From Nitrosopumilus sp. (GTDB taxonomy: Archaea; Thermoproteota; Nitrososphaeria; Nitrososphaerales; Nitrosopumilaceae), in the NCBI GenBank assembly GCA_965218695.1, contig OZ244651.1, positions 704,001 through 768,000 of the forward strand: a stretch of DNA of 64,000 bases, read 5' to 3'. This document shows, one piece after another, positions 1-64,000 of this stretch. The notes under the pieces were generated by a model. The model saw only the letters and a list, made by a program, of their open reading frames with translations, ran no database searches and was not told the origin of the DNA. How positions within the stretch are numbered: the stretch's first letter is position 1; every line of letters begins with the position of its first letter. Made by a program: the position numbers and the translations under genes.

Positions 1-1393
1 ACCCTTGAGCGCGTCTGTCAGGATCGACATACCGCAAATACCGCCCACAATACAGGTGCTGCACTCGTTCAGCGGACAAGATTTCAGCCATCCTTTCACG
101 ATGCAGTCATACAGCGGAAACCTGTATCTCAGGATTGTCGGCGGCGATGCCACGTCGACGGCGCAGATCAAGGCATTCGAGGGCGAGGATATCCCGCCGG
201 CCTTCATAGTCACCAACATGCCGCCAAACGCGCCGTACAGGATAACGGCCGACGGCATTACCATAATATCCGGCCTGACGTCGAGCACAGGCGGCATAGA
301 AATCATTCAGGCAGACATGGATTTTGACTTTTTTGGGGACAAGGATCTCGAGCTTGTGATATGGCCCGACTCCATGTCCAAGCGCGGGGGTAGCGACGCC
401 GTGATGTTTGACGCATACAACAAAGAAATCAAGGACATCAGGTGGCACGTTCCAATCATATACGTCGCTGAATCCATGCTGCAGGTAAGCATAGATCAAG
501 ACGGCATGGACATTGCCGGAGTCATATTGGAAGGCGGGTCTGACATCAGTTTCGATGAGCGCCAGGGGTTGTACAATGACGGGGACGAGTTGTTTGTCCC
601 GCTGTATTCCGATGCCAATGCGATTGCAATCAGGGTCAACGGGGAATGGGCAGACGGCATCCTGGCAGATATCCAGCAGTTTCCGCATTCTGCACGAATG
701 TCAGACGCTGAAAACACCGCGACCAAATACGCTTTCAGTGATGACATGGGATTCACGGTGGCGCGCGCGTCTGACAGGATCTCCGCGTTTGCCAACAGCA
801 CCGGCGACATGCAGGTCAGGTTCGTCAACGCCAAGGCGTCTGGATACACAGAATTCCCGTTTGACTCCTATTACTATGGAAACTTTACCCCGCCCGGGGC
901 ACCAAACACGGAGGAGTGTTTCGTACACGACAGGTGCGGTGTATGGGTGGACAGTGCCACGCATGCAGACCCGACCAGCGTCAGTTGGGGTTCGATAACG
1001 CAGTGGGTAATAGACAACAATCCGGCGGGGGTGCAGCAGGTGATGGCAGCACAGGGGCCGCTCACGGTACATGTCAACGCGTACGTAAACGGCGAATGGG
1101 TCCAAGGCCAGACGATATTTGAAAGCACGGACGTCACTGTCGTGCCCGGCGACTTTCTGGACAGGCGCCTCGTATACCAGTACAACGGCGGCCTGGAGTA
1201 CGGCATGGAAGACGACGATGCAACCATGCGCGTGCCGGTCCAGGCAGGCGACTTTGTGGAGTTTGTGGTGAGCTCCAGAACAATGGCGGCCTCGACCCCG
1301 GTGTATGCGGGCAGTGGCACTTCAGCAGACGTGTGGTGGGGAAACAGCACGTCGCGAATCCACAGCGGCCTCATGCTAGTCAGCATGCCGTGA
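1..1393 (+). CDS. Large acidic, beta-rich hypothetical protein, 5'-partial (probably exported)
   Basis: Frame is open from the window edge for over 460 codons with coding-like codon usage. No family recognised. Confidence 0.75.
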   Translation, partial: PLSASVRIDIPQIPPTIQVLHSFSGQDFSHPFTMQSYSGNLYLRIVGGDATSTAQIKAFEGEDIPPAFIVTNMPPNAPYRITADGITIISGLTSSTGGIEIIQADMDFDFFGDKDLELVIWPDSMSKRGGSDAVMFDAYNKEIKDIRWHVPIIYVAESMLQVSIDQDGMDIAGVILEGGSDISFDERQGLYNDGDELFVPLYSDANAIAIRVNGEWADGILADIQQFPHSARMSDAENTATKYAFSDDMGFTVARASDRISAFANSTGDMQVRFVNAKASGYTEFPFDSYYYGNFTPPGAPNTEECFVHDRCGVWVDSATHADPTSVSWGSITQWVIDNNPAGVQQVMAAQGPLTVHVNAYVNGEWVQGQTIFESTDVTVVPGDFLDRRLVYQYNGGLEYGMEDDDATMRVPVQAGDFVEFVVSSRTMAASTPVYAGSGTSADVWWGNSTSRIHSGLMLVSMP

Positions 1394-1481
1394 TTGGCCA
1401 AAACGCGGCATAATTGAAAGATGATACACCATACTGTACCAATAGCCGTACATGCCATGTTTACTTATCGTGAGTACACAT

Positions 1482-1490
1482 CCCTTTATC
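1482..1490 (+). promoter_or_regulatory. C-rich BRE/TATA motif CCCTTTATC
   Basis: First T is 29 nt upstream of ATG 1514. Confidence 0.5.
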
Positions 1491-1513
1491 ACTGACGGAA
1501 CACCAATAATGTC

Positions 1514-2249
1514 ATGAACCTGACCAACCCACGGATCTTCATCCCGCTGGCGTGGCTTGGCTTGACTTGGCTGCACGGCCGCGTATTTCGTGGCGGCGTT
1601 CTGGCTGCCGAGGCCTGACTTTGCAGTCCAGGAGACGGCAGTGTCGGTAAGCAGCATACTTGAGATTTGGTGGCACGAGATAATGGGGAGCGCGCCAGTG
1701 CTGATACCGGGGTTCGGCGCACTTTGGGGCATTCTTTCCAGCATGGGCTTTGCCCACTCCGTGTTCTTCATGTCAGAGAACGGTATGTTTGCCATGGGAC
1801 CGCAGTTCATGTTCGTGACGTTCCCGTTCCTTTCACTGTACTTGTTGGCGCAGTGCATCATGATCAGGCGCGGAATCCTGATACTCATGGCCTTGCGGCA
1901 GCCTGCAGAGACAGAAGAGGTGACAGCAGCGTACCACGAGCCCGAACAAACCGCTGGATGGAGCGAAAGTGGCAACGGGTATGGCATATCCATGCTTGTG
2001 GACAAGCTTGCTCCGATGGCCAAACCGTTCCTGCGAGATGCCGGCATATTCTTCGCTCTGCTGTTTGTCTCGGCAATACTGACGTTCGTGGCGTGAGGCG
2101 ATGTTCCGTCAAGCACGACACTCCAGGCATACTGGACGTACGACGGCATGCTCGACTATTTGGTGATGCTGCCAGACAAGATTGGGGAATTCGTGCCCGC
2201 CGTTGATTGGGATGCCGTGACCGGCATTATGTGGGATTCGCTTGCCTGA
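1514..2249 (+). pseudogene. Multi-TM membrane protein, frameshifted and with a premature stop
   Basis: ATG 1514 (MNLTNPRIFIPLAWLG) joins ORF 1590-2096 if 10 nt (TTGACTTGGC) are removed. The frame stays open for 50 codons past TGA 2094-2096, to TGA 2249. Confidence 0.65.
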
Positions 2250-2346
2250 TCCCCGGCCGGCGTGTCATAAGGAATTGATCTGCTGCCGCGTGAACAATCC
2301 GTAATGGGATCATGGCGGCATGCATAACTCACGTTAGACCATATTC

Positions 2347-2364
2347 AAAATAAAAAAAAGAAAA
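2347..2364 (-). terminator. Oligo-T terminator of the S-layer gene
   Basis: TTTTCTTTTTTTTATTTT on the minus strand just after the stop at 2379. Confidence 0.65.
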
Positions 2365-4285
2365 GGGGTGTGTGTTTTCTAGTTTACAGTTATTGCTATC
2401 GTTGCGGTCGGTGAGAGTGCAGTTGGGTTGTTGATGGATTCCCAGACGAACGCAGTCACGTCATACGTGCCTGCCTCATCTGGAGTCCAAGAGACTGCCA
2501 CACTGAGTGACTGTCCTTCTGTCAGCGAACCCTTGATCCAGTCAAGTGAGACCGTTACGCCGTTTTCATCCTGTACCTGTATGAGGTAGGCAAACTCTTG
2601 TGCCTTGTCCTGTCCGTTGGTCACGTCAGACTCTAGCTGAATCTGGGTGTCAACGGATACGGTGTCAAGCGTGTTGCCGAACGAATCGACTGCTCGCAGG
2701 TCAGATATTGGTGCCCTCTCCAATGGTGGTACGATAGTACCAATCAGAGTGGTGGCGCCTACCCTGAGCCTTTCTGTCTCCTTGAACGGTGCCGGTAGCG
2801 TGTTGTCGTAGTACTGCGCGGTAACGGTGTCGCCCTCTACTACCCTGAGCCTGTGGCCGCTGGTGTCAACTCCAACACCAAAGAAGACGGTGCCTTCAAA
2901 GATGCCGGTTGCAGCATTGGTCTCAGTCACGGTGAGGTCGATTCCGCCTCCGTCAGAGTCGGACCAGACGGTCACGTCGAAGTTGTCGACTGCCTCCGGG
3001 TTCAGGTTCATGTCAGGATCGATGATCCTCACTATTCCTGATCCGCTGGCAGGATAACTTGCCTCGAGCCACTGGACCTCGCCCACGTTCCACCTGATTA
3101 GGGCGGAGCTGCTGACAGTCTCGCCGTCAGAGAACTTGAAGGATACGGATATCCCGCTTTCACTGTCGGTTTCTATCTGACCGTCTGTAGGTCCGGTTCC
3201 ATCGGTTATTCCCGATGCGTCGCCGTCGTTGCCGTCGCCGTCTGCGTCATGGGTGCCAAATCCTGTCAGGATCACCTCGCCGGTAAATATGCCGGTGTCG
3301 GCGCCAGTCTCGACGAGCTTGTACTGTTCAAGCTCGTTTCCACGGGTTGATATCCTTACCGGATAGTCGTCGGTGTTGCCCACCTCGTCTACCTGGTCTG
3401 AGTCGGTGTTGTGGTCAGGTGCGACTACTGTCACGTAGACCTTGTCAGTCCACGTGTAGACGCGCTGGTCCAGCTCGATGGTTGCTCCAAAGTTAGACGT
3501 GTAGATGGTGGTGGAGACTTCCTCGTCCTTGTCTCCGACAAAGTCAGAGCCGGACGGTCCCCAGTCGTTGTACGTCAGGGTGATCTCCTCGCCTCGTTGT
3601 AGCGTGCTGCCGTCTATCTCGTCTGGAATCGTGACCACTACCTGGAAGATTCCAGTGTTGGATCCGGTTTCAAGGAGATTGGAGGGCGTCGCGCCGAACG
3701 CGCCATCGTTAAGCGTTTTTGTGCCTGCATCAGAGTCCCATTCGATCAGGTCAAGGACGTATGTCTCTGTGGTGTCGCTGTCAAGGTTCAAGTCTGGTTC
3801 GATGAGCGTCAGTATCGCGTCGCTTCCGAGGATGTACGCAGTCTGGTCGGACTGGAGTACGCCGTTTCGCAAGTCGAAGGTTGCAGAGTCAGTCACGGTG
3901 TTTGAACTGCCGGATGCGTCAGACGGGTCGTTGTATATCACGTGGAGAATGTCTCCCTGCAGTATACAGCCCGGAGATTCCAGTGAAACCTCGTCTAGGA
4001 GGTCAGGTCTCGGTTCCTCGACGTCGTTGCTAGTATTATCGTCGACGTTGTTCGCCTCTCGAATCGCTGTGACGTCGGTGACATATGTGGCATATCTTAT
4101 TGCGTTCTCTGCTTCAATCCTGTCATTTATGTCGTCAATTGTGTTTGCGTTTATTTCGTATTCCACTCCGTTGATGTCTATTGTGTCAGCCAATACGGCC
4201 ACGGGACAGTTGCTGTCAGACGGGCCTTTGTCGAATGAGACTTTCACCTCGTGCTCGAATATGCCCGAGTCAGGGGCAGTCTCTA

Positions 4286-5387
4286 TAGTGAAAAGTGAAA
4301 GTTCGTTCCAAGTTCAGCACCTCAGACCGAAAACTATGTAGATCAGCCGGTCGCCTAACGCGGCATGATCAAAGTAACACGGGAAGAACTCGAAGTAGCA
4401 TACAAAAAAGAAAAGGACCTCAGGGTGGGAGCCAGAATGCTTGCAGTACACATGGTACATTTTCGTAAAATGAGCATAGATGATGCGGCCGTCAATCTTC
4501 TGCGATGTCCCAGGTGGGTACGCAACTGGCTGGAACGCTTCGAGAATGGAGGTCTACAAGGCCTCCGGGATCTTCCCAGATCCGGCAGGCCGCCCAAGAT
4601 TTCACCTGAAGCAATGGACGGCATACTGGACAAGGTAGACCGGTTCAAGACCACTCCTGCCGAACTGCAACAGGTCATACACAGGGAGACGGGAACAAAG
4701 ATGCACAGGACGAACATCAGGAAAATCATGCAAAAATACGGTCTGTCCCCCAAGGGGTCGCAAAGGATCCACATCAACAGGGCCACCAAGGCAGCCGTAA
4801 AAAGCTGGCAATATCGCCTCAAAAAGAGAATTTCACGCCTAGAAAAAGACGGTTTTGTCCTGGCCGTGCAAGACGAGGCGTTCTTCATACACGACGTAAA
4901 ATCTGGCCGCAAGTATTGGTCCCCCGTGGGGGTGCCAATAACCGTGCCATACACTGGAAGCCACAAAAGAATTACCGCGTACGGTTCAATTACAATGGAT
5001 GGCAGGCAGTTCTTCAGGACTGCCAGCGGGTTTAACGCGCCCACTTTTGTTGCTTATCTCAAGGCCATGCAGAGGCATTTTGGGAAGGTTGCCGTCCTGG
5101 TGGACAGGGCGTCCCCGCACCGCGCAAAAGCCGTCCGGACGCTGCTGCGCGAGAACAAGAACATCAGGATCATATACCTGCCAAAAGGCTCACCGTATCT
5201 CAACGCCGTGGAAGAATGCTGGCACCAGGGAAAACGGAACCTGCTTGTTTCAGAATACTACAAAACCTTCTTGGACATGCACAGTGCCGTCTCCCAGTAC
5301 TATCGAACTGCGAGATTCAATCTGGATTTGATCAAATTCTTTAACAGAAAAGCCGAATTATTTTGCAAGAACTTTTGATCGCCACTA
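4286..5387 (+). mobile_element. IS630-family element
   Basis: Imperfect TIRs (TAGTG...AAAGTTC), TA duplication at 4284-85 and 5388-89, CTAG empty site. Confidence 0.92.
4365..5378 (+). CDS. IS630 transposase
   Basis: HTH-GRP N-terminus; QDE, VDRASPH and SPYLNAVE catalytic motifs. Confidence 0.93.
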   Translation: MIKVTREELEVAYKKEKDLRVGARMLAVHMVHFRKMSIDDAAVNLLRCPRWVRNWLERFENGGLQGLRDLPRSGRPPKISPEAMDGILDKVDRFKTTPAELQQVIHRETGTKMHRTNIRKIMQKYGLSPKGSQRIHINRATKAAVKSWQYRLKKRISRLEKDGFVLAVQDEAFFIHDVKSGRKYWSPVGVPITVPYTGSHKRITAYGSITMDGRQFFRTASGFNAPTFVAYLKAMQRHFGKVAVLVDRASPHRAKAVRTLLRENKNIRIIYLPKGSPYLNAVEECWHQGKRNLLVSEYYKTFLDMHSAVSQYYRTARFNLDLIKFFNRKAELFCKNF

Positions 5388-8109
5388 TAGTATTGGTGTG
5401 CCGTCCTGTCCTGCCGTCTCCAATGGGTACGTCTGGGAACCGCGGATTACTGAGACGCTCAAGAGTGAGGTGTCGTCGTCCGTCTCGATGCGGTCTATGC
5501 CGTTGGCTGACTGGTCAAAGTCGGCATCGTTGATGCTGACGTATACGGTCAGGCTGCCATCGTCAATAACCACGCCGTCGGTATGTGTTTCGAATACGGA
5601 GTTGTTCTCGGCGGTGCTGCCCATGGTTCCAAACGGTACCGGATAGACGGTCCTGTCAAGGCTTACGGATCCGGTGTTGGATCGTATTCCCGCAGAAGCG
5701 CTTACCGATATGGTTGAGCCGGAGTCGTCCCTGAAGTCAATGTACTCGACTGAGATGTCCTTGCCCGTGATGGACTCAACGTCGTCTGCATCCGTACAGT
5801 GCTCTGCCGGAGCCGCGAAGGTGCCGACAAACACGCCGGTGGCCGCTCCGGTCTCCTGAAGCGTGAACTGGGTGTCTGCAAGTCCATAGTTGCTGGTGGC
5901 ATCAGAGAAGTCTGATTCTGCACAACCGTGGTTGGTCCATAGCTCGCCGTCAAAGGATACACTGAGCAGTGCACCGAACTCGTCGTCGTCGTTGAGCGTG
6001 TGTACGAGCAGCAGGTCGCTGCCGACCCTGTCGTTGAGATTTTGCGTTTCCATCACTGCGGCTTTTGCCTCAACAGGTGGGTCAGCATCAGTATCTGCTG
6101 CTACAGCAGGTTCTGTTTCGATCATGCCAGAGACCACCGTATAGACGTCGGCCTTTCCGCTGTCAACGTTCAGGTCTGCGTCCTCTACCGTGACTACTAC
6201 CGTGTCGGCTACCCTGTAGCCGTCAGAGCCAAGTGACACCACGCCAGAGTGTGTCGGGGTGTCGGCCTCGGCCGTAAACAGCGTGGTTCCGCCGGTGGAG
6301 TCAAGGTCTAGGTATTCCACGGAAACAGAACCGTCGTCAGAGATCAGTATGATGGAGTCGCCGGATACATCGATGTTGCCGTACGTCGCTTCATCAAGTA
6401 TGTTGATCTGGCTGAGTCCGATGTACTCCAGAGTGCCTGTAAAGTCACTGCTGTCGTCTCCGTCCTCGTCGAGTTCAAGCCTGTAGATGGCGTCGTTGAC
6501 GTTAGTCTCTAGATCGGCTTCGAGGCCGAAGGTAAAGACGTCAAATGTTACTGCGCTGGTTTCAAGTGCGTCGTCTTCAGCGAATGTAAGCGTTATTCGG
6601 TTAGGCATCATTTTGTCCTCAGTGACAATATATCTGTCAGCATGGCTGGTCGAAATAGAGGTATTTATCTCATCAGCTTCCTCATTTACGTCGTCAGTAT
6701 CTGGATCATCTATAACTGCAGCTCTGAAGTAATTAACCGCAATAGTGGCGTCTTCAAATGCGCTAAAGTCATAGTTTACCACTTGGAATGTGGTATCGGG
6801 GTAGTCAGCAGCAGTCATGCCAGTCAAATCGATTGTTAGCGTACCTACCCTGGTTGCGTCGTCATCAACGGTTATCAGAGCTCTTTGACTGACAGCCACG
6901 TCCCTAACTTCGTCCGAGGAGGTGTTGCTAACACCAACAAGGTCGTCAGAGGTCAGGGTCGCTTTTATGTTGGTGGTAAGGGTCTGCGGTGTTCCAATCG
7001 TTATGGTTGGAATCATGTGGTCCGGATTTGAAATGTCAAGATCGTCGGCATTCCCCGTGTTGGTGTTGGCGTCGGCGTCAGTCAGCGTAATGCCGATCTC
7101 CTCGCCTGAGCTCCATTCGTCGCCTGCGTCTATCACGACGCGGGCAGTGCTGAACCCAATGGAACTTGTAGAGGTGCTGTCGTATGTGACTGAAAATGAC
7201 AATCCTCTTGCAGCGGCTGCAGTAGTGCTAAGTTCGTCGTTGATGAATTGGGTCTCGTTGTTGCCATCCTCCGTAAAGGTTATCGTGGCAATGGCGTCAG
7301 TTCTCTCGAAGATGTTGGTGCCCTGATTATCAGGATCGTCAACACCTGTATCTCTCATAACAAATGTGATGCTGTCGTCGGTAGTCTTGTTACTGCCATC
7401 GTCAACCAACAGGGAATCACCTCTCTGGTTGTGCGTGGTGATGCTGAGATCCTCGATATCGTCATCAGCAGCAGCATCGGCATCGGCAGTGAAATCGGCA
7501 GCACCGTTACCTAGGTAGGTTGCAGCACCGTTTTCGTCAAATCTCCATACGTCGTCGTCTGTTGGGTCGACGTTGAGTGCCATGTCGTCAAGCGTGATCT
7601 CCACGGCGGTGTTCTGCGGGTACGAGTTCCTGTCAAGGCTTACGCCGGATGCTGGATTGTCAAGATCCAGAGTCACTGTCTGATCGCCTCCAGGCCTCTG
7701 GTAAACGACGTCGAATTCGCCGGCGTCTGCATCAATTCTCATGACGGCGTCAACCGTAAGTGCAGGCTCAGTTGTTGGTGCGTTCCTGATATGGTTCTCC
7801 AAACTAACCGTACCGAATGGGAAGTCGTCTGATACAAAGTATCCGTACCAAGCACTACCCCTGAATCCCATTGTGAGATCTTCATCGTTAACTGTTACCA
7901 ATGGCTGCGTACCGGCTACATCCGTCAGTTCATCAAGGATCACGACCTGCACGATGTTGGTGTGGGCAATCTCGTTGCCCGCGTTTTGTCCCTCCGCTGA
8001 AACCTTCAGGTTCGGGTTGCTTGATATCTGTGCGGCCTGTGCCGGCTCCATGCCGGGTATGGCAAACGTGAGTCCGCCTGCCACCATTATCGTCATTAGC
8101 GTTAAACTA

Positions 8110-9210
8110 TACTGACACGCAAAAGTCTTTGAGCAAATGCCCTAGCCAACCGCAAAGTTTCTAGATCAGACTTTCTTTCATGGAGACATGGACGACTCCA
8201 AACTGGAAGAACTAAAAAAAGCGTGCAAAAAAGAAAAAGACCACAAGGTTCGGGCTAGGATGGTCACGGTACGCATGGTTCGCGTGTTCAACATGACCGT
8301 GGAGGAGACTGCCGACATCCAAGGACGGAGCCCAAACTGGGTCCGCAACTGGTTGAGCCGCTTCGATGACGGAGGCCTGCAAGGCCTCCGTGATCTTCCC
8401 AGATGCGGACGGCCCAGAAAGATCCCGCAAGACGTCATCGACGGAATAATTGCAAAGACGGCATGCCATAAAATCACGCCCTCGGAACTGCAACAGAACA
8501 TACACCATGACACGGGCGTAAAGCTTCACATCACGTACGTCAGGAAGATCATGCACCAGTACGGCCTGTCCCCGAAGGCACCACGGAAAGTCCATGTTAA
8601 CAGGGCCAACAAAAAGGCCGTGCAGAACTGGAAATACCGCTTCAACAAGCGCGTTTCACGCCTAGAAAAGGAGGGATTTACCACGGTAATGGAGGACGAG
8701 GCAATCTTCATACACGACGTGATAGTCGGCCGTAAATATTGGTCCCTGGTGGGCCATCCCATAAGCGTGCCGTACACCGGCAGCCACAAGAGGATCGCAG
8801 CGTACGGCTCGATCGCAAAAGACGGCAGGCAGTTTTTCCGGACGTACGAGAAATTTGACGGACCCACGTTTGTCAGATACCTCAAGGATCTGCACCGGCA
8901 TTTTGGCAAGGTGGTAGTGACGGCAGACCGGGCCCCGCAGCACCGCTCAAAACTGGTAAAGGAATTTCTGCGCAGCAACAGGGATGTCAAGATGATCTAT
9001 CTGCCAAAGGGCTCGCCGTACCTCAACGCGATGGAGGAATGCTGGCACCAAGGAAAGCGCGTCCTGCTCGTCTCGGAATATTACCGGACATTTCAGGACA
9101 TGCACCGGGCAGTTTCGTTGTATTATCGAACCGCCAGGTTCAAGCTTGACATCCTCAAATTTACCAGCCGAAAATATGAGGCATTGTGCACAAACTTTTG
9201 ATCGTCAGTA
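8110..9210 (+). mobile_element. IS630-family element
   Basis: TIRs TACTGAC...CAAAAGT, TA duplication at 8108-09 and 9211-12, CTAG empty site. Confidence 0.92.
8188..9201 (+). CDS. IS630 transposase
   Basis: EDE, ADRAPQH and SPYLNAME motifs; paralog of 4365-5378. Confidence 0.93.
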   Translation: MDDSKLEELKKACKKEKDHKVRARMVTVRMVRVFNMTVEETADIQGRSPNWVRNWLSRFDDGGLQGLRDLPRCGRPRKIPQDVIDGIIAKTACHKITPSELQQNIHHDTGVKLHITYVRKIMHQYGLSPKAPRKVHVNRANKKAVQNWKYRFNKRVSRLEKEGFTTVMEDEAIFIHDVIVGRKYWSLVGHPISVPYTGSHKRIAAYGSIAKDGRQFFRTYEKFDGPTFVRYLKDLHRHFGKVVVTADRAPQHRSKLVKEFLRSNRDVKMIYLPKGSPYLNAMEECWHQGKRVLLVSEYYRTFQDMHRAVSLYYRTARFKLDILKFTSRKYEALCTNF

Positions 9211-9332
9211 TAGTTAATTTGAATAATCACACCACTGCTTCAGACCTTACGCGTGACCGGTGCGCAGACGCGCACCTTCCTGTATCGGACAAACATCGAC
9301 TAGCCGTACTGTCCTGCCCGAGAATTCCTTCA

Positions 9333-9341
9333 CCCTTAAAC
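9333..9341 (+). promoter_or_regulatory. C-rich BRE/TATA motif CCCTTAAAC
   Basis: 27 nt upstream of GTG 9363. Confidence 0.65.
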
Positions 9342-9362
9342 GTAAAGGAATGACTCGGTTTC

Positions 9363-9836
9363 GTGAACCAGATACTGGCCTTCATGTTGCTGATTGCAGT
9401 CTCCATGGCGATAGGATTTCCGCTGGTCTTCTTTGGTACCGAGAGGTTTGGGGACGCGGCACTGAGCTACCGCGACTTTGCCGAACAGTCAAGGATCAGA
9501 TCAGGGCAGTCCATAGCCGTGACATATCTGTGCAATGCCGATGGCCCTGTCAGCGGAACCGTGATCAATGTGGGACTTCAGGACATTACTATATTTGCCG
9601 CCTTGGCAGACGACGAGGTGCTGTGCACCAACGGCGGCCCCAACAAGTGTCCAGGCGGCGATTTTGACCTCACAAGTTACGGCGATACCGTTGGCAAGGA
9701 CGGTGAGCCATTTATGCCAGAACAGATTGCAAACTTTACGACCGGGACGAAGAACGTGACTGATGCGGTGCGGTTTGTCACAGAGAGCGGCAAGCTCTTT
9801 GAGATTCCGATATCTGACGTGACTGCCACGTGCTGA
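9363..9836 (+). CDS. Archaeal type IV pilin-like protein (no basic leader)
   Basis: N-terminal hydrophobic helix resembling mature pilins, then a beta-domain with VINVG. Confidence 0.65.
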   Translation: MNQILAFMLLIAVSMAIGFPLVFFGTERFGDAALSYRDFAEQSRIRSGQSIAVTYLCNADGPVSGTVINVGLQDITIFAALADDEVLCTNGGPNKCPGGDFDLTSYGDTVGKDGEPFMPEQIANFTTGTKNVTDAVRFVTESGKLFEIPISDVTATC

Positions 9837-10522
9837 TCTTGGACATTCCCACCTTTTGTCAGACAGACACAATCCATTCCGGATACTGTTGTCTGGCCTG
9901 TTCCAAAGAATCCTGCCAAGTGCCCTGGACGGAACTGCTCTTCTTGCGGGTCAGCGCCATGAGCAGTGCGGACCTAGCGTGCAGTTTGCAGCGGTTCTAG
10001 GAGTGTGGTGCCTAATCTGCGGTGATCTGGTGCACGCCGAGTGCGACTGACCCGTTTGTAACTGATCATGGCATGCAGATGGTCAAAAGCCAGACACGCA
10101 TCGATTCTGCCTGCAAGGACACAGCAGGAGACACGCATCAGCAAAATGAAATGAAATAGAACAAAATCATGTGCCGCCTGCGGTCACGGCAATCTTTATA
10201 CCGTACGGTAATGTACGGTAAAATTATGGGCTTATATGCTAATCCCGATTTGATGGTAGCCGACCATCCCAAACTTGGTGAGTATGGATCAAGAAGCAAT
10301 TCCTGAAATGTGGCCGGCTACCAGCTGTGCTTTGCTCCCCAGAGAATTTATGCTTTCAGTAGTATGCCGATAGCGTTCTGATGGCGAATTAATGGATAAA
10401 TACCCCAAACTCCAAACCCTAATTGGTGAGTATGGGTACAAGGAGGCTAACTATAGATTTTGTCAAGTAAGGCAACTTTAACTGCCGCGATCAATACCAA
10501 AGGATGCAAAATCATCGACGAG

Positions 10523-11350
10523 ATGATGGCAGAGTCGGCTGCCTCAAGGGGGATCGGCCTGTTGAGGAAACTTTCCGGAGGCCCGTGCCTCTGCAGTGCG
10601 GCGACTGCGATAAATGACGAGGTTGCAGGCGAGACACTGTGCGGGGTCTGCGGGGTCGTATTGCATGAGAGGGAGGCGCGTATGGTGTGGGATGGAATGG
10701 GAGGTTGGCACGATGTACGGCGCGCTACCGGGCGAAGCGGAAGGAGCATTACTGAATTTGTAACTACCCAGAGGATGGTCAGCGGCGCAACCGATGTCCG
10801 GCGGGATGCCCTGATGCGAACGATAATACCCATGCTGGAGCACGTGTCTGCCTCTGCAGTAATAAAAAACGAGGCAGAGTCGCTGGTAAGACGCATGACA
10901 TCAGACGGGTTTGCCAAAGGCAGGCACCGACTGACATTGTGCGCAGGGACGGTTCTGGCGGCATGCCGCGTGCACGGCCGCATGATAAGGCGCGAGGATC
11001 TGGCAATGCTCACGGGCACCAGTTTCAAGGGGGTGAGTCGGATTTCAAGGGGCATAATGGAGCGATACGGCCTGAAACCGCTCTCCATAGAGGACAGGAC
11101 AAGGCGCGTACTGTCCCGGATGTGTATCGATGTCGGCGCTCCCGGTCTGCTGCGCCCGGCGCTTGACACGTATGATGCCATGCTGCTTGCAGGGCATGCC
11201 TCGGGCAAGAGCCCGTATGTAGTGGCAGCGTACGTGCTCCGCCTCCACACGAGGCGCATAATGTCAGAAGAAAAGTTTGCAGAGAGGGTGGGAGTGCCGC
11301 ACCAAAGCATGCAGAGATATGTTGGGGGATTGATGCCCAATGCCTGCTAG
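10523..11350 (+). CDS. tfb: Divergent transcription initiation factor IIB (TFB)
   Basis: Zn ribbon (CLC...GETLCGVCG), two cyclin repeats (KGR...AAC; GKSP..VAA) and a C-terminal HTH. Start codon uncertain. Confidence 0.85.
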   Translation: MMAESAASRGIGLLRKLSGGPCLCSAATAINDEVAGETLCGVCGVVLHEREARMVWDGMGGWHDVRRATGRSGRSITEFVTTQRMVSGATDVRRDALMRTIIPMLEHVSASAVIKNEAESLVRRMTSDGFAKGRHRLTLCAGTVLAACRVHGRMIRREDLAMLTGTSFKGVSRISRGIMERYGLKPLSIEDRTRRVLSRMCIDVGAPGLLRPALDTYDAMLLAGHASGKSPYVVAAYVLRLHTRRIMSEEKFAERVGVPHQSMQRYVGGLMPNAC

Positions 11351-11578
11351 GTTTTGCGGCGATTTTGCCGGCGGATGTAAAGGATGCAGGCAAGCAGGAG
11401 AATAGACGCCCGTGCAGTTTCGTGTTTTGTGCCATGAGGAAAAGACACCACATATGCGCGCGCGATATGCGGGAGGAAACCAGAACAGTCTGATGGAATG
11501 TTTAGTAATCGGATTGGAGTGGCATGCCATGTCTGATGCACGATATAAATATTTAAGATAGCCAATCATGGAATTGAC

Positions 11579-11839
11579 ATGGGAAAAGTAACCATAATAA
11601 CTGAATCCTTGTTGGCGTGGTGCGACAACTGCGAGGCAGAATTCACTCCCAGGATAGTGCGCAAGATCCACACCTGCCCAAGATGCAGAACGGCTGTGCT
11701 TGGCGCCGAAGACGTGCCGCTTCGAGGCCCGGGCGTACACAAGGTGATTAAAAAGACGATCAAAAAGGCCGACGGGGCCAGCTCCGTGATCAGCAAAAAG
11801 CCTGCACCCAAGCGGGCCAAAAAACCCGCCTCCAAATAG
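11579..11839 (+). CDS. Small Zn-ribbon protein with Lys/Ala/Pro-rich tail
   Basis: CDNC...CPRC; TTTAAG 27 nt upstream; T-tract downstream; paralog at 12115. Confidence 0.8.
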   Translation: MGKVTIITESLLAWCDNCEAEFTPRIVRKIHTCPRCRTAVLGAEDVPLRGPGVHKVIKKTIKKADGASSVISKKPAPKRAKKPASK

Positions 11840-12114
11840 GCCAAGAGGCATTCCGGGTTTTTATTGGAATCGTGCATGAACCGCATGTGCACGATGGCTC
11901 GGTTCTACGCCCTGGCAGAAGATGATCAGAAGAGACCCATAGAGGATGCCAAAGCAAGATGGCATCCGGCATGATTTTTTTGTACCGTCAGTGCCGGGCT
12001 CATAACTACTCTCCTGCTGCAAAACAGATGCAAACCACAACATGGATGACTGTGCGCCGTGTTTATATTGGATACTTGTTGTAACTATTTAAATTAGTTA
12101 CGTATTAACAATAC

Positions 12115-12309
12115 ATGGGAAAGGTAACCATAACCACAGAATCGGTTCTGGCGCACTGCGATGCATGCGGAAAGGACTTTACGCCCAGGATAGCCCGCAG
12201 GATCCACACCTGTCCAAACTGCCGGACCGCCGTTACCGGGGCAGAAGACGTCCCGCTTCGCGGCAGCGGGGTTGACAGGGTGATTGGCAGAAAGGTAGAG
12301 ACTGCGTAG
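12115..12309 (+). CDS. Small Zn-ribbon protein (paralog of 11579)
   Basis: CDAC...CPNC; TTTAAA 27 nt upstream. Confidence 0.8.
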   Translation: MGKVTITTESVLAHCDACGKDFTPRIARRIHTCPNCRTAVTGAEDVPLRGSGVDRVIGRKVETA

Positions 12310-12318
12310 TGACCGGAG

Positions 12319-12328
12319 TTTTTTTTTT
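12319..12328 (+). terminator. Oligo-T terminator
   Basis: T10 shortly after the stop. Confidence 0.6.
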
Positions 12329-12563
12329 GTGATGCCGGCTGCGTGCTCTTCTGGCGGAGTCTGGCCGTGCAATCGTCCGGACACGCCCGACTCCCCCTCC
12401 CCTCTCCGCTGACAGGCATCCTCTGTCTGGGATGATGGCCGTTCTCCCCCTCCCCATCTGCAGACGCCACCACCGAGCCAAGCCACGGCACCCCACCGGA
12501 GGTTTGAGGCGAGCCAGAGCAAAAGATTCCTTGGGATTCCAGCACCCTGACGACACTCCGGTT

Positions 12564-12575
12564 CCCCCTTTATAT
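12564..12575 (+). promoter_or_regulatory. C-rich BRE/TATA motif CCCCCTTTATAT
   Basis: 28 nt upstream of ATG 12597. Confidence 0.7.
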
Positions 12576-12596
12576 CAAAACCATCTCATGCGCGTA

Positions 12597-12938
12597 ATGT
12601 TACACAAGACAGAAAATGATGACACGGACATAGGCGGCATCCTGAAGAAGGTCATCATAGGCGCGGCCTTTTTACTGGTACTGCCAATAGCCGTTCCGGC
12701 ACTCACCGGAGTCGACATCTACGAACTCTGCATATCTGACGGCGACGGCGGCTGCAAGGAACCCGCTGCAGCAGAGGGCGACGCAAACAAGCTGAGGGAC
12801 GGGTTTGAGCAGCTCAAGCCGATACTGGTGGTGATGCTGGATATCTTCTTTGTCGTCATAGGGCTGGCAATACTGTTCGGGCCGGGCATGTCGCTCATCA
12901 GGTACCAGTTCGTGGCACGCAATGCGACATCGCATTGA
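12597..12938 (+). CDS. Small 2-TM membrane protein (candidate VirB2/CedA1-like pilin)
   Basis: Two hydrophobic helices around a Cys-pair loop. Function inferred from context only. Confidence 0.65.
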   Translation: MLHKTENDDTDIGGILKKVIIGAAFLLVLPIAVPALTGVDIYELCISDGDGGCKEPAAAEGDANKLRDGFEQLKPILVVMLDIFFVVIGLAILFGPGMSLIRYQFVARNATSH

Positions 12939-13314
12939 CAAGCCAGCCGCCCTGGCAGCAGCTGTCCTGATTTTTTATTTCGTCTTGGATCAGGGGTATC
13001 ACGCCGCGTGGATCCCGGTGCTGGCAGGAATCTGGATATGCGGGATGCGCGCCGATCTCGTCTCCACTTTCAGGCACGCTGACATGATAAAGTACGAATC
13101 AAACAGACTGCTGGCAGGATGCGTGCGGCGGTACGGCGCAAGGCGAGCCGTGCCAGTGTGCCTGGCATGCGAGGCAGGATTCATCCTGATGGTATCGGTA
13201 CTGCTGAACAGGCCGGTCGGGTTTGATGTGGCGGATTTCATGTTCATTGCCGGGGTTGTTGGCGCATGCCACATGCATTGCGCCAAGTCAAACGAGAACT
13301 TCAAGCCGGCATGA
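12922..13314 (+). CDS. Small multi-TM membrane protein
   Basis: 3-4 hydrophobic segments; overlaps the upstream gene. Confidence 0.65.
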   Translation: MRHRIDKPAALAAAVLIFYFVLDQGYHAAWIPVLAGIWICGMRADLVSTFRHADMIKYESNRLLAGCVRRYGARRAVPVCLACEAGFILMVSVLLNRPVGFDVADFMFIAGVVGACHMHCAKSNENFKPA

Positions 13315-13315
13315 T

Positions 13316-13978
13316 TCACTTGGATGTGGCCTTTGCAGCGCATACCGTATCGTCTGATCTTGCCTCTGCCAGATAGTCTGATCTTTTGCTTGTCTGGTTG
13401 CCGAATTCCTGCGTGGCGCTCCAGACGTGCGATTCAAACTCGGCAAGGCTTTGGGGTAGGGGGTCCTCCTTCCATTCCCCGTCTTCTGCCCGAATGCGCA
13501 TGGAGAACTCGGCTTCTTGGGTTCCGCTGTTTTGTGCCTCCACCACGTAGTATGCGTGACCAGAACCGATCTCAAACACGTCAAAGCGCAGTATCTGGCA
13601 TGACGACTCCCTCGTAAGCGAGTCTGCCAGCCCGCCGCCAAAAGTGTATGCGATTGCAGCGCCGGTTATGGAGATGCCGACTAGCAGCATGACGCCGGTG
13701 ATCTCCGAGACCATCCTGACACGCCTGCCGCGGCGGGGCGGGTTCAGAAAGCACGGGCTGCGCCTGATCAGCCTGCCATAATAGTACAGGTCAAGGGTGT
13801 AAAGCCTGCCGTCTGGCGTGTTCTTCACCGAGACAAGCCTCAGCACTTGATTATTGACCCAGATAGAGTCGTCAGGTCCAAGTTCCCGCACGAGTTCTGC
13901 GAGCCTTTCGGGCCTGAAGCCGAGGTGGCCGCAGAGTCGGAGAAAGTGTTCGTGCCGCTTGTTTTTTTGGTTCATCAT
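13316..13978 (-). CDS. Type IV pilin-like protein with an 88-aa N-terminal extension (alternative start ATG 13714)
   Basis: RRGRRVRM-VSEITGVMLLVGISITGAAIAY pilin helix and AQNSG motif; ATGA overlap with the virB4 stop. Confidence 0.7.
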   Translation of the reverse strand: MMNQKNKRHEHFLRLCGHLGFRPERLAELVRELGPDDSIWVNNQVLRLVSVKNTPDGRLYTLDLYYYGRLIRRSPCFLNPPRRGRRVRMVSEITGVMLLVGISITGAAIAYTFGGGLADSLTRESSCQILRFDVFEIGSGHAYYVVEAQNSGTQEAEFSMRIRAEDGEWKEDPLPQSLAEFESHVWSATQEFGNQTSKRSDYLAEARSDDTVCAAKATSK

Positions 13979-15483
13979 TCCACCGCGGTGTTGAAATACG
14001 TCTCAGTCTCTTCTTTTGTCGCCTCGAACTTTACCTTGACCCGGTGTTTTTCAGTTATTATCAGTCCCTGACCCTTGGCAAACCTCATCAGGCGTTCGGT
14101 CTCCTCGTCTGTGAGATTCATTATGTTTTGGGCCGACCTTGCCGCGTCCTCTTCGAGCCTCATCAGAATCTTGGTTCCCATGTTGTCTATCATCTTGCCC
14201 TCTGCGCCCTTTTCCTGCGCGATGTCATCGACCCTTTGCGAGATGAAGACGAACTTTACGTTCAGTTTCCTGCCCATGCGGACGATCTGTTCTATGTACG
14301 CCATGGCGCCGGGCATCTTTGTGAGTAGCCAGCCCTCGTCGACTACGATTATCTTCTGGCGGGACTCGGGCATCTCTATGACCCTCTTCCATATCTTGTT
14401 CAGGACCAGCAGCAGTATCAGGACTTCATGCGGCTTGCCGGTGGCGCCGCTCAGCGATATTATTGTGCGGTCTGTAATCTGGGACTGCCCCTGCATGATC
14501 TTTGCCAGCGGACCCTCCACGAGGTGCTGCAGGTATTTTTTGGAATGCTCGCTTACCTGGTCGTACAAGTCATGCACGGACTTTACCTTGTCGGCAAACC
14601 TGAAGAACTCGTTGGATACTGCCTTGTCCTTGTCTTCTGCCTGCGTGACACCGGCAAGTATGGATGCAGCGTCTGCGGGATCCAGGATCTTGAACGGGTC
14701 GATGCCCAGCTTCTCATCGCCTGTAATCATCATGCCGTCAAGGCCGTAGTACCGGCGGTGCCGGTAGTACTCGTTCATCGGATCCAGCACGAATACTGCG
14801 GGGCCCTCTTCTGTCTCGTCCTCGTCTAGCAGCCTCTGGATGAGCCGTTTGACAAATATCTTTGCCGTAAACGACTTGCCCGAGCCAGACGTGCCTATTA
14901 TGGCGACGTTTCCGTTGGTGCGGCGGACGATGTCGTATATTGCAGGACCGTGCGAGTCCATGTTGTACCCCAGCAGCACGCCGTTTGGCATCTCTATCAT
15001 CTCTGCGGAGACAAACGGGTACACTATGCTCATGAATGACTGGTCTACTGTTATGTAGTGGACCCACCTGCCATGGTACAGGCTTCCCTGGCGGCTCATC
15101 GTGGCATCGAACTTGCCTCCCGTGATGCGCGTGTGCCTGAAGAATTCCTTTGTGTTTGCGTTTAGTTCCTTGAGGGTCTTGCCGTAGAGCATCACAGTCA
15201 TGCCAAACCGGTACATCTTGCCGACGCCGTTGTTTAGCATGTCCTCGACGGACTCTGCCTTGGCGTACTCGTCGGCTGCCCTCCTGTCTGTCTGGGAGCG
15301 CTTAAACAGCATCGAGCGCTTTTGCCTCAACAGGTTCAGCGACTGCTCCCTCTCCAGCGGATCCACCCACACGTCAATCTGGTTGCATGCAGAAAACACG
15401 CCGTGCACCCACGCCCACTGGAGTTGCGAGGGAACGTCGTAGAGTACCATGCACCTGACAAACCCCCCAGAATACTCCATGTG

Positions 15484-16819
15484 CAGTAATCCCAGATGTG
15501 CTCACGGAGCCACGGGATCTGGCGGTGGCTCGGGCTGAATCGTAATATTCCGATAGATTGCTATTAGCGTGACAATTTTCATATACAGCTGCGTCACCGG
15601 AAGGACTCCGTCACGCAGCTTCAGAAAGCTGGCCAGCTGCGCGTTTACCAGCACCCACGCATTGAATAGCATCAGCGAGTACAGAAAGCAGAAAAGCCGG
15701 GCAGGCCTACTGCTGCCGAACGATTTCGCCCTGGCATTCTCTACCAGTCTGTAGCATGTCTCGATGGTCCACCTTTTGGAATATTCCTCTACATCCATCC
15801 ACGGGGCATTGGTGGCAAACGCAATGTATCGATCTTCCGGCGCACCTGCCTTCTTGTCCCCGTTCTTCGCCCCCTCACTTTCCTTCCTTACTCTCTTCTT
15901 CTCTGCTATGATCATGTGGTACTGAACCGTTGCCTTGTCAGAATTCGTCATGTCGGATTTTGAGATGGGGCCGAGCGTTTTGGCCACGAACTTGCGCAGC
16001 GAGTCTTTCACCCTACTGGTTCTGGTGCACGGCATCAGGTACTCAAGGCTAAGACGCTCAATCTCGGATATTGAGTTCACTGAAAAGAAGCCCCTGTCAA
16101 CCAGGATCAGTCCCAGCCTGGATCCGACGGCGGAGACGTTTTCTAGGCACGAATTGAGGATTTCACGCAGGGATTCGTGCACGGATGAGGACTTGTCCAC
16201 GTATAGGGCCGCAAGGATAAGCCGCGATTTGGAGTTGACGCACTGCGCCGTGATGTACGCCTCGAATCTGTTGGTGCCGCTCTTGCGCTCTCCGCCTCTC
16301 AGGTCAGAGCCAAGTTTCTTGCTGTGGCACGGTATCAGGTGCATGTCGATGGCCACATCAAGCACATCAGGCAGCCTGCCAAACAGGTAAAGCTCATCCA
16401 GCTGTGCCCTTACCGCCTGGTTAAAAGTCTCAAGCGCCTTACCCTCGTCCGTCTTGGACAGGATATCGCGAAACCACTCGTCGCTTGGAGAATGACGTGA
16501 ATATCTTGGATTCTCGATGGACTGCGCCGTGATTTCTCTCATGGCGAAGCTGCATCCGCCGACCGAAGTGTCAAGCATCGCGGCATGCAGCATGCCGACG
16601 TTAAAGTCGCTTGCGCCATATGTCGCGTTGTACCTTTTGGAGACCTCGGCGGACGGCACGATGCTTTCTCTCAGCACCTTCTCAACAGATTCATATATTT
16701 TGCCATTGTTCATCATATCGCGTCTCAGGCGATCTTTTTGGTGGTACATAAGGATCGTCTGGGCGTGCCCCCATTGATCTGTTTGCATCAGGTGCTAGAT
16801 GGCACATCTGGGATTACTG
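15484..16819 (-). mobile_element. ISH3-like (IS4 superfamily) element
   Basis: Perfect 18-bp TIR CAGTAATCCCAGATGTGC; 6-bp direct repeat CATGTG. Confidence 0.92.
15502..16788 (-). CDS. ISH3-like DDE transposase
   Basis: VAIDMH, LVDRGF and YSKRWTIETCYR motifs; start uncertain. Confidence 0.88.
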   Translation of the reverse strand: MQTDQWGHAQTILMYHQKDRLRRDMMNNGKIYESVEKVLRESIVPSAEVSKRYNATYGASDFNVGMLHAAMLDTSVGGCSFAMREITAQSIENPRYSRHSPSDEWFRDILSKTDEGKALETFNQAVRAQLDELYLFGRLPDVLDVAIDMHLIPCHSKKLGSDLRGGERKSGTNRFEAYITAQCVNSKSRLILAALYVDKSSSVHESLREILNSCLENVSAVGSRLGLILVDRGFFSVNSISEIERLSLEYLMPCTRTSRVKDSLRKFVAKTLGPISKSDMTNSDKATVQYHMIIAEKKRVRKESEGAKNGDKKAGAPEDRYIAFATNAPWMDVEEYSKRWTIETCYRLVENARAKSFGSSRPARLFCFLYSLMLFNAWVLVNAQLASFLKLRDGVLPVTQLYMKIVTLIAIYRNITIQPEPPPDPVAP

Positions 16820-17166
16820 CATGTGCCCCAGCCTCTCCCGCTCAAAGGTTATCCTTGCATGCTCGTCGTCGACGGTATACTCGTACATCAGTGTATCCAG
16901 CATGCCTGTGAGCGGCTCGTTGGAGGCGACTAGCACCTGCAGCACCAGGCGCATCTCGGTCCTGCCGCCTACCATGAGGGGGACCGACTTGCGCGAGAAC
17001 GTTATGCGGATCGGCTTTTCAATGGAGCGCAGCAGATCCAGAAATTCGCCAATCCTCTGCTTTTGCCTATCCTCCGGAAGGGAGTGAAAGTTGGACGGAT
17101 CTATGGTGTAAAAGTATTCGAATCTGTTCTTCTTTTTTGCCGGCACCCTTTGAAGATTCGTGTGGG

Positions 17167-17179
17167 TTAAAAAGGGGGG
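17167..17179 (-). promoter_or_regulatory. C-rich BRE/TATA motif CCCCCCTTTTTAA (virB4)
   Basis: 27 nt upstream of GTG 17146. Confidence 0.7.
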
Positions 17180-17580
17180 CTTGGGCCGGGACTTGTTCCC
17201 TCTTGACACCGACTGTTATTCCCGGCACTACGCGTAGTACTGGACAAAAAATCTGATCATTATCCAGCAAAATCAGGCATATATTTAAAGAAAAAAGAGC
17301 GAAACATTCTGTCTGCTACTGCGCGTAGCAGAAGAATGCATGTGTAATTACAGGAGATTCAGATTCCAATAGAGCTAAATCACATATGTCATGACGGATC
17401 CCAATGCAGTACATTAGAAGCCATGCGTAATCCCTCCATTTCGTTGGGTTAAACCAGAAAAACCCAGAAAATATTAAAAATTCTGATTTAATTCTCGCCA
17501 TGTTAGCCATGTGGGGATCCTGTCCTGCCAGAAATACAAAATAACGTGCGCAACCTTGCAGCACCACGATGTGCACGGAA

Positions 17581-18894
17581 TTAATTGTTTGAAACGGCGC
17601 TGCCGGGGACGTTTGCCTCTTCCCAGTTTATTACCGGCCCCAGCGTGCTACCTGAAGGAGGTCCTTTCTTCATCTGGTTCCACAGGAGGTCCAGGTTTAC
17701 GAGTCCGGTTATTATGTTAAATTCCCTGTTAAAGTCGCCAATCTTTCCCTTGTATGGCGCGGTAAGCCGGCCGTACCGCTTCAGCCTGCCGATGGAGTGC
17801 TCCACCTTTACCCTGGCCGAGTTGACGGCGTGGTTGTGCTCCTTTTCCTCCTTTGTAAAGCGCTTGTGGTTCTTGGTCTTCTTGTGCGGCTGCAGGGTGT
17901 TTGTGCCGGGCAGATCCTTTGCGATTCCCTTGTAGCCGCGGTCAGTAAGGGTGTGGATCCTGTCCTCTTCGGGGGTGTCCTCGTCGCACATGCGGTCCCA
18001 CCATTTTCCAAACGGCAGCGGGCTCTCCCTGAGCAGCGTAATGTCGTGGACGGATCCCACGGTGCTGCCGGATATGGCAACTATCACCCCGTTTTCATTT
18101 ATGCAGACTGTGGTGTTGAGCGTGAATTTCTTCTTCTTGCCCGAATACATCATGCTCCTCATCTGTTTTTCGTCCGGCCTCTGTATGGGGCAGTGCGTGC
18201 CGTCGATCATCATGATGCCCCCGTCAGGCCCGGAAATTATTTTTTTGAGATCCTCTTTTGTCTCCGTGCCTGCTATCTCCTTTGATATGTTGGCAGCAGT
18301 GGGCAGCGCCGCCTCGAGTACCGCGTCCATGACGTCGATGTACCTGGACACGGTCGCCTGGTCTATTCCAAAGAATGCCGCAAGCGCGCCCTGCGTGGGG
18401 TTGCCCTTTTTGTACATCAGTGACATGAGTAGCGCGTGCCTTGGGTACAGCTTGCAGCGGTTCCCGGGATCCGACGCCCTCGTCTCGTCGTTCCTGAAGA
18501 GCGGGGATTTGCCGCTTTGTCTTATCCATGCCTCGGCCCTGTCAAGTATGTACTGGAATTGCCCCCTGCCCTTCAGCGTCGCGTCATGAAGCTTCTTCCC
18601 GACGCCGATGACGTCGTCAAACACCTCCACGCGGTGCAGCAGGGCGGGCTCCCCTGCGGCTCCGGACTCGGAGCCGTCCCGCGTGCTCCACAGGCTTTGC
18701 TCGTGCTTGGCGGCTGCCTCCAAGCGCTTGATGTCAGCGTCCTGGCGCTTGATGTCAGCGTCCTGGCGCTTGATGTCAGCGTCCTGGCGCTTGATCATGT
18801 ATCTGAGAGCCTTGTTCTCTTTTTGCAGGTCACTTGTTTCCTGATTCGACAACAGTATGAACCGGCATATTCTGGTTTTAATTGGATGGATCAT
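17581..18894 (-). CDS. IS5/ISL2-like transposase
   Basis: IDGTHCPIQRP, GSVHD, TDRGY and RVKVEHSIGRLK motifs. Confidence 0.92.
   Translation of the reverse strand: MIHPIKTRICRFILLSNQETSDLQKENKALRYMIKRQDADIKRQDADIKRQDADIKRLEAAAKHEQSLWSTRDGSESGAAGEPALLHRVEVFDDVIGVGKKLHDATLKGRGQFQYILDRAEAWIRQSGKSPLFRNDETRASDPGNRCKLYPRHALLMSLMYKKGNPTQGALAAFFGIDQATVSRYIDVMDAVLEAALPTAANISKEIAGTETKEDLKKIISGPDGGIMMIDGTHCPIQRPDEKQMRSMMYSGKKKKFTLNTTVCINENGVIVAISGSTVGSVHDITLLRESPLPFGKWWDRMCDEDTPEEDRIHTLTDRGYKGIAKDLPGTNTLQPHKKTKNHKRFTKEEKEHNHAVNSARVKVEHSIGRLKRYGRLTAPYKGKIGDFNREFNIITGLVNLDLLWNQMKKGPPSGSTLGPVINWEEANVPGSAVSNN
18724..18795 (-). repeat. 21-bp tandem repeat x3.4 (IKRQDAD heptads)
   Basis: ATCAAGCGCCAGGACGCTGAC repeated; same array at 20921-20992 in copy B. 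Confidence 0.95.
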
Positions 18895-19161
18895 AAATTT
18901 TTGACAGCAGGGCTAACATGTCAGCGCGGAGTTTGAAAAAGTTCCGGATTACGCATATTTTCTATTAAGCAATAGGCTCGTCAGGGAAATAGCTGCATAG
19001 CCAGGACGCTTGAAAACTCTAGTCCTCGTTGACTCGTAGCTTTTCAAATATTTTAGGATCCATCCAATATTCTGGTCTTTGATGAAATTCTTTACCTGCA
19101 AAGTCCTCCGGCTTTAATTCATGTATTCCTGTACCCGCTCTCGCTCTGCCTTCGTTCTTTG

Positions 19162-20687
19162 GTAAGTGTTCACGTGGTTTAACTCATTTTTAGGCGTATT
19201 TTGCAATCTCCGCCAAGTAATCCAATTTCTTGTTTTTCCATGTCATTACACATGAAAAGAAATTCGCCATCCACGTCATCGTCTCCTCTGCCCTTATGCT
19301 GCCCCGTATTTTTCTGTGCACGACTATCTCGCGCAACCCGCGTTCTGCAGCATTGTTTGTAGGCGGGATCTTTGGGTTCAGCACGAACCGGAACAGGTCG
19401 CTGCCAGCATTGCTGATCTTGACCATGAATTTTTCCAATATTGGATCGTCGGCGTACCTTGCAACGATCTTTTCGATGCATGACGTCAGCATGGCAGACG
19501 CGTTGTCCCGGAGAGAGCGCGAGCGTTTCCTGCTTGCCCTTCTGGCATAATCATAGATTATGCGCAGGTGCTTCAGGACGTTGCGCGCGCCTGGGCAGTC
19601 CGGATTGCGGTTGCAGATGTCCCTGGCCTCGCGTATTATGTGCGACCAGCAGCGCTGGACGCGGTATTTTCCGTACGCCGTCCAGCCGTCGCACACTAAC
19701 GTGCCGTCCCAACCCCCAAGCGCTTCTTTCAGAACCTTTGCCCCCCGGCTGTCCCGTATCACGTACAGCGCGTGCCCGGTCAGCGGATCGTGCAGTATCC
19801 ACACCCAGACGTTGCGGCCGTTTAGGTGAATCGATGTCTCGTCGGCGTGCAGTATCTTGGCCTTGCGTATCATGGCGGCAATGGCTGCCGCAGGGGCGCC
19901 CAGCGACGTTCCCAGCCTGCGCATTATGTTGTGCGCCGTGCCCGAGGAGAGTGTAATTCCGTACCGCGACATGCGGTCTGCGATCATCCTAAACGGCATG
20001 CGACACACGTAATCGTCTGCAACATCAGTCGTTATGCTCGGATCGTAGCTGCCCTTGTCTGGAAGGCCGGTCTCGGGCTTGATGTCCACCAGACCGCAGG
20101 AGCAGCGACACGTGTTTATGGTGTGGCGCGTGGTGATGACCTTTATCGTGCGCTCCACCTTGGTAATGTCGCGTTTTTCTGACTGCACTATGGAAAGGCT
20201 ACCCGAGCCGCATTCGGGGCAGGCCTCCGGGGTGTGTTCCTCAAACTCGGTGGGTTTTGGCTTGCGGGTGCGGCCCATGTGGCCTTTTTGCCCCCCGCGC
20301 GACTTCCCGCTGCCGGCCGCATCCACGCGGTCCTTTTGATCCCGGGAGGCTTTTGTGGATTTATTGTAGGCATTCTTTTCGTCGCCTTTTCCCTTTGTGT
20401 CAGGCCATCCGGGCCCCCTTTTTTGTGATGACGGGGTGTTGTAATTGTCATGCCGCACCAGCCTGCGCTTAAGATCAGCAACTGCCAGATTCAATTCCTC
20501 AATTATCTGCCCTTGCATCTCAATCGTCTGCTTGAGCTTGATGTTCTCAGTCTTGAGATCCGTGTACATCTTTTTGAGTTCAGCCTGGCTTTTCACATCG
20601 GGTTTGGATTACCATCCTATTTGGATCTGTGGTTTGCACAAAATTTACCCAAGAGTGAACTGAATTAGGCACGACGTGAACACTTAC
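19162..20687 (-). mobile_element. IS66-family single-ORF element, copy A
   Basis: TIR GTAAGTGTTCACGT; 8-bp TSD GTTCTTTG. Confidence 0.95.
19190..20596 (-). CDS. IS66 TnpC transposase
   Basis: Coiled coil, GGQKGH, CPECG, HADET, CDGW, QRCWSH and TNNAAER motifs. Confidence 0.95.
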   Translation of the reverse strand: MKSQAELKKMYTDLKTENIKLKQTIEMQGQIIEELNLAVADLKRRLVRHDNYNTPSSQKRGPGWPDTKGKGDEKNAYNKSTKASRDQKDRVDAAGSGKSRGGQKGHMGRTRKPKPTEFEEHTPEACPECGSGSLSIVQSEKRDITKVERTIKVITTRHTINTCRCSCGLVDIKPETGLPDKGSYDPSITTDVADDYVCRMPFRMIADRMSRYGITLSSGTAHNIMRRLGTSLGAPAAAIAAMIRKAKILHADETSIHLNGRNVWVWILHDPLTGHALYVIRDSRGAKVLKEALGGWDGTLVCDGWTAYGKYRVQRCWSHIIREARDICNRNPDCPGARNVLKHLRIIYDYARRASRKRSRSLRDNASAMLTSCIEKIVARYADDPILEKFMVKISNAGSDLFRFVLNPKIPPTNNAAERGLREIVVHRKIRGSIRAEETMTWMANFFSCVMTWKNKKLDYLAEIAKYA

Positions 20688-22043
20688 GTTCTTTGTATCT
20701 GGATTTGCCTTCAGATATGTGCCTGCCATGAAAAATTCCTTCGTGCTTGAATAGAAAATATGCGTAATCCGGAACTTTTTCAAACTCCGCGCTGACATGT
20801 TAGCCCTGCTGTCAAAAATTTATGATCCATCCAATTAAAACCAGAATATGCCGGTTCATACTGTTGTCGAATCAGGAAACAAGTGACCTGCAAAAAGAGA
20901 ACAAGGCTCTCAGATACATGATCAAGCGCCAGGACGCTGACATCAAGCGCCAGGACGCTGACATCAAGCGCCAGGACGCTGACATCAAGCGCTTGGAGGC
21001 AGCCGCCAAGCACGAGCAAAGCCTGTGGAGCACGCGGGACGGCTCCGAGTCCGGAGCCGCAGGGGAGCCCGCCCTGCTGCACCGCGTGGAGGTGTTTGAC
21101 GACGTCATCGGCGTCGGGAAGAAGCTTCATGACGCGACGCTGAAGGGCAGGGGGCAATTCCAGTACATACTTGACAGGGCCGAGGCATGGATAAGACAAA
21201 GCGGCAAATCCCCGCTCTTCAGGAACGACGAGACGAGGGCGTCGGATCCCGGGAACCGCTGCAAGCTGTACCCAAGGCACGCGCTACTCATGTCACTGAT
21301 GTACAAAAAGGGCAACCCCACGCAGGGCGCGCTTGCGGCATTCTTTGGAATAGACCAGGCGACCGTGTCCAGGTACATCGACGTCATGGACGCGGTACTC
21401 GAGGCGGTGCTGCCCACCGCTGCCAACATCTCAAAGGAGATAGAGGACACGGAGACAAAAGAGGATCTCAAAAAAATAATTTCCGGGCCTGACGGGGGCA
21501 TCATGATGATCGACGGCACGCACTGCCCCATACAGAGGCCGGACGAAAAACAGATGAGGAGCATGATGTATTCGGGCAAGAAGAAGAAATTCACGCTCAA
21601 CACCACAGTCTGCATAAATGAAAACGGGGTGATAGTTGCCATATCCGGCAGCACCGTGGGATCCGTCCACGACATTACGCTGCTCAGGGAGAGCCCGCTG
21701 CCGTTTGGAAAATGGTGGGACCGCATGTGCGACGAGGACACCCCCGAAGAGGACAGGATCCACACCCTTACTGACCGCGGCTACAAGGGAATCGCAAAGG
21801 ATCTGCCCGGCACAAACACCCTGCAGCCGCACAAGAAGACCAAGAACCACAAGCGCTTTACAAAGGAGGAAAAGGAGCACAACCACGCCGTCAACTCGGC
21901 CAGGGTAAAGGTGGAGCACTCCATCGGCAGGCTGAAGCGGTACGGCCGGCTTACCGCGCCATACAAGGGAAAGATTGGCGACTTTAACAGGGAATTTAAC
22001 ATAATAACCGGACTCGTAAACCTGGACCTCCTGTGGAACCAGA

Positions 22044-23569
22044 GTAAGTGTTCACGTGGTTTAACTCATTTTTAGGCGTATTTTGCAATCTCCGCCAAGT
22101 AATCCAATTTCTTGTTTTTCCATGTCATTACACATGAAAAGAAATTCGCCATCCACGTCATCGTCTCCTCTGCCCTTATGCTGCCCCGTATTTTTCTGTG
22201 CACGACTATCTCGCGCAACCCGCGTTCTGCAGCATTGTTTGTAGGCGGGATCTTTGGGTTCAGCACGAACCGGAACAGGTCGCTGCCAGCATTGCTGATC
22301 TTGACCATGAATTTTTCCAATATTGGATCGTCGGCGTACCTTGCAACGATCTTTTCGATGCATGACGTCAGCATGGCAGACGCGTTGTCCCGGAGAGAGC
22401 GCGAGCGTTTCCTGCTTGCCCTTCTGGCATAATCATAGATTATGCGCAGGTGCTTCAGGACGTTGCGCGCGCCTGGGCAGTCCGGATTGCGGTTGCAGAT
22501 GTCCCTGGCCTCGCGTATTATGTGCGACCAGCAGCGCTGGACGCGGTATTTTCCGTACGCCGTCCAGCCGTCGCACACTAACGTGCCGTCCCAACCCCCA
22601 AGCGCTTCTTTCAGAACCTTTGCCCCCCGGCTGTCCCGTATCACGTACAGCGCGTGCCCGGTCAGCGGATCGTGCAGTATCCACACCCAGACGTTGCGGC
22701 CGTTTAGGTGAATCGATGTCTCGTCGGCGTGCAGTATCTTGGCCTTGCGTATCATGGCGGCAATGGCTGCCGCAGGGGCGCCCAGCGACGTTCCCAGCCT
22801 GCGCATTATGTTGTGCGCCGTGCCCGAGGAGAGTGTAATTCCGTACCGCGACATGCGGTCTGCGATCATCCTAAACGGCATGCGACACACGTAATCGTCT
22901 GCAACATCAGTCGTTATGCTCGGATCGTAGCTGCCCTTGTCTGGAAGGCCGGTCTCGGGCTTGATGTCCACCAGACCGCAGGAGCAGCGACACGTGTTTA
23001 TGGTGTGGCGCGTGGTGATGACCTTTATCGTGCGCTCCACCCTGGTAATGTCGCGTTTTTCTGACTGCACTATGGAAAGGCTACCCGAGCCGCATTCGGG
23101 GCAGGCCTCCGGGGTGTGTTCCTCAAACTCGGTGGGTTTTGGCTTGCGGGTGCGGCCCATGTGGCCTTTTTGCCCCCCGCGCGACTTCCCGCTGCCGGCC
23201 GCATCCACGCGGTCCTTTTGATCCCGGGAGGCTTTTGTGGATTTATTGTAGGCATTCTTTTCGTCGCCTTTTCCCTTTGTGTCAGGCCATCCGGGCCCCC
23301 TTTTTTGTGATGACGGGGTGTTGTAATTGTCATGCCGCACCAGCCTGCGCTTAAGATCAGCAACTGCCAGATTCAATTCCTCAATTATCTGCCCTTGCAT
23401 CTCAATCGTCTGCTTGAGCTTGATGTTCTCAGTCTTGAGATCCGTGTACATCTTTTTGAGTTCAGCCTGGCTTTTCACATCGGGTTTGGATTACCATCCT
23501 ATTTGGATCTGTGGTTTGCACAAAATTTACCCAAGAGTGAACTGAATTAGGCACGACGTGAACACTTAC
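22044..23569 (-). mobile_element. IS66-family element, copy B
   Basis: Same 1526-bp element; 8-bp TSD GAACCAGA. Confidence 0.95.
22072..23478 (-). CDS. IS66 TnpC transposase
   Basis: One K/R difference from copy A in the translation. Confidence 0.95.
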   Translation of the reverse strand: MKSQAELKKMYTDLKTENIKLKQTIEMQGQIIEELNLAVADLKRRLVRHDNYNTPSSQKRGPGWPDTKGKGDEKNAYNKSTKASRDQKDRVDAAGSGKSRGGQKGHMGRTRKPKPTEFEEHTPEACPECGSGSLSIVQSEKRDITRVERTIKVITTRHTINTCRCSCGLVDIKPETGLPDKGSYDPSITTDVADDYVCRMPFRMIADRMSRYGITLSSGTAHNIMRRLGTSLGAPAAAIAAMIRKAKILHADETSIHLNGRNVWVWILHDPLTGHALYVIRDSRGAKVLKEALGGWDGTLVCDGWTAYGKYRVQRCWSHIIREARDICNRNPDCPGARNVLKHLRIIYDYARRASRKRSRSLRDNASAMLTSCIEKIVARYADDPILEKFMVKISNAGSDLFRFVLNPKIPPTNNAAERGLREIVVHRKIRGSIRAEETMTWMANFFSCVMTWKNKKLDYLAEIAKYA

Positions 23570-25210
23570 GAACCAGATGAAGAAAGGACCTCCTTCAGGT
23601 AGCACGCTGGGGCCGGTAATAAACTGGGAAGAGGCAAACGTCCCCGGCAGCGCCGTTTCAAACAATTAATTCCGTGCACATCGTGGTGCTGCAAGGTTGC
23701 GCACGTTATTTTGTATTTCTGGCAGGACAGGATCCCCACATGGCTAACATGGCGAGAATTAAATCAGAATTTTTAATATTTTCTGGGTTTTTCTGGTTTA
23801 ACCCAACGAAATGGAGGGATTACGCATGGCTTCTAATACATAAATCTTGTAGATCCCCGAGTCTGCAAGTGGTTTGAATGAATGACATCTGCCTCTTTCA
23901 TCGGGATCATTTCCGAAAATGATTCTTTTCTGTACGTGACTGGATCAAAAAATTCAATCTTTACCGTGGGAGAAAGCGGAATGCACATCTCTATCCCAAT
24001 TGAAAGGAGTCCCAGATTGCCCCCTGAAAACTGTCCAAACTCGTTGTGCAGACTCGCAGGATTATCTGAAGTCCATAGCGGGATTTTTGTAGCGTTTGAA
24101 AGAACCATGACCCCCATCTGACCTAGCACTTTTGCAATTAAGCCAAATGATTCCATTATGCCAAGATGCATTCCAGTTTTGCCTTCTTTAGTAAGTCTCA
24201 TTTTCCAGTCGGTAACCCCTTCAGATTTTGCAATTTCATCCAAAAGTTTTTGAAATGTCTGTTCTGCCCTCGTTTTTCTTTCTAACGTTCTAAGATACTG
24301 CAATGCAACAAAAGAACGAAAATCGTTTTTTTCTTTTTCAGAAATCTTGGAATAGTTTAGCGTCTCGATGATTTTTTAAATCACGACACTTGCGTTTCCC
24401 TCCAGTCTGCTCATCGCGGTTTCCATTGGATGTGATTTGTTTTTACCAGCATGTCCGTAGAAATCTTTTTTTAATGCAAGATTTGCAGGATTGGCTCCTT
24501 TTACTTTTCCGGATGTTTTGTCATAATAGTAGATTTTATCACCAAAATTTCTCAGATAAAACCGGGGTACAAAATGGGATCGTATTGTCAACGCGCGATC
24601 TCCACCGGCATGGTCTTGTAGTGTGTTTTTTAGGTATAAGTAATTAAGCAGTGTTCTTTTGTGATTTTACTAGTCCATCTGAATTCAAATACAAGATCTG
24701 TTGCTTAGGCTTATCAGGTAAGAAATTCTTGGGCAGGCACTACAGAACAGTGCCCAAAAACGAGACTAATGATTGGGTTTGATCTCCAGTCTCACGTACT
24801 GCTGCCAGTCTTTCTGTAAATCTACCCACTCTTTGTTCTGATGTTTTGTAGTCCCTCCCCTTCTTCTGGAAACGACTCAAGATAGCTATTCGCGGCACCG
24901 ACCACAATCCCTGCAAGCTCCAACTCTGTCTCAGCTTGAAGTGTGATTCCCGGAAATTCCATGCATTGTACGCTAAACTTACCCCCATCTTAACTGCACG
25001 CCGTAAAAGGGGGCTCGTTTTTCTGTTTCATGGACATGTTGGCTGGATGCAATACGAGATCAATTTTATCCTGCGGTTCTTCTGCAAGCACGGGCACTGA
25101 TTCAAGACGTCGCACTGAATGCGGTCTGGCCATTCAAGACCGCGTCGCCCCTTGGAGGGGCGGTGGCGATAAGAGGGATTGTGGCCGCATTGGAGGCCGG
25201 ACGCGCCAGG

Positions 25211-25223
25211 CCCCCTTTTAAAA
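25211..25223 (+). promoter_or_regulatory. C-rich BRE/TATA motif CCCCCTTTTAAAA
   Basis: 27 nt upstream of GTG 25243. Confidence 0.72.
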
Positions 25224-25242
25224 CACGCGGCACCGTTAATCC

Positions 25243-26763
25243 GTGAAGGAGAAGATCTTCAGCTCAAACTTTGCAATCACCAAACTCAAGCCGGCAGACA
25301 CTGATGCCAGGATACTCGAAGAGTATGCAGTCGGGCCGGCAAGGGTAAGCATAACGTCTGACGGTGTCTACAACGTCGTGCTGCCAAAGATCTCCGAGGG
25401 GGCAGAAAGACTCCTCCTCCGCCACATGGACGGCATATACGAAAAATTCTCCGGCGCGACCGACGAGGACCACACGGCCGTCATAGACAGGTACATAGAC
25501 GACGCCGAGATGGACGGGGACGACTTCAGGGTGTGGCAGAGGGAGCGCGAGACTATACGGTACTACCTGCATGCAGAACTTGACGGCTTCCGCAAGATAG
25601 ACGTGCTGATGAACGATCAGGAGATAGAGGACATAATATGCACCGGGTACGGCAAGGCAGTCGCCATAATCCACAAGGGGTTCTCGAACATGCGGATGCT
25701 CAAGACCAACATACGCTTTGGCACGGTGGAGGACGTAAACGAGTTCATCCAGATAATAGCGACCAGGTTCGGCAAGCCGCCGACGTTTGCCGCACCCATA
25801 ACGTACTGCTCCACGCCGGAGAACCACAGGATCACGTTTGTCGGAAAGGACAGGATATCCCCCGACGGCCCCTCCTTTGCGATAAGAAAGTTCCCCGAGT
25901 CCCCGCTGGTGGTTACCCACCTGATTGAAGACGGCGTAATCAGCCTCGAGTTTGCAGCATACGTCTGGATGCTAATAGACGCCACGCCGTTCCTGCTGAT
26001 AGTGGGCGAGACCGGCAGCGGCAAGACCACGCTGATAAACGCCCTCATGTGCCTCTCCGACCCGCGCATGCACGTCATGGTGATTGAGGATACCCGGGAG
26101 CTGAGGATGCCGCACTACTGGGCAGAGTACAACATAGCAGCAGAGGGCGGCGGCGGTCGCTCCAGGGAGGGCGATTCTGTCCACAAAGGCACGAGCGTGA
26201 TGGACCTTGTCCGCATGACTCTCCGGAAAAAACCGCATTTCGTGCTGATAGGGGAGGTTCGGGGAGAGGAGACGCGGGAGATGTTCCAGGGAGCAGTATC
26301 CGGACACGGGGCCATGACCAGCTTTCACGCAGCCGGGGTGCCAGAGACGTTTGCCCGGCTGAGATCCGAGCCGATCAACATCACCGACAACCAGCTGATG
26401 AACCTCTGGGGAGTGCTCCATGTCACCAAGCTAAAGACGCAGACCGGAACGACTGCCAGACGCATGCTGACTTATGCAGAACTGTACGTGGATAAAGACG
26501 GCGGGATACGCCACCAGACCGTCTTCGGGTACGACCACAAGACAGACACGATCATGCCGCGCAGCAACGCCGAGATCATCGGCAACAGCAGGAGGATCCA
26601 GTACGCTGCCAACAGGTTCGGGGTGCCAGACATCGCAGCCGAGCTCGACCGGCGCAAAAGACTGCTGCAGGAGTGCATCGATGCCGGCGCCTACACGGTG
26701 CAGAAGGTCTTTGGCATCACGTCTCGATGCTACGACCATGCCAGCCCCTCAGACCGCCTCTGA
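25243..26763 (+). CDS. Type II/IV secretion ATPase (TadA/VirB11/FlaI family)
   Basis: AIRKF, GETGSGKTT, IEDTREL, IGEVRG and SGH...TSFHA motifs. Confidence 0.93.
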   Translation: MKEKIFSSNFAITKLKPADTDARILEEYAVGPARVSITSDGVYNVVLPKISEGAERLLLRHMDGIYEKFSGATDEDHTAVIDRYIDDAEMDGDDFRVWQRERETIRYYLHAELDGFRKIDVLMNDQEIEDIICTGYGKAVAIIHKGFSNMRMLKTNIRFGTVEDVNEFIQIIATRFGKPPTFAAPITYCSTPENHRITFVGKDRISPDGPSFAIRKFPESPLVVTHLIEDGVISLEFAAYVWMLIDATPFLLIVGETGSGKTTLINALMCLSDPRMHVMVIEDTRELRMPHYWAEYNIAAEGGGGRSREGDSVHKGTSVMDLVRMTLRKKPHFVLIGEVRGEETREMFQGAVSGHGAMTSFHAAGVPETFARLRSEPINITDNQLMNLWGVLHVTKLKTQTGTTARRMLTYAELYVDKDGGIRHQTVFGYDHKTDTIMPRSNAEIIGNSRRIQYAANRFGVPDIAAELDRRKRLLQECIDAGAYTVQKVFGITSRCYDHASPSDRL

Positions 26764-26859
26764 GCCAAGATTATCCCGTCATGCCTGCCCCGTGTTTTTG
26801 TGTATGTATATAATATAAAGTAATATAATGTTTATATGGATTGGTGCCGTATAACAACC

Positions 26860-27630
26860 ATGAAACGAACCAAGAAATCATACAGGGACGTCATGAGCGA
26901 TCTCCTGGAGTCGTTCAAGGGCGGCGACCTGCCTGAGGCCGTCGCAAGGACGTACATGGACTTTCCGGACGTGCCATGCGCAAGGTATTCTGTAGTGAAC
27001 AGGCTTTTGATCATGTATGCCAGGACAAGCGACGCGCGGGGGTATAGGCAGTGGGAGAAGGCGGGGCGCCGTGTCAAGAAGGGCACCAAGGCGTTTTACA
27101 TATTCGTGCCTAAAATTGTTCCCAGAAGGAACAAGGATGGAGAGGAGAATGAGAAGGAGACTACATGTACGGGGTTTGCAATGGTGCCGATGTTCAGGTT
27201 CGAGGACACCGAAGGCCAGCCGCTTCCAGAACATGCGCCGGTCACGATCCCGCCTCTCGTGGATGTGGCAAAGAAGGCGGGAATAGACGTGACGTGGGGG
27301 AGGAGCGCCGGCGGGGAATACGGATACTTTAGCCCGAGCTCGAACCAGATTAACCTGTCAAGCGAGGATCCGAAGGTGTTCTTTCACGAGCTGGTCCACG
27401 CATACGACAACAAGACTACAAAGCTCAAGGGGGGACAGGATCCGGTGCAGGAGTGCGTGGCAGAGTTCGGCGCATGCGTGCTGGCAATGGTCTTTGGGAT
27501 CTCCGTGGACAAGTCGTCTTACGACTACATCAGGTCTTACACCGGCGAGGTTCCAAACATGTGTCAGAAGGTATTGGCGCGCGTTGACGGGATAGTGAAG
27601 AGAATCCTGAAAGACCACGAGGCCGCCTAA
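26860..27630 (+). CDS. ardC: ArdC-like ssDNA-binding/antirestriction protein with zincin domain
   Basis: YSVVNRLLI, GYRQWEKAGRRVKKG and FHELVH...ECVAE motifs. Confidence 0.85.
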   Translation: MKRTKKSYRDVMSDLLESFKGGDLPEAVARTYMDFPDVPCARYSVVNRLLIMYARTSDARGYRQWEKAGRRVKKGTKAFYIFVPKIVPRRNKDGEENEKETTCTGFAMVPMFRFEDTEGQPLPEHAPVTIPPLVDVAKKAGIDVTWGRSAGGEYGYFSPSSNQINLSSEDPKVFFHELVHAYDNKTTKLKGGQDPVQECVAEFGACVLAMVFGISVDKSSYDYIRSYTGEVPNMCQKVLARVDGIVKRILKDHEAA

Positions 27631-27792
27631 ACCCCATCTTATTTTGAGGTGTGATTTCTTTGACAAACGCCGCGGGGAGATCCTAGCGGCAGCTGTGTGT
27701 CATTCCTCTGGATCCGCAGGCTGGCGGCTTTCCAATGATAGCTCAAATTGCTCGGAGCCGTCGGATTGCCGGCGGCTCTTGATGAGTTGACA

Positions 27793-27866
27793 ATACCTGC
27801 CAGAAGGTGCTGCTGACCATGGTCGACAAGATGGCCGGGGCGATCCTCAAAGACAACGAATCGGCT
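27793..27866 (+). pseudogene. Degenerate second copy of the ArdC 3' end
   Basis: CQKVLLTMVDKMAGAILKDNESA compared with CQKVLARVDGIVKRILKDHEAA. Confidence 0.6.
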
Positions 27867-27912
27867 CAAGCCGCTTCTTTTTCCTTTTTTATACCGAGTA
27901 ATTTTCAAGTAC

Positions 27913-28014
27913 GTGGACACGCATGTCTGGAAAGACAAGGGGATGGCGTCGGTGCCGGTGCTCGGCGCGGGCATGCTTGCCGTCGGGCTGGCGTTGCACT
28001 ACTACGTGGTTTGA
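27913..28014 (+). CDS. 33-aa single-TM peptide
   Basis: MDTHVWKDKGMASVPVLGAGMLAVGLALHYYVV; CCTTTTTTATA about 28 nt upstream. Confidence 0.45.
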   Translation: MDTHVWKDKGMASVPVLGAGMLAVGLALHYYVV

Positions 28015-28044
28015 GTTCTTATGTCGGGATTGTCTTGCCCGTTT

Positions 28045-28215
28045 ATGGAACCCAAAACGTTTGCCAGAATGTTGTTGCTCGTGGTGGCGGTGTTGGTCAT
28101 ATTGTCGGTAGCGTGGCAGGTCATTGCGCCTGCCGCGTGTAACGACCCGCCTGAGAGCCTGAAGCATGACTGGTTCGTGTTCCTGTGCGACCAGTACCGT
28201 CCTTCAACCGGGTAA
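28045..28215 (+). CDS. Small membrane-anchored/secreted protein with a Cys pair
   Basis: MEPKTFARMLLLVVAVLVILSVAW hydrophobic N-terminus. Confidence 0.55.
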   Translation: MEPKTFARMLLLVVAVLVILSVAWQVIAPAACNDPPESLKHDWFVFLCDQYRPSTG

Positions 28216-28218
28216 AAT

Positions 28219-28229
28219 CCCCTTTTATT
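28219..28229 (+). promoter_or_regulatory. C-rich BRE/TATA motif CCCCTTTTATT
   Basis: 26 nt upstream of GTG 28249. Confidence 0.7.
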
Positions 28230-28248
28230 GTATGCCATAATTCAACCC

Positions 28249-31200
28249 GTGGCCACGATTGTACCCGCGGGGCTGATTGCGTTAATTGTGTTTGCCGCGG
28301 TTCCCGCGCATGCAGACATAGAGTCCGAGCGCCTGGCCAATTTTGAGCACCAGAAGTGGTGGGTCGGCAAAGACCTGGACGTGGGCGACATGTTCATTTA
28401 CGAGTTGTGCGACCCCGACACGTTCTCCGGCCTGTACGGCGGGCAGCCCTGGAATGAACGCTGCTATCACATCTCACTCCACTTCGTCACGCTGCTTTTG
28501 GGCGGTTCCGGGCCCGAATGGGTGGTCCAGGCCGTGGCCGTAAACGGGGCAGGCGACAGGCAGTACGACGTGTACAACATAGACGCCGACACGATGCAGA
28601 TAAACAGGCTGACTGACGACCGCGGGATTGCCAAGGCCGTCCAGCGCACCATATTCGGGCTCACTGATTTTACCACCAAGGGCGCAAAACCGCTGATCGT
28701 CGGTGAAAGCTGGGGCGCGGTAAACTCTGCCATATCCCCGCCAATCAAATTCGTCGTAAGGGACGTGGCAATAGACGACAACGACCGTGAGGTGTTTCGC
28801 GCAGGATACACCACGACGTCCCCGTCGCTGCACAGGATAACGCTAAACGAGCCGTTCCCACTGGGCGCGGACGTGTACAACCCGCACAGGCTGCAGCCCG
28901 GTTCTGACAGGCTTTACAGTTATGATCTCGTGTGGAGGGGCAATTCGTTTTCCGACGACTTTAACGATGATGACTGGTTTGGCGTACTAGGCGGCCTGGA
29001 GGCCGGGGCATTCAAGGGCCTTCCAAAACTGGCCGCGGATCCCGGAGCCGCCGTCTTTGATTTTTGCACGCTTGACGTCCTCGAACCTGCCGCACCCGCC
29101 GCCGATTTGTTCGACGAGTTGGATTTGGTTGACGAGTTGGACGCAGAGTTTCTGGACGATTCCGCCGAGTACGTAGTTGAGGTTGAAGTAGATGGCGAGG
29201 CCGACGTTCCAGAATTGCCGGAAGACACGCCGGCCATCGTGGACGTGATAGAACCGGTCACCGACGTTTATGAGGACGTCACTGTAGACGAGACCGGTCC
29301 GTCAATAGGCGGCACGCCGGCGTTTGAGTACTGCGTCGATCTGCTCAACTCGGAAGGACTGACCGTGGTGCAATACGAGTTTGAACCCTTGCCAGAAGTC
29401 GACATTGACGTGAATTTTGACGGTAAAATCATTGAGGATGAATTATTTGCAGGCGGCTTTCCCAATGAGGAAATTCTTCCAGAGCAGGATTTTGTAGATT
29501 TGGAGGACGATTTGTTTGATTTCCCAGAGGACGACGCGCCACAGGAGTTTGATCCGCCGGAATTTGAAGACGTCCGGCCCGGTCCGAATTTGCCGGAAAT
29601 CGAGGCCGTAGAAGAGCAGGTCGAGGCAGATCAGTTCGGCCCCGAACTGCCAAGCAATTTCACCGGATCTGAAGAAACGCCATCCGTGGCCGAAGTCGTG
29701 ATAATGGAGGAGGTTTCAGACGAAACCGTTCCTGAAGAGAGCGTTCCAGACACCACTTCGGATGAAATTGTTCCCGAGGCCACGGACAAAAACGTGGACA
29801 TTCTGTCTGGGATCATCGATGGAATGACGGGGTTCTTTGACGACATCGTGGGGTTCTTTGACGACATCGTGGGGTTCTTTGACGACATCGTGGGGTTCTT
29901 TGGTGGGTTGGGCGACGTGCTTGCTGGCGTGTTTGTCATGACGGCAAACGTGCTGGAAGTTGCACCTGAAGCATACGCGCAGTCTGACGATGACAACGTG
30001 ATTCAGCGGCTCCTAGATATCATAACCGGAAACAGCACGGCCGACGATATCCGCGACCATATTGAAAAAGAGATCTTGGATTTACAGAATCGGTTGGAAT
30101 CCGAGAATGATGACGGTCCGGCGTTTGACGCGGATGATTTGATATGGATCCCGGGCAAGATGATCGAAGGCTTGCAATACGAGGGAATGGTGTTGTTTGG
30201 TGACGCTGCAAACGACCCTAGGACGGTAATCCTGGCATCGTCTGATTCTGACGTCCTGGAAGTCGAGCGCGAGATAGTCGTGCAGGCGGGCAGGAATTCG
30301 GCCATATTTGGGATAGTCGCAAAGTCAGGCGGCACGGCCAAGGTGTATGCTGCAATGGGCGGGGAGGCCTTGGCGACTGACGACGGCACGGTATACGAGA
30401 TCAACACGGATCCGTACCAGATAATGCTGATTGCCCCGAATACTGACGGTTCGGCAATTCAAGACGACATATTTTCGTTCCCTGACGACATTCAAGTTCC
30501 AGACGGGTTTGATTTTCCGGACGGTACGGATTCATTCAACGATCCAGTGGATTCTGCCGACACGATGGTTGGCACGGATACCGTGCCGGTATTAGTTTAC
30601 GTGTTGGATCAGAACGGATCCCCGGCAGTCGTGGATACAGACATCGTGTTGAATATGGGTGCGTCTGTGGGCATCAGTGTTCCGGAGACAATCACGATTC
30701 CCGCGGGTTCCAGCCATAACAAACTCGTGGCAGGCATAGACCGGAGCGGCAGCATGCACGCGGCGGCCTCCGGCCTCCGGCCACACACCATCAATGTAGA
30801 CCACACGGTTGACAACATCGACGTGATGTTTGCAGTCGCGCCCACCGTAATAGCAGAAGGATCCGCCGCGTACTATTACGTCTGGCTGGAAAATGACGGC
30901 AAGCCGTACAAACCCGGCAGCATTATTGACGTTCAGCTTACTTCGTCAGACAGGGGCGTGGCTGGATTCGGCCGCGCATACACGGACGTGGAATTTGCCG
31001 GGTACGCGAATACGAATACGGTCAGGGACAAGGTACTGACCGTGCAGATGACCGATGGCCTCGCGCGCGGTTTCGTGTATACCGGGGAACGCGGCATCGC
31101 TACCCTGACGGCCTCGGTTTCCCAATATGGGACAGCGTCTTACGGCGTGCACGTGGGGGCAACCAGCATAAGCGATGCCGGACTGTGCACAGAATCCGAT

Positions 31201-33210
31201 GACGGATCCGCGTCTATTGGAAGGCAGAACCCGACCAATCTCATAGTGTGGCTCATGCCGGCCGTCACGGACTCTGTCGCGTACGCCGTGGTGGCGCAAT
31301 ATTCGATCATGAACGTCGAGACCGAATCGGAACAAGACGGATTCGTGCAGGCGCCTCCTGACGAGGACTTGCTACCAGGTGATCTGTCCGACGAGGAGCA
31401 GCAAGGACTTGACTTGATCACGGCGCTGTTCTCGCTTTCACAGGGCGCGCTCGGTGCCGGCATTTTCGAGGAAGGCTGCATAGCCACACCGATGCCGTTT
31501 ACTGAACAGTTCATCACCATGTCGTCCGGCGAAGGGGCGGTGCATGACGGGATATATGACACGCTGAACCCGTATGGAATCCGCAACGCGGCAGTCGAGT
31601 TTCCGATAGAATTCCGGACTACCGGCGAGCACACGATACGCGTGGTCGGCAACGAAATAGGGGTGTTTGGCGAGACCGAGGATCTGATGGGTTCCTGGAC
31701 GGAAGCAGACGAATGGGAGGCCACGATTCGCGTGGAAAACACGCACGCCGACGACTATTCGCTGGGAATCACGACGCTGCCGTTTGGCTCGGACGGATTA
31801 AGCGAGGTCGCGATGGTCTACCTGCAGGACGGCCAAGGCAGTCTGGTGGACACGAATTCCCTGCCGCTGCGCACGCGGGATCTGATAATATCGCAGGCCG
31901 CGTCGGATTTCAAAGTCAACAGGTATAACAACGCGTTCATACTCAGCGCCGACCTGAACAAGACAGACGGCGTGGCGGTCTCGACCACCGGCCTGGCTCC
32001 CGTGTCGCAGCAGCTTGCCCCGTCAGACGAGACCGTGGGAACACACATCGACATGCCAGGGGCCGTCCATATTGGAGAGGAATTCCCATACGTAATACAC
32101 GAGATAAACCGCAATGGCGTGCCATTGAGGCTGGCAGACGCGCCGGACGTCTCGTTCGGGGACGGCGTCATAGAAGGCAGTAAAGGCAGGTTTGTCGCGG
32201 AAGGCACGGACGAGACGAAGACAATTACGGTGATTGGAGTCGGGGAACCGATAACCGAGACAATCGAGGTCGGCAAAAACAAGTTGGACTTTGAACCCAA
32301 ACTCGAAGACGAAGATCACAGGGTGGGTGAGACGATTCTGCTGAGGCTGATATCTGACGTGGCAGGCGTGGATTACACCATAGCGTGGCCCTCGTGGCTA
32401 GAGTACGAGGAGGTCGGCGACAACGAGTACGAAATCACGCCCACGCGCGAGATCAACGGCACCATAAGCATTTCAGGCGAAAAAAAGGGATATGAAACAG
32501 AGCGTTATTCCGTAAACATATCTGCCATCCATGAAGTGAATCTTAGCGCCAGGGCGGAGGCAGGTGGCAGGTCGCTTGCGCTGGAGCCGGAGATAACCAA
32601 CATAGGAAGCAACGACGAGGCAGTAGACCCGCCGTACACGGGCCCGCCGATATACGTGAGAGTGGCGTACCCGATGGAACACGTGACGACTGCCGGGGAC
32701 GGGTACCTGTTTGCGGGCGTGGATGTTGACGGCGATCTCGAGCCAGTGCCGGAATTCGAGAAATACGTGGAAAGGGACATGCGCATAGTCGGACAGTACG
32801 AGCGCCAGATATTCATCGATGTAGCCGATGCCCAAGGCAGCGGCGTGTTCAGGATGGGAGACGAGGTTCATATCCACGCGCCAGACAAGCCAAAACTACT
32901 CTTTTTCATAACCGAGGTGTTCAGCCATTGGGAGGGGGATCTTTCAGGACGCGGGCCCGGACCCTTCGTGCTGGTCGCGGAAAAAGACCTGAATGCCAGG
33001 GCGGTGTATGTAGAGGACCACAGCGTCTGGATGGGAACCGTGTTCGTTGTGATGGCAGCAGTAGCCGTGCTTGCGGTGTTCCGCAGGTCGGACCGCCTGA
33101 AATGGATGTTTGGCGGCCTGTCCGGAATGGGCAAGACAAGGCCCGAGAGGAGAAAGAGGAGGCCCCTGGGGGGATCAGGTGCGACGGACGGGGCAAACGA
33201 TGGGTCATGA
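28249..33210 (+). CDS. Giant acidic cell-surface protein (about 1650 aa), signal peptide and C-terminal TM anchor
   Basis: Signal peptide ending AHA; D/E/P-rich linker; beta-rich modules; C-terminal TM with basic tail. Confidence 0.88.
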   Translation: MATIVPAGLIALIVFAAVPAHADIESERLANFEHQKWWVGKDLDVGDMFIYELCDPDTFSGLYGGQPWNERCYHISLHFVTLLLGGSGPEWVVQAVAVNGAGDRQYDVYNIDADTMQINRLTDDRGIAKAVQRTIFGLTDFTTKGAKPLIVGESWGAVNSAISPPIKFVVRDVAIDDNDREVFRAGYTTTSPSLHRITLNEPFPLGADVYNPHRLQPGSDRLYSYDLVWRGNSFSDDFNDDDWFGVLGGLEAGAFKGLPKLAADPGAAVFDFCTLDVLEPAAPAADLFDELDLVDELDAEFLDDSAEYVVEVEVDGEADVPELPEDTPAIVDVIEPVTDVYEDVTVDETGPSIGGTPAFEYCVDLLNSEGLTVVQYEFEPLPEVDIDVNFDGKIIEDELFAGGFPNEEILPEQDFVDLEDDLFDFPEDDAPQEFDPPEFEDVRPGPNLPEIEAVEEQVEADQFGPELPSNFTGSEETPSVAEVVIMEEVSDETVPEESVPDTTSDEIVPEATDKNVDILSGIIDGMTGFFDDIVGFFDDIVGFFDDIVGFFGGLGDVLAGVFVMTANVLEVAPEAYAQSDDDNVIQRLLDIITGNSTADDIRDHIEKEILDLQNRLESENDDGPAFDADDLIWIPGKMIEGLQYEGMVLFGDAANDPRTVILASSDSDVLEVEREIVVQAGRNSAIFGIVAKSGGTAKVYAAMGGEALATDDGTVYEINTDPYQIMLIAPNTDGSAIQDDIFSFPDDIQVPDGFDFPDGTDSFNDPVDSADTMVGTDTVPVLVYVLDQNGSPAVVDTDIVLNMGASVGISVPETITIPAGSSHNKLVAGIDRSGSMHAAASGLRPHTINVDHTVDNIDVMFAVAPTVIAEGSAAYYYVWLENDGKPYKPGSIIDVQLTSSDRGVAGFGRAYTDVEFAGYANTNTVRDKVLTVQMTDGLARGFVYTGERGIATLTASVSQYGTASYGVHVGATSISDAGLCTESDDGSASIGRQNPTNLIVWLMPAVTDSVAYAVVAQYSIMNVETESEQDGFVQAPPDEDLLPGDLSDEEQQGLDLITALFSLSQGALGAGIFEEGCIATPMPFTEQFITMSSGEGAVHDGIYDTLNPYGIRNAAVEFPIEFRTTGEHTIRVVGNEIGVFGETEDLMGSWTEADEWEATIRVENTHADDYSLGITTLPFGSDGLSEVAMVYLQDGQGSLVDTNSLPLRTRDLIISQAASDFKVNRYNNAFILSADLNKTDGVAVSTTGLAPVSQQLAPSDETVGTHIDMPGAVHIGEEFPYVIHEINRNGVPLRLADAPDVSFGDGVIEGSKGRFVAEGTDETKTITVIGVGEPITETIEVGKNKLDFEPKLEDEDHRVGETILLRLISDVAGVDYTIAWPSWLEYEEVGDNEYEITPTREINGTISISGEKKGYETERYSVNISAIHEVNLSARAEAGGRSLALEPEITNIGSNDEAVDPPYTGPPIYVRVAYPMEHVTTAGDGYLFAGVDVDGDLEPVPEFEKYVERDMRIVGQYERQIFIDVADAQGSGVFRMGDEVHIHAPDKPKLLFFITEVFSHWEGDLSGRGPGPFVLVAEKDLNARAVYVEDHSVWMGTVFVVMAAVAVLAVFRRSDRLKWMFGGLSGMGKTRPERRKRRPLGGSGATDGANDGS
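29830..29902 (+). repeat. 21-bp tandem repeat x3.5 (GFFDDIV)
   Basis: Perfect GGGTTCTTTGACGACATCGTG copies. Confidence 0.95.
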
Positions 33211-35203
33211 GGACCACACTTGGCATGATCTGCGTGCTTGCATGCGCGCTGGCAGCGCTTCCGCCTGACTCGTACGCCCAGCTCGAGAACCCGTCGATTT
33301 CCTGCAGCGTCAGCGTGCGGGCATATGCCGCGCCAGGCGTGCTGTTTGACGGCGGGGACCGACGCAACCCGGACAAGTCACTGTACCCGGGCGATGCTGC
33401 GCACTACCTGTTCGTGTACGGGGGCTCGGACGCCTGCCTCAGGTTCAAAGTCAACGAACTGAACTCGTACGGCGCCATAAAAGTGGTTGACCACGACGTG
33501 GCCCGGGCGGTAAGCGTGACGGGTTTGGAGCCAGGCGACCCGCCACCCGAACTGAGTCAGGGGACCCACAGCCACAGCGCGTTTGACGTCAGGGTTGAAT
33601 GGATTGAATCCGGCGATGATGGCGATGGTGAGGAACCGCACGCCGAGTGGAGCACGCCGTCGGCTGCGCACGGCGGCCACCATTATCCGGTGTACGAGGA
33701 CGACGAGTCCGCAGAGGCGTTCTTGGAGTTCGTAAAAGACAGGTGCACGTCAGAGCAGCGCTATGCGGGCTGCGCGTGGGGGCACATCGAGGTGGACACC
33801 GACGCCACAGACCGGGTCTGCCTGCACGAGCACATGAAGAGCGAGGGGATTGGCATTCCAGAGGATCTTCCAGACCAGTGCAGGAACCGCAACTACATCA
33901 CGATGTCAGTCGAGGGAGACGGGAAGAGGTGCAAAAGGAACCCCGAGGGCGGCTGGGAATGCGTCAGGTTCACCCGCACGAACACGGCGACTGTGAGGCT
34001 CGACGTGCTGGAGCCGAGCCTGGAACTTGAACTCTCCAAGCCGCCGTTGTATGACGCGTACGGCTTTGAGGCGCAGAACCTGGACGGCACGTACTACCTG
34101 CACGACCCGGTGCACGTCGTGCACCATCCCGTATTCCAGTGGAAGGACGACCGCGGCGGCACCATAAAATTCAAGGCGTACAGGCACTGGTGCCCTGATG
34201 ACGGGGGGTGCTCAGAGCATGAAAGGGGGACGCAGGTGCCGATAGTCAAGACCCTTGACTGCGCGTCTGACAGGTGCAACGAGGCATTTTCGATGCCAGG
34301 ACTTACCGACACGATATGGAGACTGGGAAACGGCGACGGCCAGACGGCGTACAACGCCACAGACTCCTCGTGGCTCGGCCTGCACCACCTGCAGTACAGG
34401 ATAGAGGTGTACAACATCGAGTACGATGAAGAGCGCATGCTGAACGTGACTGAAGGCAGCACCACCGCAAAAACAGTCGTGTTTGATCCGGTGTTCGAAT
34501 CTGCAACATACCCCGTGCTTGCAGACGACGGCAAGTTCGGCTACGAGAACAGGTTCGCCCTGGCTTTGCGCTACCTTGGTTCCTGGGGAGGCGGGCCCGA
34601 TGATGCCAACATGACCGAGCCGTACGAGTATCGCCGCGCCAGGATGGATGCAGCGTACGGGGCTGTCGGCGGGTATGACCCGGTGAATGTTACTGCCATG
34701 GCGTGGAATCTGACGTGGACCGAGGCCCCGCAGACGCCGCCGGGAGTGCTGGGGTACGGGGCGCAGGACCATCCGGGAGTGGCGTTTCATTCCACTTCTG
34801 AGCCGCTGCGCACCGGCATAGTGCCGCGGTATGGCGACGACGACGACGGCGGCGGCGGCGGCGATAACGACGAGGCTGCAATGTGGCCCAAAGCCGGATA
34901 CGGCAGGATATTCTTTGACTTTCCGGATCTTGCGCGGTACCGTCTTGGCAACGTCACGGCAAATTACCTCAACGCCACGGCGTACGTCTATACGGTGGCG
35001 CGCGACTTTGCAGGCGAAAGGGCGCGCGTGATGGATTCGGGGCTGTACACGTATCCTGATGCCCCGTTCCACCACAGGCTCGTGATAGAATCCGTTGGTG
35101 CAGACGGGAAGATCCGGCCGATCCCGCTGACGCTGAAGGCCGTGCAGCGCACTGACTTTGGCGCGACTACCCTTGCAGACTATGTGCATGAAAAGATGAT
35201 GCA

Positions 35204-36495
35204 TAGTCGGGGACATAATGTTTCGCTCTTTTTCCCGTCCAGACTGTAGCTACCGCCCATCTTAGAATTATACCAAGTTGGCAGGGTACAGGGATGTAAT
35301 CTGACTAAGTTTGTTGCAAGAATTTCCGGGAATGCCTTTACGGCGTAAGATATTTCATCATCTTGACCGGCTTCATCTCGCCTGAGTTGATTATTCTCTT
35401 GACGACATCCACGACTTCATCTGTTGTTTTGAACTGCCGCCCGGCAAGTGTTTTCTTGAGCACCCTCCACTGGACCTCGATGGGGTTGAGCTGTGGGGTG
35501 TACGGCGGGAGGAATATCAGCCGTATGTCCCCGTTGGTACCATTTACAAAATCCGTGACCGTGTCGGTCTTGTGGTATGACGCGTTGTCCAAGATCATGA
35601 CAAATTTCCCGTACGTCTGGCGCATGTCCGTCAGGAAATCCTTGAACGTCTCGGAATTTGTGTACTCTACGTCCTTTACGTGGATCCTCTCAGATGACAG
35701 CGCGCCAAACATCCGGGATGACTTTGTGCTGAACGCCGTGTCTACCGTATTGCCGCCTCCGATTGGCCTCCACCCGTACCCGGCGCTTGCCCCCAGCTGG
35801 ACTGCGACCTCGTCTCCTGCAAGTACCGTGCGTCCACTCGAAATCATGCCTAGGATAGACTCGGTCGTCTCCTCCTTGAACCGCTTTTGTTCTTCTGCCG
35901 TGGCAGACCTGCGGGGCACGGGTCTTGGTTTCGTGTATGAGAATCCGAGCCGGCGCAATACCCGTCGCAGCGTACGGGCGCTGGCGCCCATGCCGATCCA
36001 GTCCATGATTACACCAAGCAGCATCCTTGTGCTCCATGACGCGGACTCGAACCCGAATTTTGACGGCGCCTCCAGGAGCCAGGCCTTTATCATCCAAACC
36101 GAGCGTTCTCCCAGCATCCTCCTTCTTCCGGTAGACTTTTTGTCAAACCTGCCTGCCAGCCCGCGCCTGGTGACCCTTACCAGCCAGCCGCGTATGGTGG
36201 AATACGGCTTCATCATCGCACTCGATATGGCGTGCAGGCTCATCCCGGCTTTTCTCTTGTGGCATGCAACCAATATGTCCCGCGCCTTGCCGGACGGCGT
36301 CTGGTTAATCATCCGGAGGATCTCATCTTGGTTTGTATCCTGCAGGAATTCGTTGCCCTTGGGCAGCCTGTCTTTCCTGCACAGCGCCTTTGAAAATATC
36401 ATGCCAATTTTCAATATGTCCTAGGATCAAAGTTTTTCGGTTGTTTGCTCACAAATCCGCACCGTCAAATTAGCGAAACATTATGTCCCCGACTA
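35204..36495 (-). mobile_element. IS630-like element with perfect 24-bp TIRs and a non-TA target
   Basis: TIR TAGTCGGGGACATAATGTTTCGCT; flanked by TGCA on both sides. Confidence 0.92.
35338..36414 (-). CDS. IS630 transposase
   Basis: GDE, LDNASYH and PYTPQLNPIE motifs. Confidence 0.93.
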   Translation of the reverse strand: MKIGMIFSKALCRKDRLPKGNEFLQDTNQDEILRMINQTPSGKARDILVACHKRKAGMSLHAISSAMMKPYSTIRGWLVRVTRRGLAGRFDKKSTGRRRMLGERSVWMIKAWLLEAPSKFGFESASWSTRMLLGVIMDWIGMGASARTLRRVLRRLGFSYTKPRPVPRRSATAEEQKRFKEETTESILGMISSGRTVLAGDEVAVQLGASAGYGWRPIGGGNTVDTAFSTKSSRMFGALSSERIHVKDVEYTNSETFKDFLTDMRQTYGKFVMILDNASYHKTDTVTDFVNGTNGDIRLIFLPPYTPQLNPIEVQWRVLKKTLAGRQFKTTDEVVDVVKRIINSGEMKPVKMMKYLTP

Positions 36496-37504
36496 TGCAT
36501 GATACGGATGATGCCGGGTTTGCCGACCTGGCCGTGCATGACACGTACCCGATGGAACTTGACATCCGAACCGACACGGGATACATTGACGCCAAGATAA
36601 GGCGCACGGCCTCGTGGTTTCCAAAGTTTACGCATGATGCGCACCAGGGGGACGAGGCGCCGGGCGGCCCGGGCAGGCTGCGCCCGTTCGAGTTTGCCGT
36701 GCCGGGACTAGGCGGGGCATCCGGCCTGCTGTTGCCCGGATTCGGGACATCGCCTGCGGGGGGATCGTTTCTTGGAATTGACGGCCTGCTGGGGATGGTG
36801 GCCGGAGAATCCCCGCCGTTTGGTGGCGGGGCATCAGGTGACGCCGTGGGGGGCGGGAATGCGGCATCGTACCGTCCGGACTTGGAGGCGCTGATGCGCC
36901 TGGAGGAGGCAACCATACAGCTTGGATACTCCGGGCCTGCAGAGAGATCGTTTGCGACGTACCTTGCGTTTCCGGACACGTCACGGCTGAACATTCCGCT
37001 GGCAACGGGCCTGGGCGTGGCATCCCCGCTAAACGTCACGTACGGGAATGACTTTTACACGCACCACCGGGAGCACACATATCCTGACTTTCACGGGGAC
37101 GCGACCGTACGGATTAACGCAGACCCCGGCAACGTCATGAACGCGACGCGGCACGGCAGCATACTGGTGATCGAGCCGGATGGAAACTTTGGCCCGATGC
37201 TCCACATAGGGATAAACGGGGACAGGTTTCCGTCTGCGATGGGCGTCATGGGCGACTGCACGTCTGGCTGCAAGTTCAATGTGGGATGGGGAGGCATCCA
37301 CGTGACAGGGTACAACCAGTGGGGCGGGCAGGCGCACTTTTATTCAGGGGAACAGGAGGAGCCGCCTCCGCCCCAGAGGCGACTGCAGTCGGACGAGGGA
37401 TCGCACTGGGATTGGCTGGTTGTTGCCGCGCTGGTGGCATTCGGGGTACTGGCGTACAGGTTGCTTGGAAACAGGATGCAGTACGGCGTCTGGTCGCTCG
37501 GGGG

Positions 37505-39448
37505 CTAAACCAGTCCGCCGATCATCTCCTTGATGTGTGGCAGTGCCACGCACAGCGCGGTTCCAAAGGTTGCCATCATGCAGACGTGCACGGTGTGCTT
37601 CATTGTAAAGTACGTTATCTTGGAGACAAGGAGCCCGATGAGTATGGTGCATTCGACTATGAGGAGGCTTGACTGTTTGGCCGTCTCTTCTGTCTGCTCC
37701 GGGGTGGGAAAGTTTATCGGCATTGCCTGGACGGCCTCCAGGTCGCCTGTGACGTTGCCGGTCATCTCCGAGGTTACAACCAGCATCGCCACCATGATTA
37801 TCGGTATGACGTATCCCATGACGACTGACCCGCGCAGCGACGCCATCATCTCACGCCTGGACTCGACATAGTCCTTGACAAAGTTTGTAAACGTCTGCAG
37901 GGAATGGGTGTCGCCGCCGCCGCTCTCCTGCACCTGCGAGAGTACAAAGAAGAGTACTCTTGAGAGCCATGACGTGGTGCGGGCCGACTCTGCAGCGGCT
38001 GCCAATGACTTGCCAAACATCATCTGCCTGGATATGTCGCGCAGTACGGGGCCGAGCGCGTCCCTTTGGCCGTTGCCTCTGGCCCGAGCCGTGACGGCCT
38101 CGTGTATCTCCATGCCCTCCAGCCTGCCGTCGGTGACAAACTGCGCAAACGCCGGCAGCGCGTCATCCATCCTTGATGTGCGAGAGAAGCGACTCCTTGC
38201 CATGAATGCGTTCGTGCCTGCCCATACTGCCGTCGCTGCCCCCAGGACTCCCCAGAGCGGCACGCCTGCAATCATGGCAACCGGAATCGACAGGAATGCC
38301 AGCACAAGCGGTGGGCGGTACAGCGGGACGGCATTGTGCGTCCGCGGCTGCTTGCCGTCGACTGCCACCAGCAGCACTATGATGATTATCGGGAGAAGTA
38401 TCATCACCATTATCGTCATGGACATGGCGTCTTTGCCGGTGGCCACAAACGTGGTAGCTATGGCCAGTATCGGCATGACTGCCATTACCAGCAGCACCAT
38501 CTGGGCGATTCCGTTTGCCTCGGCAGTATAGGACTTTACGCTGTTTCGCATAACGCGGAACGCAGATTCGGTGGCTGCAATCATCGTGTTTGCAGTGTTT
38601 GTGCCGCTCGTGTTGTATGCAGCCGAATAGTTCGTGACTATCTCCCTAAAGTCGTTGTTTGGGTGGGTCTCTGCCACCTTGCGCAGCGCCGTGGTGTGCG
38701 ACATCGCCATGTACCTGACGTTGCGCTGGAATATCAGGGCGTCTTGCCGCAGTATGGGAAAGAGCGCGGTACCGGACCTTGATATCCTTTCTATGAACTC
38801 GTAAAATGACACGCCGACCTTCTCCATTATGCTGGCGCACGCGATGAATACGGGCAGCTCGTGGCCTATTGCGGACTTGCGCTGCGACTTGGCGTTCTTC
38901 AGCTGGAGCAACCCGCTGAACAGTATGGCAACTGGAACGGCGCACAGCCCCAGAAAGCCGGGGTGGAAGAGCATGGCAAGTGCGGCCGCTGCTGCGACTG
39001 ACGGCGGCGCGGACAGCATGGCGTACATTATGCCGTGCCTGGCAATCCTCATGGAGTCGTTGGCGTGTCCGGACTCGAATATCGCCGTGCGCGTCTTTCC
39101 GACCAGGTACTCTTCCAGTCTGCGCACGGGGGCAATTGACATGAAGGGCTTTAGCATCGTCATGGCGCGGTCCGCCGTCACGGGTTGTGCCTCAAGGAGC
39201 GCGCCGAAGCGTCCGTGCCTGACTGCGATGCCAGAACCCGCCGCCTGTGGCTCTTCTTCCCCCTTGTGCGTCCTTGAGAACAACGGCCTGATCCTCTCAC
39301 GAAAGATGGCTGCAATGTCGGTCTGCGTGAGGACCATGAGCGTGATGAATACTGGTGTGGAGATGGCAAACAAGCCGGACTGGCCGAGTGCCATGAATGC
39401 GCCCATGATGCCGAGCATTCCAAGCAGCGAGGTTACGGGGAGGCGCAT
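37505..39448 (-). CDS. Type II secretion F / TadC / FlaJ-like pilus platform protein (two repeats)
   Basis: Multi-TM; ELPVF and ALPAF...QESGG modules. ATG 39448 is supported by promoter spacing. Confidence 0.85.
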   Translation of the reverse strand: MRLPVTSLLGMLGIMGAFMALGQSGLFAISTPVFITLMVLTQTDIAAIFRERIRPLFSRTHKGEEEPQAAGSGIAVRHGRFGALLEAQPVTADRAMTMLKPFMSIAPVRRLEEYLVGKTRTAIFESGHANDSMRIARHGIMYAMLSAPPSVAAAAALAMLFHPGFLGLCAVPVAILFSGLLQLKNAKSQRKSAIGHELPVFIACASIMEKVGVSFYEFIERISRSGTALFPILRQDALIFQRNVRYMAMSHTTALRKVAETHPNNDFREIVTNYSAAYNTSGTNTANTMIAATESAFRVMRNSVKSYTAEANGIAQMVLLVMAVMPILAIATTFVATGKDAMSMTIMVMILLPIIIIVLLVAVDGKQPRTHNAVPLYRPPLVLAFLSIPVAMIAGVPLWGVLGAATAVWAGTNAFMARSRFSRTSRMDDALPAFAQFVTDGRLEGMEIHEAVTARARGNGQRDALGPVLRDISRQMMFGKSLAAAAESARTTSWLSRVLFFVLSQVQESGGGDTHSLQTFTNFVKDYVESRREMMASLRGSVVMGYVIPIIMVAMLVVTSEMTGNVTGDLEAVQAMPINFPTPEQTEETAKQSSLLIVECTILIGLLVSKITYFTMKHTVHVCMMATFGTALCVALPHIKEMIGGLV

Positions 39449-39468
39449 AAATGCGAGGCTTGACGTGC

Positions 39469-39481
39469 TTAAAAACGGGGG
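39469..39481 (-). promoter_or_regulatory. C-rich BRE/TATA motif CCCCCGTTTTTAA (tadC-like)
   Basis: 27 nt upstream of ATG 39448; back-to-back with the pilin promoter. Confidence 0.7.
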
Positions 39482-39498
39482 TTCCGCGTGAAAGGCCG

Positions 39499-39507
39499 CC
39501 CTTATAA
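39499..39507 (+). promoter_or_regulatory. C-rich BRE/TATA motif CCCTTATAA (pilin)
   Basis: 27 nt upstream of ATG 39529. Confidence 0.7.
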
Positions 39508-39528
39508 GCAAACCATTTTTGCAGTTTA

Positions 39529-40152
39529 ATGAAGTCCACAATAACAAAGTCCACAACAACGAAGAGGGGGAGGAGGAGGGCCGTATCGGCAATCATCGGA
39601 ATCATGCTCGGCCTCGGCCTGACGGCAGTGGCTGCAGGCGGACTGTACGTGATGACCAGCGACCTTTCTGACAGCGCGGTGTCCATAAATTCCGTGGAGG
39701 TGCAAAATGTCAGGGCATACAATACAGGAAACGAGGCATACGTGTCACTGAGCGTCAAGAATACGGGCACGGATGCTGCAACAGACTTGAGTGCAGTTGT
39801 GCTGCTTGCATGCAATGGCGAGGCCAGCGCAGAGGCCACGCTCACCGATGCTGCCCTCAAGGCAGCAACCACGGACTGTGTTGCAGCCCAGTATGCCAAT
39901 CCTCCGACGGCAGCCGTGAATCCGGGAACGCTAGTATCGATGCCCGTGGGTGCGACCATATCCAACTTGGCACCGGGTGAAACCTCCAGCGTGTCAGGAG
40001 GGGTGGCAATCACAGATGCTGCCAGTACGACCGAGCGGGACCCGGGAGAAAATATCGCGTTTGCGGTAGGAAAAGAGTACCTCATAGAGATATCAGGCAC
40101 GACATCGTCAGGCGAGCCTATCGTCCAGACTGCCACAGTCCGCGTACGATAA
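39529..40152 (+). CDS. Archaeal type IV pilin (probable major pilin)
   Basis: Class III signal RRRA/VSAIIGIML, VKNTG motif, own promoter and terminator. Confidence 0.88.
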   Translation: MKSTITKSTTTKRGRRRAVSAIIGIMLGLGLTAVAAGGLYVMTSDLSDSAVSINSVEVQNVRAYNTGNEAYVSLSVKNTGTDAATDLSAVVLLACNGEASAEATLTDAALKAATTDCVAAQYANPPTAAVNPGTLVSMPVGATISNLAPGETSSVSGGVAITDAASTTERDPGENIAFAVGKEYLIEISGTTSSGEPIVQTATVRVR

Positions 40153-40160
40153 CCTCGATC

Positions 40161-40168
40161 TTTTTTTT
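40161..40168 (+). terminator. Oligo-T terminator
   Basis: T8 after the pilin stop. Confidence 0.6.
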
Positions 40169-40612
40169 GATTCGCAGGGGGCGGCCCCGGTTTTTGCCGC
40201 CGTACTTGCTGCACGTATCGTTAGCAGGGACGTCCCATTTGGTGTTGGCATGCGCAGGCCGAGTGAGGCGTCTTTGAATGTTTTTCCCCGCTTAAATAAC
40301 ACGATGAAAACCTGGATTTGATGAAATCCGTGCCGTCTGCGCTTGCCATGTCTGCAAGATCGAGGCTCAACGTCATTCGGCGATACTAATCGCCACTTTT
40401 TTGATATTGCAGACGCTCGCGGCATCAACCGGTGTTTGAAAGAGCGCCGAGGATCCCTAAAGGCGCCTGATGCGGGGAATCTTCATCCCGGCCGTGTCTA
40501 TGGAACTCTGGCACGTCCCGTGCATTTCAATGATGTTTGGTAGGGCAGGACATGCACGGCATGGATGCCGAATGCTTGGGAACGACTAGCTGGTCTGCAG
40601 GCCTGAATTCGT

Positions 40613-40622
40613 CCCCTTAAAT
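40613..40622 (+). promoter_or_regulatory. C-rich BRE/TATA motif CCCCTTAAAT
   Basis: 26 nt upstream of ATG 40643. Confidence 0.7.
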
Positions 40623-40642
40623 GCCAAGTCAGTCTCCAAGAC

Positions 40643-42586
40643 ATGGCAGAGCGGCGCGGAGCCATATCGGCAATGTTGATGTTTCTCGTACTGTTGGCTG
40701 TGATTGCCGCAGTTATCGTAATCAGCCAGGGGATAGTAGTCAAGGTGGGGCTTGAGCTGCCCACCATCCTGACAGACATGCCGACGTTTTACGAGTACGA
40801 CGGCTCCGGCAGCCGCGCAATCGAGGCAAAGATATGCGACTACGACGGCAACGCGATTCTCCAATGCAGATGGGAGACTGACAGGTGCAACAACCCGTCA
40901 GATCTGTTGCACGACCCTAAAGACTGCCACATGAAGCCGAGCCATTACGTTGACTTCTATTGGCTGCTGGCAGGCATAGGCGTATCCATAATGTTGATCG
41001 TGCTGTCGGTGGCCGTCTTGCAGTACATCGCCGAAGGCACGGGCTTTGCTGACAAAAGCAGGGCAATCGAGAACGTCAAAAGGATCATTCCGTATATCGT
41101 CATCATACTGATCATTCCGACAATATGGGATCCGTTTGCCATAATGATTGAAAACGCCGCGCTCTTCCTCATGGCCCCGTTCCCGCCAGAAGCCGATTCC
41201 TTCATAGACGCAGGGCTAGTCGGGGTCTTTGTGGACGGGGAGACGATCCGCGGACAGGCGCAGCTGCGCAGCGCATGGCTTATGATGGAGGCAGGAAGCA
41301 TAATCCCGCCCAGTGTCTGGCAGCCAGAAACGCTGGCAGGGTTTATCTTTGATCCTGCAAAGGCGGTCAACAACGTGCTGACCGGCGCGTTTTTGGGAGT
41401 CTTCAAGGCGTACGTGGTCATCATGCTCGGCCTGGAGATGTGGGTGTCCGGAGTGGTGCGCGTCATGGCGACCATGATGACGGTGATGGCGATGCCGATA
41501 ATGCTCCCGCTGTCGCTGATTCCAAAGTTTGGCGAGACGACAAAAAAGATCACCGACGCCATATTTGGACTGTCCATAGCCCCGATATTTTCGGCGCTGG
41601 TCTTTACCATCGGCCTGGCGTATCTGTCGGCATCAAGGTCAGATGACGAGCTGCTGCGCTGGCTGCAGGCAGTATGCGTGTGCTTTTTGTGCTCGGCTGC
41701 CGTCACCACGCTGGCAGGCGGGTTCTTCATGAATGCCGAGTCCAAGGTGAGGGACGCGCTAAAGACTGCGCTGACGTCGGCCTCGATGACTGTTGCTGCT
41801 GTTGCCTCCGGCGGGGCGGGCGCGGCTGCCGGTCTTGGCGCTGCCGGTGCAGGAATCGGGGGGAATGTCGCAGGCATTGCCGCCAAGGGCGCAGCCGGAG
41901 TCGTGTCTGCCACGGTACAGACTGCGACCCAGACTGCGGCACTGTCTAGCGGCAAGTCCAGTCATTCCGGTCCGTCGTCAGGTGCGCCCAAAATAATGCC
42001 TGATGCAACGCAGGCAGGAACCACAACTGACGGCGGTTATGTACCGGGATCATTTGTAGCAGCAGGGGCCGGACGCGATACGGCACAGGCAGATATGCTT
42101 GGTGCCGCGCCAGATGCCGCGCCAGATGCCGCGCCAGGGACAAGGCAGAGGGGAGGCGATACTGTCGTTGCAGACGGCGGCATGGATGCTCTGCCCAAGG
42201 AGGCCAAGAACAGGCAGGGCAAGGCAGTAAAGAGGCCAGAGAGACTGCGCACGTCCGGACCGTCAAAGTGGGACTATGCCAAGGCGTTTCTCATGGGCGC
42301 GATATCTGGAGGGGTCGCACCAATGATGCAGGGTTCGATGCCGGGTGCGGCCGGCATGGACAAGATGGTCGCCCCGCTGTCAAAAAAGGCCACTGCCGTA
42401 AGCGCAGATCAGGTCAAAATGCAGAACAAGGAGTTTCGGGATTCGTCTGATTACTTTGAGGCACTAAAAGACCAGAATGAATCCGACAGGCTGGCCAATG
42501 CAGGCGAGAAGATGAACAAGGAAGGCATTAAGAGAGAAAACAAAGACGATGACTCCGACGGGAGAACGCCGGGATACATCGGATAA
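40643..42586 (+). CDS. virB6: VirB6/TrbL-like polytopic membrane protein
   Basis: At least 7 TM helices, R...MPIMLPLSLIP segment, long Gly/Ala-rich tail; ICE context. Confidence 0.75.
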   Translation: MAERRGAISAMLMFLVLLAVIAAVIVISQGIVVKVGLELPTILTDMPTFYEYDGSGSRAIEAKICDYDGNAILQCRWETDRCNNPSDLLHDPKDCHMKPSHYVDFYWLLAGIGVSIMLIVLSVAVLQYIAEGTGFADKSRAIENVKRIIPYIVIILIIPTIWDPFAIMIENAALFLMAPFPPEADSFIDAGLVGVFVDGETIRGQAQLRSAWLMMEAGSIIPPSVWQPETLAGFIFDPAKAVNNVLTGAFLGVFKAYVVIMLGLEMWVSGVVRVMATMMTVMAMPIMLPLSLIPKFGETTKKITDAIFGLSIAPIFSALVFTIGLAYLSASRSDDELLRWLQAVCVCFLCSAAVTTLAGGFFMNAESKVRDALKTALTSASMTVAAVASGGAGAAAGLGAAGAGIGGNVAGIAAKGAAGVVSATVQTATQTAALSSGKSSHSGPSSGAPKIMPDATQAGTTTDGGYVPGSFVAAGAGRDTAQADMLGAAPDAAPDAAPGTRQRGGDTVVADGGMDALPKEAKNRQGKAVKRPERLRTSGPSKWDYAKAFLMGAISGGVAPMMQGSMPGAAGMDKMVAPLSKKATAVSADQVKMQNKEFRDSSDYFEALKDQNESDRLANAGEKMNKEGIKRENKDDDSDGRTPGYIG

Positions 42587-42785
42587 ACATGCCTGCCATT
42601 GCTTAATGCATGGATGCCTGCGATTTAACGCCGCCGCCTTCAAGACAGACCTGTTTTCAGATTTTGTCTACGGGTAACTCGGTTAGTGTCGAACCGGTAT
42701 CTGTCGGGCTAAATAGCCCGAGCCCAAGTTGGCAATTTGTTTGATCCGGGAAAATCACCCTCAAGGACAACAGATGGCATCAAGC

Positions 42786-43022
42786 CTATGGAAACGCTAC
42801 ATCTATCGGCCTGCTCATGAAATATCCGTCAGGCATTCTGTTCTTTTTTACTATGATGTCGTGCGACGTGTCGCGTATCATCCTCCTGATATCCTCGGCT
42901 GTCTCCGGCAGCAGGTTCTTCCAGTCTATGGTGGATTCCCACCTCTTGGCGTAACGCCTGGCGTTTTCTTTTCTGGACAGGTTCCTGCCGTGCTGAGTCG
43001 AGTTCCATTCCTCATCAGACAT
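42786..43022 (-). CDS. Small hypothetical protein
   Basis: Charged, protein-like ORF; no family recognised. Confidence 0.4.
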   Translation of the reverse strand: MSDEEWNSTQHGRNLSRKENARRYAKRWESTIDWKNLLPETAEDIRRMIRDTSHDIIVKKNRMPDGYFMSRPIDVAFP

Positions 43023-43073
43023 AAGATCCATGATAATAAAACTGCAGAATATCATTTAAGCATTATTTAATTG

Positions 43074-43280
43074 GGTTCTGTTAACTTATCGGCACCTGCC
43101 CACGCACGGATTTTGTTGGTTGTCGGCACGCATGTCGGGGTGTTAACCGTCGGCACCTGCCCCGCTACATCGACGAATTCGCCGGAAAGCACAACATCAG
43201 GAACATGGATATGGCGGACATGATAGCAGCGCTGGCGCGTGGCATGGTCGGTAAGCGGCTCACGTACGGGGACTTGCTCG
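43074..43280 (+). mobile_element. IS1595-family remnant (transposase C-terminus plus a possible terminal repeat)
   Basis: RHLPRYIDEFAGKHNIR...MVGKRLTYGDL from 43151; GGTTCTGTTAACTTATCGG at 43074. Confidence 0.7.
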
Positions 43281-43972
43281 GCCAAGGAACGACAGTAGCG
43301 GTTCGGCACGCCTTAACTTGTCGTCTGGTTCAGCCGATAAATCCGTGCACACTGCCGTGCCTTCACACGCCATCCACCAGCTGGCACCCGTGCCCGGGGA
43401 CACAATGCAGTGGGAGATTGACAAGGCAGAACGCGGATGGATTGTCATGATGCAGAAGAAAAAGCATTGGGACAAAGAAGGGATTCCAAGAGGCATGAGG
43501 TCGGACCAAACGTGGTGAGTGGTCGGGTTTTGGTACATGTCGATGGAAAACACCAATTCGTCGTCGAAGCGATATTTGACCATCCGCATGCATTGAGTCA
43601 CTTTTTTGAACACCATCACAAGTGATAAGTTCTTGTCAACTCCCAGGTCCAACAGGGTAACTGCCATGATTACCGCTATAGCGGTAACACACGCGTCTTT
43701 TGATCTTCAACATAGACACTTCCAGAGAATTTCCACCCGGCTGCCCAGGAGAAGAATATCAACGAAGTCTTTGACAGCCTGCCGGAAGGCAAGAAGAACC
43801 ACATAAACGAGCGCGACGGCAAAACATGAGCCGTCCTGATGCGTACTGTTTGAGGCGTGGATACGTTGAGTATCACCACGCAAAGTACAATCTAGTGTAT
43901 CGTCTATCATGAGATTGCATCATGTTGCTTAGGACGGTGGCGCGCAGTTGGCCAACTCCGTAAATTAGCTAC

Positions 43973-44479
43973 CTACAGCTCGGCTAGATATGCAGTGTAA
44001 TCGCCATGGTTTAGGCGTTGTTTGGCCCGAACCAATTTTGTTTTCTCTAACTCAAAAATGCCACGTTTCTTAAGCTCGCCCATCTTCAAAATTAAAACAC
44101 GGTATGAAGTGTAAGGTATGGAATCAAGCATCTCATTTTCATCAAATTCACGCCCAAACGAAATCATCAGGCGAAAACTGCCACTCAAATCCATGTCTTT
44201 GGCGCATGCTGCGGGAAAGTTTGTAATGTCGAATTTGTCGTGCTTGTCCACGAAGTCAGCCAATTTTCTGCAAGCCTGCCAGCGTGCGGTAGTTGACGGG
44301 TTACCACTACCTCCCAGCACTGGCTTTACTTCTGCAATCAACGCATCGTATCCGTATTTCAAGGCATTGACATCGTTCCCGATGCTTATGCCACTTGCCT
44401 CAAAATCACCCAAATCCATGGACACCTCGGTGATTCCATCAATCCTGATTAGTTTCACGGATATCCTGTGTTGCGTCAT
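43973..44479 (-). CDS. Hypothetical protein, possibly DUF1016/YhcG N-terminal-like
   Basis: RWQACRKL...FRLMISFGREF...IPYTSYRVLI pattern; 12 nt downstream of the GHKL gene. Confidence 0.7.
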   Translation of the reverse strand: MTQHRISVKLIRIDGITEVSMDLGDFEASGISIGNDVNALKYGYDALIAEVKPVLGGSGNPSTTARWQACRKLADFVDKHDKFDITNFPAACAKDMDLSGSFRLMISFGREFDENEMLDSIPYTSYRVLILKMGELKKRGIFELEKTKLVRAKQRLNHGDYTAYLAEL

Positions 44480-44491
44480 GCATTCACCACA

Positions 44492-45886
44492 TCAGACCAC
44501 TTTAAGATCTTTGGCTTCTGTCATCAAGTCCCTGTGTATGTCTAGTGCTTCTGCGGGAGTCATTAATTTCTTTTTTGTTCCATGCTTGATCAGCGAACTA
44601 AAAATGACGGATTTGACGCGCTGGTTTCTCGCGTCTTCATTCCTCTCATATTGGCGGTATAGCGGATGTTGCCGGTTACAAACAAAGTTGTTGGTTTCTG
44701 GATCAAGCCAGCCGTCACGAGGATCGCCGTACCGGTCTACCAACGTGATGTTGAGGTCGCTTCCGCCGCGACTGTCGTTCTTGTTATTTTTTCGTTCTTT
44801 GTCGGTTGATTGTCTAGGCGGTTCTTCAGGGGGGAGTTTTGCATTTCCCGCTCCGGCGCCCTTGCCAGGCCCAATTTCGTTCGTTACGCTTGGATTTAGC
44901 CATTCATATTCCGGCTTTTTAAATAATTTTTGAAAAAACCTTGACAGTTTGGCGTTGCGCTGGATTTCCCCAACCGGTTTTTCCACGTATCCATGCTTGC
45001 GAAGCGTCTCATGCGCCCAGCGTTCAACTCCCTTGTACATGTCCCCTACGGGACCCTGTCCGCTCTTGAAACTGCTCTTGTTTAGCTTGAGATATTTGGA
45101 ACACTTTTCCGCGTCAATCATCACGTGTACGCGGTTCTTGTAAGGCTCCGTGATCTCTGCCGCCCATTCAAGCTTCTTGGTTGTTATGTTCTTTCCCCAT
45201 ACCTGGTATTGTAGATAGCGCCATTTTGCAGGAATGTCTTCGCACATTACAGTCAGAGTGACCGGAAACACGAGATGTCTGACCTTTACAGTATCGCTTG
45301 TCTGAAATTCATGCGGCGGCTTCCACGCTTCTAATTTGTCGTCGTTGATTGTGACTGTCAGGCCATTGAGCAGGGCGGGATTAAACTCGTTAAGCAAGAT
45401 CTCGTGTAGCTTTGTTTGCAATGACTTGTAATCATTCTCGCGAAGTTTCACTCCATACGACGTGCCACGGATCCTCAGCGCCGTCGCAATATTACACTCG
45501 TTCCATTTTGGCGTTCCGTGCTTGACATACATGTCCGACACGAATGGGCCTTCATCACCGTATGTTTCCGTGCGTATTACCGTGTTTTTCCATATGGCAA
45601 GGTAAACCTTTGCCCCAACACCCGCAAAGCCAATTCCGCGTCCTTTCGTCTTGGTGGATCCGGATATCTTGTGGTATGCCCTGAACTGCTTCCGGTTCAT
45701 TCCCGGGCCGTTGTCCTTGAACGTTATCGATTGGTCTTTGAGTGTTATGTCGACCATGTTTGCCTTGGCATCAAGCGCGTTTGCCATTGCCTCCAGCACG
45801 ACCACCGATGTCTCGTCGTCATACGCGTCACGAAAGTTTTCAAGCGTATGCATTACGTTGATTTCTATGTCGTGTTGTCTTGTCAC
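44492..45886 (-). CDS. GHKL (MORC/HSP90-like) ATPase
   Basis: EAMANALDA, DNGPGM, GFAGVGAK and GT Bergerat-fold motifs. Confidence 0.9.
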   Translation of the reverse strand: MTRQHDIEINVMHTLENFRDAYDDETSVVVLEAMANALDAKANMVDITLKDQSITFKDNGPGMNRKQFRAYHKISGSTKTKGRGIGFAGVGAKVYLAIWKNTVIRTETYGDEGPFVSDMYVKHGTPKWNECNIATALRIRGTSYGVKLRENDYKSLQTKLHEILLNEFNPALLNGLTVTINDDKLEAWKPPHEFQTSDTVKVRHLVFPVTLTVMCEDIPAKWRYLQYQVWGKNITTKKLEWAAEITEPYKNRVHVMIDAEKCSKYLKLNKSSFKSGQGPVGDMYKGVERWAHETLRKHGYVEKPVGEIQRNAKLSRFFQKLFKKPEYEWLNPSVTNEIGPGKGAGAGNAKLPPEEPPRQSTDKERKNNKNDSRGGSDLNITLVDRYGDPRDGWLDPETNNFVCNRQHPLYRQYERNEDARNQRVKSVIFSSLIKHGTKKKLMTPAEALDIHRDLMTEAKDLKVV

Positions 45887-46011
45887 ATCGCAGTAATATC
45901 ATAAACAGTATAAATGAATATGTATCATTTGACAGGAGCATAGCACCAAATTACATGGTTATGGGAATTGTAACGCGTAGTCTGCTCGTATTCATAAAGA
46001 CTCATTATAAC

Positions 46012-46145
46012 TTATTATCGGACATTTTCAGACATGTGCTGGGCCATCTCTACCTATTATCGAACGGCGCGGTTCCATTTGGAATTGAACAATTATGTGA
46101 ACAAAAAAAACCGTGCTGATCCACACGAACTTATGATCTTGGCTA
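46012..46145 (+). mobile_element. IS630 3'-end remnant
   Basis: RTFSDMCWAISTYYRTARFHLE matches the C-terminus of 8188-9201; ends ...GGCTA followed by TA. Confidence 0.75.
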
Positions 46146-46362
46146 TAAGTGCCCAGCCGGGATCTTGTCTGGCGTGTTGTACCGGTTCGACAGAGTGTTC
46201 TTCAAATGTGCCGCTAAACTGGTCCTTGCACATATTGCACAATACGTACCTTAGTGGCATCCCGTACATTTTCTTTGTGTCCTTGTATCTTATACCTCGG
46301 TAAAATAGTCCGATCTGGTCGGCGTCGTCTTTCGCGTTTATGTCGTTGGGCGTAATCTCCAT
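46146..46362 (-). pseudogene. Possible N-terminal fragment of a thaumarchaeal-type integrase, cut by the IS630 remnant
   Basis: LFYRGIRYKDTKKMY...LRYVLC...GTFEE...PGW resembles integrase N-termini (from memory). Confidence 0.45.
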
Positions 46363-46616
46363 AAAGTCTGCGTAACCGTTTTACTTCAGTACTTTTTGAC
46401 GGCATGAACAATCTATTATGCACGATACGGCTGCCATAATCTTGTGGCCTTGGGAAATCACGGGATGGTCATGTATGCCTAAAATGTGCACATGTCCCGT
46501 TCCTGTATGGGTACGGCCTGACAGCGTCTATTAGTCGCGTACGGGGGCGGGTGGGAAAATCGTCCAAAAATTAAAACAACGCTAAAATCGTCTCTAATGC
46601 GTTTATCGCGATTTTG

Positions 46617-47829
46617 GGGTGTGTCCTAGAGGCATATACCCCCGGATGACAAAAGATATGGATCGGCGGATCACGGCATCGCCTAATGACTACAAAGAAA
46701 CGCGACCAACGACAGTACGATTTGGTTCAGCAGTACCTGTCGGGCCTCATGCTGAATACCGTGCTGGGAATAATCAAGAATCTTGGGGATCCGTACGCCG
46801 TCAGGCCCGGCCTGGGCGGCATGACGGCATACCCGCCTGGCGCCATGGCAGCTGTCTGCATCATGCTTGAGGCACAGCGCACGACCTACCGTAAGATGGT
46901 CGGCATCCTCCGAAACAATAGCGCCATGGCAGCCAAGATGGGCCTAGAGAAAATTCCCTCCAAGAGCACGATAGCACGCGCCTACGGCCTGATCCCGGAA
47001 TGGTACCTGGCAGAGGCACACCGGATTGCCATCAGGGAGGTGGAGGCAGGCTCCCTGGCAGCAGACGGTACCGGATACTCGTACCTGCGGTTTGTCAGGT
47101 GGTTTGACGTCAGGACCGACAGTTTTCGTACCAGAAAGGGATGGGTCAAACTGCACGCAATCGTGGATATCCGCACCAGGGTGATAATCGACTGCATGGT
47201 GACTGACAGCGCAGTGGCAGACATAAACGGGCTGTACGCGATGCTCGGCAGGTTAGGCCGGGGCACCGGCGACTTTTGCCTGGATTCTGCATACCTGGCA
47301 AGGCTCATGTGCAACATGATATCTGCGATGGGAATGGTGCCCCGCATCAAGCCAAAATCCAACACCATACGCAACGCCAGGGGAAGCCAGTCGTGGCGCG
47401 AGATGGTAAGCCTGTACATGGATGAACGGGACAGGTTTGACTCGGAATACCACCAGCGCAGCATCATCGAGGCAGTCTTTGCCGCCCTCAAGAAGATGTA
47501 CGGGGACAGCACCAGGTGCCGAAAACACGAGAACCGGACAAGGGAGACTGCGATCCGTGTCATGTGCTACAACATCGAGCTCGTGGCCAGATTGCAGGCA
47601 AAAGACGGCAGGCTCACACAGGATCAAATCGCGACACTTGCAGCATAGCTGGCGCGTTTCACCACGCGCTTCCTAGCGGAGCCTCCGCACCGTGTCTTGG
47701 ATTTGGGGGATTTTATGGGTTGTGGAGGATCGATGGTGCGGCACTGTTGGCGTCGACGGGTTCTGGCACCAATCATGTCTTTGGCATCTTGGCACATGAA
47801 ATGGCATTTTTTATTACTAGGACACACCC
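46617..47829 (+). mobile_element. IS5-family element (IS903/ISH1-like)
   Basis: TIR GGGTGTGTCCTAG; 9-bp TSD GCGATTTTG. Confidence 0.92.
46686..47648 (+). CDS. IS5-family DDE transposase
   Basis: ADGTG, WVKLH, LDSAY and YHQRSIIEAVFAALK motifs. Confidence 0.92.
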   Translation: MTTKKRDQRQYDLVQQYLSGLMLNTVLGIIKNLGDPYAVRPGLGGMTAYPPGAMAAVCIMLEAQRTTYRKMVGILRNNSAMAAKMGLEKIPSKSTIARAYGLIPEWYLAEAHRIAIREVEAGSLAADGTGYSYLRFVRWFDVRTDSFRTRKGWVKLHAIVDIRTRVIIDCMVTDSAVADINGLYAMLGRLGRGTGDFCLDSAYLARLMCNMISAMGMVPRIKPKSNTIRNARGSQSWREMVSLYMDERDRFDSEYHQRSIIEAVFAALKKMYGDSTRCRKHENRTRETAIRVMCYNIELVARLQAKDGRLTQDQIATLAA

Positions 47830-47889
47830 GCGATTTTGCTATATCTTTTAAATGATCAGAGCACAAAATAAACATGACTGGAAAGACGG

Positions 47890-47898
47890 CCCTTTTAA
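47890..47898 (+). promoter_or_regulatory. C-rich BRE/TATA motif CCCTTTTAA
   Basis: 26 nt upstream of ATG 47919. Confidence 0.7.
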
Positions 47899-47918
47899 GC
47901 CGGGTGGGCGTGTAGGGC

Positions 47919-49025
47919 ATGTTCGGCAGGAAGAAGAAAAAGCAGCAGCAGGAAGAAGAGCCCGGCGCGCGCTCGCACGAGTCCGGCTACATCATGCGCA
48001 AGGGCGAGCACATGGTACTTGCACAAGAGGTCGCTTCCCCGGAGGGCAGCGGCTGGCTCATGGTCACAAACATGGAGTTCTTCTTCATCCACCGCAGCCG
48101 TGGAATATACCTGCACCTGGACCACGACATGATTGAATCGATAAAAAATGACAAGGACAAGATCACGGTAAAGTGGACAGAAGGCGGCGCGGGGTTTGAT
48201 TTTCAGATGCGCCTCAGGGAGGGATTCTACACGGCCAAGGAGATAATCAGGATGTTGGATGCGCGGTTCCGGTACGCCGGGCAGGTCTTTGAGCACGTCG
48301 GGTTGGACGACAACGACATCGAGCGCGCCAGGCATGTCAGGGTGCGCCATTTTGAATCAGAGCTGGAAAAGACGCAGGGGGCCATAAGGGGGATAGAGGC
48401 CGGCGAAATTGAGGATGACGGCATTGGCGGCTGGAGGTTATTGGAGGAGACAGAAAAGATGAATCTGGAATGCGCCAAGGCGATGCCGTTTGTGCGCTCG
48501 GCCAGGGTTCCGGCCCACATACAGCTCGCACACGTCTGGAACGACTGCTACTACGACGAGAAGAGGAAGATGTTTGTCACTTTCCGCAGGTTCCCTAACG
48601 GCGTGGGCCGTGAGACGCGCGCCAAGCAGGACGGGCTTGGCTATGTCGGAGAAGGGATGGCGTTTGGCTGGAAGGATGTAAGGTTCAGATACGGTTATCC
48701 GACGGTGACGGCAAAGGACAAAAACGGCCTTTATTGCAGCAGCCTGCTGTGCACAATGTCTGAGGAGATGATAACCGAGGATCTTGTGATATCGTTGTTT
48801 AGGATTCACGATGATTTGGGCAGATCTGATTTGGATACGGTCTACTATGAGACCGAGGCAAAGCGATGGATCGGCGGCAGGTTCTTCAAGATCACAGACG
48901 CAGAACGCAGGATCGGCCTAAAGCATTTGGCGTGGCTCCGGGCCACGAACAATCCGGACATCCCGTGGATCAGGCCAATGGAGTTCATCCGGCTTGAAGA
49001 AAAAGAAGATACGGTCGTGGCATAA
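47919..49025 (+). CDS. Hypothetical protein with a possible N-terminal PH-like domain
   Basis: GE...GWLMVTNMEFFF...IESIK pattern; 368-aa ORF. Confidence 0.75.
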   Translation: MFGRKKKKQQQEEEPGARSHESGYIMRKGEHMVLAQEVASPEGSGWLMVTNMEFFFIHRSRGIYLHLDHDMIESIKNDKDKITVKWTEGGAGFDFQMRLREGFYTAKEIIRMLDARFRYAGQVFEHVGLDDNDIERARHVRVRHFESELEKTQGAIRGIEAGEIEDDGIGGWRLLEETEKMNLECAKAMPFVRSARVPAHIQLAHVWNDCYYDEKRKMFVTFRRFPNGVGRETRAKQDGLGYVGEGMAFGWKDVRFRYGYPTVTAKDKNGLYCSSLLCTMSEEMITEDLVISLFRIHDDLGRSDLDTVYYETEAKRWIGGRFFKITDAERRIGLKHLAWLRATNNPDIPWIRPMEFIRLEEKEDTVVA

Positions 49026-49446
49026 AGCAGAATGCACACGCCGGTTTGGCACGTCATCTCAAAAGTCTGTCCGGCTCATGCACGCCCCCGGCTGCCGCCC
49101 TGAATTCGTTTGCGAGTTCAAGCAGTCCTTTTTTGTCGGGACGGCCCGCTTCGCCTACAAACCCGAACATGCAAAATATCTTATCTCGTTATGAGGGCAG
49201 TTTGAATAAAATTTTGTAATAAATTCGATTTTCGGTCACGGGTTTACGTTTCGTGGTATGCGTGGATGCCCAAATGGTTGGAAGATGTCCTTTGAATATA
49301 GGATATTGTGTACGTTTGAAGTGTTGCGCATAACACACACGCGCTAGATGTTATCCCGCATAGTTTACAGATGGTTCCGTACAGGGAATTTTCAACGACC
49401 GGGTTCGGTTTTACATGTAACGGCGGTCTCTTTATTTTAATTTGTT

Positions 49447-49782
49447 TTAAATGTATTTTTCTCCCTTTTTCTTGGTGGTGATGTCGACTACACCATCCAT
49501 TGCAGAGATGAAAATCTTGCCATCGCCCGGTGATCCTGTATGCACGGCATCTGTAATTATCGACACTGCCTCGTCTTCCTTGGCATCCTCAATTGCAACA
49601 AAAAATGTCACAACATCATTGTATCGTTCTATGTAACGCCCTAGTCCCGGTTTGATCTTTCTGGGTCCCTTTCCGCGACCCTTTGCAGAGGTTACGGTAA
49701 GGCCGCCAATCCCTGCCTTTTGCAGGGCGTCCACGACGTCTTTTTCCTTAGATGCGGGGACTACCGCGTCAATTCTTTTCAT
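49447..49782 (-). CDS. glnB: P-II nitrogen regulatory protein
   Basis: MKRIDAVV, GLTV..AKGRG and TGSPGDGKIF motifs; A-rich BRE/TATA 26 nt upstream. Confidence 0.93.
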   Translation of the reverse strand: MKRIDAVVPASKEKDVVDALQKAGIGGLTVTSAKGRGKGPRKIKPGLGRYIERYNDVVTFFVAIEDAKEDEAVSIITDAVHTGSPGDGKIFISAMDGVVDITTKKKGEKYI

Positions 49783-50113
49783 GCATTCTTACAAGGACGG
49801 GTTAAAAAGTTTATTTTGTACAGGGTTTGCAGGCTGGTTTTAAAGAAAACTCCATTCCAAGCCAACCACGGCTATCTGGCAATTCCATTGCATCGTCCAT
49901 ACCTCGCTGCAAGGAGTTGGATCTTGAAACTTTTCGGTTGGCTAAGATGATGCTTGTTCGGGGACTTTGGCGTGTCAGTATAGATCCTGTATCGACCGGG
50001 CGATTTCCTGCGGGGCGTACTCGCCGTGCGCCGCCCCGCATCAACCGGCCTTGACAAGAATCCGCAACGGATTAGACGCGGCGCCGTAAATATCTGCCTT
50101 GGGAACGTGCGAC

Positions 50114-50350
50114 ATGGACAGGCTGAATGCGCTTTTGGATGATGCGGCGATGCATGCGTCCACCGCGATAAAGTTCGATAGCCTCGGCACACGGAGCCTC
50201 TCGATTGATGAATACCGGATGGGCATCAAGATCCTGGGTCGCGTCATGAAAGAGTATTCTACCCAAGCGCCGGTCGTCGTGCTGCGGGCAAGGTGCGGCA
50301 GGTACGCGTACAGGATCAAGGTCTTGGAGCGCGCAGAAGGGAGTCAATAA
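50114..50350 (+). CDS. Small hypothetical protein
   Basis: CCGTAAATAT 27 nt upstream; coding-like codon usage. Confidence 0.5.
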   Translation: MDRLNALLDDAAMHASTAIKFDSLGTRSLSIDEYRMGIKILGRVMKEYSTQAPVVVLRARCGRYAYRIKVLERAEGSQ

Positions 50351-50415
50351 ATGCCGGAGGCAGAATGGTGTCAATCGGGAGACCGAATTTGGTGCGGTCT
50401 CTTGGATGCGAGTGT

Positions 50416-50721
50416 TTAATCCATGTGGAGCAGAAACGTCTGCGGTCCGCTGATGCAGATGTCGCCCAGAATGGTGACCTGGCCCGCCGGATGGGCAGCT
50501 GAGCCGACGGCCCCTATCACTACCAGATGCCACCACCTTATCATCCCCATTCGGCGCATCTTGAACGTGACGATCCGCAGGCTCCGATGGACGCTGCCAT
50601 CGGGCCCCAGCGACAAGCACCCTGTTCCAAAGGTCAACAGCGAAAGCAAGACCTCATTAATCTGGTTGCTTGCGACGATGCCGGCGACTGCCAGCAGGGC
50701 GTACCATGCTGGCCGGGACAT
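50416..50721 (-). CDS. Possible small membrane protein (may be degenerate)
   Basis: Two hydrophobic stretches only. Confidence 0.3.
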   Translation of the reverse strand: MSRPAWYALLAVAGIVASNQINEVLLSLLTFGTGCLSLGPDGSVHRSLRIVTFKMRRMGMIRWWHLVVIGAVGSAAHPAGQVTILGDICISGPQTFLLHMD

Positions 50722-51060
50722 GACTTGGCGGGCTGGCTGGCCGGCGGCAACAAAAGCATACGCGCCGGTTGTGTGTATGAGGTCACCATGTCAGGCCCAG
50801 CCTCATGCCTTGCGGCACCCGTCACTCGTCACAAGGCCGCCGCTTCCGGATTGTGGCCATTCCCCTCCTTTGCAGTGTATCGGATTTGGCCAGCGGAAAT
50901 CCCGCATTCACCGTCAAAACGGTATTTGGCTTTCCGCATGCCCCGAGTCCCTCTTTGGCATGCCATCATAAGTGGCAAATTCGTGTCGACTCTCAGATCC
51001 AACAGGAGTGCGCAGAGCGGTCCCGCACGCAAATATCCGTTCTGGCCTTGACATGTCCAG

Positions 51061-51735
51061 TCAGACAGGCAGAATGGCCCCAACCGGGGAGAGGAGGGCC
51101 AAAGCAACCAGGACAGACGCAGGCACGGCAGCAACGGTAAGAAACGGCACGGCATACTCTACATACTGCGTGTCTGAGGGCTCGGCAAACGCCTGGCCCA
51201 CAGGCTTGTGCCCCAGCTTGAACCTGCGCCTGCCGTCCACGACGTTTTCTGCAAGGAAGGCATGCCTGTCAAACACCCTCTGCCGATGCACCATGAAGAA
51301 CGCCAGACATTTGCGCCACCATTCCTCAGAGACGTCGCCAAACACCCCGCCACGCCTCATGGCATCAGAGGCGTTCAGCAGCGCGTTTCCCGCCACCACC
51401 GACACTGCTGACAGCGCCGTCGCAAATACAAACAATGCCAGCATCGTGGGTATTATGCCCAGATGCACCGGGTGTATCACGGCGCCCGTAATGATGGCAA
51501 GCGCGTCTGCGGTTCCTGCAAGCCTGAGCCTCCACAGCATGACTGCGCCGCCGGCCGAGCACAGCATGACCAGCACCTCGTAGCCGTTTGTGGCCTGCCA
51601 GTCAAGCAGGTATAGCGCGGCTCCTGCGGCGCCGAATGCAAGAAATATCCTGTCGCTTATCATGCGGGTACGGAAATCACACCAGGCAAGCACAAAAAAC
51701 ATGGCCAAAAACAGCACCATGCGGATCTCGTCCAT
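51061..51735 (-). CDS. Prepilin peptidase (A24, PibD/TadV-like)
   Basis: CDFRTRMISD and GTAD catalytic aspartates; YAVPFL C-terminus; multi-TM. Confidence 0.88.
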   Translation of the reverse strand: MDEIRMVLFLAMFFVLAWCDFRTRMISDRIFLAFGAAGAALYLLDWQATNGYEVLVMLCSAGGAVMLWRLRLAGTADALAIITGAVIHPVHLGIIPTMLALFVFATALSAVSVVAGNALLNASDAMRRGGVFGDVSEEWWRKCLAFFMVHRQRVFDRHAFLAENVVDGRRRFKLGHKPVGQAFAEPSDTQYVEYAVPFLTVAAVPASVLVALALLSPVGAILPV

Positions 51736-51755
51736 GGAATGGAGCCACGGGGGGC

Positions 51756-51763
51756 ATAAAAGG
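51756..51763 (-). promoter_or_regulatory. C-type BRE/TATA motif CCTTTTAT
   Basis: 26 nt upstream of ATG 51735. Confidence 0.55.
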
Positions 51764-52216
51764 CATGTCTTTTTGATTGCGGCAGTACCTGGCAGTGCAG
51801 GCGGCATCAGCAAGGGCGTGCTTTGTCTTCAAGGTATGGTCTGATACGTTCCGGCCGTGTTGCCGCACGATGTCGGCAGCCTGCCTCCGCGGTACCGGGT
51901 GCGGCTTGCGACGTGTCTGGTAAAACTAATGTTCACGGTATGGTGTTACCGCCTTTTTGTATGCTTGATCTGGATGTGTCGCAGGCAAGAGTGTTTCCAG
52001 GAGGTCTTTTGTTCCTTAGATTGCTAGCCCGAACAGCAGCGATGCCATGAATCTGCGTGCGGCCTCCTGGTTTTGATCCTGCCATAGGATGTAGCATATC
52101 AGGCCGGTTATTACCCAAAAGAACACGTGACCGGCATACCATAGTTTTGACGGCGTTGCCGGCTTTGGCGGTGGTGGTGGCGCCTCCATGTCATGGCGGA
52201 ACGCTCAGCGTAAAAA

Positions 52217-52226
52217 CCCCTTTTAT
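52217..52226 (+). promoter_or_regulatory. C-rich BRE/TATA motif CCCCTTTTAT, separated from prgI by IS630
   Basis: 26 nt upstream of GTG 53502 once the IS plus one TA is removed. Confidence 0.75.
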
Positions 52227-52244
52227 CTGCCATGATTTCACGTA

Positions 52245-53497
52245 TACCAAAAGTGAAAAGTTGATGCGATTGTCACATATTTTACCGCATCTAGAGTTAT
52301 ACCAATTTCACGTCCCACAGTCAATGAAGATCAAGACGATGTTGAAAAGATACACCGCTGAGACAGACTGCGATACCAAGGACCGCATGATGCTGATCAT
52401 CAGAGTCAAACGTGATGGAATAACCATGAGGGATTCTGCAAAATCCCTGGGAAAGTCAGCCTCGTGGGGCTACAAGTGGCATGAGCGCTACCTGGAAGTC
52501 GGATTTGACAGGCTGGGAAACATGCCGCGCTCCGGCAGGCCGACCAAGGCGAGCAAGGCAGACATGAAGAAGATCAGAAAGGCCGCATGCAGTAAACCGG
52601 TCTGGACGGGCAGGGAGATGCAGCAATACATCCAACAGAAGACCGGAGTAAAGTACGAACTCGGATATGTGCGCCAGATACTGCGCGGGTGGGGCTATTC
52701 CCAAAAGGTTCCCGTAGGAAAACATGCAAGAAGGGCACCTGACGAGGAGATCAGGAAATTCCAAAAAGAGATGCCAGAGATTATAAAAAAAGAACAGTGA
52801 AGGAACAGTCGTAGCGATACAGGACGAGTCCATAGTAATCTCCGATGCGCGGCCGCGAAGACGCGGCTACACCAGGAAGGGAATACGGGCGTTTTTCACG
52901 TACACCGGCTCACACTCCAAGACGATAATCCATGGACTAATCACCACGGACGGCAGGGGCATGTTCCGGCAGTACGATGCGTTTACCAAGGACACCTTTG
53001 AGGACTTTCTAAGGCAGGCGATGTACAGGTTCAAGAAGATCTGCCTGATCATGGACAAGGCCTCCCAGCACAGGGCATCAAACATACGCAAACTGCTTGA
53101 TGGCACAGACGGCCTGGAGATAATCTTCCTGCCAACTGCAACCCCGGACCTGAGCGCCATAGAGACGTACTGGAGGGATCTCAAACGGGCAGTGCTTGAC
53201 GTGCCGTACACCAGCCTGAGCATGCTCCGCGAGGCGATCACCCGGTACACGAGGTACAAAAAACCGAATCTGGTAGTCGAGAATTTTCTGTACAGGGCCA
53301 TCTAGAACGACATCAAACCGCACCGGATCCACGCCGCCTAGCGTGTGCCATGCACGGCGCACCAGAGCATGCAATGTCTAATGTTTGGAGCGTCTTTTCT
53401 CGTCATTTGGGAATTCAACGCACCTCGTAATTTCCAGAGACGGCTGTTGCATCAAAAATTTATGAGCGATTTTGATATGAATTTTTCATTGCTGGTA
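52245..53497 (+). mobile_element. IS630-family element
   Basis: TIRs TACCAAAAGTGAAAAGTT and TACCAGCAATGAAAAATT; TA duplication. Confidence 0.9.
52324..53305 (+). pseudogene. IS630 transposase split by a frameshift near an A7 run (about 52785-52800)
   Basis: HTH half ends at 52800; QDE, MDKASQH and PDLSAIE continue in the +1 frame. Confidence 0.8.
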
Positions 53498-53501
53498 TAG
53501 T

Positions 53502-54173
53502 GTGATTCAAAAGCTGGTCTTCTTTAGGAACACGTCGACGATTAATGAGACGCTGTACAGCAATCCGGTCGGGCAGCTTTCGGTCCGCCAGACGCTGATC
53601 CTCGGGGTCGGGTGCGGTATCATCCTGCTGGGTGCCATGATGACATACAACGCGGAATCAAGGATCATGGACGCTGTATACTATCTTCCTTTACTGATAA
53701 TTCCGCTCGTGCTGGGCCTGTACAAGCCCAAGGTGCTGACGATGGACGAACTGCTCTGCTCCATCATCACCTTTGCGATAAGCGGCTCGTCGGTCAGGCG
53801 GATCTCCAGATCAAGGCCCAAGAGAACCGGCAAGGCAAGAGGCGTCGGCAATTCCAGCAGCCGCATGGGGTACAACACTCTGGAGTGCCAATACGTTCCA
53901 AAGGAGAACATGCGCGCCGTCACGGTGGCAGACCTGACAAAGCCGACGCGCCTAAAGCTGGTGATACAGAGGCCCGACGGCGGAGCGTTCGTAAACCATT
54001 TTGTATCCGTATACCTGGACGGCATCCGCGTCACTGCAATGACTACTGACAGTGCAGGCGAGGTCGAGGCCCTCGTGACGCCGGGAACAGAAGGGGTGCA
54101 TTCGTTGAGGGTCGTGGCAAAGGGGTATGACGAACCTGTCATGGATGGCAAGGTAAAGTTTCAGCGTGGGTGA
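53502..54173 (+). CDS. PrgI/VirB3-like membrane protein with a C-terminal beta-sandwich
   Basis: GQLSVRQ, two TMs, then LGLYKPKVLTMDE. Confidence 0.72.
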   Translation: MIQKLVFFRNTSTINETLYSNPVGQLSVRQTLILGVGCGIILLGAMMTYNAESRIMDAVYYLPLLIIPLVLGLYKPKVLTMDELLCSIITFAISGSSVRRISRSRPKRTGKARGVGNSSSRMGYNTLECQYVPKENMRAVTVADLTKPTRLKLVIQRPDGGAFVNHFVSVYLDGIRVTAMTTDSAGEVEALVTPGTEGVHSLRVVAKGYDEPVMDGKVKFQRG

Positions 54174-54174
54174 G

Positions 54175-54227
54175 TGGCACTGGCAATTTATCGGCAGGCG
54201 GCACCTGCCGACAAGTTACCAGTATCC
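54175..54227. repeat. Imperfect inverted repeat (possible MITE relic)
   Basis: GGCACTGGCAATTTATCGGCAGG paired with CCTGCCGACAAGTTACCAGTATCC. Confidence 0.6.
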
Positions 54228-54295
54228 TGTGTTTCCAGGGCTCGAGACGATACCATTCCCAGACGGCCCATCGGACATCATGCCGCAATAATCTG

Positions 54296-54306
54296 CCCCT
54301 TTTAAT
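54296..54306 (+). promoter_or_regulatory. C-rich BRE/TATA motif CCCCTTTTAAT
   Basis: 26 nt upstream of ATG 54326. Confidence 0.7.
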
Positions 54307-54325
54307 CAGACCGGCCACACCATAC

Positions 54326-54589
54326 ATGACAAAAGATTTTGGGGCAAGATACAACGGGCACGACGTGGTGCTCAGCGTCGGGGAATCAGTCGCGTGCAGG
54401 AGCGACGGCGGTCATGTGTTTTTCAACATTCCAATCATGGACATACGGCTGGCAGTGCTTGCCGGCAGGACATCGTTCAGGCTCAACTGGCAGGATGGAA
54501 GGAAGGTGATAAACGCGCTTGTCAAGTCAGGGCATTCTGCCCGGATAGTCCAAGAGATACGCCTGACAGGGACAGAGGCAAATGAGTAA
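54326..54589 (+). CDS. Small beta-rich protein (possibly PH-like)
   Basis: FNIPIMDI...C-terminal helix; overlaps the next gene. Confidence 0.6.
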   Translation: MTKDFGARYNGHDVVLSVGESVACRSDGGHVFFNIPIMDIRLAVLAGRTSFRLNWQDGRKVINALVKSGHSARIVQEIRLTGTEANE

Positions 54590-55898
54590 AGACGGGCAGG
54601 CTGCATGCAATGACGCGCCGCGCTCAGGCGCACAGGGGCCGTGCCCAAAATCAGGCAAGAAAGAGTACGCATCGACGGTCGAAAAGGGCACCGAGTTTGA
54701 GATTCAGGTGGCAGAACTGTTCAGATCATACGGCTACAAGGTCACGCACGACATCACACTTGTCGGAAAGTCTGGCGCGCCGCACCAGATCGACGTGCTT
54801 GCAGAATATGCGGCACCGCTGCATGCCACCAGGATAGCAGTCGAGGCAAAGGCGTACTCGCACAACGTCGTCAAGGACGTCATAATGAAACTTGCAAACA
54901 TACGCGATGATCTTGGCGTTGAGAGGGCCGTACTGGCTACCACCAAGGAGTTCACGTCAGGCGCGCTGACGACGGCGGCCCAGTACGGTTTTCTGGACAT
55001 GTGGAACGGTGACAAAGTAAACGAACTGATGGCAGACAGGGGAATCGACACCAGCGGCATGGGTCTGATGGGAGCTGCCAAGCGATTCATACCGGACAAG
55101 GCCCGTGCCAAGCGCGTCAGGCGCAACGCCGCAAAGTCGGCCAGGAGGAGATCCGGCGGCATGCTGTTTCGAAGGGGGATGCCCAAAGAGCGCATGGCAG
55201 GCGTTAGCCTAGTATCCTATCCGTACCTTGACGTGGCCGTCCAGACACGCATGGCCAGGGTTGAAAAGACCGGGTGGTGGTGGAGGAGGAAGGAATCGGT
55301 GATGCGCACGGTCGTGGATCACGTCACGCTGGACGGTCGCACGGGGGCGCTGGTGGATTTTGCCAAAAACGAGATGTCGTACCAGTACTCTTATCTCGGA
55401 TCTGTCGGCAGGGACGAGATGGCCATGCTCAAGCAGGCAGCAGGCAGACCGACATTCGGAAGAAACGAGATAATTCTCTCCGAGTTGTCGCCGGGCGCTG
55501 CAAACGCCGTGCTGTTGAGACTTGCCAGCCGCGGAATCATAAAACAGGTAAACGAGAAACCTGCAAGGTACGCGCTGAGGGTGCCTGTCCCGACGAGGCC
55601 AAGCAGCGTAACCGGCATAGACAGGCCGTACGGCAGCAGAATGGGGTATGAGAATCCGGGTAATCGCATGATAGGCCTCCGCGTTCCAGTCGGCAGCATA
55701 GAGGAGGGGCTTGGAAAGATCTGGACCGGGTGCAAGGTGGTGTCTGCAGAGCAGGTGTATTATCCATACTACGACGTGCGGTACGAGTCGTCTGACGGCG
55801 GCAGGAGAAACGAGATGGTAGACGGAGTAACCGGCAGGCCGCAGAAATACCTGGCCGAAGCCATGGCAGAAGACGACCAGTCCTTACCTGCAGTGTGA
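54582..55898 (+). CDS. Mrr-family PD-(D/E)xK endonuclease with a winged-HTH region
   Basis: GTEFE, GKSG..HQIDV, VEAK and FTSGA motifs; LLRLASRGII wHTH. Confidence 0.85.
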   Translation: MSKDGQAACNDAPRSGAQGPCPKSGKKEYASTVEKGTEFEIQVAELFRSYGYKVTHDITLVGKSGAPHQIDVLAEYAAPLHATRIAVEAKAYSHNVVKDVIMKLANIRDDLGVERAVLATTKEFTSGALTTAAQYGFLDMWNGDKVNELMADRGIDTSGMGLMGAAKRFIPDKARAKRVRRNAAKSARRRSGGMLFRRGMPKERMAGVSLVSYPYLDVAVQTRMARVEKTGWWWRRKESVMRTVVDHVTLDGRTGALVDFAKNEMSYQYSYLGSVGRDEMAMLKQAAGRPTFGRNEIILSELSPGAANAVLLRLASRGIIKQVNEKPARYALRVPVPTRPSSVTGIDRPYGSRMGYENPGNRMIGLRVPVGSIEEGLGKIWTGCKVVSAEQVYYPYYDVRYESSDGGRRNEMVDGVTGRPQKYLAEAMAEDDQSLPAV

Positions 55899-56217
55899 TT
55901 CAACTTGGGGGTCGGCCCGCCGATTGCATTTGCAGGGAAAAAAATTCCCCGCAAGCGTTATCTCGATTGAATTCAGGGAAAACCGGCATCGCCAGACGCT
56001 CCATGCCGGGTACGGCGGACCAAGCAGTCAGGATCCGTGATGCGCCGGACATGCCCGTGCTTGCCGGATCCTTGCATGCCCAATGCATGATTAATCCCGT
56101 CTTGACTGCAACATGACGGGTTCCCTGGTTACCTGGATGCTGTACGCGCCATTCAGGCGTGCTGTCGGGTACCGCAGATGCGCCTCGTCTGTCTACATGT
56201 AGTGGTGGCCTGCCAGG

Positions 56218-56526
56218 CTAGCAAGCAGAATTGGACTGGTTGTATCTGAGTATCCTGCACTCTACCCCGCAATACTTTGCCCCGTGCCTGCGGCCGGTTA
56301 TCCTGTCGCCACACCGGAAGCAACGCGTCGGTGCCTCTCCGTGTCCGTACTTGCCCACAGTGTGGCGGGCGTAGCAAAGCCCATTGCAGTATTTGGCATC
56401 GGCCCTCCTTCCCACGAGTTCCTCCCCGCAGTACGCGCATCTTGTCTTCATGCCGCGCCTGAGTTCCTCTATGAACGCCTCGGTGTCATTGGTTATCATG
56501 CCGCTTGTGCTGTACATCTGGCTCAT
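56218..56526 (-). CDS. Double treble-clef-like Zn-finger protein
   Basis: Two CxxCG...GRR..AKYCxxxC repeats. Confidence 0.75.
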   Translation of the reverse strand: MSQMYSTSGMITNDTEAFIEELRRGMKTRCAYCGEELVGRRADAKYCNGLCYARHTVGKYGHGEAPTRCFRCGDRITGRRHGAKYCGVECRILRYNQSNSAC

Positions 56527-56721
56527 TGTCGGTTCTCCATACGTATCCTTTATACACATATATGATATATAAATATAATACTTAAAAATACTGTATATGT
56601 GTGATGTGGTACAGGCACCATGACGTCTTGCGCTTTCAGGCATGGACTCTGACGTGCCGACAGGACTCTTGCGTTGGTTGCCGCATCACAGTACCTTATA
56701 CGCAAAATCCACCTTCTCCCC

Positions 56722-56874
56722 ATGAAGTGTTACATATGCAGCAGCAGCAACGACGACGGCGGCGGCGACTGCACGGAATGCGAATCCTGCGGGGCAGTCG
56801 CGTGCAAAGACCACAGCATGACCGGCAACGGCGGCAAAACATACTGCGGTACGTGCATCGCCATACACGGGTAA
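56722..56874 (+). CDS. 50-aa Cys-rich Zn-finger protein
   Basis: CYIC, CESC, CKDH and CGTC; CCTTATA 26 nt upstream; T-tract downstream. Confidence 0.7.
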   Translation: MKCYICSSSNDDGGGDCTECESCGAVACKDHSMTGNGGKTYCGTCIAIHG

Positions 56875-56946
56875 GGCGTGCCTGCTTTGCCAACCCCTTT
56901 TTTCCAACTTTTACGGGGAGGGGCAGTGGTAACCTGTAGGCAGGCA

Positions 56947-58436
56947 TAGTATTTTGATTAATGATCCGGACAAATGAGTCCACAAACCCGATCCGCTTCT
57001 TGAGGAAACTGAAAGATTCAGATCACCCGATCCCCTCCGGCCTTCATGCCGCATGCAGAAAGGGTAAGACGTGGGGACGGGTTCCTTCCAGGCTTCAGCC
57101 TGCAGGATCTGCAGGAGATGCGGGACGGGGAACGGGACCCCAAGGCAAGGACGATCCTGCAGGCCGCCATCCATCGTAAGACGGGGCTCTCCCTAGACCG
57201 CATAGTCGATGCGATCGGATTCGTTCGCAGTACGGTGTACGGCTGGCTGGCGCGTCTCGCGGCGGGCGGGGTCGGACGCAGGCACGACCGCAAAAGCCCC
57301 GGCAGGCCGTGCCGGCTGGACGAGAGGCAGAGGGTGCAGCTGGACGGAATCATCCGCGAGAGCCCGGAGAGGTCAGGCTTCCACTCCGACATGTGGATCT
57401 CCCGCATGGTCGCAGGCTGCATATGGAAGGTCTTCGGCGTGCGGTACAGCCCCTCCGGAGCCCTCAGGCTGACGGGCAGGATGGGCTTTTCCGTCAGGAA
57501 ACGCAGGCCCGTGCCGCAGAACACCGCCGGCCGGGATGAGATCGAAAGGTACGTGAAGGAGGCTGCCAGGAAGATCGTGTCCTTCCACCGGAGGGGGCAC
57601 ACGCTCTTCTGCCTGGACGCGTGCACAATCGTCAACTCCCCCGCGCCCAGATACGGGATACTGCCAAGGGGGGAGAGGGACACGACATGCATAAGCCGTT
57701 CGAGGAAGGGGGTTCACGTCCTCGGGGCGCTGGGCAGCGAGTCGGTCGAGCTTGACTATCCGGAGAGCCTGAAGTCGGAGGGGGTCATCGCGTTTCTGAG
57801 GCGCCTGCACGGAAAACACGGCAGGATCCTCGTGATACTGGACAACGCGGGGGCTCACAAGAGCCGGGCCATGGGGAAGTACCTGGAAAGCACGGACGGC
57901 GAAGTGGCGCTGCTCTTCCTGCCGCCGCGCACCCCACAGCACAATCCCATCGAGATGCTGTGGAGGGAGATCAAGAAGGCGATATCGAACACGTATTTTG
58001 ACGGGGAGGACGAAATGAAAGAGAGGATCGCGCGGCTGGTGGGGGAAGGCGGAATTCCCAGAATCCGGCTCCTCTGGTACATGCGTGAGGCCGTCTGCCC
58101 GGCCGAAGGGGCAAGGCCTGCCTCCCTTCCGGCTCCCGTTCCTTCCCACAACCGGGCTCCCGTGGAACCTCCCTGCAGGAAGGGGCGCCCGAGATGCCGC
58201 CTGGCCCTACAGAACCGGGCCCCGGTAGCGTTCTAGCCCCCCGTCTTCCACACGGTCCGGCTGAAAGAGGTCGCCGTCCCCACGCCAGGAAGAGAAAAGA
58301 TGTTCCGAACCGTCTCCGCCTAGGCGGAATGCTGCGAAAATCCTTTCATATGCATCATGATAAATCAATTTGCCAATAGAAAGCACGATTGCCGCAGAAT
58401 TATGACCCGTTGTCCGAATCATTAGTCAAAATACTA
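56947..58436 (+). mobile_element. IS630-like element with 27-bp TIRs and a 4-bp GGCA duplication
   Basis: TAGTATTTTGA(T/C)TAATGAT(C/T)CGGACAA; GGCA at 56943-46 and 58437-40. Confidence 0.92.
57046..58236 (+). CDS. IS630 transposase
   Basis: CLDA, LDNAGAH and PQHNPIE motifs. Confidence 0.92.
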   Translation: MPHAERVRRGDGFLPGFSLQDLQEMRDGERDPKARTILQAAIHRKTGLSLDRIVDAIGFVRSTVYGWLARLAAGGVGRRHDRKSPGRPCRLDERQRVQLDGIIRESPERSGFHSDMWISRMVAGCIWKVFGVRYSPSGALRLTGRMGFSVRKRRPVPQNTAGRDEIERYVKEAARKIVSFHRRGHTLFCLDACTIVNSPAPRYGILPRGERDTTCISRSRKGVHVLGALGSESVELDYPESLKSEGVIAFLRRLHGKHGRILVILDNAGAHKSRAMGKYLESTDGEVALLFLPPRTPQHNPIEMLWREIKKAISNTYFDGEDEMKERIARLVGEGGIPRIRLLWYMREAVCPAEGARPASLPAPVPSHNRAPVEPPCRKGRPRCRLALQNRAPVAF

Positions 58437-58537
58437 GGCACACCGGACGTGCGACGGCATGTTTGGTTATTTGTAGGCACTGCCAGACGGCATGGACGTG
58501 TAAAGGGAACCTGGACTGACGCTGTGTGCGGGAACCC

Positions 58538-60244
58538 CTACCTGATCTCCGGCCGCCTGCCAATCCTAGACAGAATCCAGTCTATCTGCCTCTGCATGGC
58601 CTCTATTTTTTTGTCATACGTGCCAAGCAGCGCGTCATCCCTGTAGGAGATGGCCTGCCTGCGTGCAAGTTCCTCCATCAGGCTCTTTATCTCGGCGTCC
58701 ATCTCGCCGAGCCTGGCCTCTGAGCCAACGGGACTCTCGCCGCCCAGCATGCTCTCCGTCTTGCTTATGACGTTGATCTTGCCGGATGCCTTTGCGTACT
58801 CCCGGCGCAGCGTATCGGGATACATGGCAGGCTTTTCATAGGAGTCCCTTGGCTTGTGCCCGAGAATAAAGTCGGCCACATACTGCGCACACCCGCAGTC
58901 CATGAGCGTGGTCTTTAACAGATCACGAAGCTCGTGCGCGCGTATCTTGTACATTCTGTTTCCAATCTTCTTCTGCAGCCCGGCATTGACTGCCAGTTTG
59001 CCCATCTCCATCGATATCCAGATGCTTTTGAGGGGCCGGCCGGACCTGACAAACAGCGGACCGTCGGGATCAAAACCCCCACACTCCCCGATGCGCCAGT
59101 CCAGATAATTCTGTATGGCAGTAATGGCATCAGCATCCAGAAAGGTTATGAACCGCACCCCGGTCTTCATCCTGACGAGCCGGATTGGGACAGGGCACCG
59201 GGCCGTCTCCCATGCGGCGTGGTTGTTTGTCCCGAAGTATTTGGCAATCTGGGAATACGCCTCAAAGTTGAATCGGTCTGCAAGCGTGGACGAGTCCAGT
59301 CCGGCCTGAAACTTTACCAGCAGGACTGCCGTCAGCAGTGCAGACGGCTTTCCCTCAGTCAGCATCCGATGCCACTCGTCCAGCGTCAGTCCGCCCTCGT
59401 CTCTCATCTCCTGCGTGTCATGATCCCGCGGGTCGTACTTCATTCCAACAGGGGACTCGTTTTTTGCAAAATATGACATGATTGCAGAAAACGTGGTACT
59501 CATGCTGCTGGGACCGACATCTCTGTGCATCGGGTCTATGAGGTATGTCCTGATGATCCTTGTGACGTCCTTTTTGGATATGGCAGAATCATCAAACATG
59601 GTCAGGAGCTGCTCAACGTTTTCGAACCGGGTCTCAAGGATTCGCTCCTCCAGGGTGTGGTTCCCAACCCGGACGTTCTGCTTGATCGTAAAGGACCTGG
59701 CAGTCAGCCACCTGTCAAAACTGGCAAGACGGCGCACGTACATGGAGCGGGTGGTGTTGCTGCTGTTGTATGATGCAGACGCGTTCCTGTATCGGCTTCC
59801 ACGCAGCTGCCTTTCCCAGTATTGCACGCTTTGGAGGCAGTTTATGTGGGTTCTCTTTGGGGACATGGTCTTTTTGATTATGCCCCGTTTCTGCGCAATG
59901 CTGAGCGCCTGGTAGTGGTAGTTGATGAACGTCGCCTTTGAGCATGATTTGGGCCTGTCAGGCATGTCCCTTTGGATTATCTCGTCGGCAGAGAACCGCG
60001 TCCCGGTGTCTCCAAACCTGTAGACTATCTGTGTGAACCTTTTGGGCATCCTGTCCAGTCTGTCCGGCGTGGGATGCTGGCATACCTCGTATTGTGTGCC
60101 CCATTGTGGAGTCCCGATGGGCTGCTGCTGTTGCCCGTCTCCCGGGATTGGGGATTGCGGCGTGCGGGGTGTTGTCGGTTGCTCCATGATTGCCTTGCGC
60201 AGTTTCTGCGTTCCTTCGTGATGGGCCGTTTTGGCCTTTTTCAT
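58538..60244 (-). CDS. Tyrosine recombinase/integrase with a long N-terminal extension
   Basis: RMKTG, AHELR, ILGH and SY motifs; GLD where GxR is expected; start uncertain. Confidence 0.85.
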   Translation of the reverse strand: MKKAKTAHHEGTQKLRKAIMEQPTTPRTPQSPIPGDGQQQQPIGTPQWGTQYEVCQHPTPDRLDRMPKRFTQIVYRFGDTGTRFSADEIIQRDMPDRPKSCSKATFINYHYQALSIAQKRGIIKKTMSPKRTHINCLQSVQYWERQLRGSRYRNASASYNSSNTTRSMYVRRLASFDRWLTARSFTIKQNVRVGNHTLEERILETRFENVEQLLTMFDDSAISKKDVTRIIRTYLIDPMHRDVGPSSMSTTFSAIMSYFAKNESPVGMKYDPRDHDTQEMRDEGGLTLDEWHRMLTEGKPSALLTAVLLVKFQAGLDSSTLADRFNFEAYSQIAKYFGTNNHAAWETARCPVPIRLVRMKTGVRFITFLDADAITAIQNYLDWRIGECGGFDPDGPLFVRSGRPLKSIWISMEMGKLAVNAGLQKKIGNRMYKIRAHELRDLLKTTLMDCGCAQYVADFILGHKPRDSYEKPAMYPDTLRREYAKASGKINVISKTESMLGGESPVGSEARLGEMDAEIKSLMEELARRQAISYRDDALLGTYDKKIEAMQRQIDWILSRIGRRPEIR

Positions 60245-60463
60245 TGTTCTTCCTCTCCATTTCCCTATATGAGGTCGTACTATGGAGCGCCATCGGCATG
60301 CGGCGGCAGGCGGATGGCATTTCCAAGGGATCTGGCACGCCGCGATGCAGAAAGCGCCTGTCATGGCGTCGTCTGTCCGCTCCCGATACCAGCATCATGC
60401 AAGGGACGGGCAACTTTTGGAATAATTCGCTTTGGGACCAAGCAGCAGACAGATTTCGTAACT

Positions 60464-60512
60464 GGTTAGGTTCACGACTGGATTTTGAGGTCAACAGACA
60501 GCGAACCTAACC
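60464..60512. repeat. 10-bp perfect inverted repeat with a 29-nt spacer at the element/host junction
   Basis: GGTTAGGTTC...GAACCTAACC. Confidence 0.7.
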
Positions 60513-60566
60513 TTTTACACAGATTTCTCCCTCAGACTTTATCTATTACCGGAACACCACACCATC

Positions 60567-60818
60567 ATGGAGAGTTGCGACCGGCGCGTCCGGGCATACA
60601 AGAACGGAAGGACCCTTGAGCAGTGCCGCGACATTGCCGAATCAATGAATCCCGGATTCAAGGCACAGATAGAGCAGAACGGCCGCGTCCTGTGGAGCGA
60701 GATACTTGCGCAGGCGGATCATGACGAGCTTGTCTACAAGTTTACGCTAAAGTTTCTCAGGCGCGACGGCTACGACATTGGCAACTACAAGACTCCCGAG
60801 GTAAAGCGGTTTGCCTAG
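60567..60818 (+). CDS. Host-type small hypothetical protein
   Basis: TTTATC 29 nt upstream; resembles conserved Nitrosopumilaceae proteins (from memory). Confidence 0.75.
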   Translation: MESCDRRVRAYKNGRTLEQCRDIAESMNPGFKAQIEQNGRVLWSEILAQADHDELVYKFTLKFLRRDGYDIGNYKTPEVKRFA

Positions 60819-61630
60819 TCGCATCTGCTGCTGCTGTTGCTCCTGCTCTGCTGCAGCCTTCTTGCCATGACGTATGGCGTGGCAAGCAGTATGGGGATTG
60901 ACACTGCTATGAAGAGCGTCTGCATCTGGGCCAGCGCAATGGAGAGCGCGATTCCGCTTGCAGTTCCCACAAAGACAGACAGGAACGTTCCGGCGCACGT
61001 GGGGCATGCGATGAAGAGTCCGGTCGCCGCGCCTACTGCGCCCATCCCCCTGCCCTTTTTGGATATCTGGTAGGCGTTTGCAGCGACTGCGGCGTTGAGC
61101 CCCACCAGATACGAGACTGTCACCTGCAGCACCAGGTTGACTGGAATGACCTGCAGCCCAACGTGCTCTGTGAGGTACAGTATTATCTTTGGCATGTATC
61201 CCGGGGCATCGCAGCACGGGGATACAAATCCGGATGGAATCTCAGCGCCGTAGTGGATTGCAAAGTTTACCTCCGGCTGGTACACGAGCGTTCCTGACGC
61301 AAGCGAGAAGAATATCCCATAGCATACAAACGTGGCGACAAAGATTTTGCGTGATCTGTGATTCCATGTAATCCGGGCAATGACTGAAGAGAGGTCCTGT
61401 CCCGTTCCGCCTGCCTTCCATGCGTGGTACCTGTACATGCCTACTGCAACTGCCCCAAGGGATGCGGCCAGTGCGACATAGAACCCGTATGCTATCCTCT
61501 GTATCGGCTCTATTGCCTCAGGCGTAAGGAGTTCCGAATCCTGGTACCTTCCATACAGCACAAACAGCACCATGATCGCCCCGAATCCCAAAAGTATCAT
61601 GGGCTTTCCTGTGCCCGGCGAGAGGTTCAT
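60815..61630 (-). CDS. Host-type multi-TM protein with CC and CPTC motifs
   Basis: About 6 TM helices; purine-rich BRE plus TTTAAT upstream. Confidence 0.85.
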   Translation of the reverse strand: MNLSPGTGKPMILLGFGAIMVLFVLYGRYQDSELLTPEAIEPIQRIAYGFYVALAASLGAVAVGMYRYHAWKAGGTGQDLSSVIARITWNHRSRKIFVATFVCYGIFFSLASGTLVYQPEVNFAIHYGAEIPSGFVSPCCDAPGYMPKIILYLTEHVGLQVIPVNLVLQVTVSYLVGLNAAVAANAYQISKKGRGMGAVGAATGLFIACPTCAGTFLSVFVGTASGIALSIALAQMQTLFIAVSIPILLATPYVMARRLQQSRSNSSSRCD

Positions 61631-61673
61631 GGTTTGTACACTGCTCCGGTCTGATTAAATCCTATCTTGCATG

Positions 61674-63011
61674 GGAACTGTAAAGTTACAGTGACCCACT
61701 CATGCCGGCACACGAACACGGATATGCGGATATCGTGTGTTCGGCCGCCCTTAAAAGCCGCGCCGGCCAACATAATACGTTAAACACACCGAATGCGTCT
61801 GGCAGTTCCACGACCGCCACGACGAGCTCAAAGAAACGTTTGAGAATTTCAGGCACGGCACCAACGAGGCCATCAGGCTCGGAATACTCCACAACATCAC
61901 GTCAACCAAAAAGTTCCAAGAACTCGCGTATCCTGGGATGAGGCGGAAAGGACACTATGCCACCCACACGCAGGAGGCAATCAAGACCGGAAAATCTCTG
62001 TTAAAAGCATGGCGTACCGCGCTCCGCAAGGCCGCAAGGAAGGCCAAGGACAAAAAGAAAGGCAACGCCAAGACAAGAAAATCCAACCCTGCCAAGAAGC
62101 CCAAAAAAACCACGCGGCCGTACGTCAGAAAAGACGTGCTCAAGATAAACAACCAGAACTACAAGATCATTGACGGTTCCATTGTTATTCCCGCGATGCT
62201 CGGAGACCATGTCCGAATCAGGCTCGCATCCTACGTGTCAGAGAAGATCCAAGGTGGAAAACTTGGCGGCATCACGCTTACCAAGGACAGGCTGATCGTG
62301 TCATATTCGGAGACAGTCGAACAAGCAGTCCCAGACGGATGGCTCGGAATGGACCTGAATTTGGACAACATCACCACGTATGACAGCCAATGCAACGTAA
62401 AAGTCATGGACATTGCCAAAGTCAGGCATATCAGGGAGAAATGCAGGGGTAAAGTCAGTCGTTTCAAGCGGAATGACCACCGTGTAAGGAAGAAGATTGC
62501 CTCAAAGTACGGCAAGAAAGAAAAAGACAGGACCACGCCCATCATGCACGCGGCGGCAGGCGAGATCGTCTCGCGGAACCGGGGAATCGTCATGGAAGAC
62601 CTGACGGACATGAAAGGCAAGTGGAAGAAGGGTTGCGGGACGTCAAAAAAGACCAGAACCAAACTGAACAGTTGGGGATATCATATTTTGCAATTCATGG
62701 TTGAATACAAGGCTAGAAGGCTCGGCCTTCCGACCAAGAAAATATCGGCGGCAGGCACGTCATCAAGGTGCGCGGAATGTGGAGGTAAGATGAACCCCGA
62801 AGCGCACCGCATGGTAACGTGCACACGCTGCCACGTGTCCATAGACAGGGACAAGAATGCAGGTAAAAACATACTTGCACGTGGGCTGTGGTTCGGCCCA
62901 GTCGGGTCCGCAGATGAAGCGATGGTGAGGGCTAGATCCGGGAAGCCGGATTCGAATACTTCAGTCGATGCGGATCAGTCAAGTCGCGGGTCACCGTAAC
63001 TTTACAGAACC
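61674..63011 (+). mobile_element. Non-autonomous TIR element carrying only tnpB
   Basis: TIRs GGAACTGTAAAGTTACAGTGACCC and GGTTCTGTAAAGTTACGGTGACCC (21/24); 8-bp TSD CTTGCATG at 61666-73 and 63012-19. Confidence 0.85.
61776..62999 (+). CDS. tnpB: TnpB RNA-guided endonuclease (start codon unclear; first ATG at 61938)
   Basis: GMDLN, VMEDL, TSSRCAECG...CTRC and DRDKNAGKNI motifs. The frame is open and TnpB-like from 61776. Confidence 0.92.
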   Translation, partial: YVKHTECVWQFHDRHDELKETFENFRHGTNEAIRLGILHNITSTKKFQELAYPGMRRKGHYATHTQEAIKTGKSLLKAWRTALRKAARKAKDKKKGNAKTRKSNPAKKPKKTTRPYVRKDVLKINNQNYKIIDGSIVIPAMLGDHVRIRLASYVSEKIQGGKLGGITLTKDRLIVSYSETVEQAVPDGWLGMDLNLDNITTYDSQCNVKVMDIAKVRHIREKCRGKVSRFKRNDHRVRKKIASKYGKKEKDRTTPIMHAAAGEIVSRNRGIVMEDLTDMKGKWKKGCGTSKKTRTKLNSWGYHILQFMVEYKARRLGLPTKKISAAGTSSRCAECGGKMNPEAHRMVTCTRCHVSIDRDKNAGKNILARGLWFGPVGSADEAMVRARSGKPDSNTSVDADQSSRGSP

Positions 63012-63030
63012 CTTGCATGACTCCTCAGCT
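62880..63030 (+). ncRNA. Predicted omega/reRNA scaffold plus flank-derived guide (bounds approximate)
   Basis: Position only: between RuvC-III coding sequence and the element's right end. Structure not verified. Confidence 0.4.
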
Positions 63031-64000
63031 CAGCCGCGGGACAAAGATGTAGATGATTGCAATGATCTCCAGCCTCCCAAAGATCATCAGGAATCCCAGG
63101 TATATCTTGGTTGCCGGATCCGTCTCCGAGTCGATGACTCCTGCCGAGAGTCCGCCCGTGGTGATGACCCCCACTGCCTCAAGGAACGCGTCCTGGTACG
63201 GCACGTCCCCTATGGCTGCAAGGTGTGCCCCCGTGACTGCCGAGATTATCAGAAAGAGCCCCAGTATGATGCTGCTGGATATGATCTCCTTTCTTGTCTG
63301 GTCATCAAGGCTGCTCCATCCGGATTTCGTAAGCACCCTGACTGCATCCCTAAAATGAAAGAGCCTGAATATCTTCAGTCCCCCGGCAGTGGAGAACCCG
63401 CAGCCTCCTATAATCATGAGGGTGACAAGTATCGACTGCGCCGACCCCCCCAGTCCTGCAAGGCTCTCCAACTGCAGGCCTGCAGTGGTGCTTGCAGATA
63501 CTGTTAGAAACGCGCCGTTCAGCGGGTCGGTGCCGGAGATGGCTATGAACAGGAGCAGTGCGCCGCACAGTATTGCAAAGTACGTCAGGACCTCCTTGCC
63601 AAGTTTTGGGGCAAGGAACTTTTTTCTTACAAATGCATAGTGGAATGTAAACGGCAGTGCGCCCAGGATCATCGCACCCATCAGCACCACGTACTCCTGC
63701 CACAGCAGGCCGTCAAGGATCGTCGATGACGGGACAAACCCCCCGGTGGCAAGCGTGCTCATTGCCAGCGAAAAGTAGTCAAGAAGGTCTCCCCTGCCAA
63801 GTACAAACAGCAAAAGTGCCACTATCACTATGTAAAGGGCAAAGATGACCGTGATGGTAAGGAAGAGCTCCTTCATGTGAAGCGTCTTTCCGGATATGAA
63901 CCCGCGCATGGACTGCAGCTTGGACTCGGGATAAAACGCAGTGATTACCAGGTATATGAAACTCATGCCCCCGACTAGCTGCGTGTAACTTCGATAGAAG
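63025..64000 (-). CDS. trkH: TrkH potassium uptake membrane protein (5'-partial)
   Basis: TLATGGF, STTAG, GGCGFSTAGGLK, ITTGG and GRLEI pore-loop motifs. Confidence 0.93.
   Translation of the reverse strand, partial: FYRSYTQLVGGMSFIYLVITAFYPESKLQSMRGFISGKTLHMKELFLTITVIFALYIVIVALLLFVLGRGDLLDYFSLAMSTLATGGFVPSSTILDGLLWQEYVVLMGAMILGALPFTFHYAFVRKKFLAPKLGKEVLTYFAILCGALLLFIAISGTDPLNGAFLTVSASTTAGLQLESLAGLGGSAQSILVTLMIIGGCGFSTAGGLKIFRLFHFRDAVRVLTKSGWSSLDDQTRKEIISSSIILGLFLIISAVTGAHLAAIGDVPYQDAFLEAVGVITTGGLSAGVIDSETDPATKIYLGFLMIFGRLEIIAIIYIFVPRLS

Follow-up and report, generated by a model that had tools for sequence, protein, structure and literature searches.

The transfer, pilus and surface genes of an integrative-conjugative element (ICE) of Nitrosopumilus are predicted to be driven by a core promoter class of their own. 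In these promoters the BRE position is filled on its TATA-proximal side by 2-6 C's, which adjoin a short TATA box of the TTTTA(A/T) or TTAAA type; GCC often comes directly after the TATA box. Because related elements elsewhere share this design, the C-run may be read by a TFB that the element itself encodes.

The window, that is, the whole stretch of DNA analysed, comprises 64,000 nucleotides of Nitrosopumilus sp. GCA_965218695.1 (contig OZ244651.1, positions 704,001 to 768,000, forward strand). It carries an ICE, here ICE-B, that is broken up by many insertion sequences. A second, paralogous ICE region of the same genome (C1:523-664 kb) is called ICE-A.

PROMOTER SITES IN THE WINDOW

The predicted sites are listed in Table 1 with the other features discussed. 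All 13 strong and three weak sites that an earlier note on this DNA had proposed were found where it had put them. Its description of the C-run as abutting the TATA box is right for 12 of the 13; at tadC one G lies between the two. Similarly, the first T stands 26-29 nt before the start codon, a leaderless geometry, at 12 of 13 sites, the remaining one being prgI, where an insertion sequence now intervenes; with that sequence removed the first T would be 26 nt before GTG 53502. Nor is a TATA box ∼26-30 nt ahead of the start codon, the leaderless geometry, specific to the ICE: it is seen throughout the genome. The note's caveat also holds: the motif precedes tnpB outside the ICE, and three tnpB insertion-sequence copies outside ICEs have GCCGCCC-TTAAAAGCC, the 19-mer at the tnpB site occurring in three copies confined to the source genome. 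As for the genes said to have A/purine- or AT-rich sequence at the same position, the Zn-finger gene (11579), ardC and GHKL are indeed AT-rich there and host gene 61630 purine-rich; the promoter of tfb itself, in the window, could not be placed.

Of the weak sites, that at 27883 is followed by a frame of 33 aa only and that at 50084 has a G between CC and TATA. The frame at ATG 1514 is open for only 34 aa in the window (146 aa in its ICE-A homologue), and downstream of orf54326 lies an Mrr-like gene at 54582.

Table 1. Predicted C-run promoter sites and other features of the window (hyphens in motifs separate the C-run from the TATA box)
Feature	Position	Strand	Details
CCC-TTTAT	1482-1489	+	first T -29 from ATG 1514
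CCC-TTAAA	9333-9340	+	first T -27 from GTG 9363; pilin-like, 157 aa
C5-TTTATAT	12564-12575	+	first T -28 from ATG 12597; 113 aa
C6-TTTTTAA	17167-17179	-	first T -27 from GTG 17146; virB4 N-part
C5-TTTTAAAA	25211-25223	+	first T -27 from GTG 25243; T2SSE/FlaI-like ATPase
C4-TTTTATT	28219-28229	+	first T -26 from GTG 28249; 1653-aa surface protein
C5-G-TTTTTAA	39469-39481	-	first T -27 from ATG 39448; tadC, 647 aa
CCC-TTATAA	39499-39507	+	first T -27 from ATG 39529; pilin
C4-TTAAAT	40613-40622	+	first T -26 from ATG 40643; virB6-like
CCC-TTTTAA	47890-47898	+	first T -26 from ATG 47919; orf47919, 368 aa
CC-TTTTAT (CC only)	51756-51763	-	first T -26 from ATG 51735; prepilin peptidase
C4-TTTTAT	52217-52226	+	prgI promoter, now severed from gene
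C4-TTTTAAT	54296-54306	+	first T -26 from ATG 54326; orf54326
CC-TTATA (weak)	56694-56700	+	first T -26 from ATG 56722; 50-aa ORF
CCC-TTAAAA	61748-61756	+	tnpB insertion sequence, outside ICE
Divergent TFB	10523-11350	+	275 aa from ATG 10523; 296 aa from TTG 10460
VirB4/HerA-like ATPase, C-terminal 501 aa	13975-15480	-	parted from N-part by insertion sequence
Transposase ORF (DDE_Tnp_1)	15502-16788	-	of the virB4-splitting insertion sequence
VirB4 N-terminal part	16814-17146	-	start GTG 17146
IS630-like insertion sequence, 1258 bp	52242-53499	+	between prgI promoter and GTG 53502
Integrase-like gene	58538-60364	-	right end of ICE; weak Pfam match

The TATA centre is ∼2 nt nearer the start codon in ICE than in host promoters: it lies at -24.25 in 20 ICE CC promoters and at -26.36 in 482 promoters of the host (p=7e-6), and the ICE also differs from the 30 host promoters that have CC (p=3e-4). 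ICE C-type promoters often have an A-rich tract 6-11 nt upstream of TATA (A 55% at -9). The host BRE is A-rich (A 43% at -4).

The C-run circuit of the window copy is a relic, since virB4 is split by one insertion sequence and the prgI promoter has been severed by another. The latter is flanked on both sides by a duplicated TA and has at least 10 near-identical copies elsewhere in the genome. The integrase-like gene has paralogues elsewhere in the genome that are 41-43% identical.

ENRICHMENT OVER HOST PROMOTERS

Genes were called with a home-made, crude ORF caller, and a TATA-like run was the criterion for picking starts, alike for ICE and host. A promoter was scored when CC or CCC stood directly next to such a run 24-34 nt ahead of the start codon, and counts were compared by Fisher tests. 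Host promoters had CC in 68 of 1129 cases and CCC in 17 (about 1.5%). The corresponding counts were 10/23 and 8/23 for ICE-B (CCC p=6e-9 vs host) and 23/69 and 12/69 for ICE-A (CCC p=1e-8), the two ICEs not being independent because their promoters are homologous. This is an enrichment of C and not of G+C, since GG precedes TATA in only 1/23 ICE-B and 4/69 ICE-A promoters against 95/1129 in the host. Multi-copy insertion sequences account for 13 of the 68 host CC cases.

A raw scan and a k-mer contrast, in which the motif is independent of gene calls, agree. In the raw genome scan, the word CCCC+TATA occurred 50 times, with seven in the window where 1.2 were expected; GGGG+TATA occurred 16 times, with one in the window (0.4 expected). 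The k-mer contrast, an unbiased one of ICE and host upstream regions, ranked CCCTT and CCTTTT at the top, and in it CCCCTT was found upstream of 5/46 ICE-B genes vs 3/2044 host genes and CCTTTT upstream of 16/118 ICE-A genes vs 20/2044. When 30-kb windows were slid along the whole genome, the 10 richest all fell in the two ICE regions. These comparisons support the part of the earlier note that concerns the promoters themselves: a distinct C-rich element adjoins TATA at scattered transfer and pilus promoters of the ICE and is rare in the host.

CONSERVATION IN RELATED ICES

Eleven homologous promoter pairs of ICE-A and ICE-B retain the C-run (CC or more) and the TATA box while their flanks diverge; the homologous proteins are 38-84% identical. 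In 15 other genomes, whose related ICEs are not independent samples, CC-TATA was found at 65/375 promoters around VirB4 vs 19/404 in their own host controls, with the higher fraction around VirB4 in 14 of the 15. C at -1 had a frequency of 44% in related ICE promoters vs 26% in host promoters (p=8e-8). For VirB4 promoters, -1 is C in 21 of 24 loci and CC is present in 16 of 24, in loci of mostly 33-44% G+C, and the promoters of T2SSE, VirB6, PrgI and pilin genes of related ICEs follow the same pattern. Family-wide, conservation is strongest at just two positions, -1 and -2, a stretch that falls short of a full BRE. Selection, rather than inertia, appears to maintain the design across the ICEs of the family, since the C's stay while flanks diverge between proteins only 25-45% identical.

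THE ELEMENT-ENCODED TFB

The ICE-B TFB is an intact, very divergent protein that combines a CxC...CxxC ribbon with two cyclin repeats and, at its C terminus, a helix-turn-helix; it is predicted to have a complete TFB fold. Both cyclin repeats are covered when a profile of its family is aligned to Pyrococcus woesei TFBc (1D3U_B; E=7e-7), and the top Foldseek matches of its structural model (mean pLDDT 57) are all TFIIB/TFB. The recognition helix is GVPHQSMQRY, in place of the GV(T/S)(E/D)VTIRNR common to the host's four full-length TFBs. In the profile alignment GVP..SM.-RY faces RVTEVTVRNRY and is one residue shorter. Lagrange et al. are said to have found in 1998 that a V and an R of the recognition helix contact the BRE in human TFIIB. 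The corresponding positions are both Q in the ICE-B TFB.

TFB-like genes near VirB4 belong to at least three types, which are very unlike one another and differ in their helices. The ICE-A region has a TFB-like protein with GITDVSLRLL, an insertion sequence-disrupted copy with GISEAVLREL and a 678-aa fusion protein. In six of the 15 other ICE regions the TFB-like protein is of a short type (236-281 aa), which has one recognisable cyclin repeat and whose sequence profile matched no solved TFB structure; one region has a near-canonical GITNVTIRSR. Still more helix variants occur among relatives of the ICE-B TFB in 11 other genomes. Covariation between motif and helix, for which the earlier note had looked to related ICEs, was not found, since the TFB-like proteins are heterogeneous and the C-run is shared.

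Some observations count against an ICE TFB as reader. ICE-A has the same promoters, with an insertion sequence at the position of the ICE-B tfb, and no orthologue was found there. Within 20 kb of VirB4, 8 of the 15 other ICE regions have no TFB-like ORF. The tnpB copies outside ICEs, and the ∼1.5% of host promoters with CCC, point the same way.

HOW THE C-RUN MAY BE READ

The reading that we favour, at a probability of roughly 0.4, is that the C-run is recognised sequence-specifically by an ICE-encoded factor, likeliest its own TFB, within a private initiation complex; the element's TFB as that reader is plausible, though unproven. The C-run would be recognised by the ICE-B TFB (10523-11350), or in each ICE by its equivalent TFB-like protein, and this factor would assemble with host TBP and RNA polymerase in the role that alternative sigma factors have in the cascades of phages or plasmids. 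Since their helix is canonical and the BRE they serve is A-rich, host TFBs would use the C-run promoters poorly, and the transfer genes would be silent until the ICE factor is present.

The C-run could instead be a weak BRE, standing in place of the A-rich one so that host TFB binds poorly, with some other ICE protein recruiting host TFB/TBP or lifting repression; that protein might be a truncated, TFB-like co-activator such as TFB3 of Sulfolobus, or a recruiter such as TFB-RF1 or EarA. Published precedents are TFB-RF1, which activates promoters with a weak BRE (PMC5937170), EarA with the fla-promoter BRE (PMC5512572) and TFB3 in the UV response (PMC6101591). Many of the TFB-like proteins near VirB4 are short and may not read DNA in the manner of a TFB, the helices of ICE TFBs vary against a constant C-run, and the upstream A-rich tract could be a binding site. 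We nevertheless hold this explanation to be unlikely. A weak BRE could be any non-A sequence, yet it is C, not G or T, that is conserved even at 33-38% G+C, which argues for positive recognition of the C's; BLAST gave no other regulator common to the ICE regions; and the 2-nt change in TATA spacing is left unexplained.

Quite unlikely, in our estimate, is that only host machinery is involved, ordinary TBP/TFB reading the C-run and short TATA as a structural or positional feature (a rigid C/G tract, for example, setting the position and direction of TBP on a 6-bp TATA) that came with the transfer module by descent, while ICE TFBs serve another role. If the design were simply a good promoter, host genes would use it, but they avoid it (CC 6%, lower without insertion-sequence copies), their TATA is ∼2 nt further from the start, and the retention of C's between otherwise diverged promoters indicates selection. 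Descent is indeed shared by the ICE modules, and host-only use would fit the motif's presence at tnpB copies and in 17/1129 host promoters, its conservation at -1 and -2 only, and the lack of covariation with TFB helices. That base composition, start choice or repeated sequence yields the pattern is very improbable: host and ICE went through an identical procedure, the raw scan and k-mer tests, whose motif does not hinge on gene calls, agree, G-runs are not enriched, and 15 further genomes with their own host controls concur, even though a TATA-like run served to select starts, the two ICEs of this genome are paralogous, and insertion-sequence copies multiply promoters.

RELATION TO KNOWN SYSTEMS

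The eukaryotic upstream BRE (SSRCGCC) is, reportedly from the same 1998 work, read by the TFIIB helix-turn-helix. Like the ICE element it is G+C-rich, ends in C and lies directly 5′ of TATA, and a site such as GCCGCCC-TTTTAAG looks similar; however, the ICE system is archaeal, its conserved part is only 2-4 C's, and the BRE-reading helix residues are replaced in the ICE TFB, not kept. Bacterial phages and plasmids encode alternative sigma factors, such as SPO1 gp28 and T4 gp55. Their logic, an own specificity factor plus a class of promoters outside the reach of the host's factor, is that proposed here for the ICE, although in another protein family and another domain of life, and the ICE cascade is inferred only. 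Sulfolobus TFB3 turns on pili and DNA-transfer genes (ups, ced); it is truncated and works with TFB1, and is not known to read a BRE of its own. Like the ICE TFB it is an alternative TFB paralogue, but it is chromosomal and stress-induced (PMC6101591), whereas the window TFB has both cyclin repeats and the helix-turn-helix.

Haloarchaea too have several TFBs per cell, and promoter choice by these sigma-like general factors is thought to depend on BRE and TATA; TFB/TBP paralogue-specific promoter use, as at hsp5 of Halobacterium salinarum with its BRE, is described in PMC2396416. In the window, by contrast, a mobile element carries the extra TFB, the presumed target promoters lie only on this element, and the distinguishing marks are a C-run next to TATA and a shifted TATA spacing.

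All thaumarchaeal ICEs identified in one survey encode TFIIB homologues (Krupovic et al. 2019, PMC6563490), and among predicted regulators such homologues are the commonest in the type IV pilus loci of archaea (Makarova et al. 2016, PMC4858521). These loci resemble the window in combining VirB4, TadC, a FlaI-like ATPase, pilins, prepilin peptidase and VirB6 with a TFIIB homologue; they differ in that no recognisable ParB gene comes after the TFB of the window. The word 'promoter' is absent from the main texts of both, so the cis element is undescribed in them. If the favoured reading is true, a mobile element would have its own TFB together with a private promoter class, of a design that host genes almost never use.

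The element and its promoters

The window's integrative-conjugative element (ICE), here called ICE-B, lies in a genome of 2.63 Mb and 52.8% G+C, and Pfam scans of its larger ORFs mark it as being of the thaumarchaeal type. The gene set of such elements is present, with a VirB4-type ATPase, TadC, a FlaI/T2SSE ATPase, pilins, a prepilin peptidase and VirB6; the peptidase and pilin have Pfam scores under the cut-off, and their homologues exist in ICE-A, a paralogous ICE region of the same genome (C1:523-664 kb, where C1 is contig OZ244651.1). ICE-B also carries a TFIIB homologue, as do the thaumarchaeal ICEs of PMC6563490. As described in the main text of that paper, most but not all thaumarchaeal ICEs have TFIIB directly upstream of a ParB-like gene. 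After the window's TFB the next gene (11579) encodes an 86-aa zinc-finger protein, and Pfam found no ParB among the scanned ORFs. The integrase-like ORF has weak Pfam matches, and its paralogues in the genome are 41-43% identical. No TBP gene was found in the window.

Features of ICE-B and its right flank, in window coordinates
Feature	Position	Strand
Pilin-like gene	9363	
TFB-like gene	10460/10523-11350	
Pilin-like gene	13316-13978	-
VirB4/HerA-type ATPase, first piece	13975-15480	-
Transposase ORF between virB4 pieces	15502-16788	
VirB4/HerA-type ATPase, second piece	16814-17146	-
T2SSE/FlaI-like ATPase	25243-26763	
ArdC	26836-27630	
1653-aa protein (giant gene)	28249-33210	
TadC	37505-39448	-
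Pilin	39529	
VirB6-like protein	40643	
GHKL ATPase	44492-45886	-
Prepilin peptidase	51061-51735	-
PrgI-like	53502	
Mrr-like	54582	
Integrase-like	58538-60364	-
tnpB, right of ICE-B	61938	
TrkH gene, right of ICE-B		

The earlier note had proposed a private regulon of at least 13 ICE promoters whose C-rich BRE is read by the element's own TFB. Its 13 strong and three weak sites all proved to lie where it had placed them: the TATA run has its first T 26-29 nt before the start codon. Twelve of the 13 strong sites have the C-run directly against the TATA box; the exception is tadC, where a G stands between a C5 run and the box. At the prepilin peptidase promoter the run is only CC. The site at 52217 is the prgI promoter, as supposed, and its first T would be 26 nt before a GTG were it not for a 1258-bp insertion sequence (52242-53499, TA duplicated; at least 10 near-identical copies elsewhere in the genome) that splits prgI from its promoter. 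The leaderless geometry itself is not ICE-specific: across the genome, TATA-like words are most frequent 25-32 nt ahead of start codons.

Insertion sequences have disabled both virB4 and prgI, which makes the proposed circuit a relic in this window, and the at least 11 transposase ORFs inside ICE-B likewise indicate that the element has decayed. An insertion-sequence nest at 17581-23478 contains two IS5-like transposase ORFs, 17581-18894 (-) and 20822-22075 (+), and two IS66-family ORFs of equal length, 19190-20596 and 22072-23478; outside this nest ICE-B has five IS630-like ORFs. The frame after the 1482 promoter (1514-2096) is open for 34 aa only, and its 90% identical ICE-A copy encodes 146 aa; the gene has probably become a pseudogene through a frameshift and kept its promoter intact. 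ARAGORN calls a 93-nt tRNA-Gly(GCC) at 28102-28194, in the gap that separates ardC from the giant gene. An Rfam scan gave no tRNA or other family at gathering score anywhere in the window, and ICE-A lacks a tRNA at the matching place. The call could reflect a tRNA with an intron or the remnant of one, or it could be spurious.

Enrichment and spacing of C-run promoters

The archaeal BRE lies directly 5' of the TATA box, is purine/A-rich and strand-asymmetric, and is bound by the C-terminal helix-turn-helix of TFB. We called 2249 genes with our own hexamer-scored ORF picker, not a standard gene caller, and took as the promoter of each gene the first candidate start with a TATA-like run beginning 24-34 nt upstream, which gave 1243 promoters. 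Both ICEs are enriched in C-runs before the first T of that run.

C and G runs before the first T of the TATA run
Promoters	CC	CCC	GG
Host	68/1129	17/1129	95/1129
ICE-B	10/23 (p=6e-7)	8/23 (p=6e-9)	1/23
ICE-A region (C1:523-664 kb)	23/69	12/69 (p=1e-8)	4/69

The contrast with the host is conservative, since two insertion-sequence promoters, each present in several copies, account for 13 of the 68 host CC cases. Counting upstream from the first T, the host BRE is A-rich, with A at 35-43% at -3 to -6 (43% at -4), whereas the ICE promoters of both elements (n=92) have C at 41-54% at -1 to -3 and depart from the purine/A-rich consensus. It is C, not G, that is enriched on the coding strand, as a BRE setting promoter direction would require. 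In a raw scan without gene calls the word CCCC+TATA occurs 50 times in the genome, seven of them in the window (1.2 expected), and GGGG+TATA occurs once in the window. The C-rich motif that the earlier note expected to separate ICE from host upstream regions also emerged from a k-mer contrast (-50 to -11 of all called genes), where C-rich words rank first for both elements: CCCTT (9/46 versus 32/2044) and CCCCTT (5/46 versus 3/2044) for ICE-B, and CCTTTT (16/118 versus 20/2044) for ICE-A. The ten richest 30-kb sliding windows for CC promoters all fall within the two ICE regions.

Two other sources of the signal were rejected: G+C richness, as G-runs are not enriched in either the GG counts or the GGGG+TATA scan, and a palindromic operator, as the C-rich stretches before and after the TATA are on one and the same strand (CCC TTTTAA GCC). 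C-type ICE promoters of this genome further show an A-rich tract at -8 to -11 and, at +6 to +12 from the first T, G-C-(A/C)-A-A-n-C (e.g. CCC TTTTAA GCCAAA), in an extended motif whose information content is inflated by paralogous pairs.

The spacing of the TATA box differs too. In this genome the run begins at -26/-27 from the start codon in 26 of 33 ICE CC promoters, against a host mode of -29/-30. Among promoters with one unambiguous 5-8-nt A/T run, the TATA centre lies at -24.25 in ICE CC promoters (n=20), at -26.36 in host promoters (n=482, p=7e-6) and at -26.83 in host CC promoters (n=30, p=3e-4). The first-T mode in 15 other genomes is -27/-26 for ICE CC promoters versus -29 to -31 for the host. 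The shift would fit either shorter leaders of ICE messages or an initiation site shifted by about 2 nt towards the TATA box.

The motif is also found outside the ICEs, as the earlier note had itself cautioned: tnpB insertion-sequence copies there carry GCCGCCC directly followed by TTAAAAGCC. A search of 100 genomes of the genus found the 19-mer of this tnpB promoter in this genome only, a result with no bearing on C-run use in ICE-free hosts. The window's tnpB copy (61748-62999) has GTT where the copies at C1:826267 and C1:919164 start with GTG, 28 nt downstream of the first T of the TATA; its open frame begins at the ATG at 61938 and gives 353 aa, versus 357 and 406 aa in the other two.

Conservation across ICEs

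ICE-A is syntenic with ICE-B over about C1:523-650 kb by BLASTP, with proteins 38-84% identical. Eleven homologous promoter pairs (9363, 12597, virB4, T2SSE, giant gene, pilin, virB6, 47919, peptidase, prgI and 54326) keep the C-run (at least CC) and the TATA, while the surrounding intergenic DNA has diverged; the zinc-finger gene 11579 has an AT-type promoter that is kept AT-type in ICE-A. Large inserts break up ICE-A at about 551.5-585.9 kb and 601.7-621.7 kb, and virB4 is split in this element as well. Its 624-650 kb part is very rich in CC-TATA promoters (9/19 in the 620-650 kb window). A third ICE-related stretch, C1:475000-502000, has paralogues of the window's surface proteins (2379-4247 and 5385-8096) and of its prepilin peptidase.

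VirB4 homologues were found in 105 of 401 genomes of the family, a tally that includes three unpublished genomes left out of further comparison. The VirB4 promoter was callable at 24 of 29 fetched loci, most of them only 33-44% G+C: C stands at -1 in 21/24 and at -2 in 17/24, CC in 16/24, and the first T is at -26 to -28 in all 24. Each of the 15 other genomes contributed 40 kb of the VirB4 neighbourhood and, as host controls, two stretches of 20 kb. CC-TATA promoters number 65/375 around VirB4 and 19/404 in controls (odds ratio 4.2, p=1e-8), their fraction is higher around VirB4 in 14 of these genomes (the exception being the one labelled G012), and C at -1 reaches 44% versus 26%. Orthologues of T2SSE, VirB6, PrgI, pilins and large surface proteins likewise have C or CC before TTTTA/TTAAA. 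The compared ICEs share descent and so are not independent samples; even so, that the C's persist where the flanks have diverged speaks for selection. That the promoter class is real, under selection and specific to ICEs we consider highly probable (about 0.9). As expected of a candidate element-private regulon, the promoter class is confined to the element and a predicted specificity factor is encoded there.

The candidate reader

Among ten TFB-like loci in the genome, the window's TFB is the weakest Pfam match (26 bits). Pfam detects one cyclin repeat only, at 28.8 bits, and scores its zinc ribbon (Zn_Ribbon_TF) at 17.4 bits against a 29-bit cut-off; a CxC...CxxC pattern is present in three of four full-length family members. 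The family profile aligns with Pyrococcus woesei TFBc (1D3U_B residues 4-190) across both cyclin repeats (E=7e-7). An AlphaFold model of modest confidence (mean pLDDT 57) has ten helices in residues 87-264, and its best Foldseek matches are TFIIB/TFB chains. By profile and predicted fold, then, the window's TFB has two cyclin-like repeats and appears to be a complete TFB. In the four full-length host TFBs the recognition helix is GV(T/S)(E/D)VTIRNR; a host TFB gene lies, for example, at C1:1076874-1077959. The recognition helix of the window's TFB, GVPHQSMQRY, is one residue shorter than the canonical GVTEVTIRNRY and has Q at the V and R positions, which we take to be BRE-contacting in human TFIIB. 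Such a helix is compatible with an altered BRE specificity and gives no indication of a preference for C.

Relatives are few. A word-indexed search of the protein collection found five, alignment-based scans of genome contigs and metagenome contigs none, and a six-frame profile search of 400 family genomes found them in 14, mostly tens to hundreds of kb from VirB4 and with varied helices (e.g. GVSEPGLRNLL).

Other general factors lie near mobile genes. Of the four TBP genes in the genome one is in the ICE-A region, where a divergently transcribed TBP-TFB gene pair sits within an insert (C1:552778-554630); another (2261808-2262368) directly adjoins an integrase paralogue (2262461-2263816), and a third (1613989-1614570) is about 6 kb from one (1606681-1608045). 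Mobile elements here may thus carry whole sets of general transcription factors. At C1:644075-646052, directly upstream of a 907-aa gene homologous to the first gene of the window, an insertion sequence with a 346-aa transposase (644375-645415) interrupts a TFB gene whose own promoter is ICE-type, GGCCG followed by TTTTAAGC, with the first T at -27. The same insertion sequence (701317-702357) is found upstream of the 885-aa gene extending into the window.

Which factor reads the C-run

That an ICE TFB reads the C-run we put just short of even odds. A dedicated element-borne factor is favoured by the strand asymmetry and the restriction to ICEs, by the conservation of C specifically, and by the near-absence of the C-run from host promoters, which are served by TFBs with the canonical helix. 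According to PMC6563490 and PMC4858521, no transcription-related genes other than those for TFB-like proteins are known to accompany these ICEs. Two other readings compete. The promoters might have a weak BRE by design and depend on another activator, but any non-A base should then serve and it is C that is conserved, which leaves this unlikely. Host machinery alone might read them, as the tnpB copies outside the ICEs with the same motif would suggest; the scarcity of C-runs among the host's own promoters speaks against it, and we think it quite improbable.

The simple model of an ICE TFB reading the C-run is weakened by the tnpB motif, by the mixture of TFB types and by ICE-A, which has the same promoters but an insertion sequence at the place of the ICE-B tfb and no orthologue of it. 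TFBs of the ICE-A region are a GITDVSLRLL type beside the TBP gene, a GISEAVLREL copy broken by an insertion sequence, and a fusion protein of 678 aa that has a single cyclin repeat. Among the ICE regions of the 15 other genomes, eight have no TFB-like ORF within 20 kb of VirB4, and in one the TFB is near-canonical. In the remaining six the TFB-like protein is short (236-281 aa) and of another type: only one repeat can be recognised, and its profile matches nothing in the PDB. A short gene of the type seen in those six also occurs in the stretch C1:475000-502000 (489746-490465). Covariation of motif and helix, which the TFB proposal had led one to look for, did not appear in the comparisons made, since the C-run is shared while the helices vary.

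On the reading by ICE TFBs, divergent ICE TFBs together with host TBP (in some elements an element-borne TBP) would recognize the C-run in place of the A-rich BRE, the ICE initiation complex would start about 2 nt closer to the TATA than the host complex, and the whole conjugation and pilus apparatus would form one regulon that host factors cannot see. Only tentatively, and short of an even chance, do we extend this to a private initiation system of Nitrososphaeraceae ICEs, with C-run-reading TFBs, shifted start and single regulon, conserved across genera of 33-67% G+C.

Discussion

TFIIB homologues on thaumarchaeal ICEs (PMC6563490) and in type IV pilus loci (PMC4858521) are already published, as the main texts of these papers describe. 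The word 'promoter' is absent from both main texts, whose supplements may list this or related ICEs, and a literature search covering main texts found no C-rich BRE-like element or shifted TATA for thaumarchaeal ICEs. The closest working analogy is the paralogue-specific TFB/BRE use of haloarchaea; closest in logic are the alternative sigma factors of phages.

Archaeal genomes often have many TFB and TBP paralogues, and whether these act like sigma factors is a long-standing question; to our knowledge, few archaeal factors have been clearly paired with a promoter motif. The promoter class at this locus is easily recognised, strand-specific and conserved in many genomes, and its limitation to mobile elements accompanied by TFB-like genes makes the sigma-like idea directly testable. 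If true, private ICE initiation would be an archaeal counterpart of phage and plasmid sigma-factor cascades. The combination of C-run, short TATA at -26/-27 and start codon might serve to find ICE genes, and their true start codons, in the genomes and metagenome-assembled genomes of thaumarchaea. The class could also help to explain how costly transfer genes are silenced in ammonia oxidisers.

Follow-up and report, generated by a model that had tools for sequence, protein, structure and literature searches.

TFB-like genes on thaumarchaeal ICEs are already known; the gene described here belongs to a rare branch of them with a changed DNA-reading helix. As judged from its sequence, this gene is intact. 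The interpretation that we favor, with moderate confidence, is that it provides the ICE with an initiation factor or modulator of its own, a short divergent TFB that works on promoters bound by TBP.

The window, by which we mean the whole 64,000-nucleotide stretch of DNA analyzed, contains VirB4-, FlaI-, UpsF/TadC-, UpsA-, PrgI- and pilin-like genes plus ArdC, together with at least ten transposase genes, and an archaeal amoA was detected in the genome (E 3.4e-116). The combination of an amoA-bearing host, VirB4-, FlaI-, TadC- and pilin-like neighbors and many insertion sequences therefore identifies an ICE of an ammonia-oxidising thaumarchaeon, and the TFB-like gene lies inside this integrated element (Table 1). 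In addition, a weak tyrosine-recombinase match was found in a 608-aa ORF (58538-60364). No match to ParB_N was found in the window, and the genome has just two, one at C1:2342278 and the other on contig C4; TFB-like/ParB adjacency was observed for distant family members in two other genomes (G187 and G544). A 'tRNA-Gly' reported at 28102-28194 was considered as an attachment site and set aside as a likely ARAGORN false positive, as it shows no promoter or repeat and does not resemble the real tRNA-Gly of the genome.

Table 1. Positions of the features discussed in the text, in window coordinates.
Feature	Position	Strand	Basis or remark
Candidate BRE/TATA of the TFB-like gene, GGCAAC-TTTAAC	10471..10482	+	non-C-run class
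Out-of-frame 37-codon ORF	10504..10617	+	ATG 27 nt past the first T of TTTAAC; TGA 10615-10617
TFB/TFIIB-like gene	10523..11350	+	275 aa from first in-frame ATG; TAG stop 11348-11350
G5 run	10548..10552	+	one G fewer would place ATG 10504 in frame with the TFB ORF
Zinc ribbon, residues 22-50	10586..10672	+	C22-x-C24 ... C40-x-x-C43; three predicted strands
Linker, residues 51-88	10673..10786	+	occupies the B-reader/B-linker place
Cyclin-like repeat 1, residues 89-181	10787..11065	+	Pfam match residues 104-156; helices pLDDT 94-98
Cyclin-like repeat 2, residues 189-270	11087..11332	+	AF2, structural and sequence alignment
C-terminal helix-turn-helix (HTH), residues 249-270	11267..11332	+	EEKFAERV-GVP-HQSMQRYVGGL; AF2 helices 249-256, 260-270
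C-terminal cysteine, residue 275	11345..11347	+	alignment
C-run + TATA box	12566..12574	+	31 nt before ATG, 113 codons (membrane protein); conserved in paralogous element
VirB4-like conjugal transfer ATPase gene	13975..15480	-	Pfam AAA_10, TraG P-loop; NCBIfam VirB4-type E 2e-31 and weaker, all below their cut-offs
C-run + TATA box	17168..17176	-	30 nt before GTG, 110 codons
C-run + TATA box	25212..25221	+	31 nt before GTG of FlaI-like ATPase gene (25243-26763)
C-run + TATA box	28219..28227	+	30 nt before GTG of 1653-codon gene
UpsF/TadC-like membrane platform gene	37505..39592	-	context
C-run + TATA box	40613..40621	+	30 nt before ATG 40643 (647 codons)
C-run + TATA box	47890..47898	+	29 nt before ATG 47919 (368 codons)
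C-run + TATA box	54296..54305	+	30 nt before ATG, 87 codons

Architecture and family of the TFB-like protein

The two cyclin-like repeats that form a TFB core were recognized by Pfam, for repeat 1, and by comparison of the AF2 model with 1d3u_B. The TFIIB repeat (Pfam PF00382) matched repeat 1 with an E value of 1.2e-6 (28.9 bits; cut-off 23.6), and 1d3u_B was matched among PDB sequences (E 6.7e-5). The same chain was the best structural match of the model (mean pLDDT 83.5, core 94-98) in VIA-align, with a Z score of 17.4 and an rmsd of 3.2 A over 187 aligned residues (model residues 85-274), ahead of TFIIB chains from pre-initiation complexes. On the protein, NCBIfam NF001658 (transcription initiation factor IIB) reached 27.2 bits, under its cut-off of 384. 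In repeat 1, G-F-A-K-G-R-H aligns with G-L-V-R-G-R-S of the host TFB, and in repeat 2 the stretch SGKSPYVVAAYVL aligns with AGKDPMGLAAAALY of the host; the G-R loop of the former and the GK.P..AA motif of the latter are both retained.

The predicted zinc ribbon has C-L-C as its first knuckle (10586-10594) and C-G-V-C as its second (10640-10651). C22, C24, C40 and C43 are invariant in an 11-row alignment (A3), and a 29-row alignment (A2) has C43 in every row and C40 in nearly every row. The strands were placed by AF2 at residues 29-32, 37-40 and 46-49 (pLDDT about 80-83), and Pfam Zn_Ribbon_TF, with the canonical pattern CxxC...CxxC, scored 17.5 bits on this region, below its cut-off of 29. The linker that follows is approximately 40 residues shorter than that of the host TFB and lacks both GPEWRxF and HDxGL (A3); its residues 52-85 are modeled at pLDDT <50, and it includes a clade motif, [IV]T+[FY]VTTQR[IM]. 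Alignment with the host TFB, which has GPEWRSF, confirmed that the B-reader (GPEWRxF) and B-linker are absent, and both the missing GPEWRAF and the CxC form of the first knuckle are seen in the sequence as the original prediction had described them. At the other end of the protein, a cysteine at or near the C-terminus occurs in 7/9 clade members and also in the sister pair P0024/P0033.

Residues 248-270 of the protein, read directly, are SEEKFAERVGVPHQSMQRYVGGL, and the same region of the host canonical TFB (C1:1077063-1077956) is TQRDVAEAAGVTEVTIRNRYKGL, with DVAEAA-GVT-EVTIRNRYKGL as the counterpart of residues 249-270. The canonical recognition helix GV[ST]EVT[IV]RN is not present; the protein has GVPHQSMQRY, in a helix-turn-helix predicted at pLDDT >90. 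The gene thus encodes, as had been proposed, a TFB paralog whose recognition helix departs in sequence from that of the host canonical TFB. An HTH that was unconserved among orthologs had been named as grounds for rejecting this proposal; instead, G257, R265 and Y266 are invariant in an 8-row alignment (A1). A more distant clade member (P0010) has F at 266, a hydrophobic M/L/I is maintained at 263 across the clade, and the clade helix follows the pattern G-V-P/x-x-x-[SHN]-[MLI]-x-R-[YF]. The positions aligned with V and R of the canonical TFB/TFIIB recognition helix, which we take to be base-contacting residues, vary in orthologs (Q/L/N/K/Q/T/A/A/N and Q/R/N/Y/H/N/R/H/Y, respectively). By these alignments, what is conserved is the scaffold with an Arg one position later, and no single new reading code is apparent.

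The C-x-C knuckle and the absent B-reader are common to the whole short TFB-like family in our alignments, and the helix 'GVPxxS[MLI]xR[YF]' is common to a rare clade of nine proteins. Judged from these comparisons, the knuckle, the absent B-reader/B-linker and the changed HTH are inherited traits and not local lesions. The short lineage is defined here by a length of 250-280 aa, a start at or near M-x-C-x-C, no B-reader and two cyclin repeats, and the TFB-like protein belongs to it by end-to-end profile matches, the 29-row A2 and tree placement. In a quick tree with weak deep branches, the nine clade members are monophyletic (SH-aLRT 99) and sit within the short mobile-element TFB-like group, apart from host TFBs; the clade is therein a rare branch of short TFB-like proteins linked to mobile elements. 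Within-clade identity is highest over residues 189-243 in cyclin repeat 2 (0.61) and lowest in the linker (0.27), with values of 0.51 for the zinc ribbon, 0.47 for cyclin repeat 1 and 0.43 for the HTH.

Relatives at 51-65% identity numbered seven among 1726 candidates, and a library of 1.84 billion representatives yielded 5 matches at E <=1e-30, 27 at <=1e-10 and 136 at <=1e-3. Only distant relatives came from 201 genomes belonging to the order and 401 belonging to the family (best non-self E 1.5e-31). No true relative was present in the genome, viral or metagenome contig collections searched, and tblastn against plasmid and phage collections gave no match to the TFB-like protein. The single match in the genome and metagenome contig collections covers 37 residues on a bacterial contig.

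Element promoters and the role proposed for the short TFB

At many genes of the element, a C-run stands next to the TATA box on its 5' side, 29-31 nt ahead of the start codon; the TFB-like gene and the adjoining small zinc-ribbon genes lack this arrangement. The motif CCCYTTWWA occurs 11 times in the window, compared with 2.01 +/- 1.65 in shuffles (0/100 reach 11), an enrichment that is post hoc in that the motif was spotted in the window itself; at seven of the nine distinct sites, an ATG or GTG follows 29-31 nt later and opens 87-1653 codons. Genome-wide, 20/28 site-plus-start pairs fall within C1:520-760 kb, an interval making up 9% of the genome. At least three C in the four bases before TATA were counted at 14/44 TATA-plus-start sites in C1:480-768 kb, at 7/127 elsewhere and in 1/25 host tRNA promoters. 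When the two paralogous elements of the genome were compared by eye, upstream similarity began at the C-run + TATA in most of nine pairs, the second element being a paralog and not an independent sample. The C-run box is also found in this genome at a 26-copy repeat and ahead of two TnpB-like genes.

Similar boxes also occur on elements where this TFB type was not seen. The paralogous element of the same genome has C-run boxes and no ortholog of the TFB-like gene. In the homologous ICEs of two other genomes (G531 and G256), at least three G/C precede TATA at 9/11 and 9/10 TATA-plus-start sites by manual count, and the TFB-like gene of these ICEs is of a different type, approximately 247 aa long and single-cyclin. 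As far as these sequences indicate, elements without the two-cyclin TFB type can have the C/G-rich box as well. No pattern was seen in the promoters of the G187 element (L018; 38.6% G+C).

The box of the TFB-like gene itself, GGCAACTTTAAC at 10471-10482, resembles some host tRNA promoters (e.g., 'cccaacactttaaacc') yet lacks the A at -4. Its original description as host-type is accurate insofar as it is not a C-run box and less so at -4, where it has C and 76% of 25 host tRNA promoters, namely those with a recognisable TATA among 41 tRNA genes examined, have A. As an element-wide motif, this 12-mer was discarded, with 9 matches in the window at <=2 mismatches against 3.99 expected (2/100 shuffles reach 9). 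Its 1-mismatch matches fall in two copies of one insertion sequence. A 15-base upstream match to a multi-copy repeat led nowhere.

In the mechanism that we propose, the short TFB would be seated on TBP-TATA through its cyclin core and would engage RNA polymerase with its predicted zinc ribbon, and its changed helix would contact the DNA immediately 5' of the TATA box in another manner than host TFBs do. As targets, the element's leaderless conjugation/pilus genes with a C-run 5' of TATA would be the most plausible. As the TFB-like gene and the adjoining zinc-ribbon genes have no C-run box, host factors could switch them on first, and the lack of this promoter class at the TFB-like gene would fit a cascade; any link between TFB and box is tentative, because boxes of a similar kind are found on related elements whose TFB is of another type. 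A complete two-tier programme is put forward only tentatively and is rather unlikely: host TFBs would read the ordinary promoter of the short TFB, which would in turn, as a B-reader-less TFB, redirect TBP/RNA polymerase to the C-run leaderless conjugation/pilus promoters, and each element would be matched to its own box by the variable helix residues.

A positive role in initiation is not assured, because the protein lacks the segment on which canonical TFBs depend to select start sites and open DNA. The short TFB might, although we consider this rather unlikely, be a decoy or repressor that binds TBP-TATA, and maybe RNA polymerase via its ribbon, and does not open promoters for want of a B-reader/B-linker; host TFB would then be blocked at chosen promoters, leaving the element silent or host genes damped. 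The loss of approximately 40 residues including GPEWRxF and HDxGL, the low pLDDT of the region and the conservation of the cyclin core and ribbon would all suit such a protein. However, a poor B-reader does not keep natural TFB paralogs such as P. furiosus TFB2 from initiating, if less well, which counts against a blocking role, and the whole short family is without the B-reader yet is found widely among elements that have to express their genes. The published view also prefers a positive change of promoter specificity (PMC5797428).

With an initiation factor or modulator as the preferred interpretation, the element offers a testable pair, a conserved short TFB with a changed helix and a C-run/TATA class of leaderless promoters. 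If the two are linked, they would illustrate the takeover of eukaryote-like transcription machinery by archaeal mobile elements, and also a TFB working without a B-reader; if they are not, the C-run box would still be a useful marker of mobile-element promoters in hard-to-grow ammonia oxidisers.

Reading frame and translation start

The forward frame of the TFB-like gene is free of stops from 10460 to its TAG, and in the sequence itself the first in-frame ATGs occur at 10523 and 10526. The 275-aa form is already recorded in the protein collection, and a TTG at 10562 is an alternative start. The ATG at 10504, 27 nt downstream of the box, is out of frame, as was originally noted, and occupies the position expected for a leaderless start (spacing range in the genome, 25-28 nt). 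In the 8-row alignment, most orthologs start with M-K-C-x-C, and the window copy has no ATG at that point; on this comparison, the start codon of the gene is not ancestral. Translation most likely begins at ATG 10523, and the out-of-frame ATG may weaken expression. A Shine-Dalgarno-led start at TTG 10562 behind 'AAGGGGGATC' was judged weak, as Shine-Dalgarno-like motifs are scarce in this genome and barely exceed the background (67/1072 long ORFs vs 45/1072 random sites).

The original suggestion that the start might be broken stands to the extent that ATG 10504 is out of frame and the start non-ancestral; the suggested frameshift does not, since the frame of the gene body is the ancestral one. 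PCLCSA-ATAINDE of the protein aligns with PCVCDVEPTIINDE of an ortholog, and therefore the gene body is not frameshifted. Moreover, the C-x-C frame matches the orthologs, and C-G-D-C in the frame of ATG 10504 has no homolog.

It is improbable, in our view, that the gene is a relic of a decaying element, poorly or not expressed, with a frame that survives by chance or owing to recent decay and a helix that is now functionless. The abundance of transposase genes, the loss of the ancestral start, the out-of-frame ATG in the leaderless position and the rarity of Shine-Dalgarno-like motifs, which leaves the internal ATG without obvious help, are all compatible with decay, as is the TFB-like gene of the paralogous element (C1:553809-554630), in which the M-S-A-C-S-C start is out of frame with the remainder. 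Nevertheless, the 275 codons are stop-free, and the VirB4-, FlaI- and TadC-like genes of the same element are intact. The terminal branch of the window copy in the quick tree is short (0.15 vs a median of 0.91), and all residues invariant in A1 are present in this copy, by construction, as it forms the first row.

A slippage switch, with ATG 10504 as the true start, the G5 run as a frameshift site and expression via slippage or a G4 subpopulation, appears highly improbable: the spacing of this ATG from the TATA-like box and the restoration of frame by a change from G5 to G4 speak for it, but a 4-nt window holds an ATG or GTG by chance in about one case out of eight, five bases make a short run for slippage, the orthologs have no N-terminal extension, so that the fused 10504 form would not be ancestral either, and the contigs of three public runs of one study (X1-X3) have the identical sequence with no indel and no change in G5 length, although these contigs may derive from the same DNA as the assembly and lose rare variants.

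Comparison with known systems

Like the canonical TFB (the P. woesei core with TBP and BRE/TATA DNA, PDB 1d3u/1ais, and the host TFB), the window protein has a ribbon, two cyclin repeats and an HTH. It differs from the host TFB in sharing only 19% identity, in C-x-C for C-P-x-C, in the approximately 40 missing B-reader/B-linker residues and in the replacement of GVTEVTIRNRY by GVPHQSMQRYV. Sulfolobus TFB3 is without the DNA-binding cyclin core and cooperates with TFB1; the window protein, which retains both repeats and the HTH, is not a ribbon fragment of this type. A link between TFB3, a shortened paralog, and the induction of pili and of genes for DNA exchange has been described (PMC6101591).

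TFIIB homologs occur in archaeal type IV pilus loci as arCOG01981 and arCOG05559 (Makarova et al. 2016, PMC4858521), and the TFB-like gene similarly lies beside FlaI/TadC/pilin machinery. The two-cyclin form of the window protein corresponds to arCOG01981 by description alone; an arCOG05559-like single-cyclin form is found in the G531 and G256 ICEs and not in the window.

According to Krupovic et al. 2019 (PMC6563490), TFIIB homologues are present on every thaumarchaeal ICE identified, and they have been proposed to be able to alter promoter specificity (Abby et al. 2018, PMC5797428). The window shares with these ICEs an amoA-bearing host, VirB4/FlaI/TadC/pilin-like genes, a tyrosine-recombinase-like gene and a divergent TFIIB homologue. 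In most, but not all, of them the TFIIB homologue is reported immediately upstream of a ParB-like gene (PMC6563490; PMC5797428), whereas the TFB-like gene of the window has no ParB neighbor. Neither the C-x-C knuckle nor the loss of the B-reader/B-linker, the clade helix or any promoter class is described in the parts of the main text of the two reports considered here. Our literature search found no paper testing the function of these homologues.

In bacteria, phage and plasmid sigma factors are a case in which a mobile element supplies a promoter-recognition subunit for the host polymerase, in an early-to-late cascade. The likeness to the short TFB is one of analogy alone, as the protein family is unrelated and a cascade in the window element is hypothetical. 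If the two-tier programme were true, it would represent an archaeal counterpart of these phage/plasmid sigma-factor cascades.

The TFB-like protein and its recognition helix

On the plus strand, a frame without stops extends from 10460 as far as the TAG at 11348-11350; ATG first occurs in this frame at 10523 and again at 10526. The 275-residue product, P0001, matched the Pfam TFIIB repeat above the cut-off (E 1.2e-6), the TFIIB zinc-ribbon model below it (17.5 bits versus 29) and the NCBIfam full-length TFB model far below it (27 bits versus 384); its sequence match to the P. woesei TFB core was 6.7e-5. An AlphaFold2 model built from 29 sequences had a mean pLDDT of 83.5, with values of about 80 in the ribbon strands and 94-98 in a ten-helix core, and was disordered at residues 9-19 and 52-85. 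The top structural match of the core (model residues 85-274) was 1d3u_B, the TFB core in a TBP/BRE/TATA complex (Z 17.4, rmsd 3.2 Å, 187 residues aligned), followed by TFIIB chains of pre-initiation complexes, with plain cyclins at about 12. An antisense frame of 297 codons (10447-11340, minus strand) lies opposite the gene; it has no independent support, in contrast to the family and fold matches of the forward frame, and was regarded as a shadow ORF. All of the sequence details from which the original prediction derived a TFB paralog with a rewritten BRE-recognition helix were found again in the sequence at their positions.

A word-indexed search with 1726 candidates yielded seven relatives sharing 51-65% identity. 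In an exhaustive profile search of 1.84 billion representatives, 136 proteins matched at E <= 1e-3, of which 27 reached <= 1e-10 and just five <= 1e-30. The top 29 proteins were aligned, and a smaller second alignment included the host TFB. The 29-protein alignment delineates a short family of 250-280 residues, with M-x-C-x-C at or near the N-terminus and GE..C..CG after it; the knuckle C-x-C, which has one residue fewer than the host C-P-R-C, is thus a hallmark of this family. Across the family the B-reader motif GPEWRxF is absent; outer members keep HDYGIGT, a remnant of the host HDMGLAT, which is lost in the clade of P0001, and this clade has a peculiar motif, [IV]T+[FY]VTTQR[IM]. Most members retain a canonical-like helix, GV[ST]xV[ST][ILV]RN[FY], while the nine proteins of the clade and a sister pair, P0024/P0033, carry G-V-P-x-x-[SHN]-[MLI]-x-R-[YFM]. 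In a quick maximum-likelihood tree of 62 rows, from which P0008 (a fragment) and proteins outside 180-360 residues were excluded and in which deep branches are weak, the clade formed a single branch (SH-aLRT 99) with a long stem (1.41) and P0024/P0033 as its sister (support 89), separate from a group (support 99) that contains the host's four canonical TFBs together with the two further short TFB-like genes of this genome. These comparisons indicate that the odd features of P0001 (the C-x-C knuckle, the absent B-reader and the changed helix) are inherited and not damage.

Within the clade, mean pairwise identity over eight rows (P0007 was excluded for its garbled N-terminal half) was 0.51 in the zinc ribbon, 0.27 in the linker, 0.47 and 0.61 in the first and second cyclin repeats, 0.43 in the helix-turn-helix and 0.34 in the recognition helix alone. 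G257, R265 and Y266 do not vary in the eight-row alignment, although P0010, a more distant member, carries F at 266; residue 263 is M, L or I throughout the clade. The original prediction had named a helix unconserved among orthologs as the sign of neutral decay; its scaffold residues are kept, and the helix is therefore not undergoing such decay. The positions aligning with the V and R of EVTIR, which we take to be base-contacting residues of TFIIB/TFB, are variable in the nine proteins (Q/L/N/K/Q/T/A/A/N and Q/R/N/Y/H/N/R/H/Y). What is fixed in the clade helix is thus a scaffold and an arginine displaced by one position, and the likely contact positions differ between elements, a pattern that fits either diversified specificity or weak base reading.

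The most likely explanation, held with modest confidence, is that P0001 is an element-encoded initiation factor or modulator at TBP-bound promoters, whose zinc ribbon would hold RNA polymerase and whose changed helix would touch DNA upstream of the TATA box. A decoy or repressor, which the absence from P0001 of the parts needed for DNA opening would suggest, is unlikely.

The start of the gene

Six of the eight other clade members begin one to three residues ahead of C-x-C (MKPCVC, MKCMC, MKCRC, MKCLC, MMQCLC and MKKSCLC); P0005 starts after the knuckle, and P0007 is garbled in this half. At the corresponding site the gene of P0001 reads GGA GGC CCG TGC; the ancestral ATG is therefore gone and the frame continues upstream. 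The sole TATA-like box upstream of the gene, TTTAAC at 10477, is followed at 27 nt by ATG 10504, inside the 25-28 nt spacing of TATA-plus-start pairs in this genome. As originally predicted, this ATG is out of frame with the TFB ORF, opening 37 codons. The in-frame ATG at 10523 would require a 5' end lying a few bases farther downstream. TTG 10562 is preceded by the SD-like GGGGGAT, and such motifs are scarcely used in the genome (67 of 1072 long ORFs versus 45 of 1072 random sites). The C-G-D-C encoded by the 10504 frame has no homolog.

The frameshift proposed as an option for the gene body is not borne out, the C-x-C frame being ancestral; the gene has an intact body and a remodelled start. 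A poorly expressed relic, with which the remodelled start and the surrounding decay would agree, seems distinctly unlikely. A slippage-dependent start at 10504, an ATG that the loss of a single G from the G5 run would bring into the TFB frame, is highly improbable, as the run is invariant in contigs of three runs from one study, although contigs conceal rare variants and these possibly represent the same DNA as the assembly.

At 10390-10491, the contigs of two public runs break (at 10390/10391 and 10468-10491), with depth rising approximately 2- to 3-fold on the gene side. No repeat accounting for this break was found in the genome; coverage may simply be low there, or a variant may exist in which the upstream region differs.

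The element and its paralog in the same genome

The genome carries archaeal amoA and no mcrA, which identifies the host as a thaumarchaeon that oxidises ammonia. Four genes for TBP and about ten TFB-like loci are present. The gene content of the window (see table), which also includes at least ten genes for transposases and a 608-residue ORF that weakly matches tyrosine recombinases, is that described for thaumarchaeal integrative-conjugative elements (ICEs; PMC6563490). The region C1:480-768 kb of the contig (C1), approximately 288 kb, looks like mobile DNA and may be the reason for the genome size of 2.63 Mb, above most listed genomes of the genus (1.3-2.8 Mb).

Features of the window and, with the prefix C1, of the rest of the contig
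Feature	Position	Strand	Identity of second-element counterpart
TFB-like gene	10523-11350	+	
Small zinc-ribbon gene	11579-11839	+	
Small zinc-ribbon gene	12115-12309	+	
VirB4-like ATPase	13975-15480	-	75%
FlaI-like ATPase	25243-26763		76%
UpsF/TadC-like platform	37505-39592	-	76%
UpsA-like pilin	39529-40152		78%
1653-codon gene	in window		84%
ArdC-like gene	in window		
PrgI-like protein gene	in window		
Insertion-sequence load	4365-5378, 8188-9201, 15502-16788, 17581-18894, 19190-20596		
Insertion-sequence load, further	20822-22075, 22072-23478, 46686-47648, 57046-58236, 61938-62999		
691-codon ORF, second element	C1:536456-538531		
TBP gene, second element	C1:552778-553362		
tRNA-Met gene in mobile region	C1:637787-637892		
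116-codon fragment	C1:1718638-1718988		

The insertion-sequence load is heavy and includes two apparently identical IS66-type genes and an inverted pair of near-identical DDE_Tnp_4 genes; a TnpB/Cas12f-like gene is also present. A 93-base tRNA-Gly(gcc) called by ARAGORN at 28102-28194 is probably false: its upstream sequence is not promoter-like, and it does not resemble the genome's other tRNA-Gly(gcc). Directly 3' of the TFB-like gene lie two small zinc-ribbon genes, paralogs of each other, that encode CxxC...CxxC and a basic tail; they have one homolog in the second element and may be further early regulators; that at 12115 has an AT-rich TATA box without a C-run, 27 nt ahead of its ATG.

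A tblastn search of the window proteins against the genome identified a second element at C1:524-551 kb, a paralog with largely conserved gene order (region C1:524000-555000 of genome G000, parts of which are loci L016 and L022), with further pieces to approximately 660 kb; it returned no ortholog of the TFB-like gene in this element. Next to its TBP gene, the second element has a TFB-like frame of 273 codons, in which the M-S-A-C-S-C start lies in a different reading frame from the remainder. Its 691-codon ORF ends in a single TFB-type cyclin repeat, and the 116-codon fragment elsewhere on the contig is akin to this ORF.

C-run promoters and comparison with known elements

The motif CCCYTTWWA, a run of C directly 5' of a TATA box, was first noticed by inspecting the upstream regions of the window, where it occurs 11 times (nine distinct sites) versus 2.01 +/- 1.65 in shuffles, with none of 100 shuffles reaching 11. 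An ATG or GTG opening 87-1653 codons lies 29-31 nt after seven of the nine sites. Genome-wide there are 80 distinct sites, 26 being copies of one repeat, and 20 of the 28 with a start at the right distance fall in C1:520-760 kb. Under an independent rule (a TATA box with a start 25-28 nt downstream opening at least 100 codons), the four bases preceding the TATA included three or more C at 14 of 44 sites in C1:480-768 kb versus 7 of 127 elsewhere, two of these seven being followed by TnpB-like genes. Host tRNA promoters have a C-run in only one of the 25 with a recognisable TATA (41 tRNA genes), and A at -4 in 76%. By eye, in most of nine promoter pairs from the two paralogous elements, similarity spans an A-rich stretch, the C-run and the TATA box to the start codon, with unrelated DNA farther upstream. 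The TFB-like gene (AAGGCAAC-TTTAAC), the zinc-ribbon gene at 12115, ArdC and a 271-codon gene have a TATA without a C-run; the element thus has two promoter classes, as a cascade needs.

The 26 identical repeat copies (e.g., C1:31680, 37244 and 114470) carry CCCCTTATAT 17 bases from one end, a C-run and TATA box on what resembles an insertion sequence or miniature element. The tRNA-Met gene inside the mobile region has an upstream GCCC-TTTTTATC box, unlike other tRNA promoters.

Upstream of FlaI-like homologs in other genomes of the family (27 of 29 loci surveyed by eye, the two others being from unpublished genomes), C tends to stand just before the TATA, in 18 of 26 strings with a TATA-like box. 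Two further genomes, G531 and G256, carry homologous ICEs (VirB4-like 43% and FlaI-like about 40% identical), in which 9 of 11 and 9 of 10 TATA-plus-start sites, respectively, have a G/C-rich box with C as its last base. Near a pilin-like gene these ICEs encode a different TFB-like protein of approximately 247 residues, which has a single cyclin repeat and a C-x-H...C-x-C ribbon but lacks the C-terminal helix-turn-helix; its gene (L092:1261-2001 and L095:1267-2013) has a position comparable to that of P0001. Because such boxes accompany a different protein there, the C-run box characterises this ICE family, along with other mobile DNA in the genome, and not elements with the helix of P0001. 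A cascade in which the TFB-like factor drives the C-run promoters is put forward as a hypothesis; the statistics of the box are not independent, since inspection of this window revealed the motif and the two elements are paralogous. That these promoters are the targets of P0001 is a tentative, rather doubtful proposal.

Among 201 genomes of the order, four matched the clade profile at E <= 1e-10, and among 401 of the family 15 did so at E <= 1e-15; both totals count this genome, and no close ortholog was found among them (best non-self E 1.5e-31). This is the patchy distribution expected for mobile genes. The surroundings of distant relatives resemble mobile elements (ParB, MT-A70, MCM, DNA methylase and nucleases), with ParB adjoining the relative in 2 of 14 loci examined. 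These are L018:10148-11781 (genome G187) and L023:617-2355 (G544); in G187 the TFB-like and ParB genes overlap, and the element also has MT-A70, NT5C and MCM genes.

A search of the literature found no work testing the function of ICE TFIIB homologues or describing a C-run box; the supplements of PMC6563490 list element genes, among which clade members might already figure. According to that paper, 'all' identified thaumarchaeal ICEs encode TFIIB homologues, mostly immediately upstream of ParB; the G187 and G544 loci agree with this coupling, whereas no ParB gene was found in the window. ICE homologues have been suggested to 'alter the promoter specificity' (PMC5797428), and archaeal type IV pilus loci also contain TFIIB homologs (PMC4858521). 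TFIIB homologues on thaumarchaeal ICEs are thus a known kind; the motif-level description (C-x-C as a family trait, loss of the B-linker and a clade helix whose contact positions vary) appears to be new, as do the remodelled start and the C-run promoter class.

Follow-up and report, generated by a model that had tools for sequence, protein, structure and literature searches.

A non-autonomous IS6-like archaeal transposon in Nitrosopumilus sp. whose cargo is probably only tnpB and a predicted omegaRNA

The DNA considered here, referred to as the window, is a stretch of 64,000 nucleotides from Nitrosopumilus sp., an archaeon of the ammonia-oxidising type. It contains an element of 1338 bp (61674-63011) with a single gene, tnpB, which is the only long frame; a transposase is absent. 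The element is bounded by 24-nt terminal inverted repeats (TIRs) that match at 21 of 24 positions and rank first among the inverted repeats found in a search of 61400-63300, and it is flanked by a perfect target site duplication (TSD; 8/8 bp). By our own arithmetic, an inverted repeat of at least 21/24 within 3 kb is expected by chance about 0.04 times anywhere in 64 kb, and about 6e-7 times when an adjoining 8/8 direct repeat is added. A preliminary description, made from the sequence alone, had reported 24-bp TIRs with three mismatches, an 8-bp duplication on both flanks, the lack of a transposase and a tnpB stop codon lying within the right TIR, and each of these was found again here. The features of the element and its copies are summarized in Table 1.

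Table 1. Features of the element in the window and its full copies in the same genome (positions are those of the window unless a contig is named)
Feature	Position	Strand	Remarks
Copy A (element in the window)	61674-63011		TSD CTTGCATG; start codon lost
Copy B	C1:917932-919269		97% identical; flanking 8-mers TGAAAAGG and TGGAATGG
Copy C	C1:825049-826376		85% identical; perfect 8-bp TSD TTTTGATA
TAT, candidate TAM	61663-61665	+	directly 5' of the left TSD; same three letters in the G002 empty site
Left TSD copy, CTTGCATG	61666-61673		single in the G002 empty site and in public-run contigs
Left TIR, GGAACTGTAAAGTTACAGTGACCC	61674-61697	+	direct reading, repeat search
Imperfect hairpin inside left end	61712-61744	+	read from the sequence
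TATA-like CTTAAAAG	61750-61757	+	about 25 nt upstream of the start codon; invariant in the three copies
tnpB	61779-62999	+	406 codons and stop; start codon mutated (GTT) in the window copy
Predicted omegaRNA scaffold	62882-63011	+	RNAalifold, single folds
Predicted stem	62882-62900	+	omegaRNA scaffold
Predicted long stem	62905-62912 with 62969-62976	+	omegaRNA scaffold
Predicted terminal hairpin	62978-63005	+	omegaRNA scaffold
Right TIR, reverse complement GGTTCTGTAAAGTTACGGTGACCC	62988-63011	-	holds the tnpB stop and the 3' arm of the predicted terminal hairpin
Tail AGAACC	63006-63011	+	omegaRNA scaffold
Right TSD copy, CTTGCATG	63012-63019		also the predicted first 8 nt of the guide (inferred role)
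Predicted guide-encoding flank	63012-63031	+	similarity among copies stops exactly at 63011; length assumed to be about 16-20 nt

The tnpB frame is open from 61776 and closes with TAA at 62997-62999. In the window copy (copy A), GTT stands at 61779-61781, the place at which copies B and C have a GTG start; the next start codon in copy A is the ATG at 61938, which would give a protein of 353 aa. As read from its frame, the window copy is unable to make full-length TnpB from the normal start. We read CTTAAAAG as a putative TATA box of an archaeal promoter, and its distance from the start codon suggests a leaderless mRNA for tnpB. The hairpin inside the left end shows one compensatory change, with GATAT..ATATC in copies A and B and GACAT..ATGTC in copy C.

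The window TnpB matches the Pfam family Cas12f1-like_TNB above its cut-off (1.7e-15) and OrfB_IS605 weakly, at 18-22 bits, under the cut-off of 30.5. The RuvC D-E-D triad and the CxxC...CxxC zinc finger are all present in the window copy, and 10 aligned clade members show no variation at D192, E273, D356/D358, C331, C334, C348 and C351, so the three RuvC acidic residues pointed out in the preliminary description occupy conserved columns. Copies A and B differ by 33 nucleotides and 12 amino acids; the dN/dS of 0.23 from this comparison indicates that TnpB is under purifying selection.

Copies were sought by blastn in the genome to which the window belongs (G000; 2.63 Mb, 99.99% complete), which holds three full copies (A, B and C) and two 183-bp right-end fragments. 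In a congener (G002), all three sites are empty and their flanks are 91-94% identical to those in the window genome. For example, the G002 site corresponding to copy A reads ...CCTAT CTTGCATG GCTCC..., with one CTTGCATG and flanks that are 94% identical; site B has a single TGGAAAGG, and TTTTGA.. occurs once at site C. Set against the G002 sequence, the two TSD halves of copy B, TGAAAAGG and TGGAATGG, each carry one later change from the ancestral TGGAAAGG. Contigs from two of four public runs also join 61665 to 63012 with eight letters shared, and their flanks differ by about 6-7%, so that these element-free contigs stem from a relative. The empty sites in G002 and in the run contigs mean that the duplication is a true insertion product. 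Two checks proposed in the preliminary description, a genome search for further TIR-bearing copies and an inspection of the unfilled site in relatives, came out in its favour: all three full copies have an 8-bp TSD origin, and G002 carries the unfilled allele. The congener also has a tnpB-less MITE of 144 bp, in which element nt 1-75 are joined to nt 1272-1338 between the flanks CCTGAATC and CCCGAATC. The right 67 nt of this MITE include the final 55 nt of the tnpB frame, a stretch that is homologous to paralogue coding sequence up to residue 401.

Copy B has an intact 406-aa TnpB, but its left TIR lacks 2 nt; in copy C the frame is shifted by +4 and deletions have removed 18 nt from the lysine-rich linker. 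With every one of the three copies damaged, the family may now be inactive in the window genome, a point that counts against the explanation favoured below, and the window copy is probably a decaying member of the family. The two right-end fragments (F1 and F2) were considered as stand-alone guide genes and rejected, being remnants cut by a 1173-bp IS. A metagenome scan with the right-end pattern for more copies gave 0 matches, and a further scan gave one distant relative without a clean duplication. The window genome also has a paralogue, P1 (C1:2389795-2390931), with an IS6-type right tip, for which a search tolerating 8 mismatches in 20 positions revealed no left repeat.

The 3' part of the element is predicted to encode a structured RNA. 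RNAalifold, applied to the last 180 nt of 11 relatives, gives 20 pairs, 11 of which are changed on both sides; the prediction includes the long stem that joins 62905-62912 to 62969-62976 in the window. In 8/10 single folds a terminal hairpin appears, with six further nucleotides (AGAACC or AGTACC) as a tail. It is the inner part of the right TIR that supplies the 3' arm of this hairpin. Across the 29 elements described below, the inner right TIR pairs with its own upstream arm at a mean of 6.79 of 8 positions, compared with 6.13 for foreign arms (Mann-Whitney 8e-6; the control used repeat cores from other subfamilies) and 5.90 in a shuffled control. The right end forms 6.24 Watson-Crick pairs against 5.17 at the mirrored left end (Wilcoxon 1e-4), so such a hairpin is absent from the left. 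A search of Rfam returned no omegaRNA family and two chance-level matches only (E about 1.8-1.9). We regard a structured omegaRNA, sharing sequence with the 3' end of tnpB and reaching to the right tip of the element, as a well-supported prediction. The right TIR would then have a double role: as DNA it would be the transposase end, while as RNA it would contribute, from its inner part, the 3' arm of the last hairpin and, with AGAACC at its tip, a single-stranded tail ahead of the guide.

The same design recurs in TnpB relatives of the same archaeal family at 28-45% identity. When one genome per species was scanned with a profile, 181 TnpB relatives were recovered, and the best 80 of these belong, by their record titles, to Nitrosopumilaceae, Nitrosotalea, Nitrososphaerales, Bathyarchaeia and Asgard archaea. 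Among 109 loci scanned for element ends, some of them redundant and many cut by contig ends, 32 passed the filter and three were dropped as spurious (L152, L090 and L091). The remaining 29 non-redundant TnpB elements are 1.2-1.36 kb long, end in GGTTCTG-type tips, are flanked by duplications that agree at 7/8 positions or better, and occur in Nitrososphaerota, Bathyarchaeia and Asgard records. Judging from this distribution, the association of TnpB with IS6-type ends is an old one in a wide archaeal TnpB clade and is not a local capture.

The tips of the window element, GGAACTGT and GGTTCTGT, are of the GG..CTG type and IS6-like; one relative (L072) has the tip GTTCTGTTGCAAAC, which probably resembles the repeats of IS26 and IS257. 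A transposase-bearing element with such ends is found in the same genus (G051). It is 2997 bp long, has identical repeats GGTTCTGTAACGTTATCGTGACCT that match the window right TIR at 20/24 positions and a TSD GAATCCTG, and carries a passenger gene and a transposase of 375 aa that scores 52 bits on PF13610 (DDE_Tnp_IS240; cut-off 27). PF13610 was matched in 50/151 genomes of the family (3 unpublished genomes included). Scanning 54 loci around PF13610 matches produced 19 repeat pairs whose duplications agree at 7/8 positions or better; four were dropped for lack of IS6-like tips, and all 15 transposase-bearing elements that were kept have an 8/8 TSD. One of them begins with GGCTCTGTAAAGT, which is identical to the first 13 nt of the right repeat of copy C. 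The transposase in relatives with the same kind of ends combines DDE_Tnp_IS240 with an N-terminal zinc-finger region.

Candidates for an autonomous partner were also sought in the window genome itself. Two homologues of the G051 transposase are present and neither was accepted: the one on contig C4 (72% identity) has no recognisable ends, and the one at C1:1109882-1111018 (46%) has a single end only, 18/24 to the window right TIR. A 1696-bp IS with six copies was rejected on its ends, GGTTCTCCTGCATC, and its 9-bp duplication, and a repeat search that allowed 6 mismatches in 24 positions turned up no additional inverted pair. This missing autonomous element with matching paired ends counts against the explanation that we favour. 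Y1_Tnp (PF01797) and Resolvase, that is, the serine TnpA (PF00239), each gave 0 matches in the window genome while control genomes were matched, so the usual partners of TnpB are not available there. Mobilisation by a DDE enzyme as such is well supported, and the reading with the best support is that an enzyme of the IS6 type would move the element in trans. The proposal in the preliminary description that TnpB was captured by a DDE-mobilised cassette survives as regards DDE mobilisation but not as regards a recent or local capture, given the wide archaeal clade. The autonomous IS with the same ends for which it suggested looking has counterparts with near-identical ends in related genomes, and the search of the window genome found none with matching paired ends. 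The insertions visible for these elements are simple ones only, whereas bacterial IS6 members are reported to form cointegrates and not simple insertions (PMC6807381), which is a further point against the favoured explanation. On balance, we hold with considerable confidence that the sequence at 61674-63011 is a non-autonomous IS6-like archaeal transposon whose cargo is solely tnpB and a predicted omegaRNA.

If the omegaRNA ends at the right tip, its guide would be read from the DNA beyond it. Similarity among the copies stops exactly at the tip, and the 8-bp duplications are variable, with 31 different ones and no position above 0.41 bits; such variable sequences cannot be conserved scaffold, and the guide would open with them as its first 8 nt. 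The flanks of 31 elements were compared (the 29 elements, copy B and the G002 MITE). On the left, position -3 is A or T in 31/31 (1.09 bits), position -2 is T in 23/31 (0.93 bits) and position -1 is mostly a purine; besides -3 and -2, no flank or duplication position exceeds 0.41 bits. The motif W-T-R stands at 22/31 left flanks, compared with 7/31 mirrored right flanks (Fisher 2.9e-4) and 2/30 sides of the 15 autonomous elements (Fisher 2e-7), p-values that are descriptive because the motif, like its T-A-Y variant, was picked after seeing the data. T-A-Y, not the W-T-R of the clade, is found in the family of the window genome: TAT at copy A, TAC at copies B and C, and TAT at the G002 MITE. 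This difference, like the choice of the motif after the fact, counts against the favoured explanation. The preliminary description had asked whether the nucleotides upstream of the TSDs share a TAM, and the tabulation does give variable TSDs with a shared motif to their left. We regard W-T-R, here T-A-Y, beside the duplication as a candidate TAM.

Guides of studied TnpBs are about 16-20 nt long. In the window element, the guide would be read from the right flank and would start with the duplicated 8 bp. The empty allele, which consists of the TAM, one 8-bp copy and the right flank, would match such a guide fully and be cut. In the filled allele, the right junction would also match fully but lies behind ...AACC, which is not a TAM, while the left junction would offer the TAM followed by only eight matching letters. 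If a cut in the empty allele were repaired from the filled chromosome copy, the element would be spread or maintained, a process known as homing. The window copy could still supply guide RNA to the TnpB of copy B. We consider it likely, at slightly better than an even chance, that the guide begins with the duplication, so that the empty allele is fully matched and the filled left junction has eight matches. The larger reading, in which an archaeal TnpB clade co-evolved with IS6-like transposons and acquired a 24-nt end with a dual role, a TSD used as seed, a TAM of 2-3 nt and cutting of the empty allele, is held more tentatively, at somewhat less than an even chance.

Several other explanations were weighed against the favoured one. 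One is that the TIRs and TSD belong to an older IS6-type MITE into which an ordinary IS1341-type (IS200/IS605) TnpB element was inserted. The preliminary description had named the same MITE without tnpB as the finding that would speak for such an insertion, and a 144-bp element with the same ends does exist in G002; the imperfect hairpin within the left end also speaks for it. But the final 55 nt of the tnpB frame are still present in the G002 MITE, which makes it an internal-deletion derivative and not the older host of an IS1341 insertion, so the original interpretation stands. The right TIR is moreover part of the covarying predicted RNA, the same anatomy is seen in TnpB relatives at 28-45% identity, and the Y1 transposase is absent from the window genome. 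We regard this explanation as already contradicted and give it hardly any weight. Nearly as improbable, in our view, is a Fanzor-like arrangement in which the RNA scaffold takes in the duplicated 8 bp, with the guide starting only beyond them. It has a precedent in Fanzor RNAs, which are described as extending about 15 nt past the TSD (Yoon et al. 2023, PMC10711439), yet the 31 different duplications, with no position above 0.41 bits, cannot make up a conserved scaffold, and the conserved flank letters stand directly 5' of the duplication and not at its 3' end.

A more serious competitor, although still an unlikely one, accepts the IS6-type element and treats TnpB as mere cargo: the A/T motif left of the duplication would reflect insertion-site preference, for example for places next to archaeal promoters, or host tolerance, with no TAM and no homing. 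Copies A and B do lie directly upstream of the TATA-like boxes of divergent host genes, and the insertion machinery may have chosen these two sites. Position -3 is A/T-biased on the mirrored side too (26/31; 0.41 bits), and all three copies in the window genome are damaged, two further points in favour of this reading. Against this, the motif is one-sided, with T at -2 in 23/31 left flanks but 12/31 mirrored ones, it is rare beside the 15 transposase-bearing relatives (2/30 sides), and no fixed-distance TATA signal was seen among the 31 left flanks. A guide starting at the tip would also require its TAM at precisely the place where the motif stands, and TnpB is under purifying selection.

If the co-evolution reading were true, the element would represent a gene drive serving a transposon whose insertion duplicates the target and which perhaps never excises, something not described for prokaryotic TnpB. 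In its accepted role, TnpB restores a transposon that a Y1 or serine TnpA has excised without leaving a scar, and this has no obvious fit to DDE elements that duplicate their target. The family described here offers a concrete and testable geometry in which RNA-guided homing would operate alongside target duplication: filled and empty alleles would be told apart by the non-TAM tip of the element and by the restriction of the match at the left junction to 8 nt. One short sequence would be doubly constrained, as DNA by the transposase and as RNA by the nuclease. In addition, the clade is a source of compact TnpBs whose predicted TAM is short, and many archaeal annotations of the "IS200/IS605 tnpB-only" kind would be re-filed as IS6-type non-autonomous elements. 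A survey of thaumarchaeal mobile elements files TnpB elements under IS200/IS605 (PMC6563490).

DDE-linked TnpBs are already published, and a linkage to IS6 was not found in print. Altae-Tran et al. 2023 (PNAS, PMC10691335) describe six DDE-associated TnpB branches, DDE-1 to DDE-6, with inverted terminal repeats, together with solo TnpBs that have the same ends as transposase-bearing elements and are read as mobilised in trans; the main text names IS630 only, for DDE-6. A 2026 review (PMC13565253) lists ISL2, IS630 and IS1031 and calls the association of OMEGA with DDE transposases relatively low. Neither the main text of the former nor the accessible text of the latter mentions IS6-type ends, 8-bp TSDs, a guide that starts with the TSD or a TAM on the TSD side. 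A literature search that judged papers on TnpB and IS6 by their titles and the starts of their abstracts, and that covered ground other than the definitions of DDE-1 to DDE-5, came upon no report of TnpB with IS6-type ends. It may be that one of the branches DDE-1 to DDE-5 already covers the IS6-type TnpB clade. The likeness to these branches, as far as their main-text description goes, lies in a prokaryotic TnpB placed between inverted repeats with the 3' end of tnpB less than 250 bp from the element end.

Fanzor provides a second parallel. Bao and Jurka reportedly placed Fanzor in DNA transposons with TIRs and TSDs in 2013. Yoon et al. 2023 (PMC10711439) predict that in Fanzor1 and some Fanzor2 the scaffold includes both the TIR and the TSD. 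In this the systems are alike: a nuclease is the cargo of DDE-type, often non-autonomous transposons, and the TIR is predicted to lie in the guide-RNA scaffold. They differ in that Fanzor is eukaryotic or viral and its duplications are short, fixed and, in the same source, said to join the scaffold, whereas the window element has a variable 8-mer that would be the guide seed.

Among prokaryotic insertion sequences, the IS1341 group of IS200/IS605 shares with the window element a lone tnpB, a 3' guide RNA (predicted here) and the absence of a transposase. IS200/IS605 elements are described as having neither inverted repeats nor duplications and a Y1 TnpA that reads subterminal hairpins (PMC13565253, PMC3119063); the window element, in contrast, has 24-nt TIRs and an 8-bp TSD, in a genome without Y1. 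It differs from IS607 as well, the serine recombinase TnpA (PF00239) of that group being absent from the window genome. A resemblance in ends exists to IS6/IS26, in its archaeal and long zinc-finger branches and their MITEs (PMC6807381): the tips are of the GG(T/C)TCTG type, the TSD is 8 bp and the autonomous relatives encode DDE_Tnp_IS240. In the same paper, Harmer and Hall 2019 doubt that the archaeal elements belong to the IS6 family proper. What sets the window element apart from IS6/IS26 is that, in place of a transposase, its cargo is a nuclease and a predicted guide RNA.

The element, the 1338-bp non-autonomous IS6-type transposon that carries tnpB as cargo, is present in G000, the Nitrosopumilus genome studied here, as three full copies (A to C). 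Each copy carries a single lesion, which differs from one copy to the next, and despite these lesions the three could jointly complement one another. The element is also represented by right-end fragments, which consist of its final 176 nt and whose flank is shared between G000 and the congener G002. In G000, a 1173-bp IS has landed at the DRDKNA codons of tnpB and truncates the fragments; the block is present in duplicate.

Features of the element, its relatives and other insertion sequences (C1, contig)
Feature	Location	Remark
Copy A	G000 C1:765674-767011	start codon lost
Copy B	G000 C1:917932-919269	2-nt deletion in left repeat
Copy C	G000 C1:825049-826376	+4 frameshift
Right-end fragments	G000 C1:1735775-1735957, C1:294645-294827; G002 C1:1093264-1093446
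Left-end hairpin	window 61712-61744	imperfect
Flanks with TATA-like boxes	window 61631-61665; left flank of copy B
TnpB paralogue L091	G000 C1:2389795-2390995
TnpB paralogue L092	G000 C1:33787-34504
Transposase locus L002	G000 C1:1109599-1111018	intact
1173-bp IS	G000 C1:1559836-1561008	example of many sites
1468-bp IS	G000 C1:1561009-1562476	example of many sites
1696-bp IS	G000 C1:1556699-1558394 and five more
Abutting autonomous IS6-type elements	L210, L220, L226, L209	in G226, G195, G160, G292

The left end contains a hairpin that shows one compensatory change between copies and is retained in the G002 MITE, a 144-bp deletion derivative without tnpB. Copies A and B sit immediately upstream of divergently read genes' TATA-like boxes, which read ATTTAAT and TTATAAAT on the other strand and precede the ATG by about 22-24 nt.

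G000 also harbors loci related to the element. The 3' regions of the TnpB paralogues L091 and L092 (42-45% identity) have AGTCGATGCGGATCAGT in common, with GTTAACAGAACC or GTTAGCAGAACC at their ends. L091 showed no left repeat at up to 8 mismatches of 20. L002 encodes a 374-aa zinc-finger and IS240-domain transposase and has a single recognizable end, GGTTCTGTCGAGTTAATGAGAGCC, which is separated from the transposase gene by low-GC, tRNA-like sequence.

The genome is generally IS-rich. A 1173-bp IS, with tips GAGACATCATCCGTAATT, occurs in about 18 copies, and a 1468-bp IS with a 482-aa frame in about two dozen; in the example tabulated the two directly adjoin. A 1696-bp IS is present six times (five copies at ≥99.9%, one at 97%). 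It has inverted repeats of about 84 nt beginning GGTTCTCCTGCATC, its duplication measures 9 bp, and it encodes a 404-aa transposase that only just attains the IS240 cut-off (27 bits).

In four of the 15 transposase-bearing relatives of the element, no gap separates the 8-bp duplication from the tip of a further IS6-type or TnpB-type element, which suggests insertion beside pre-existing ends.
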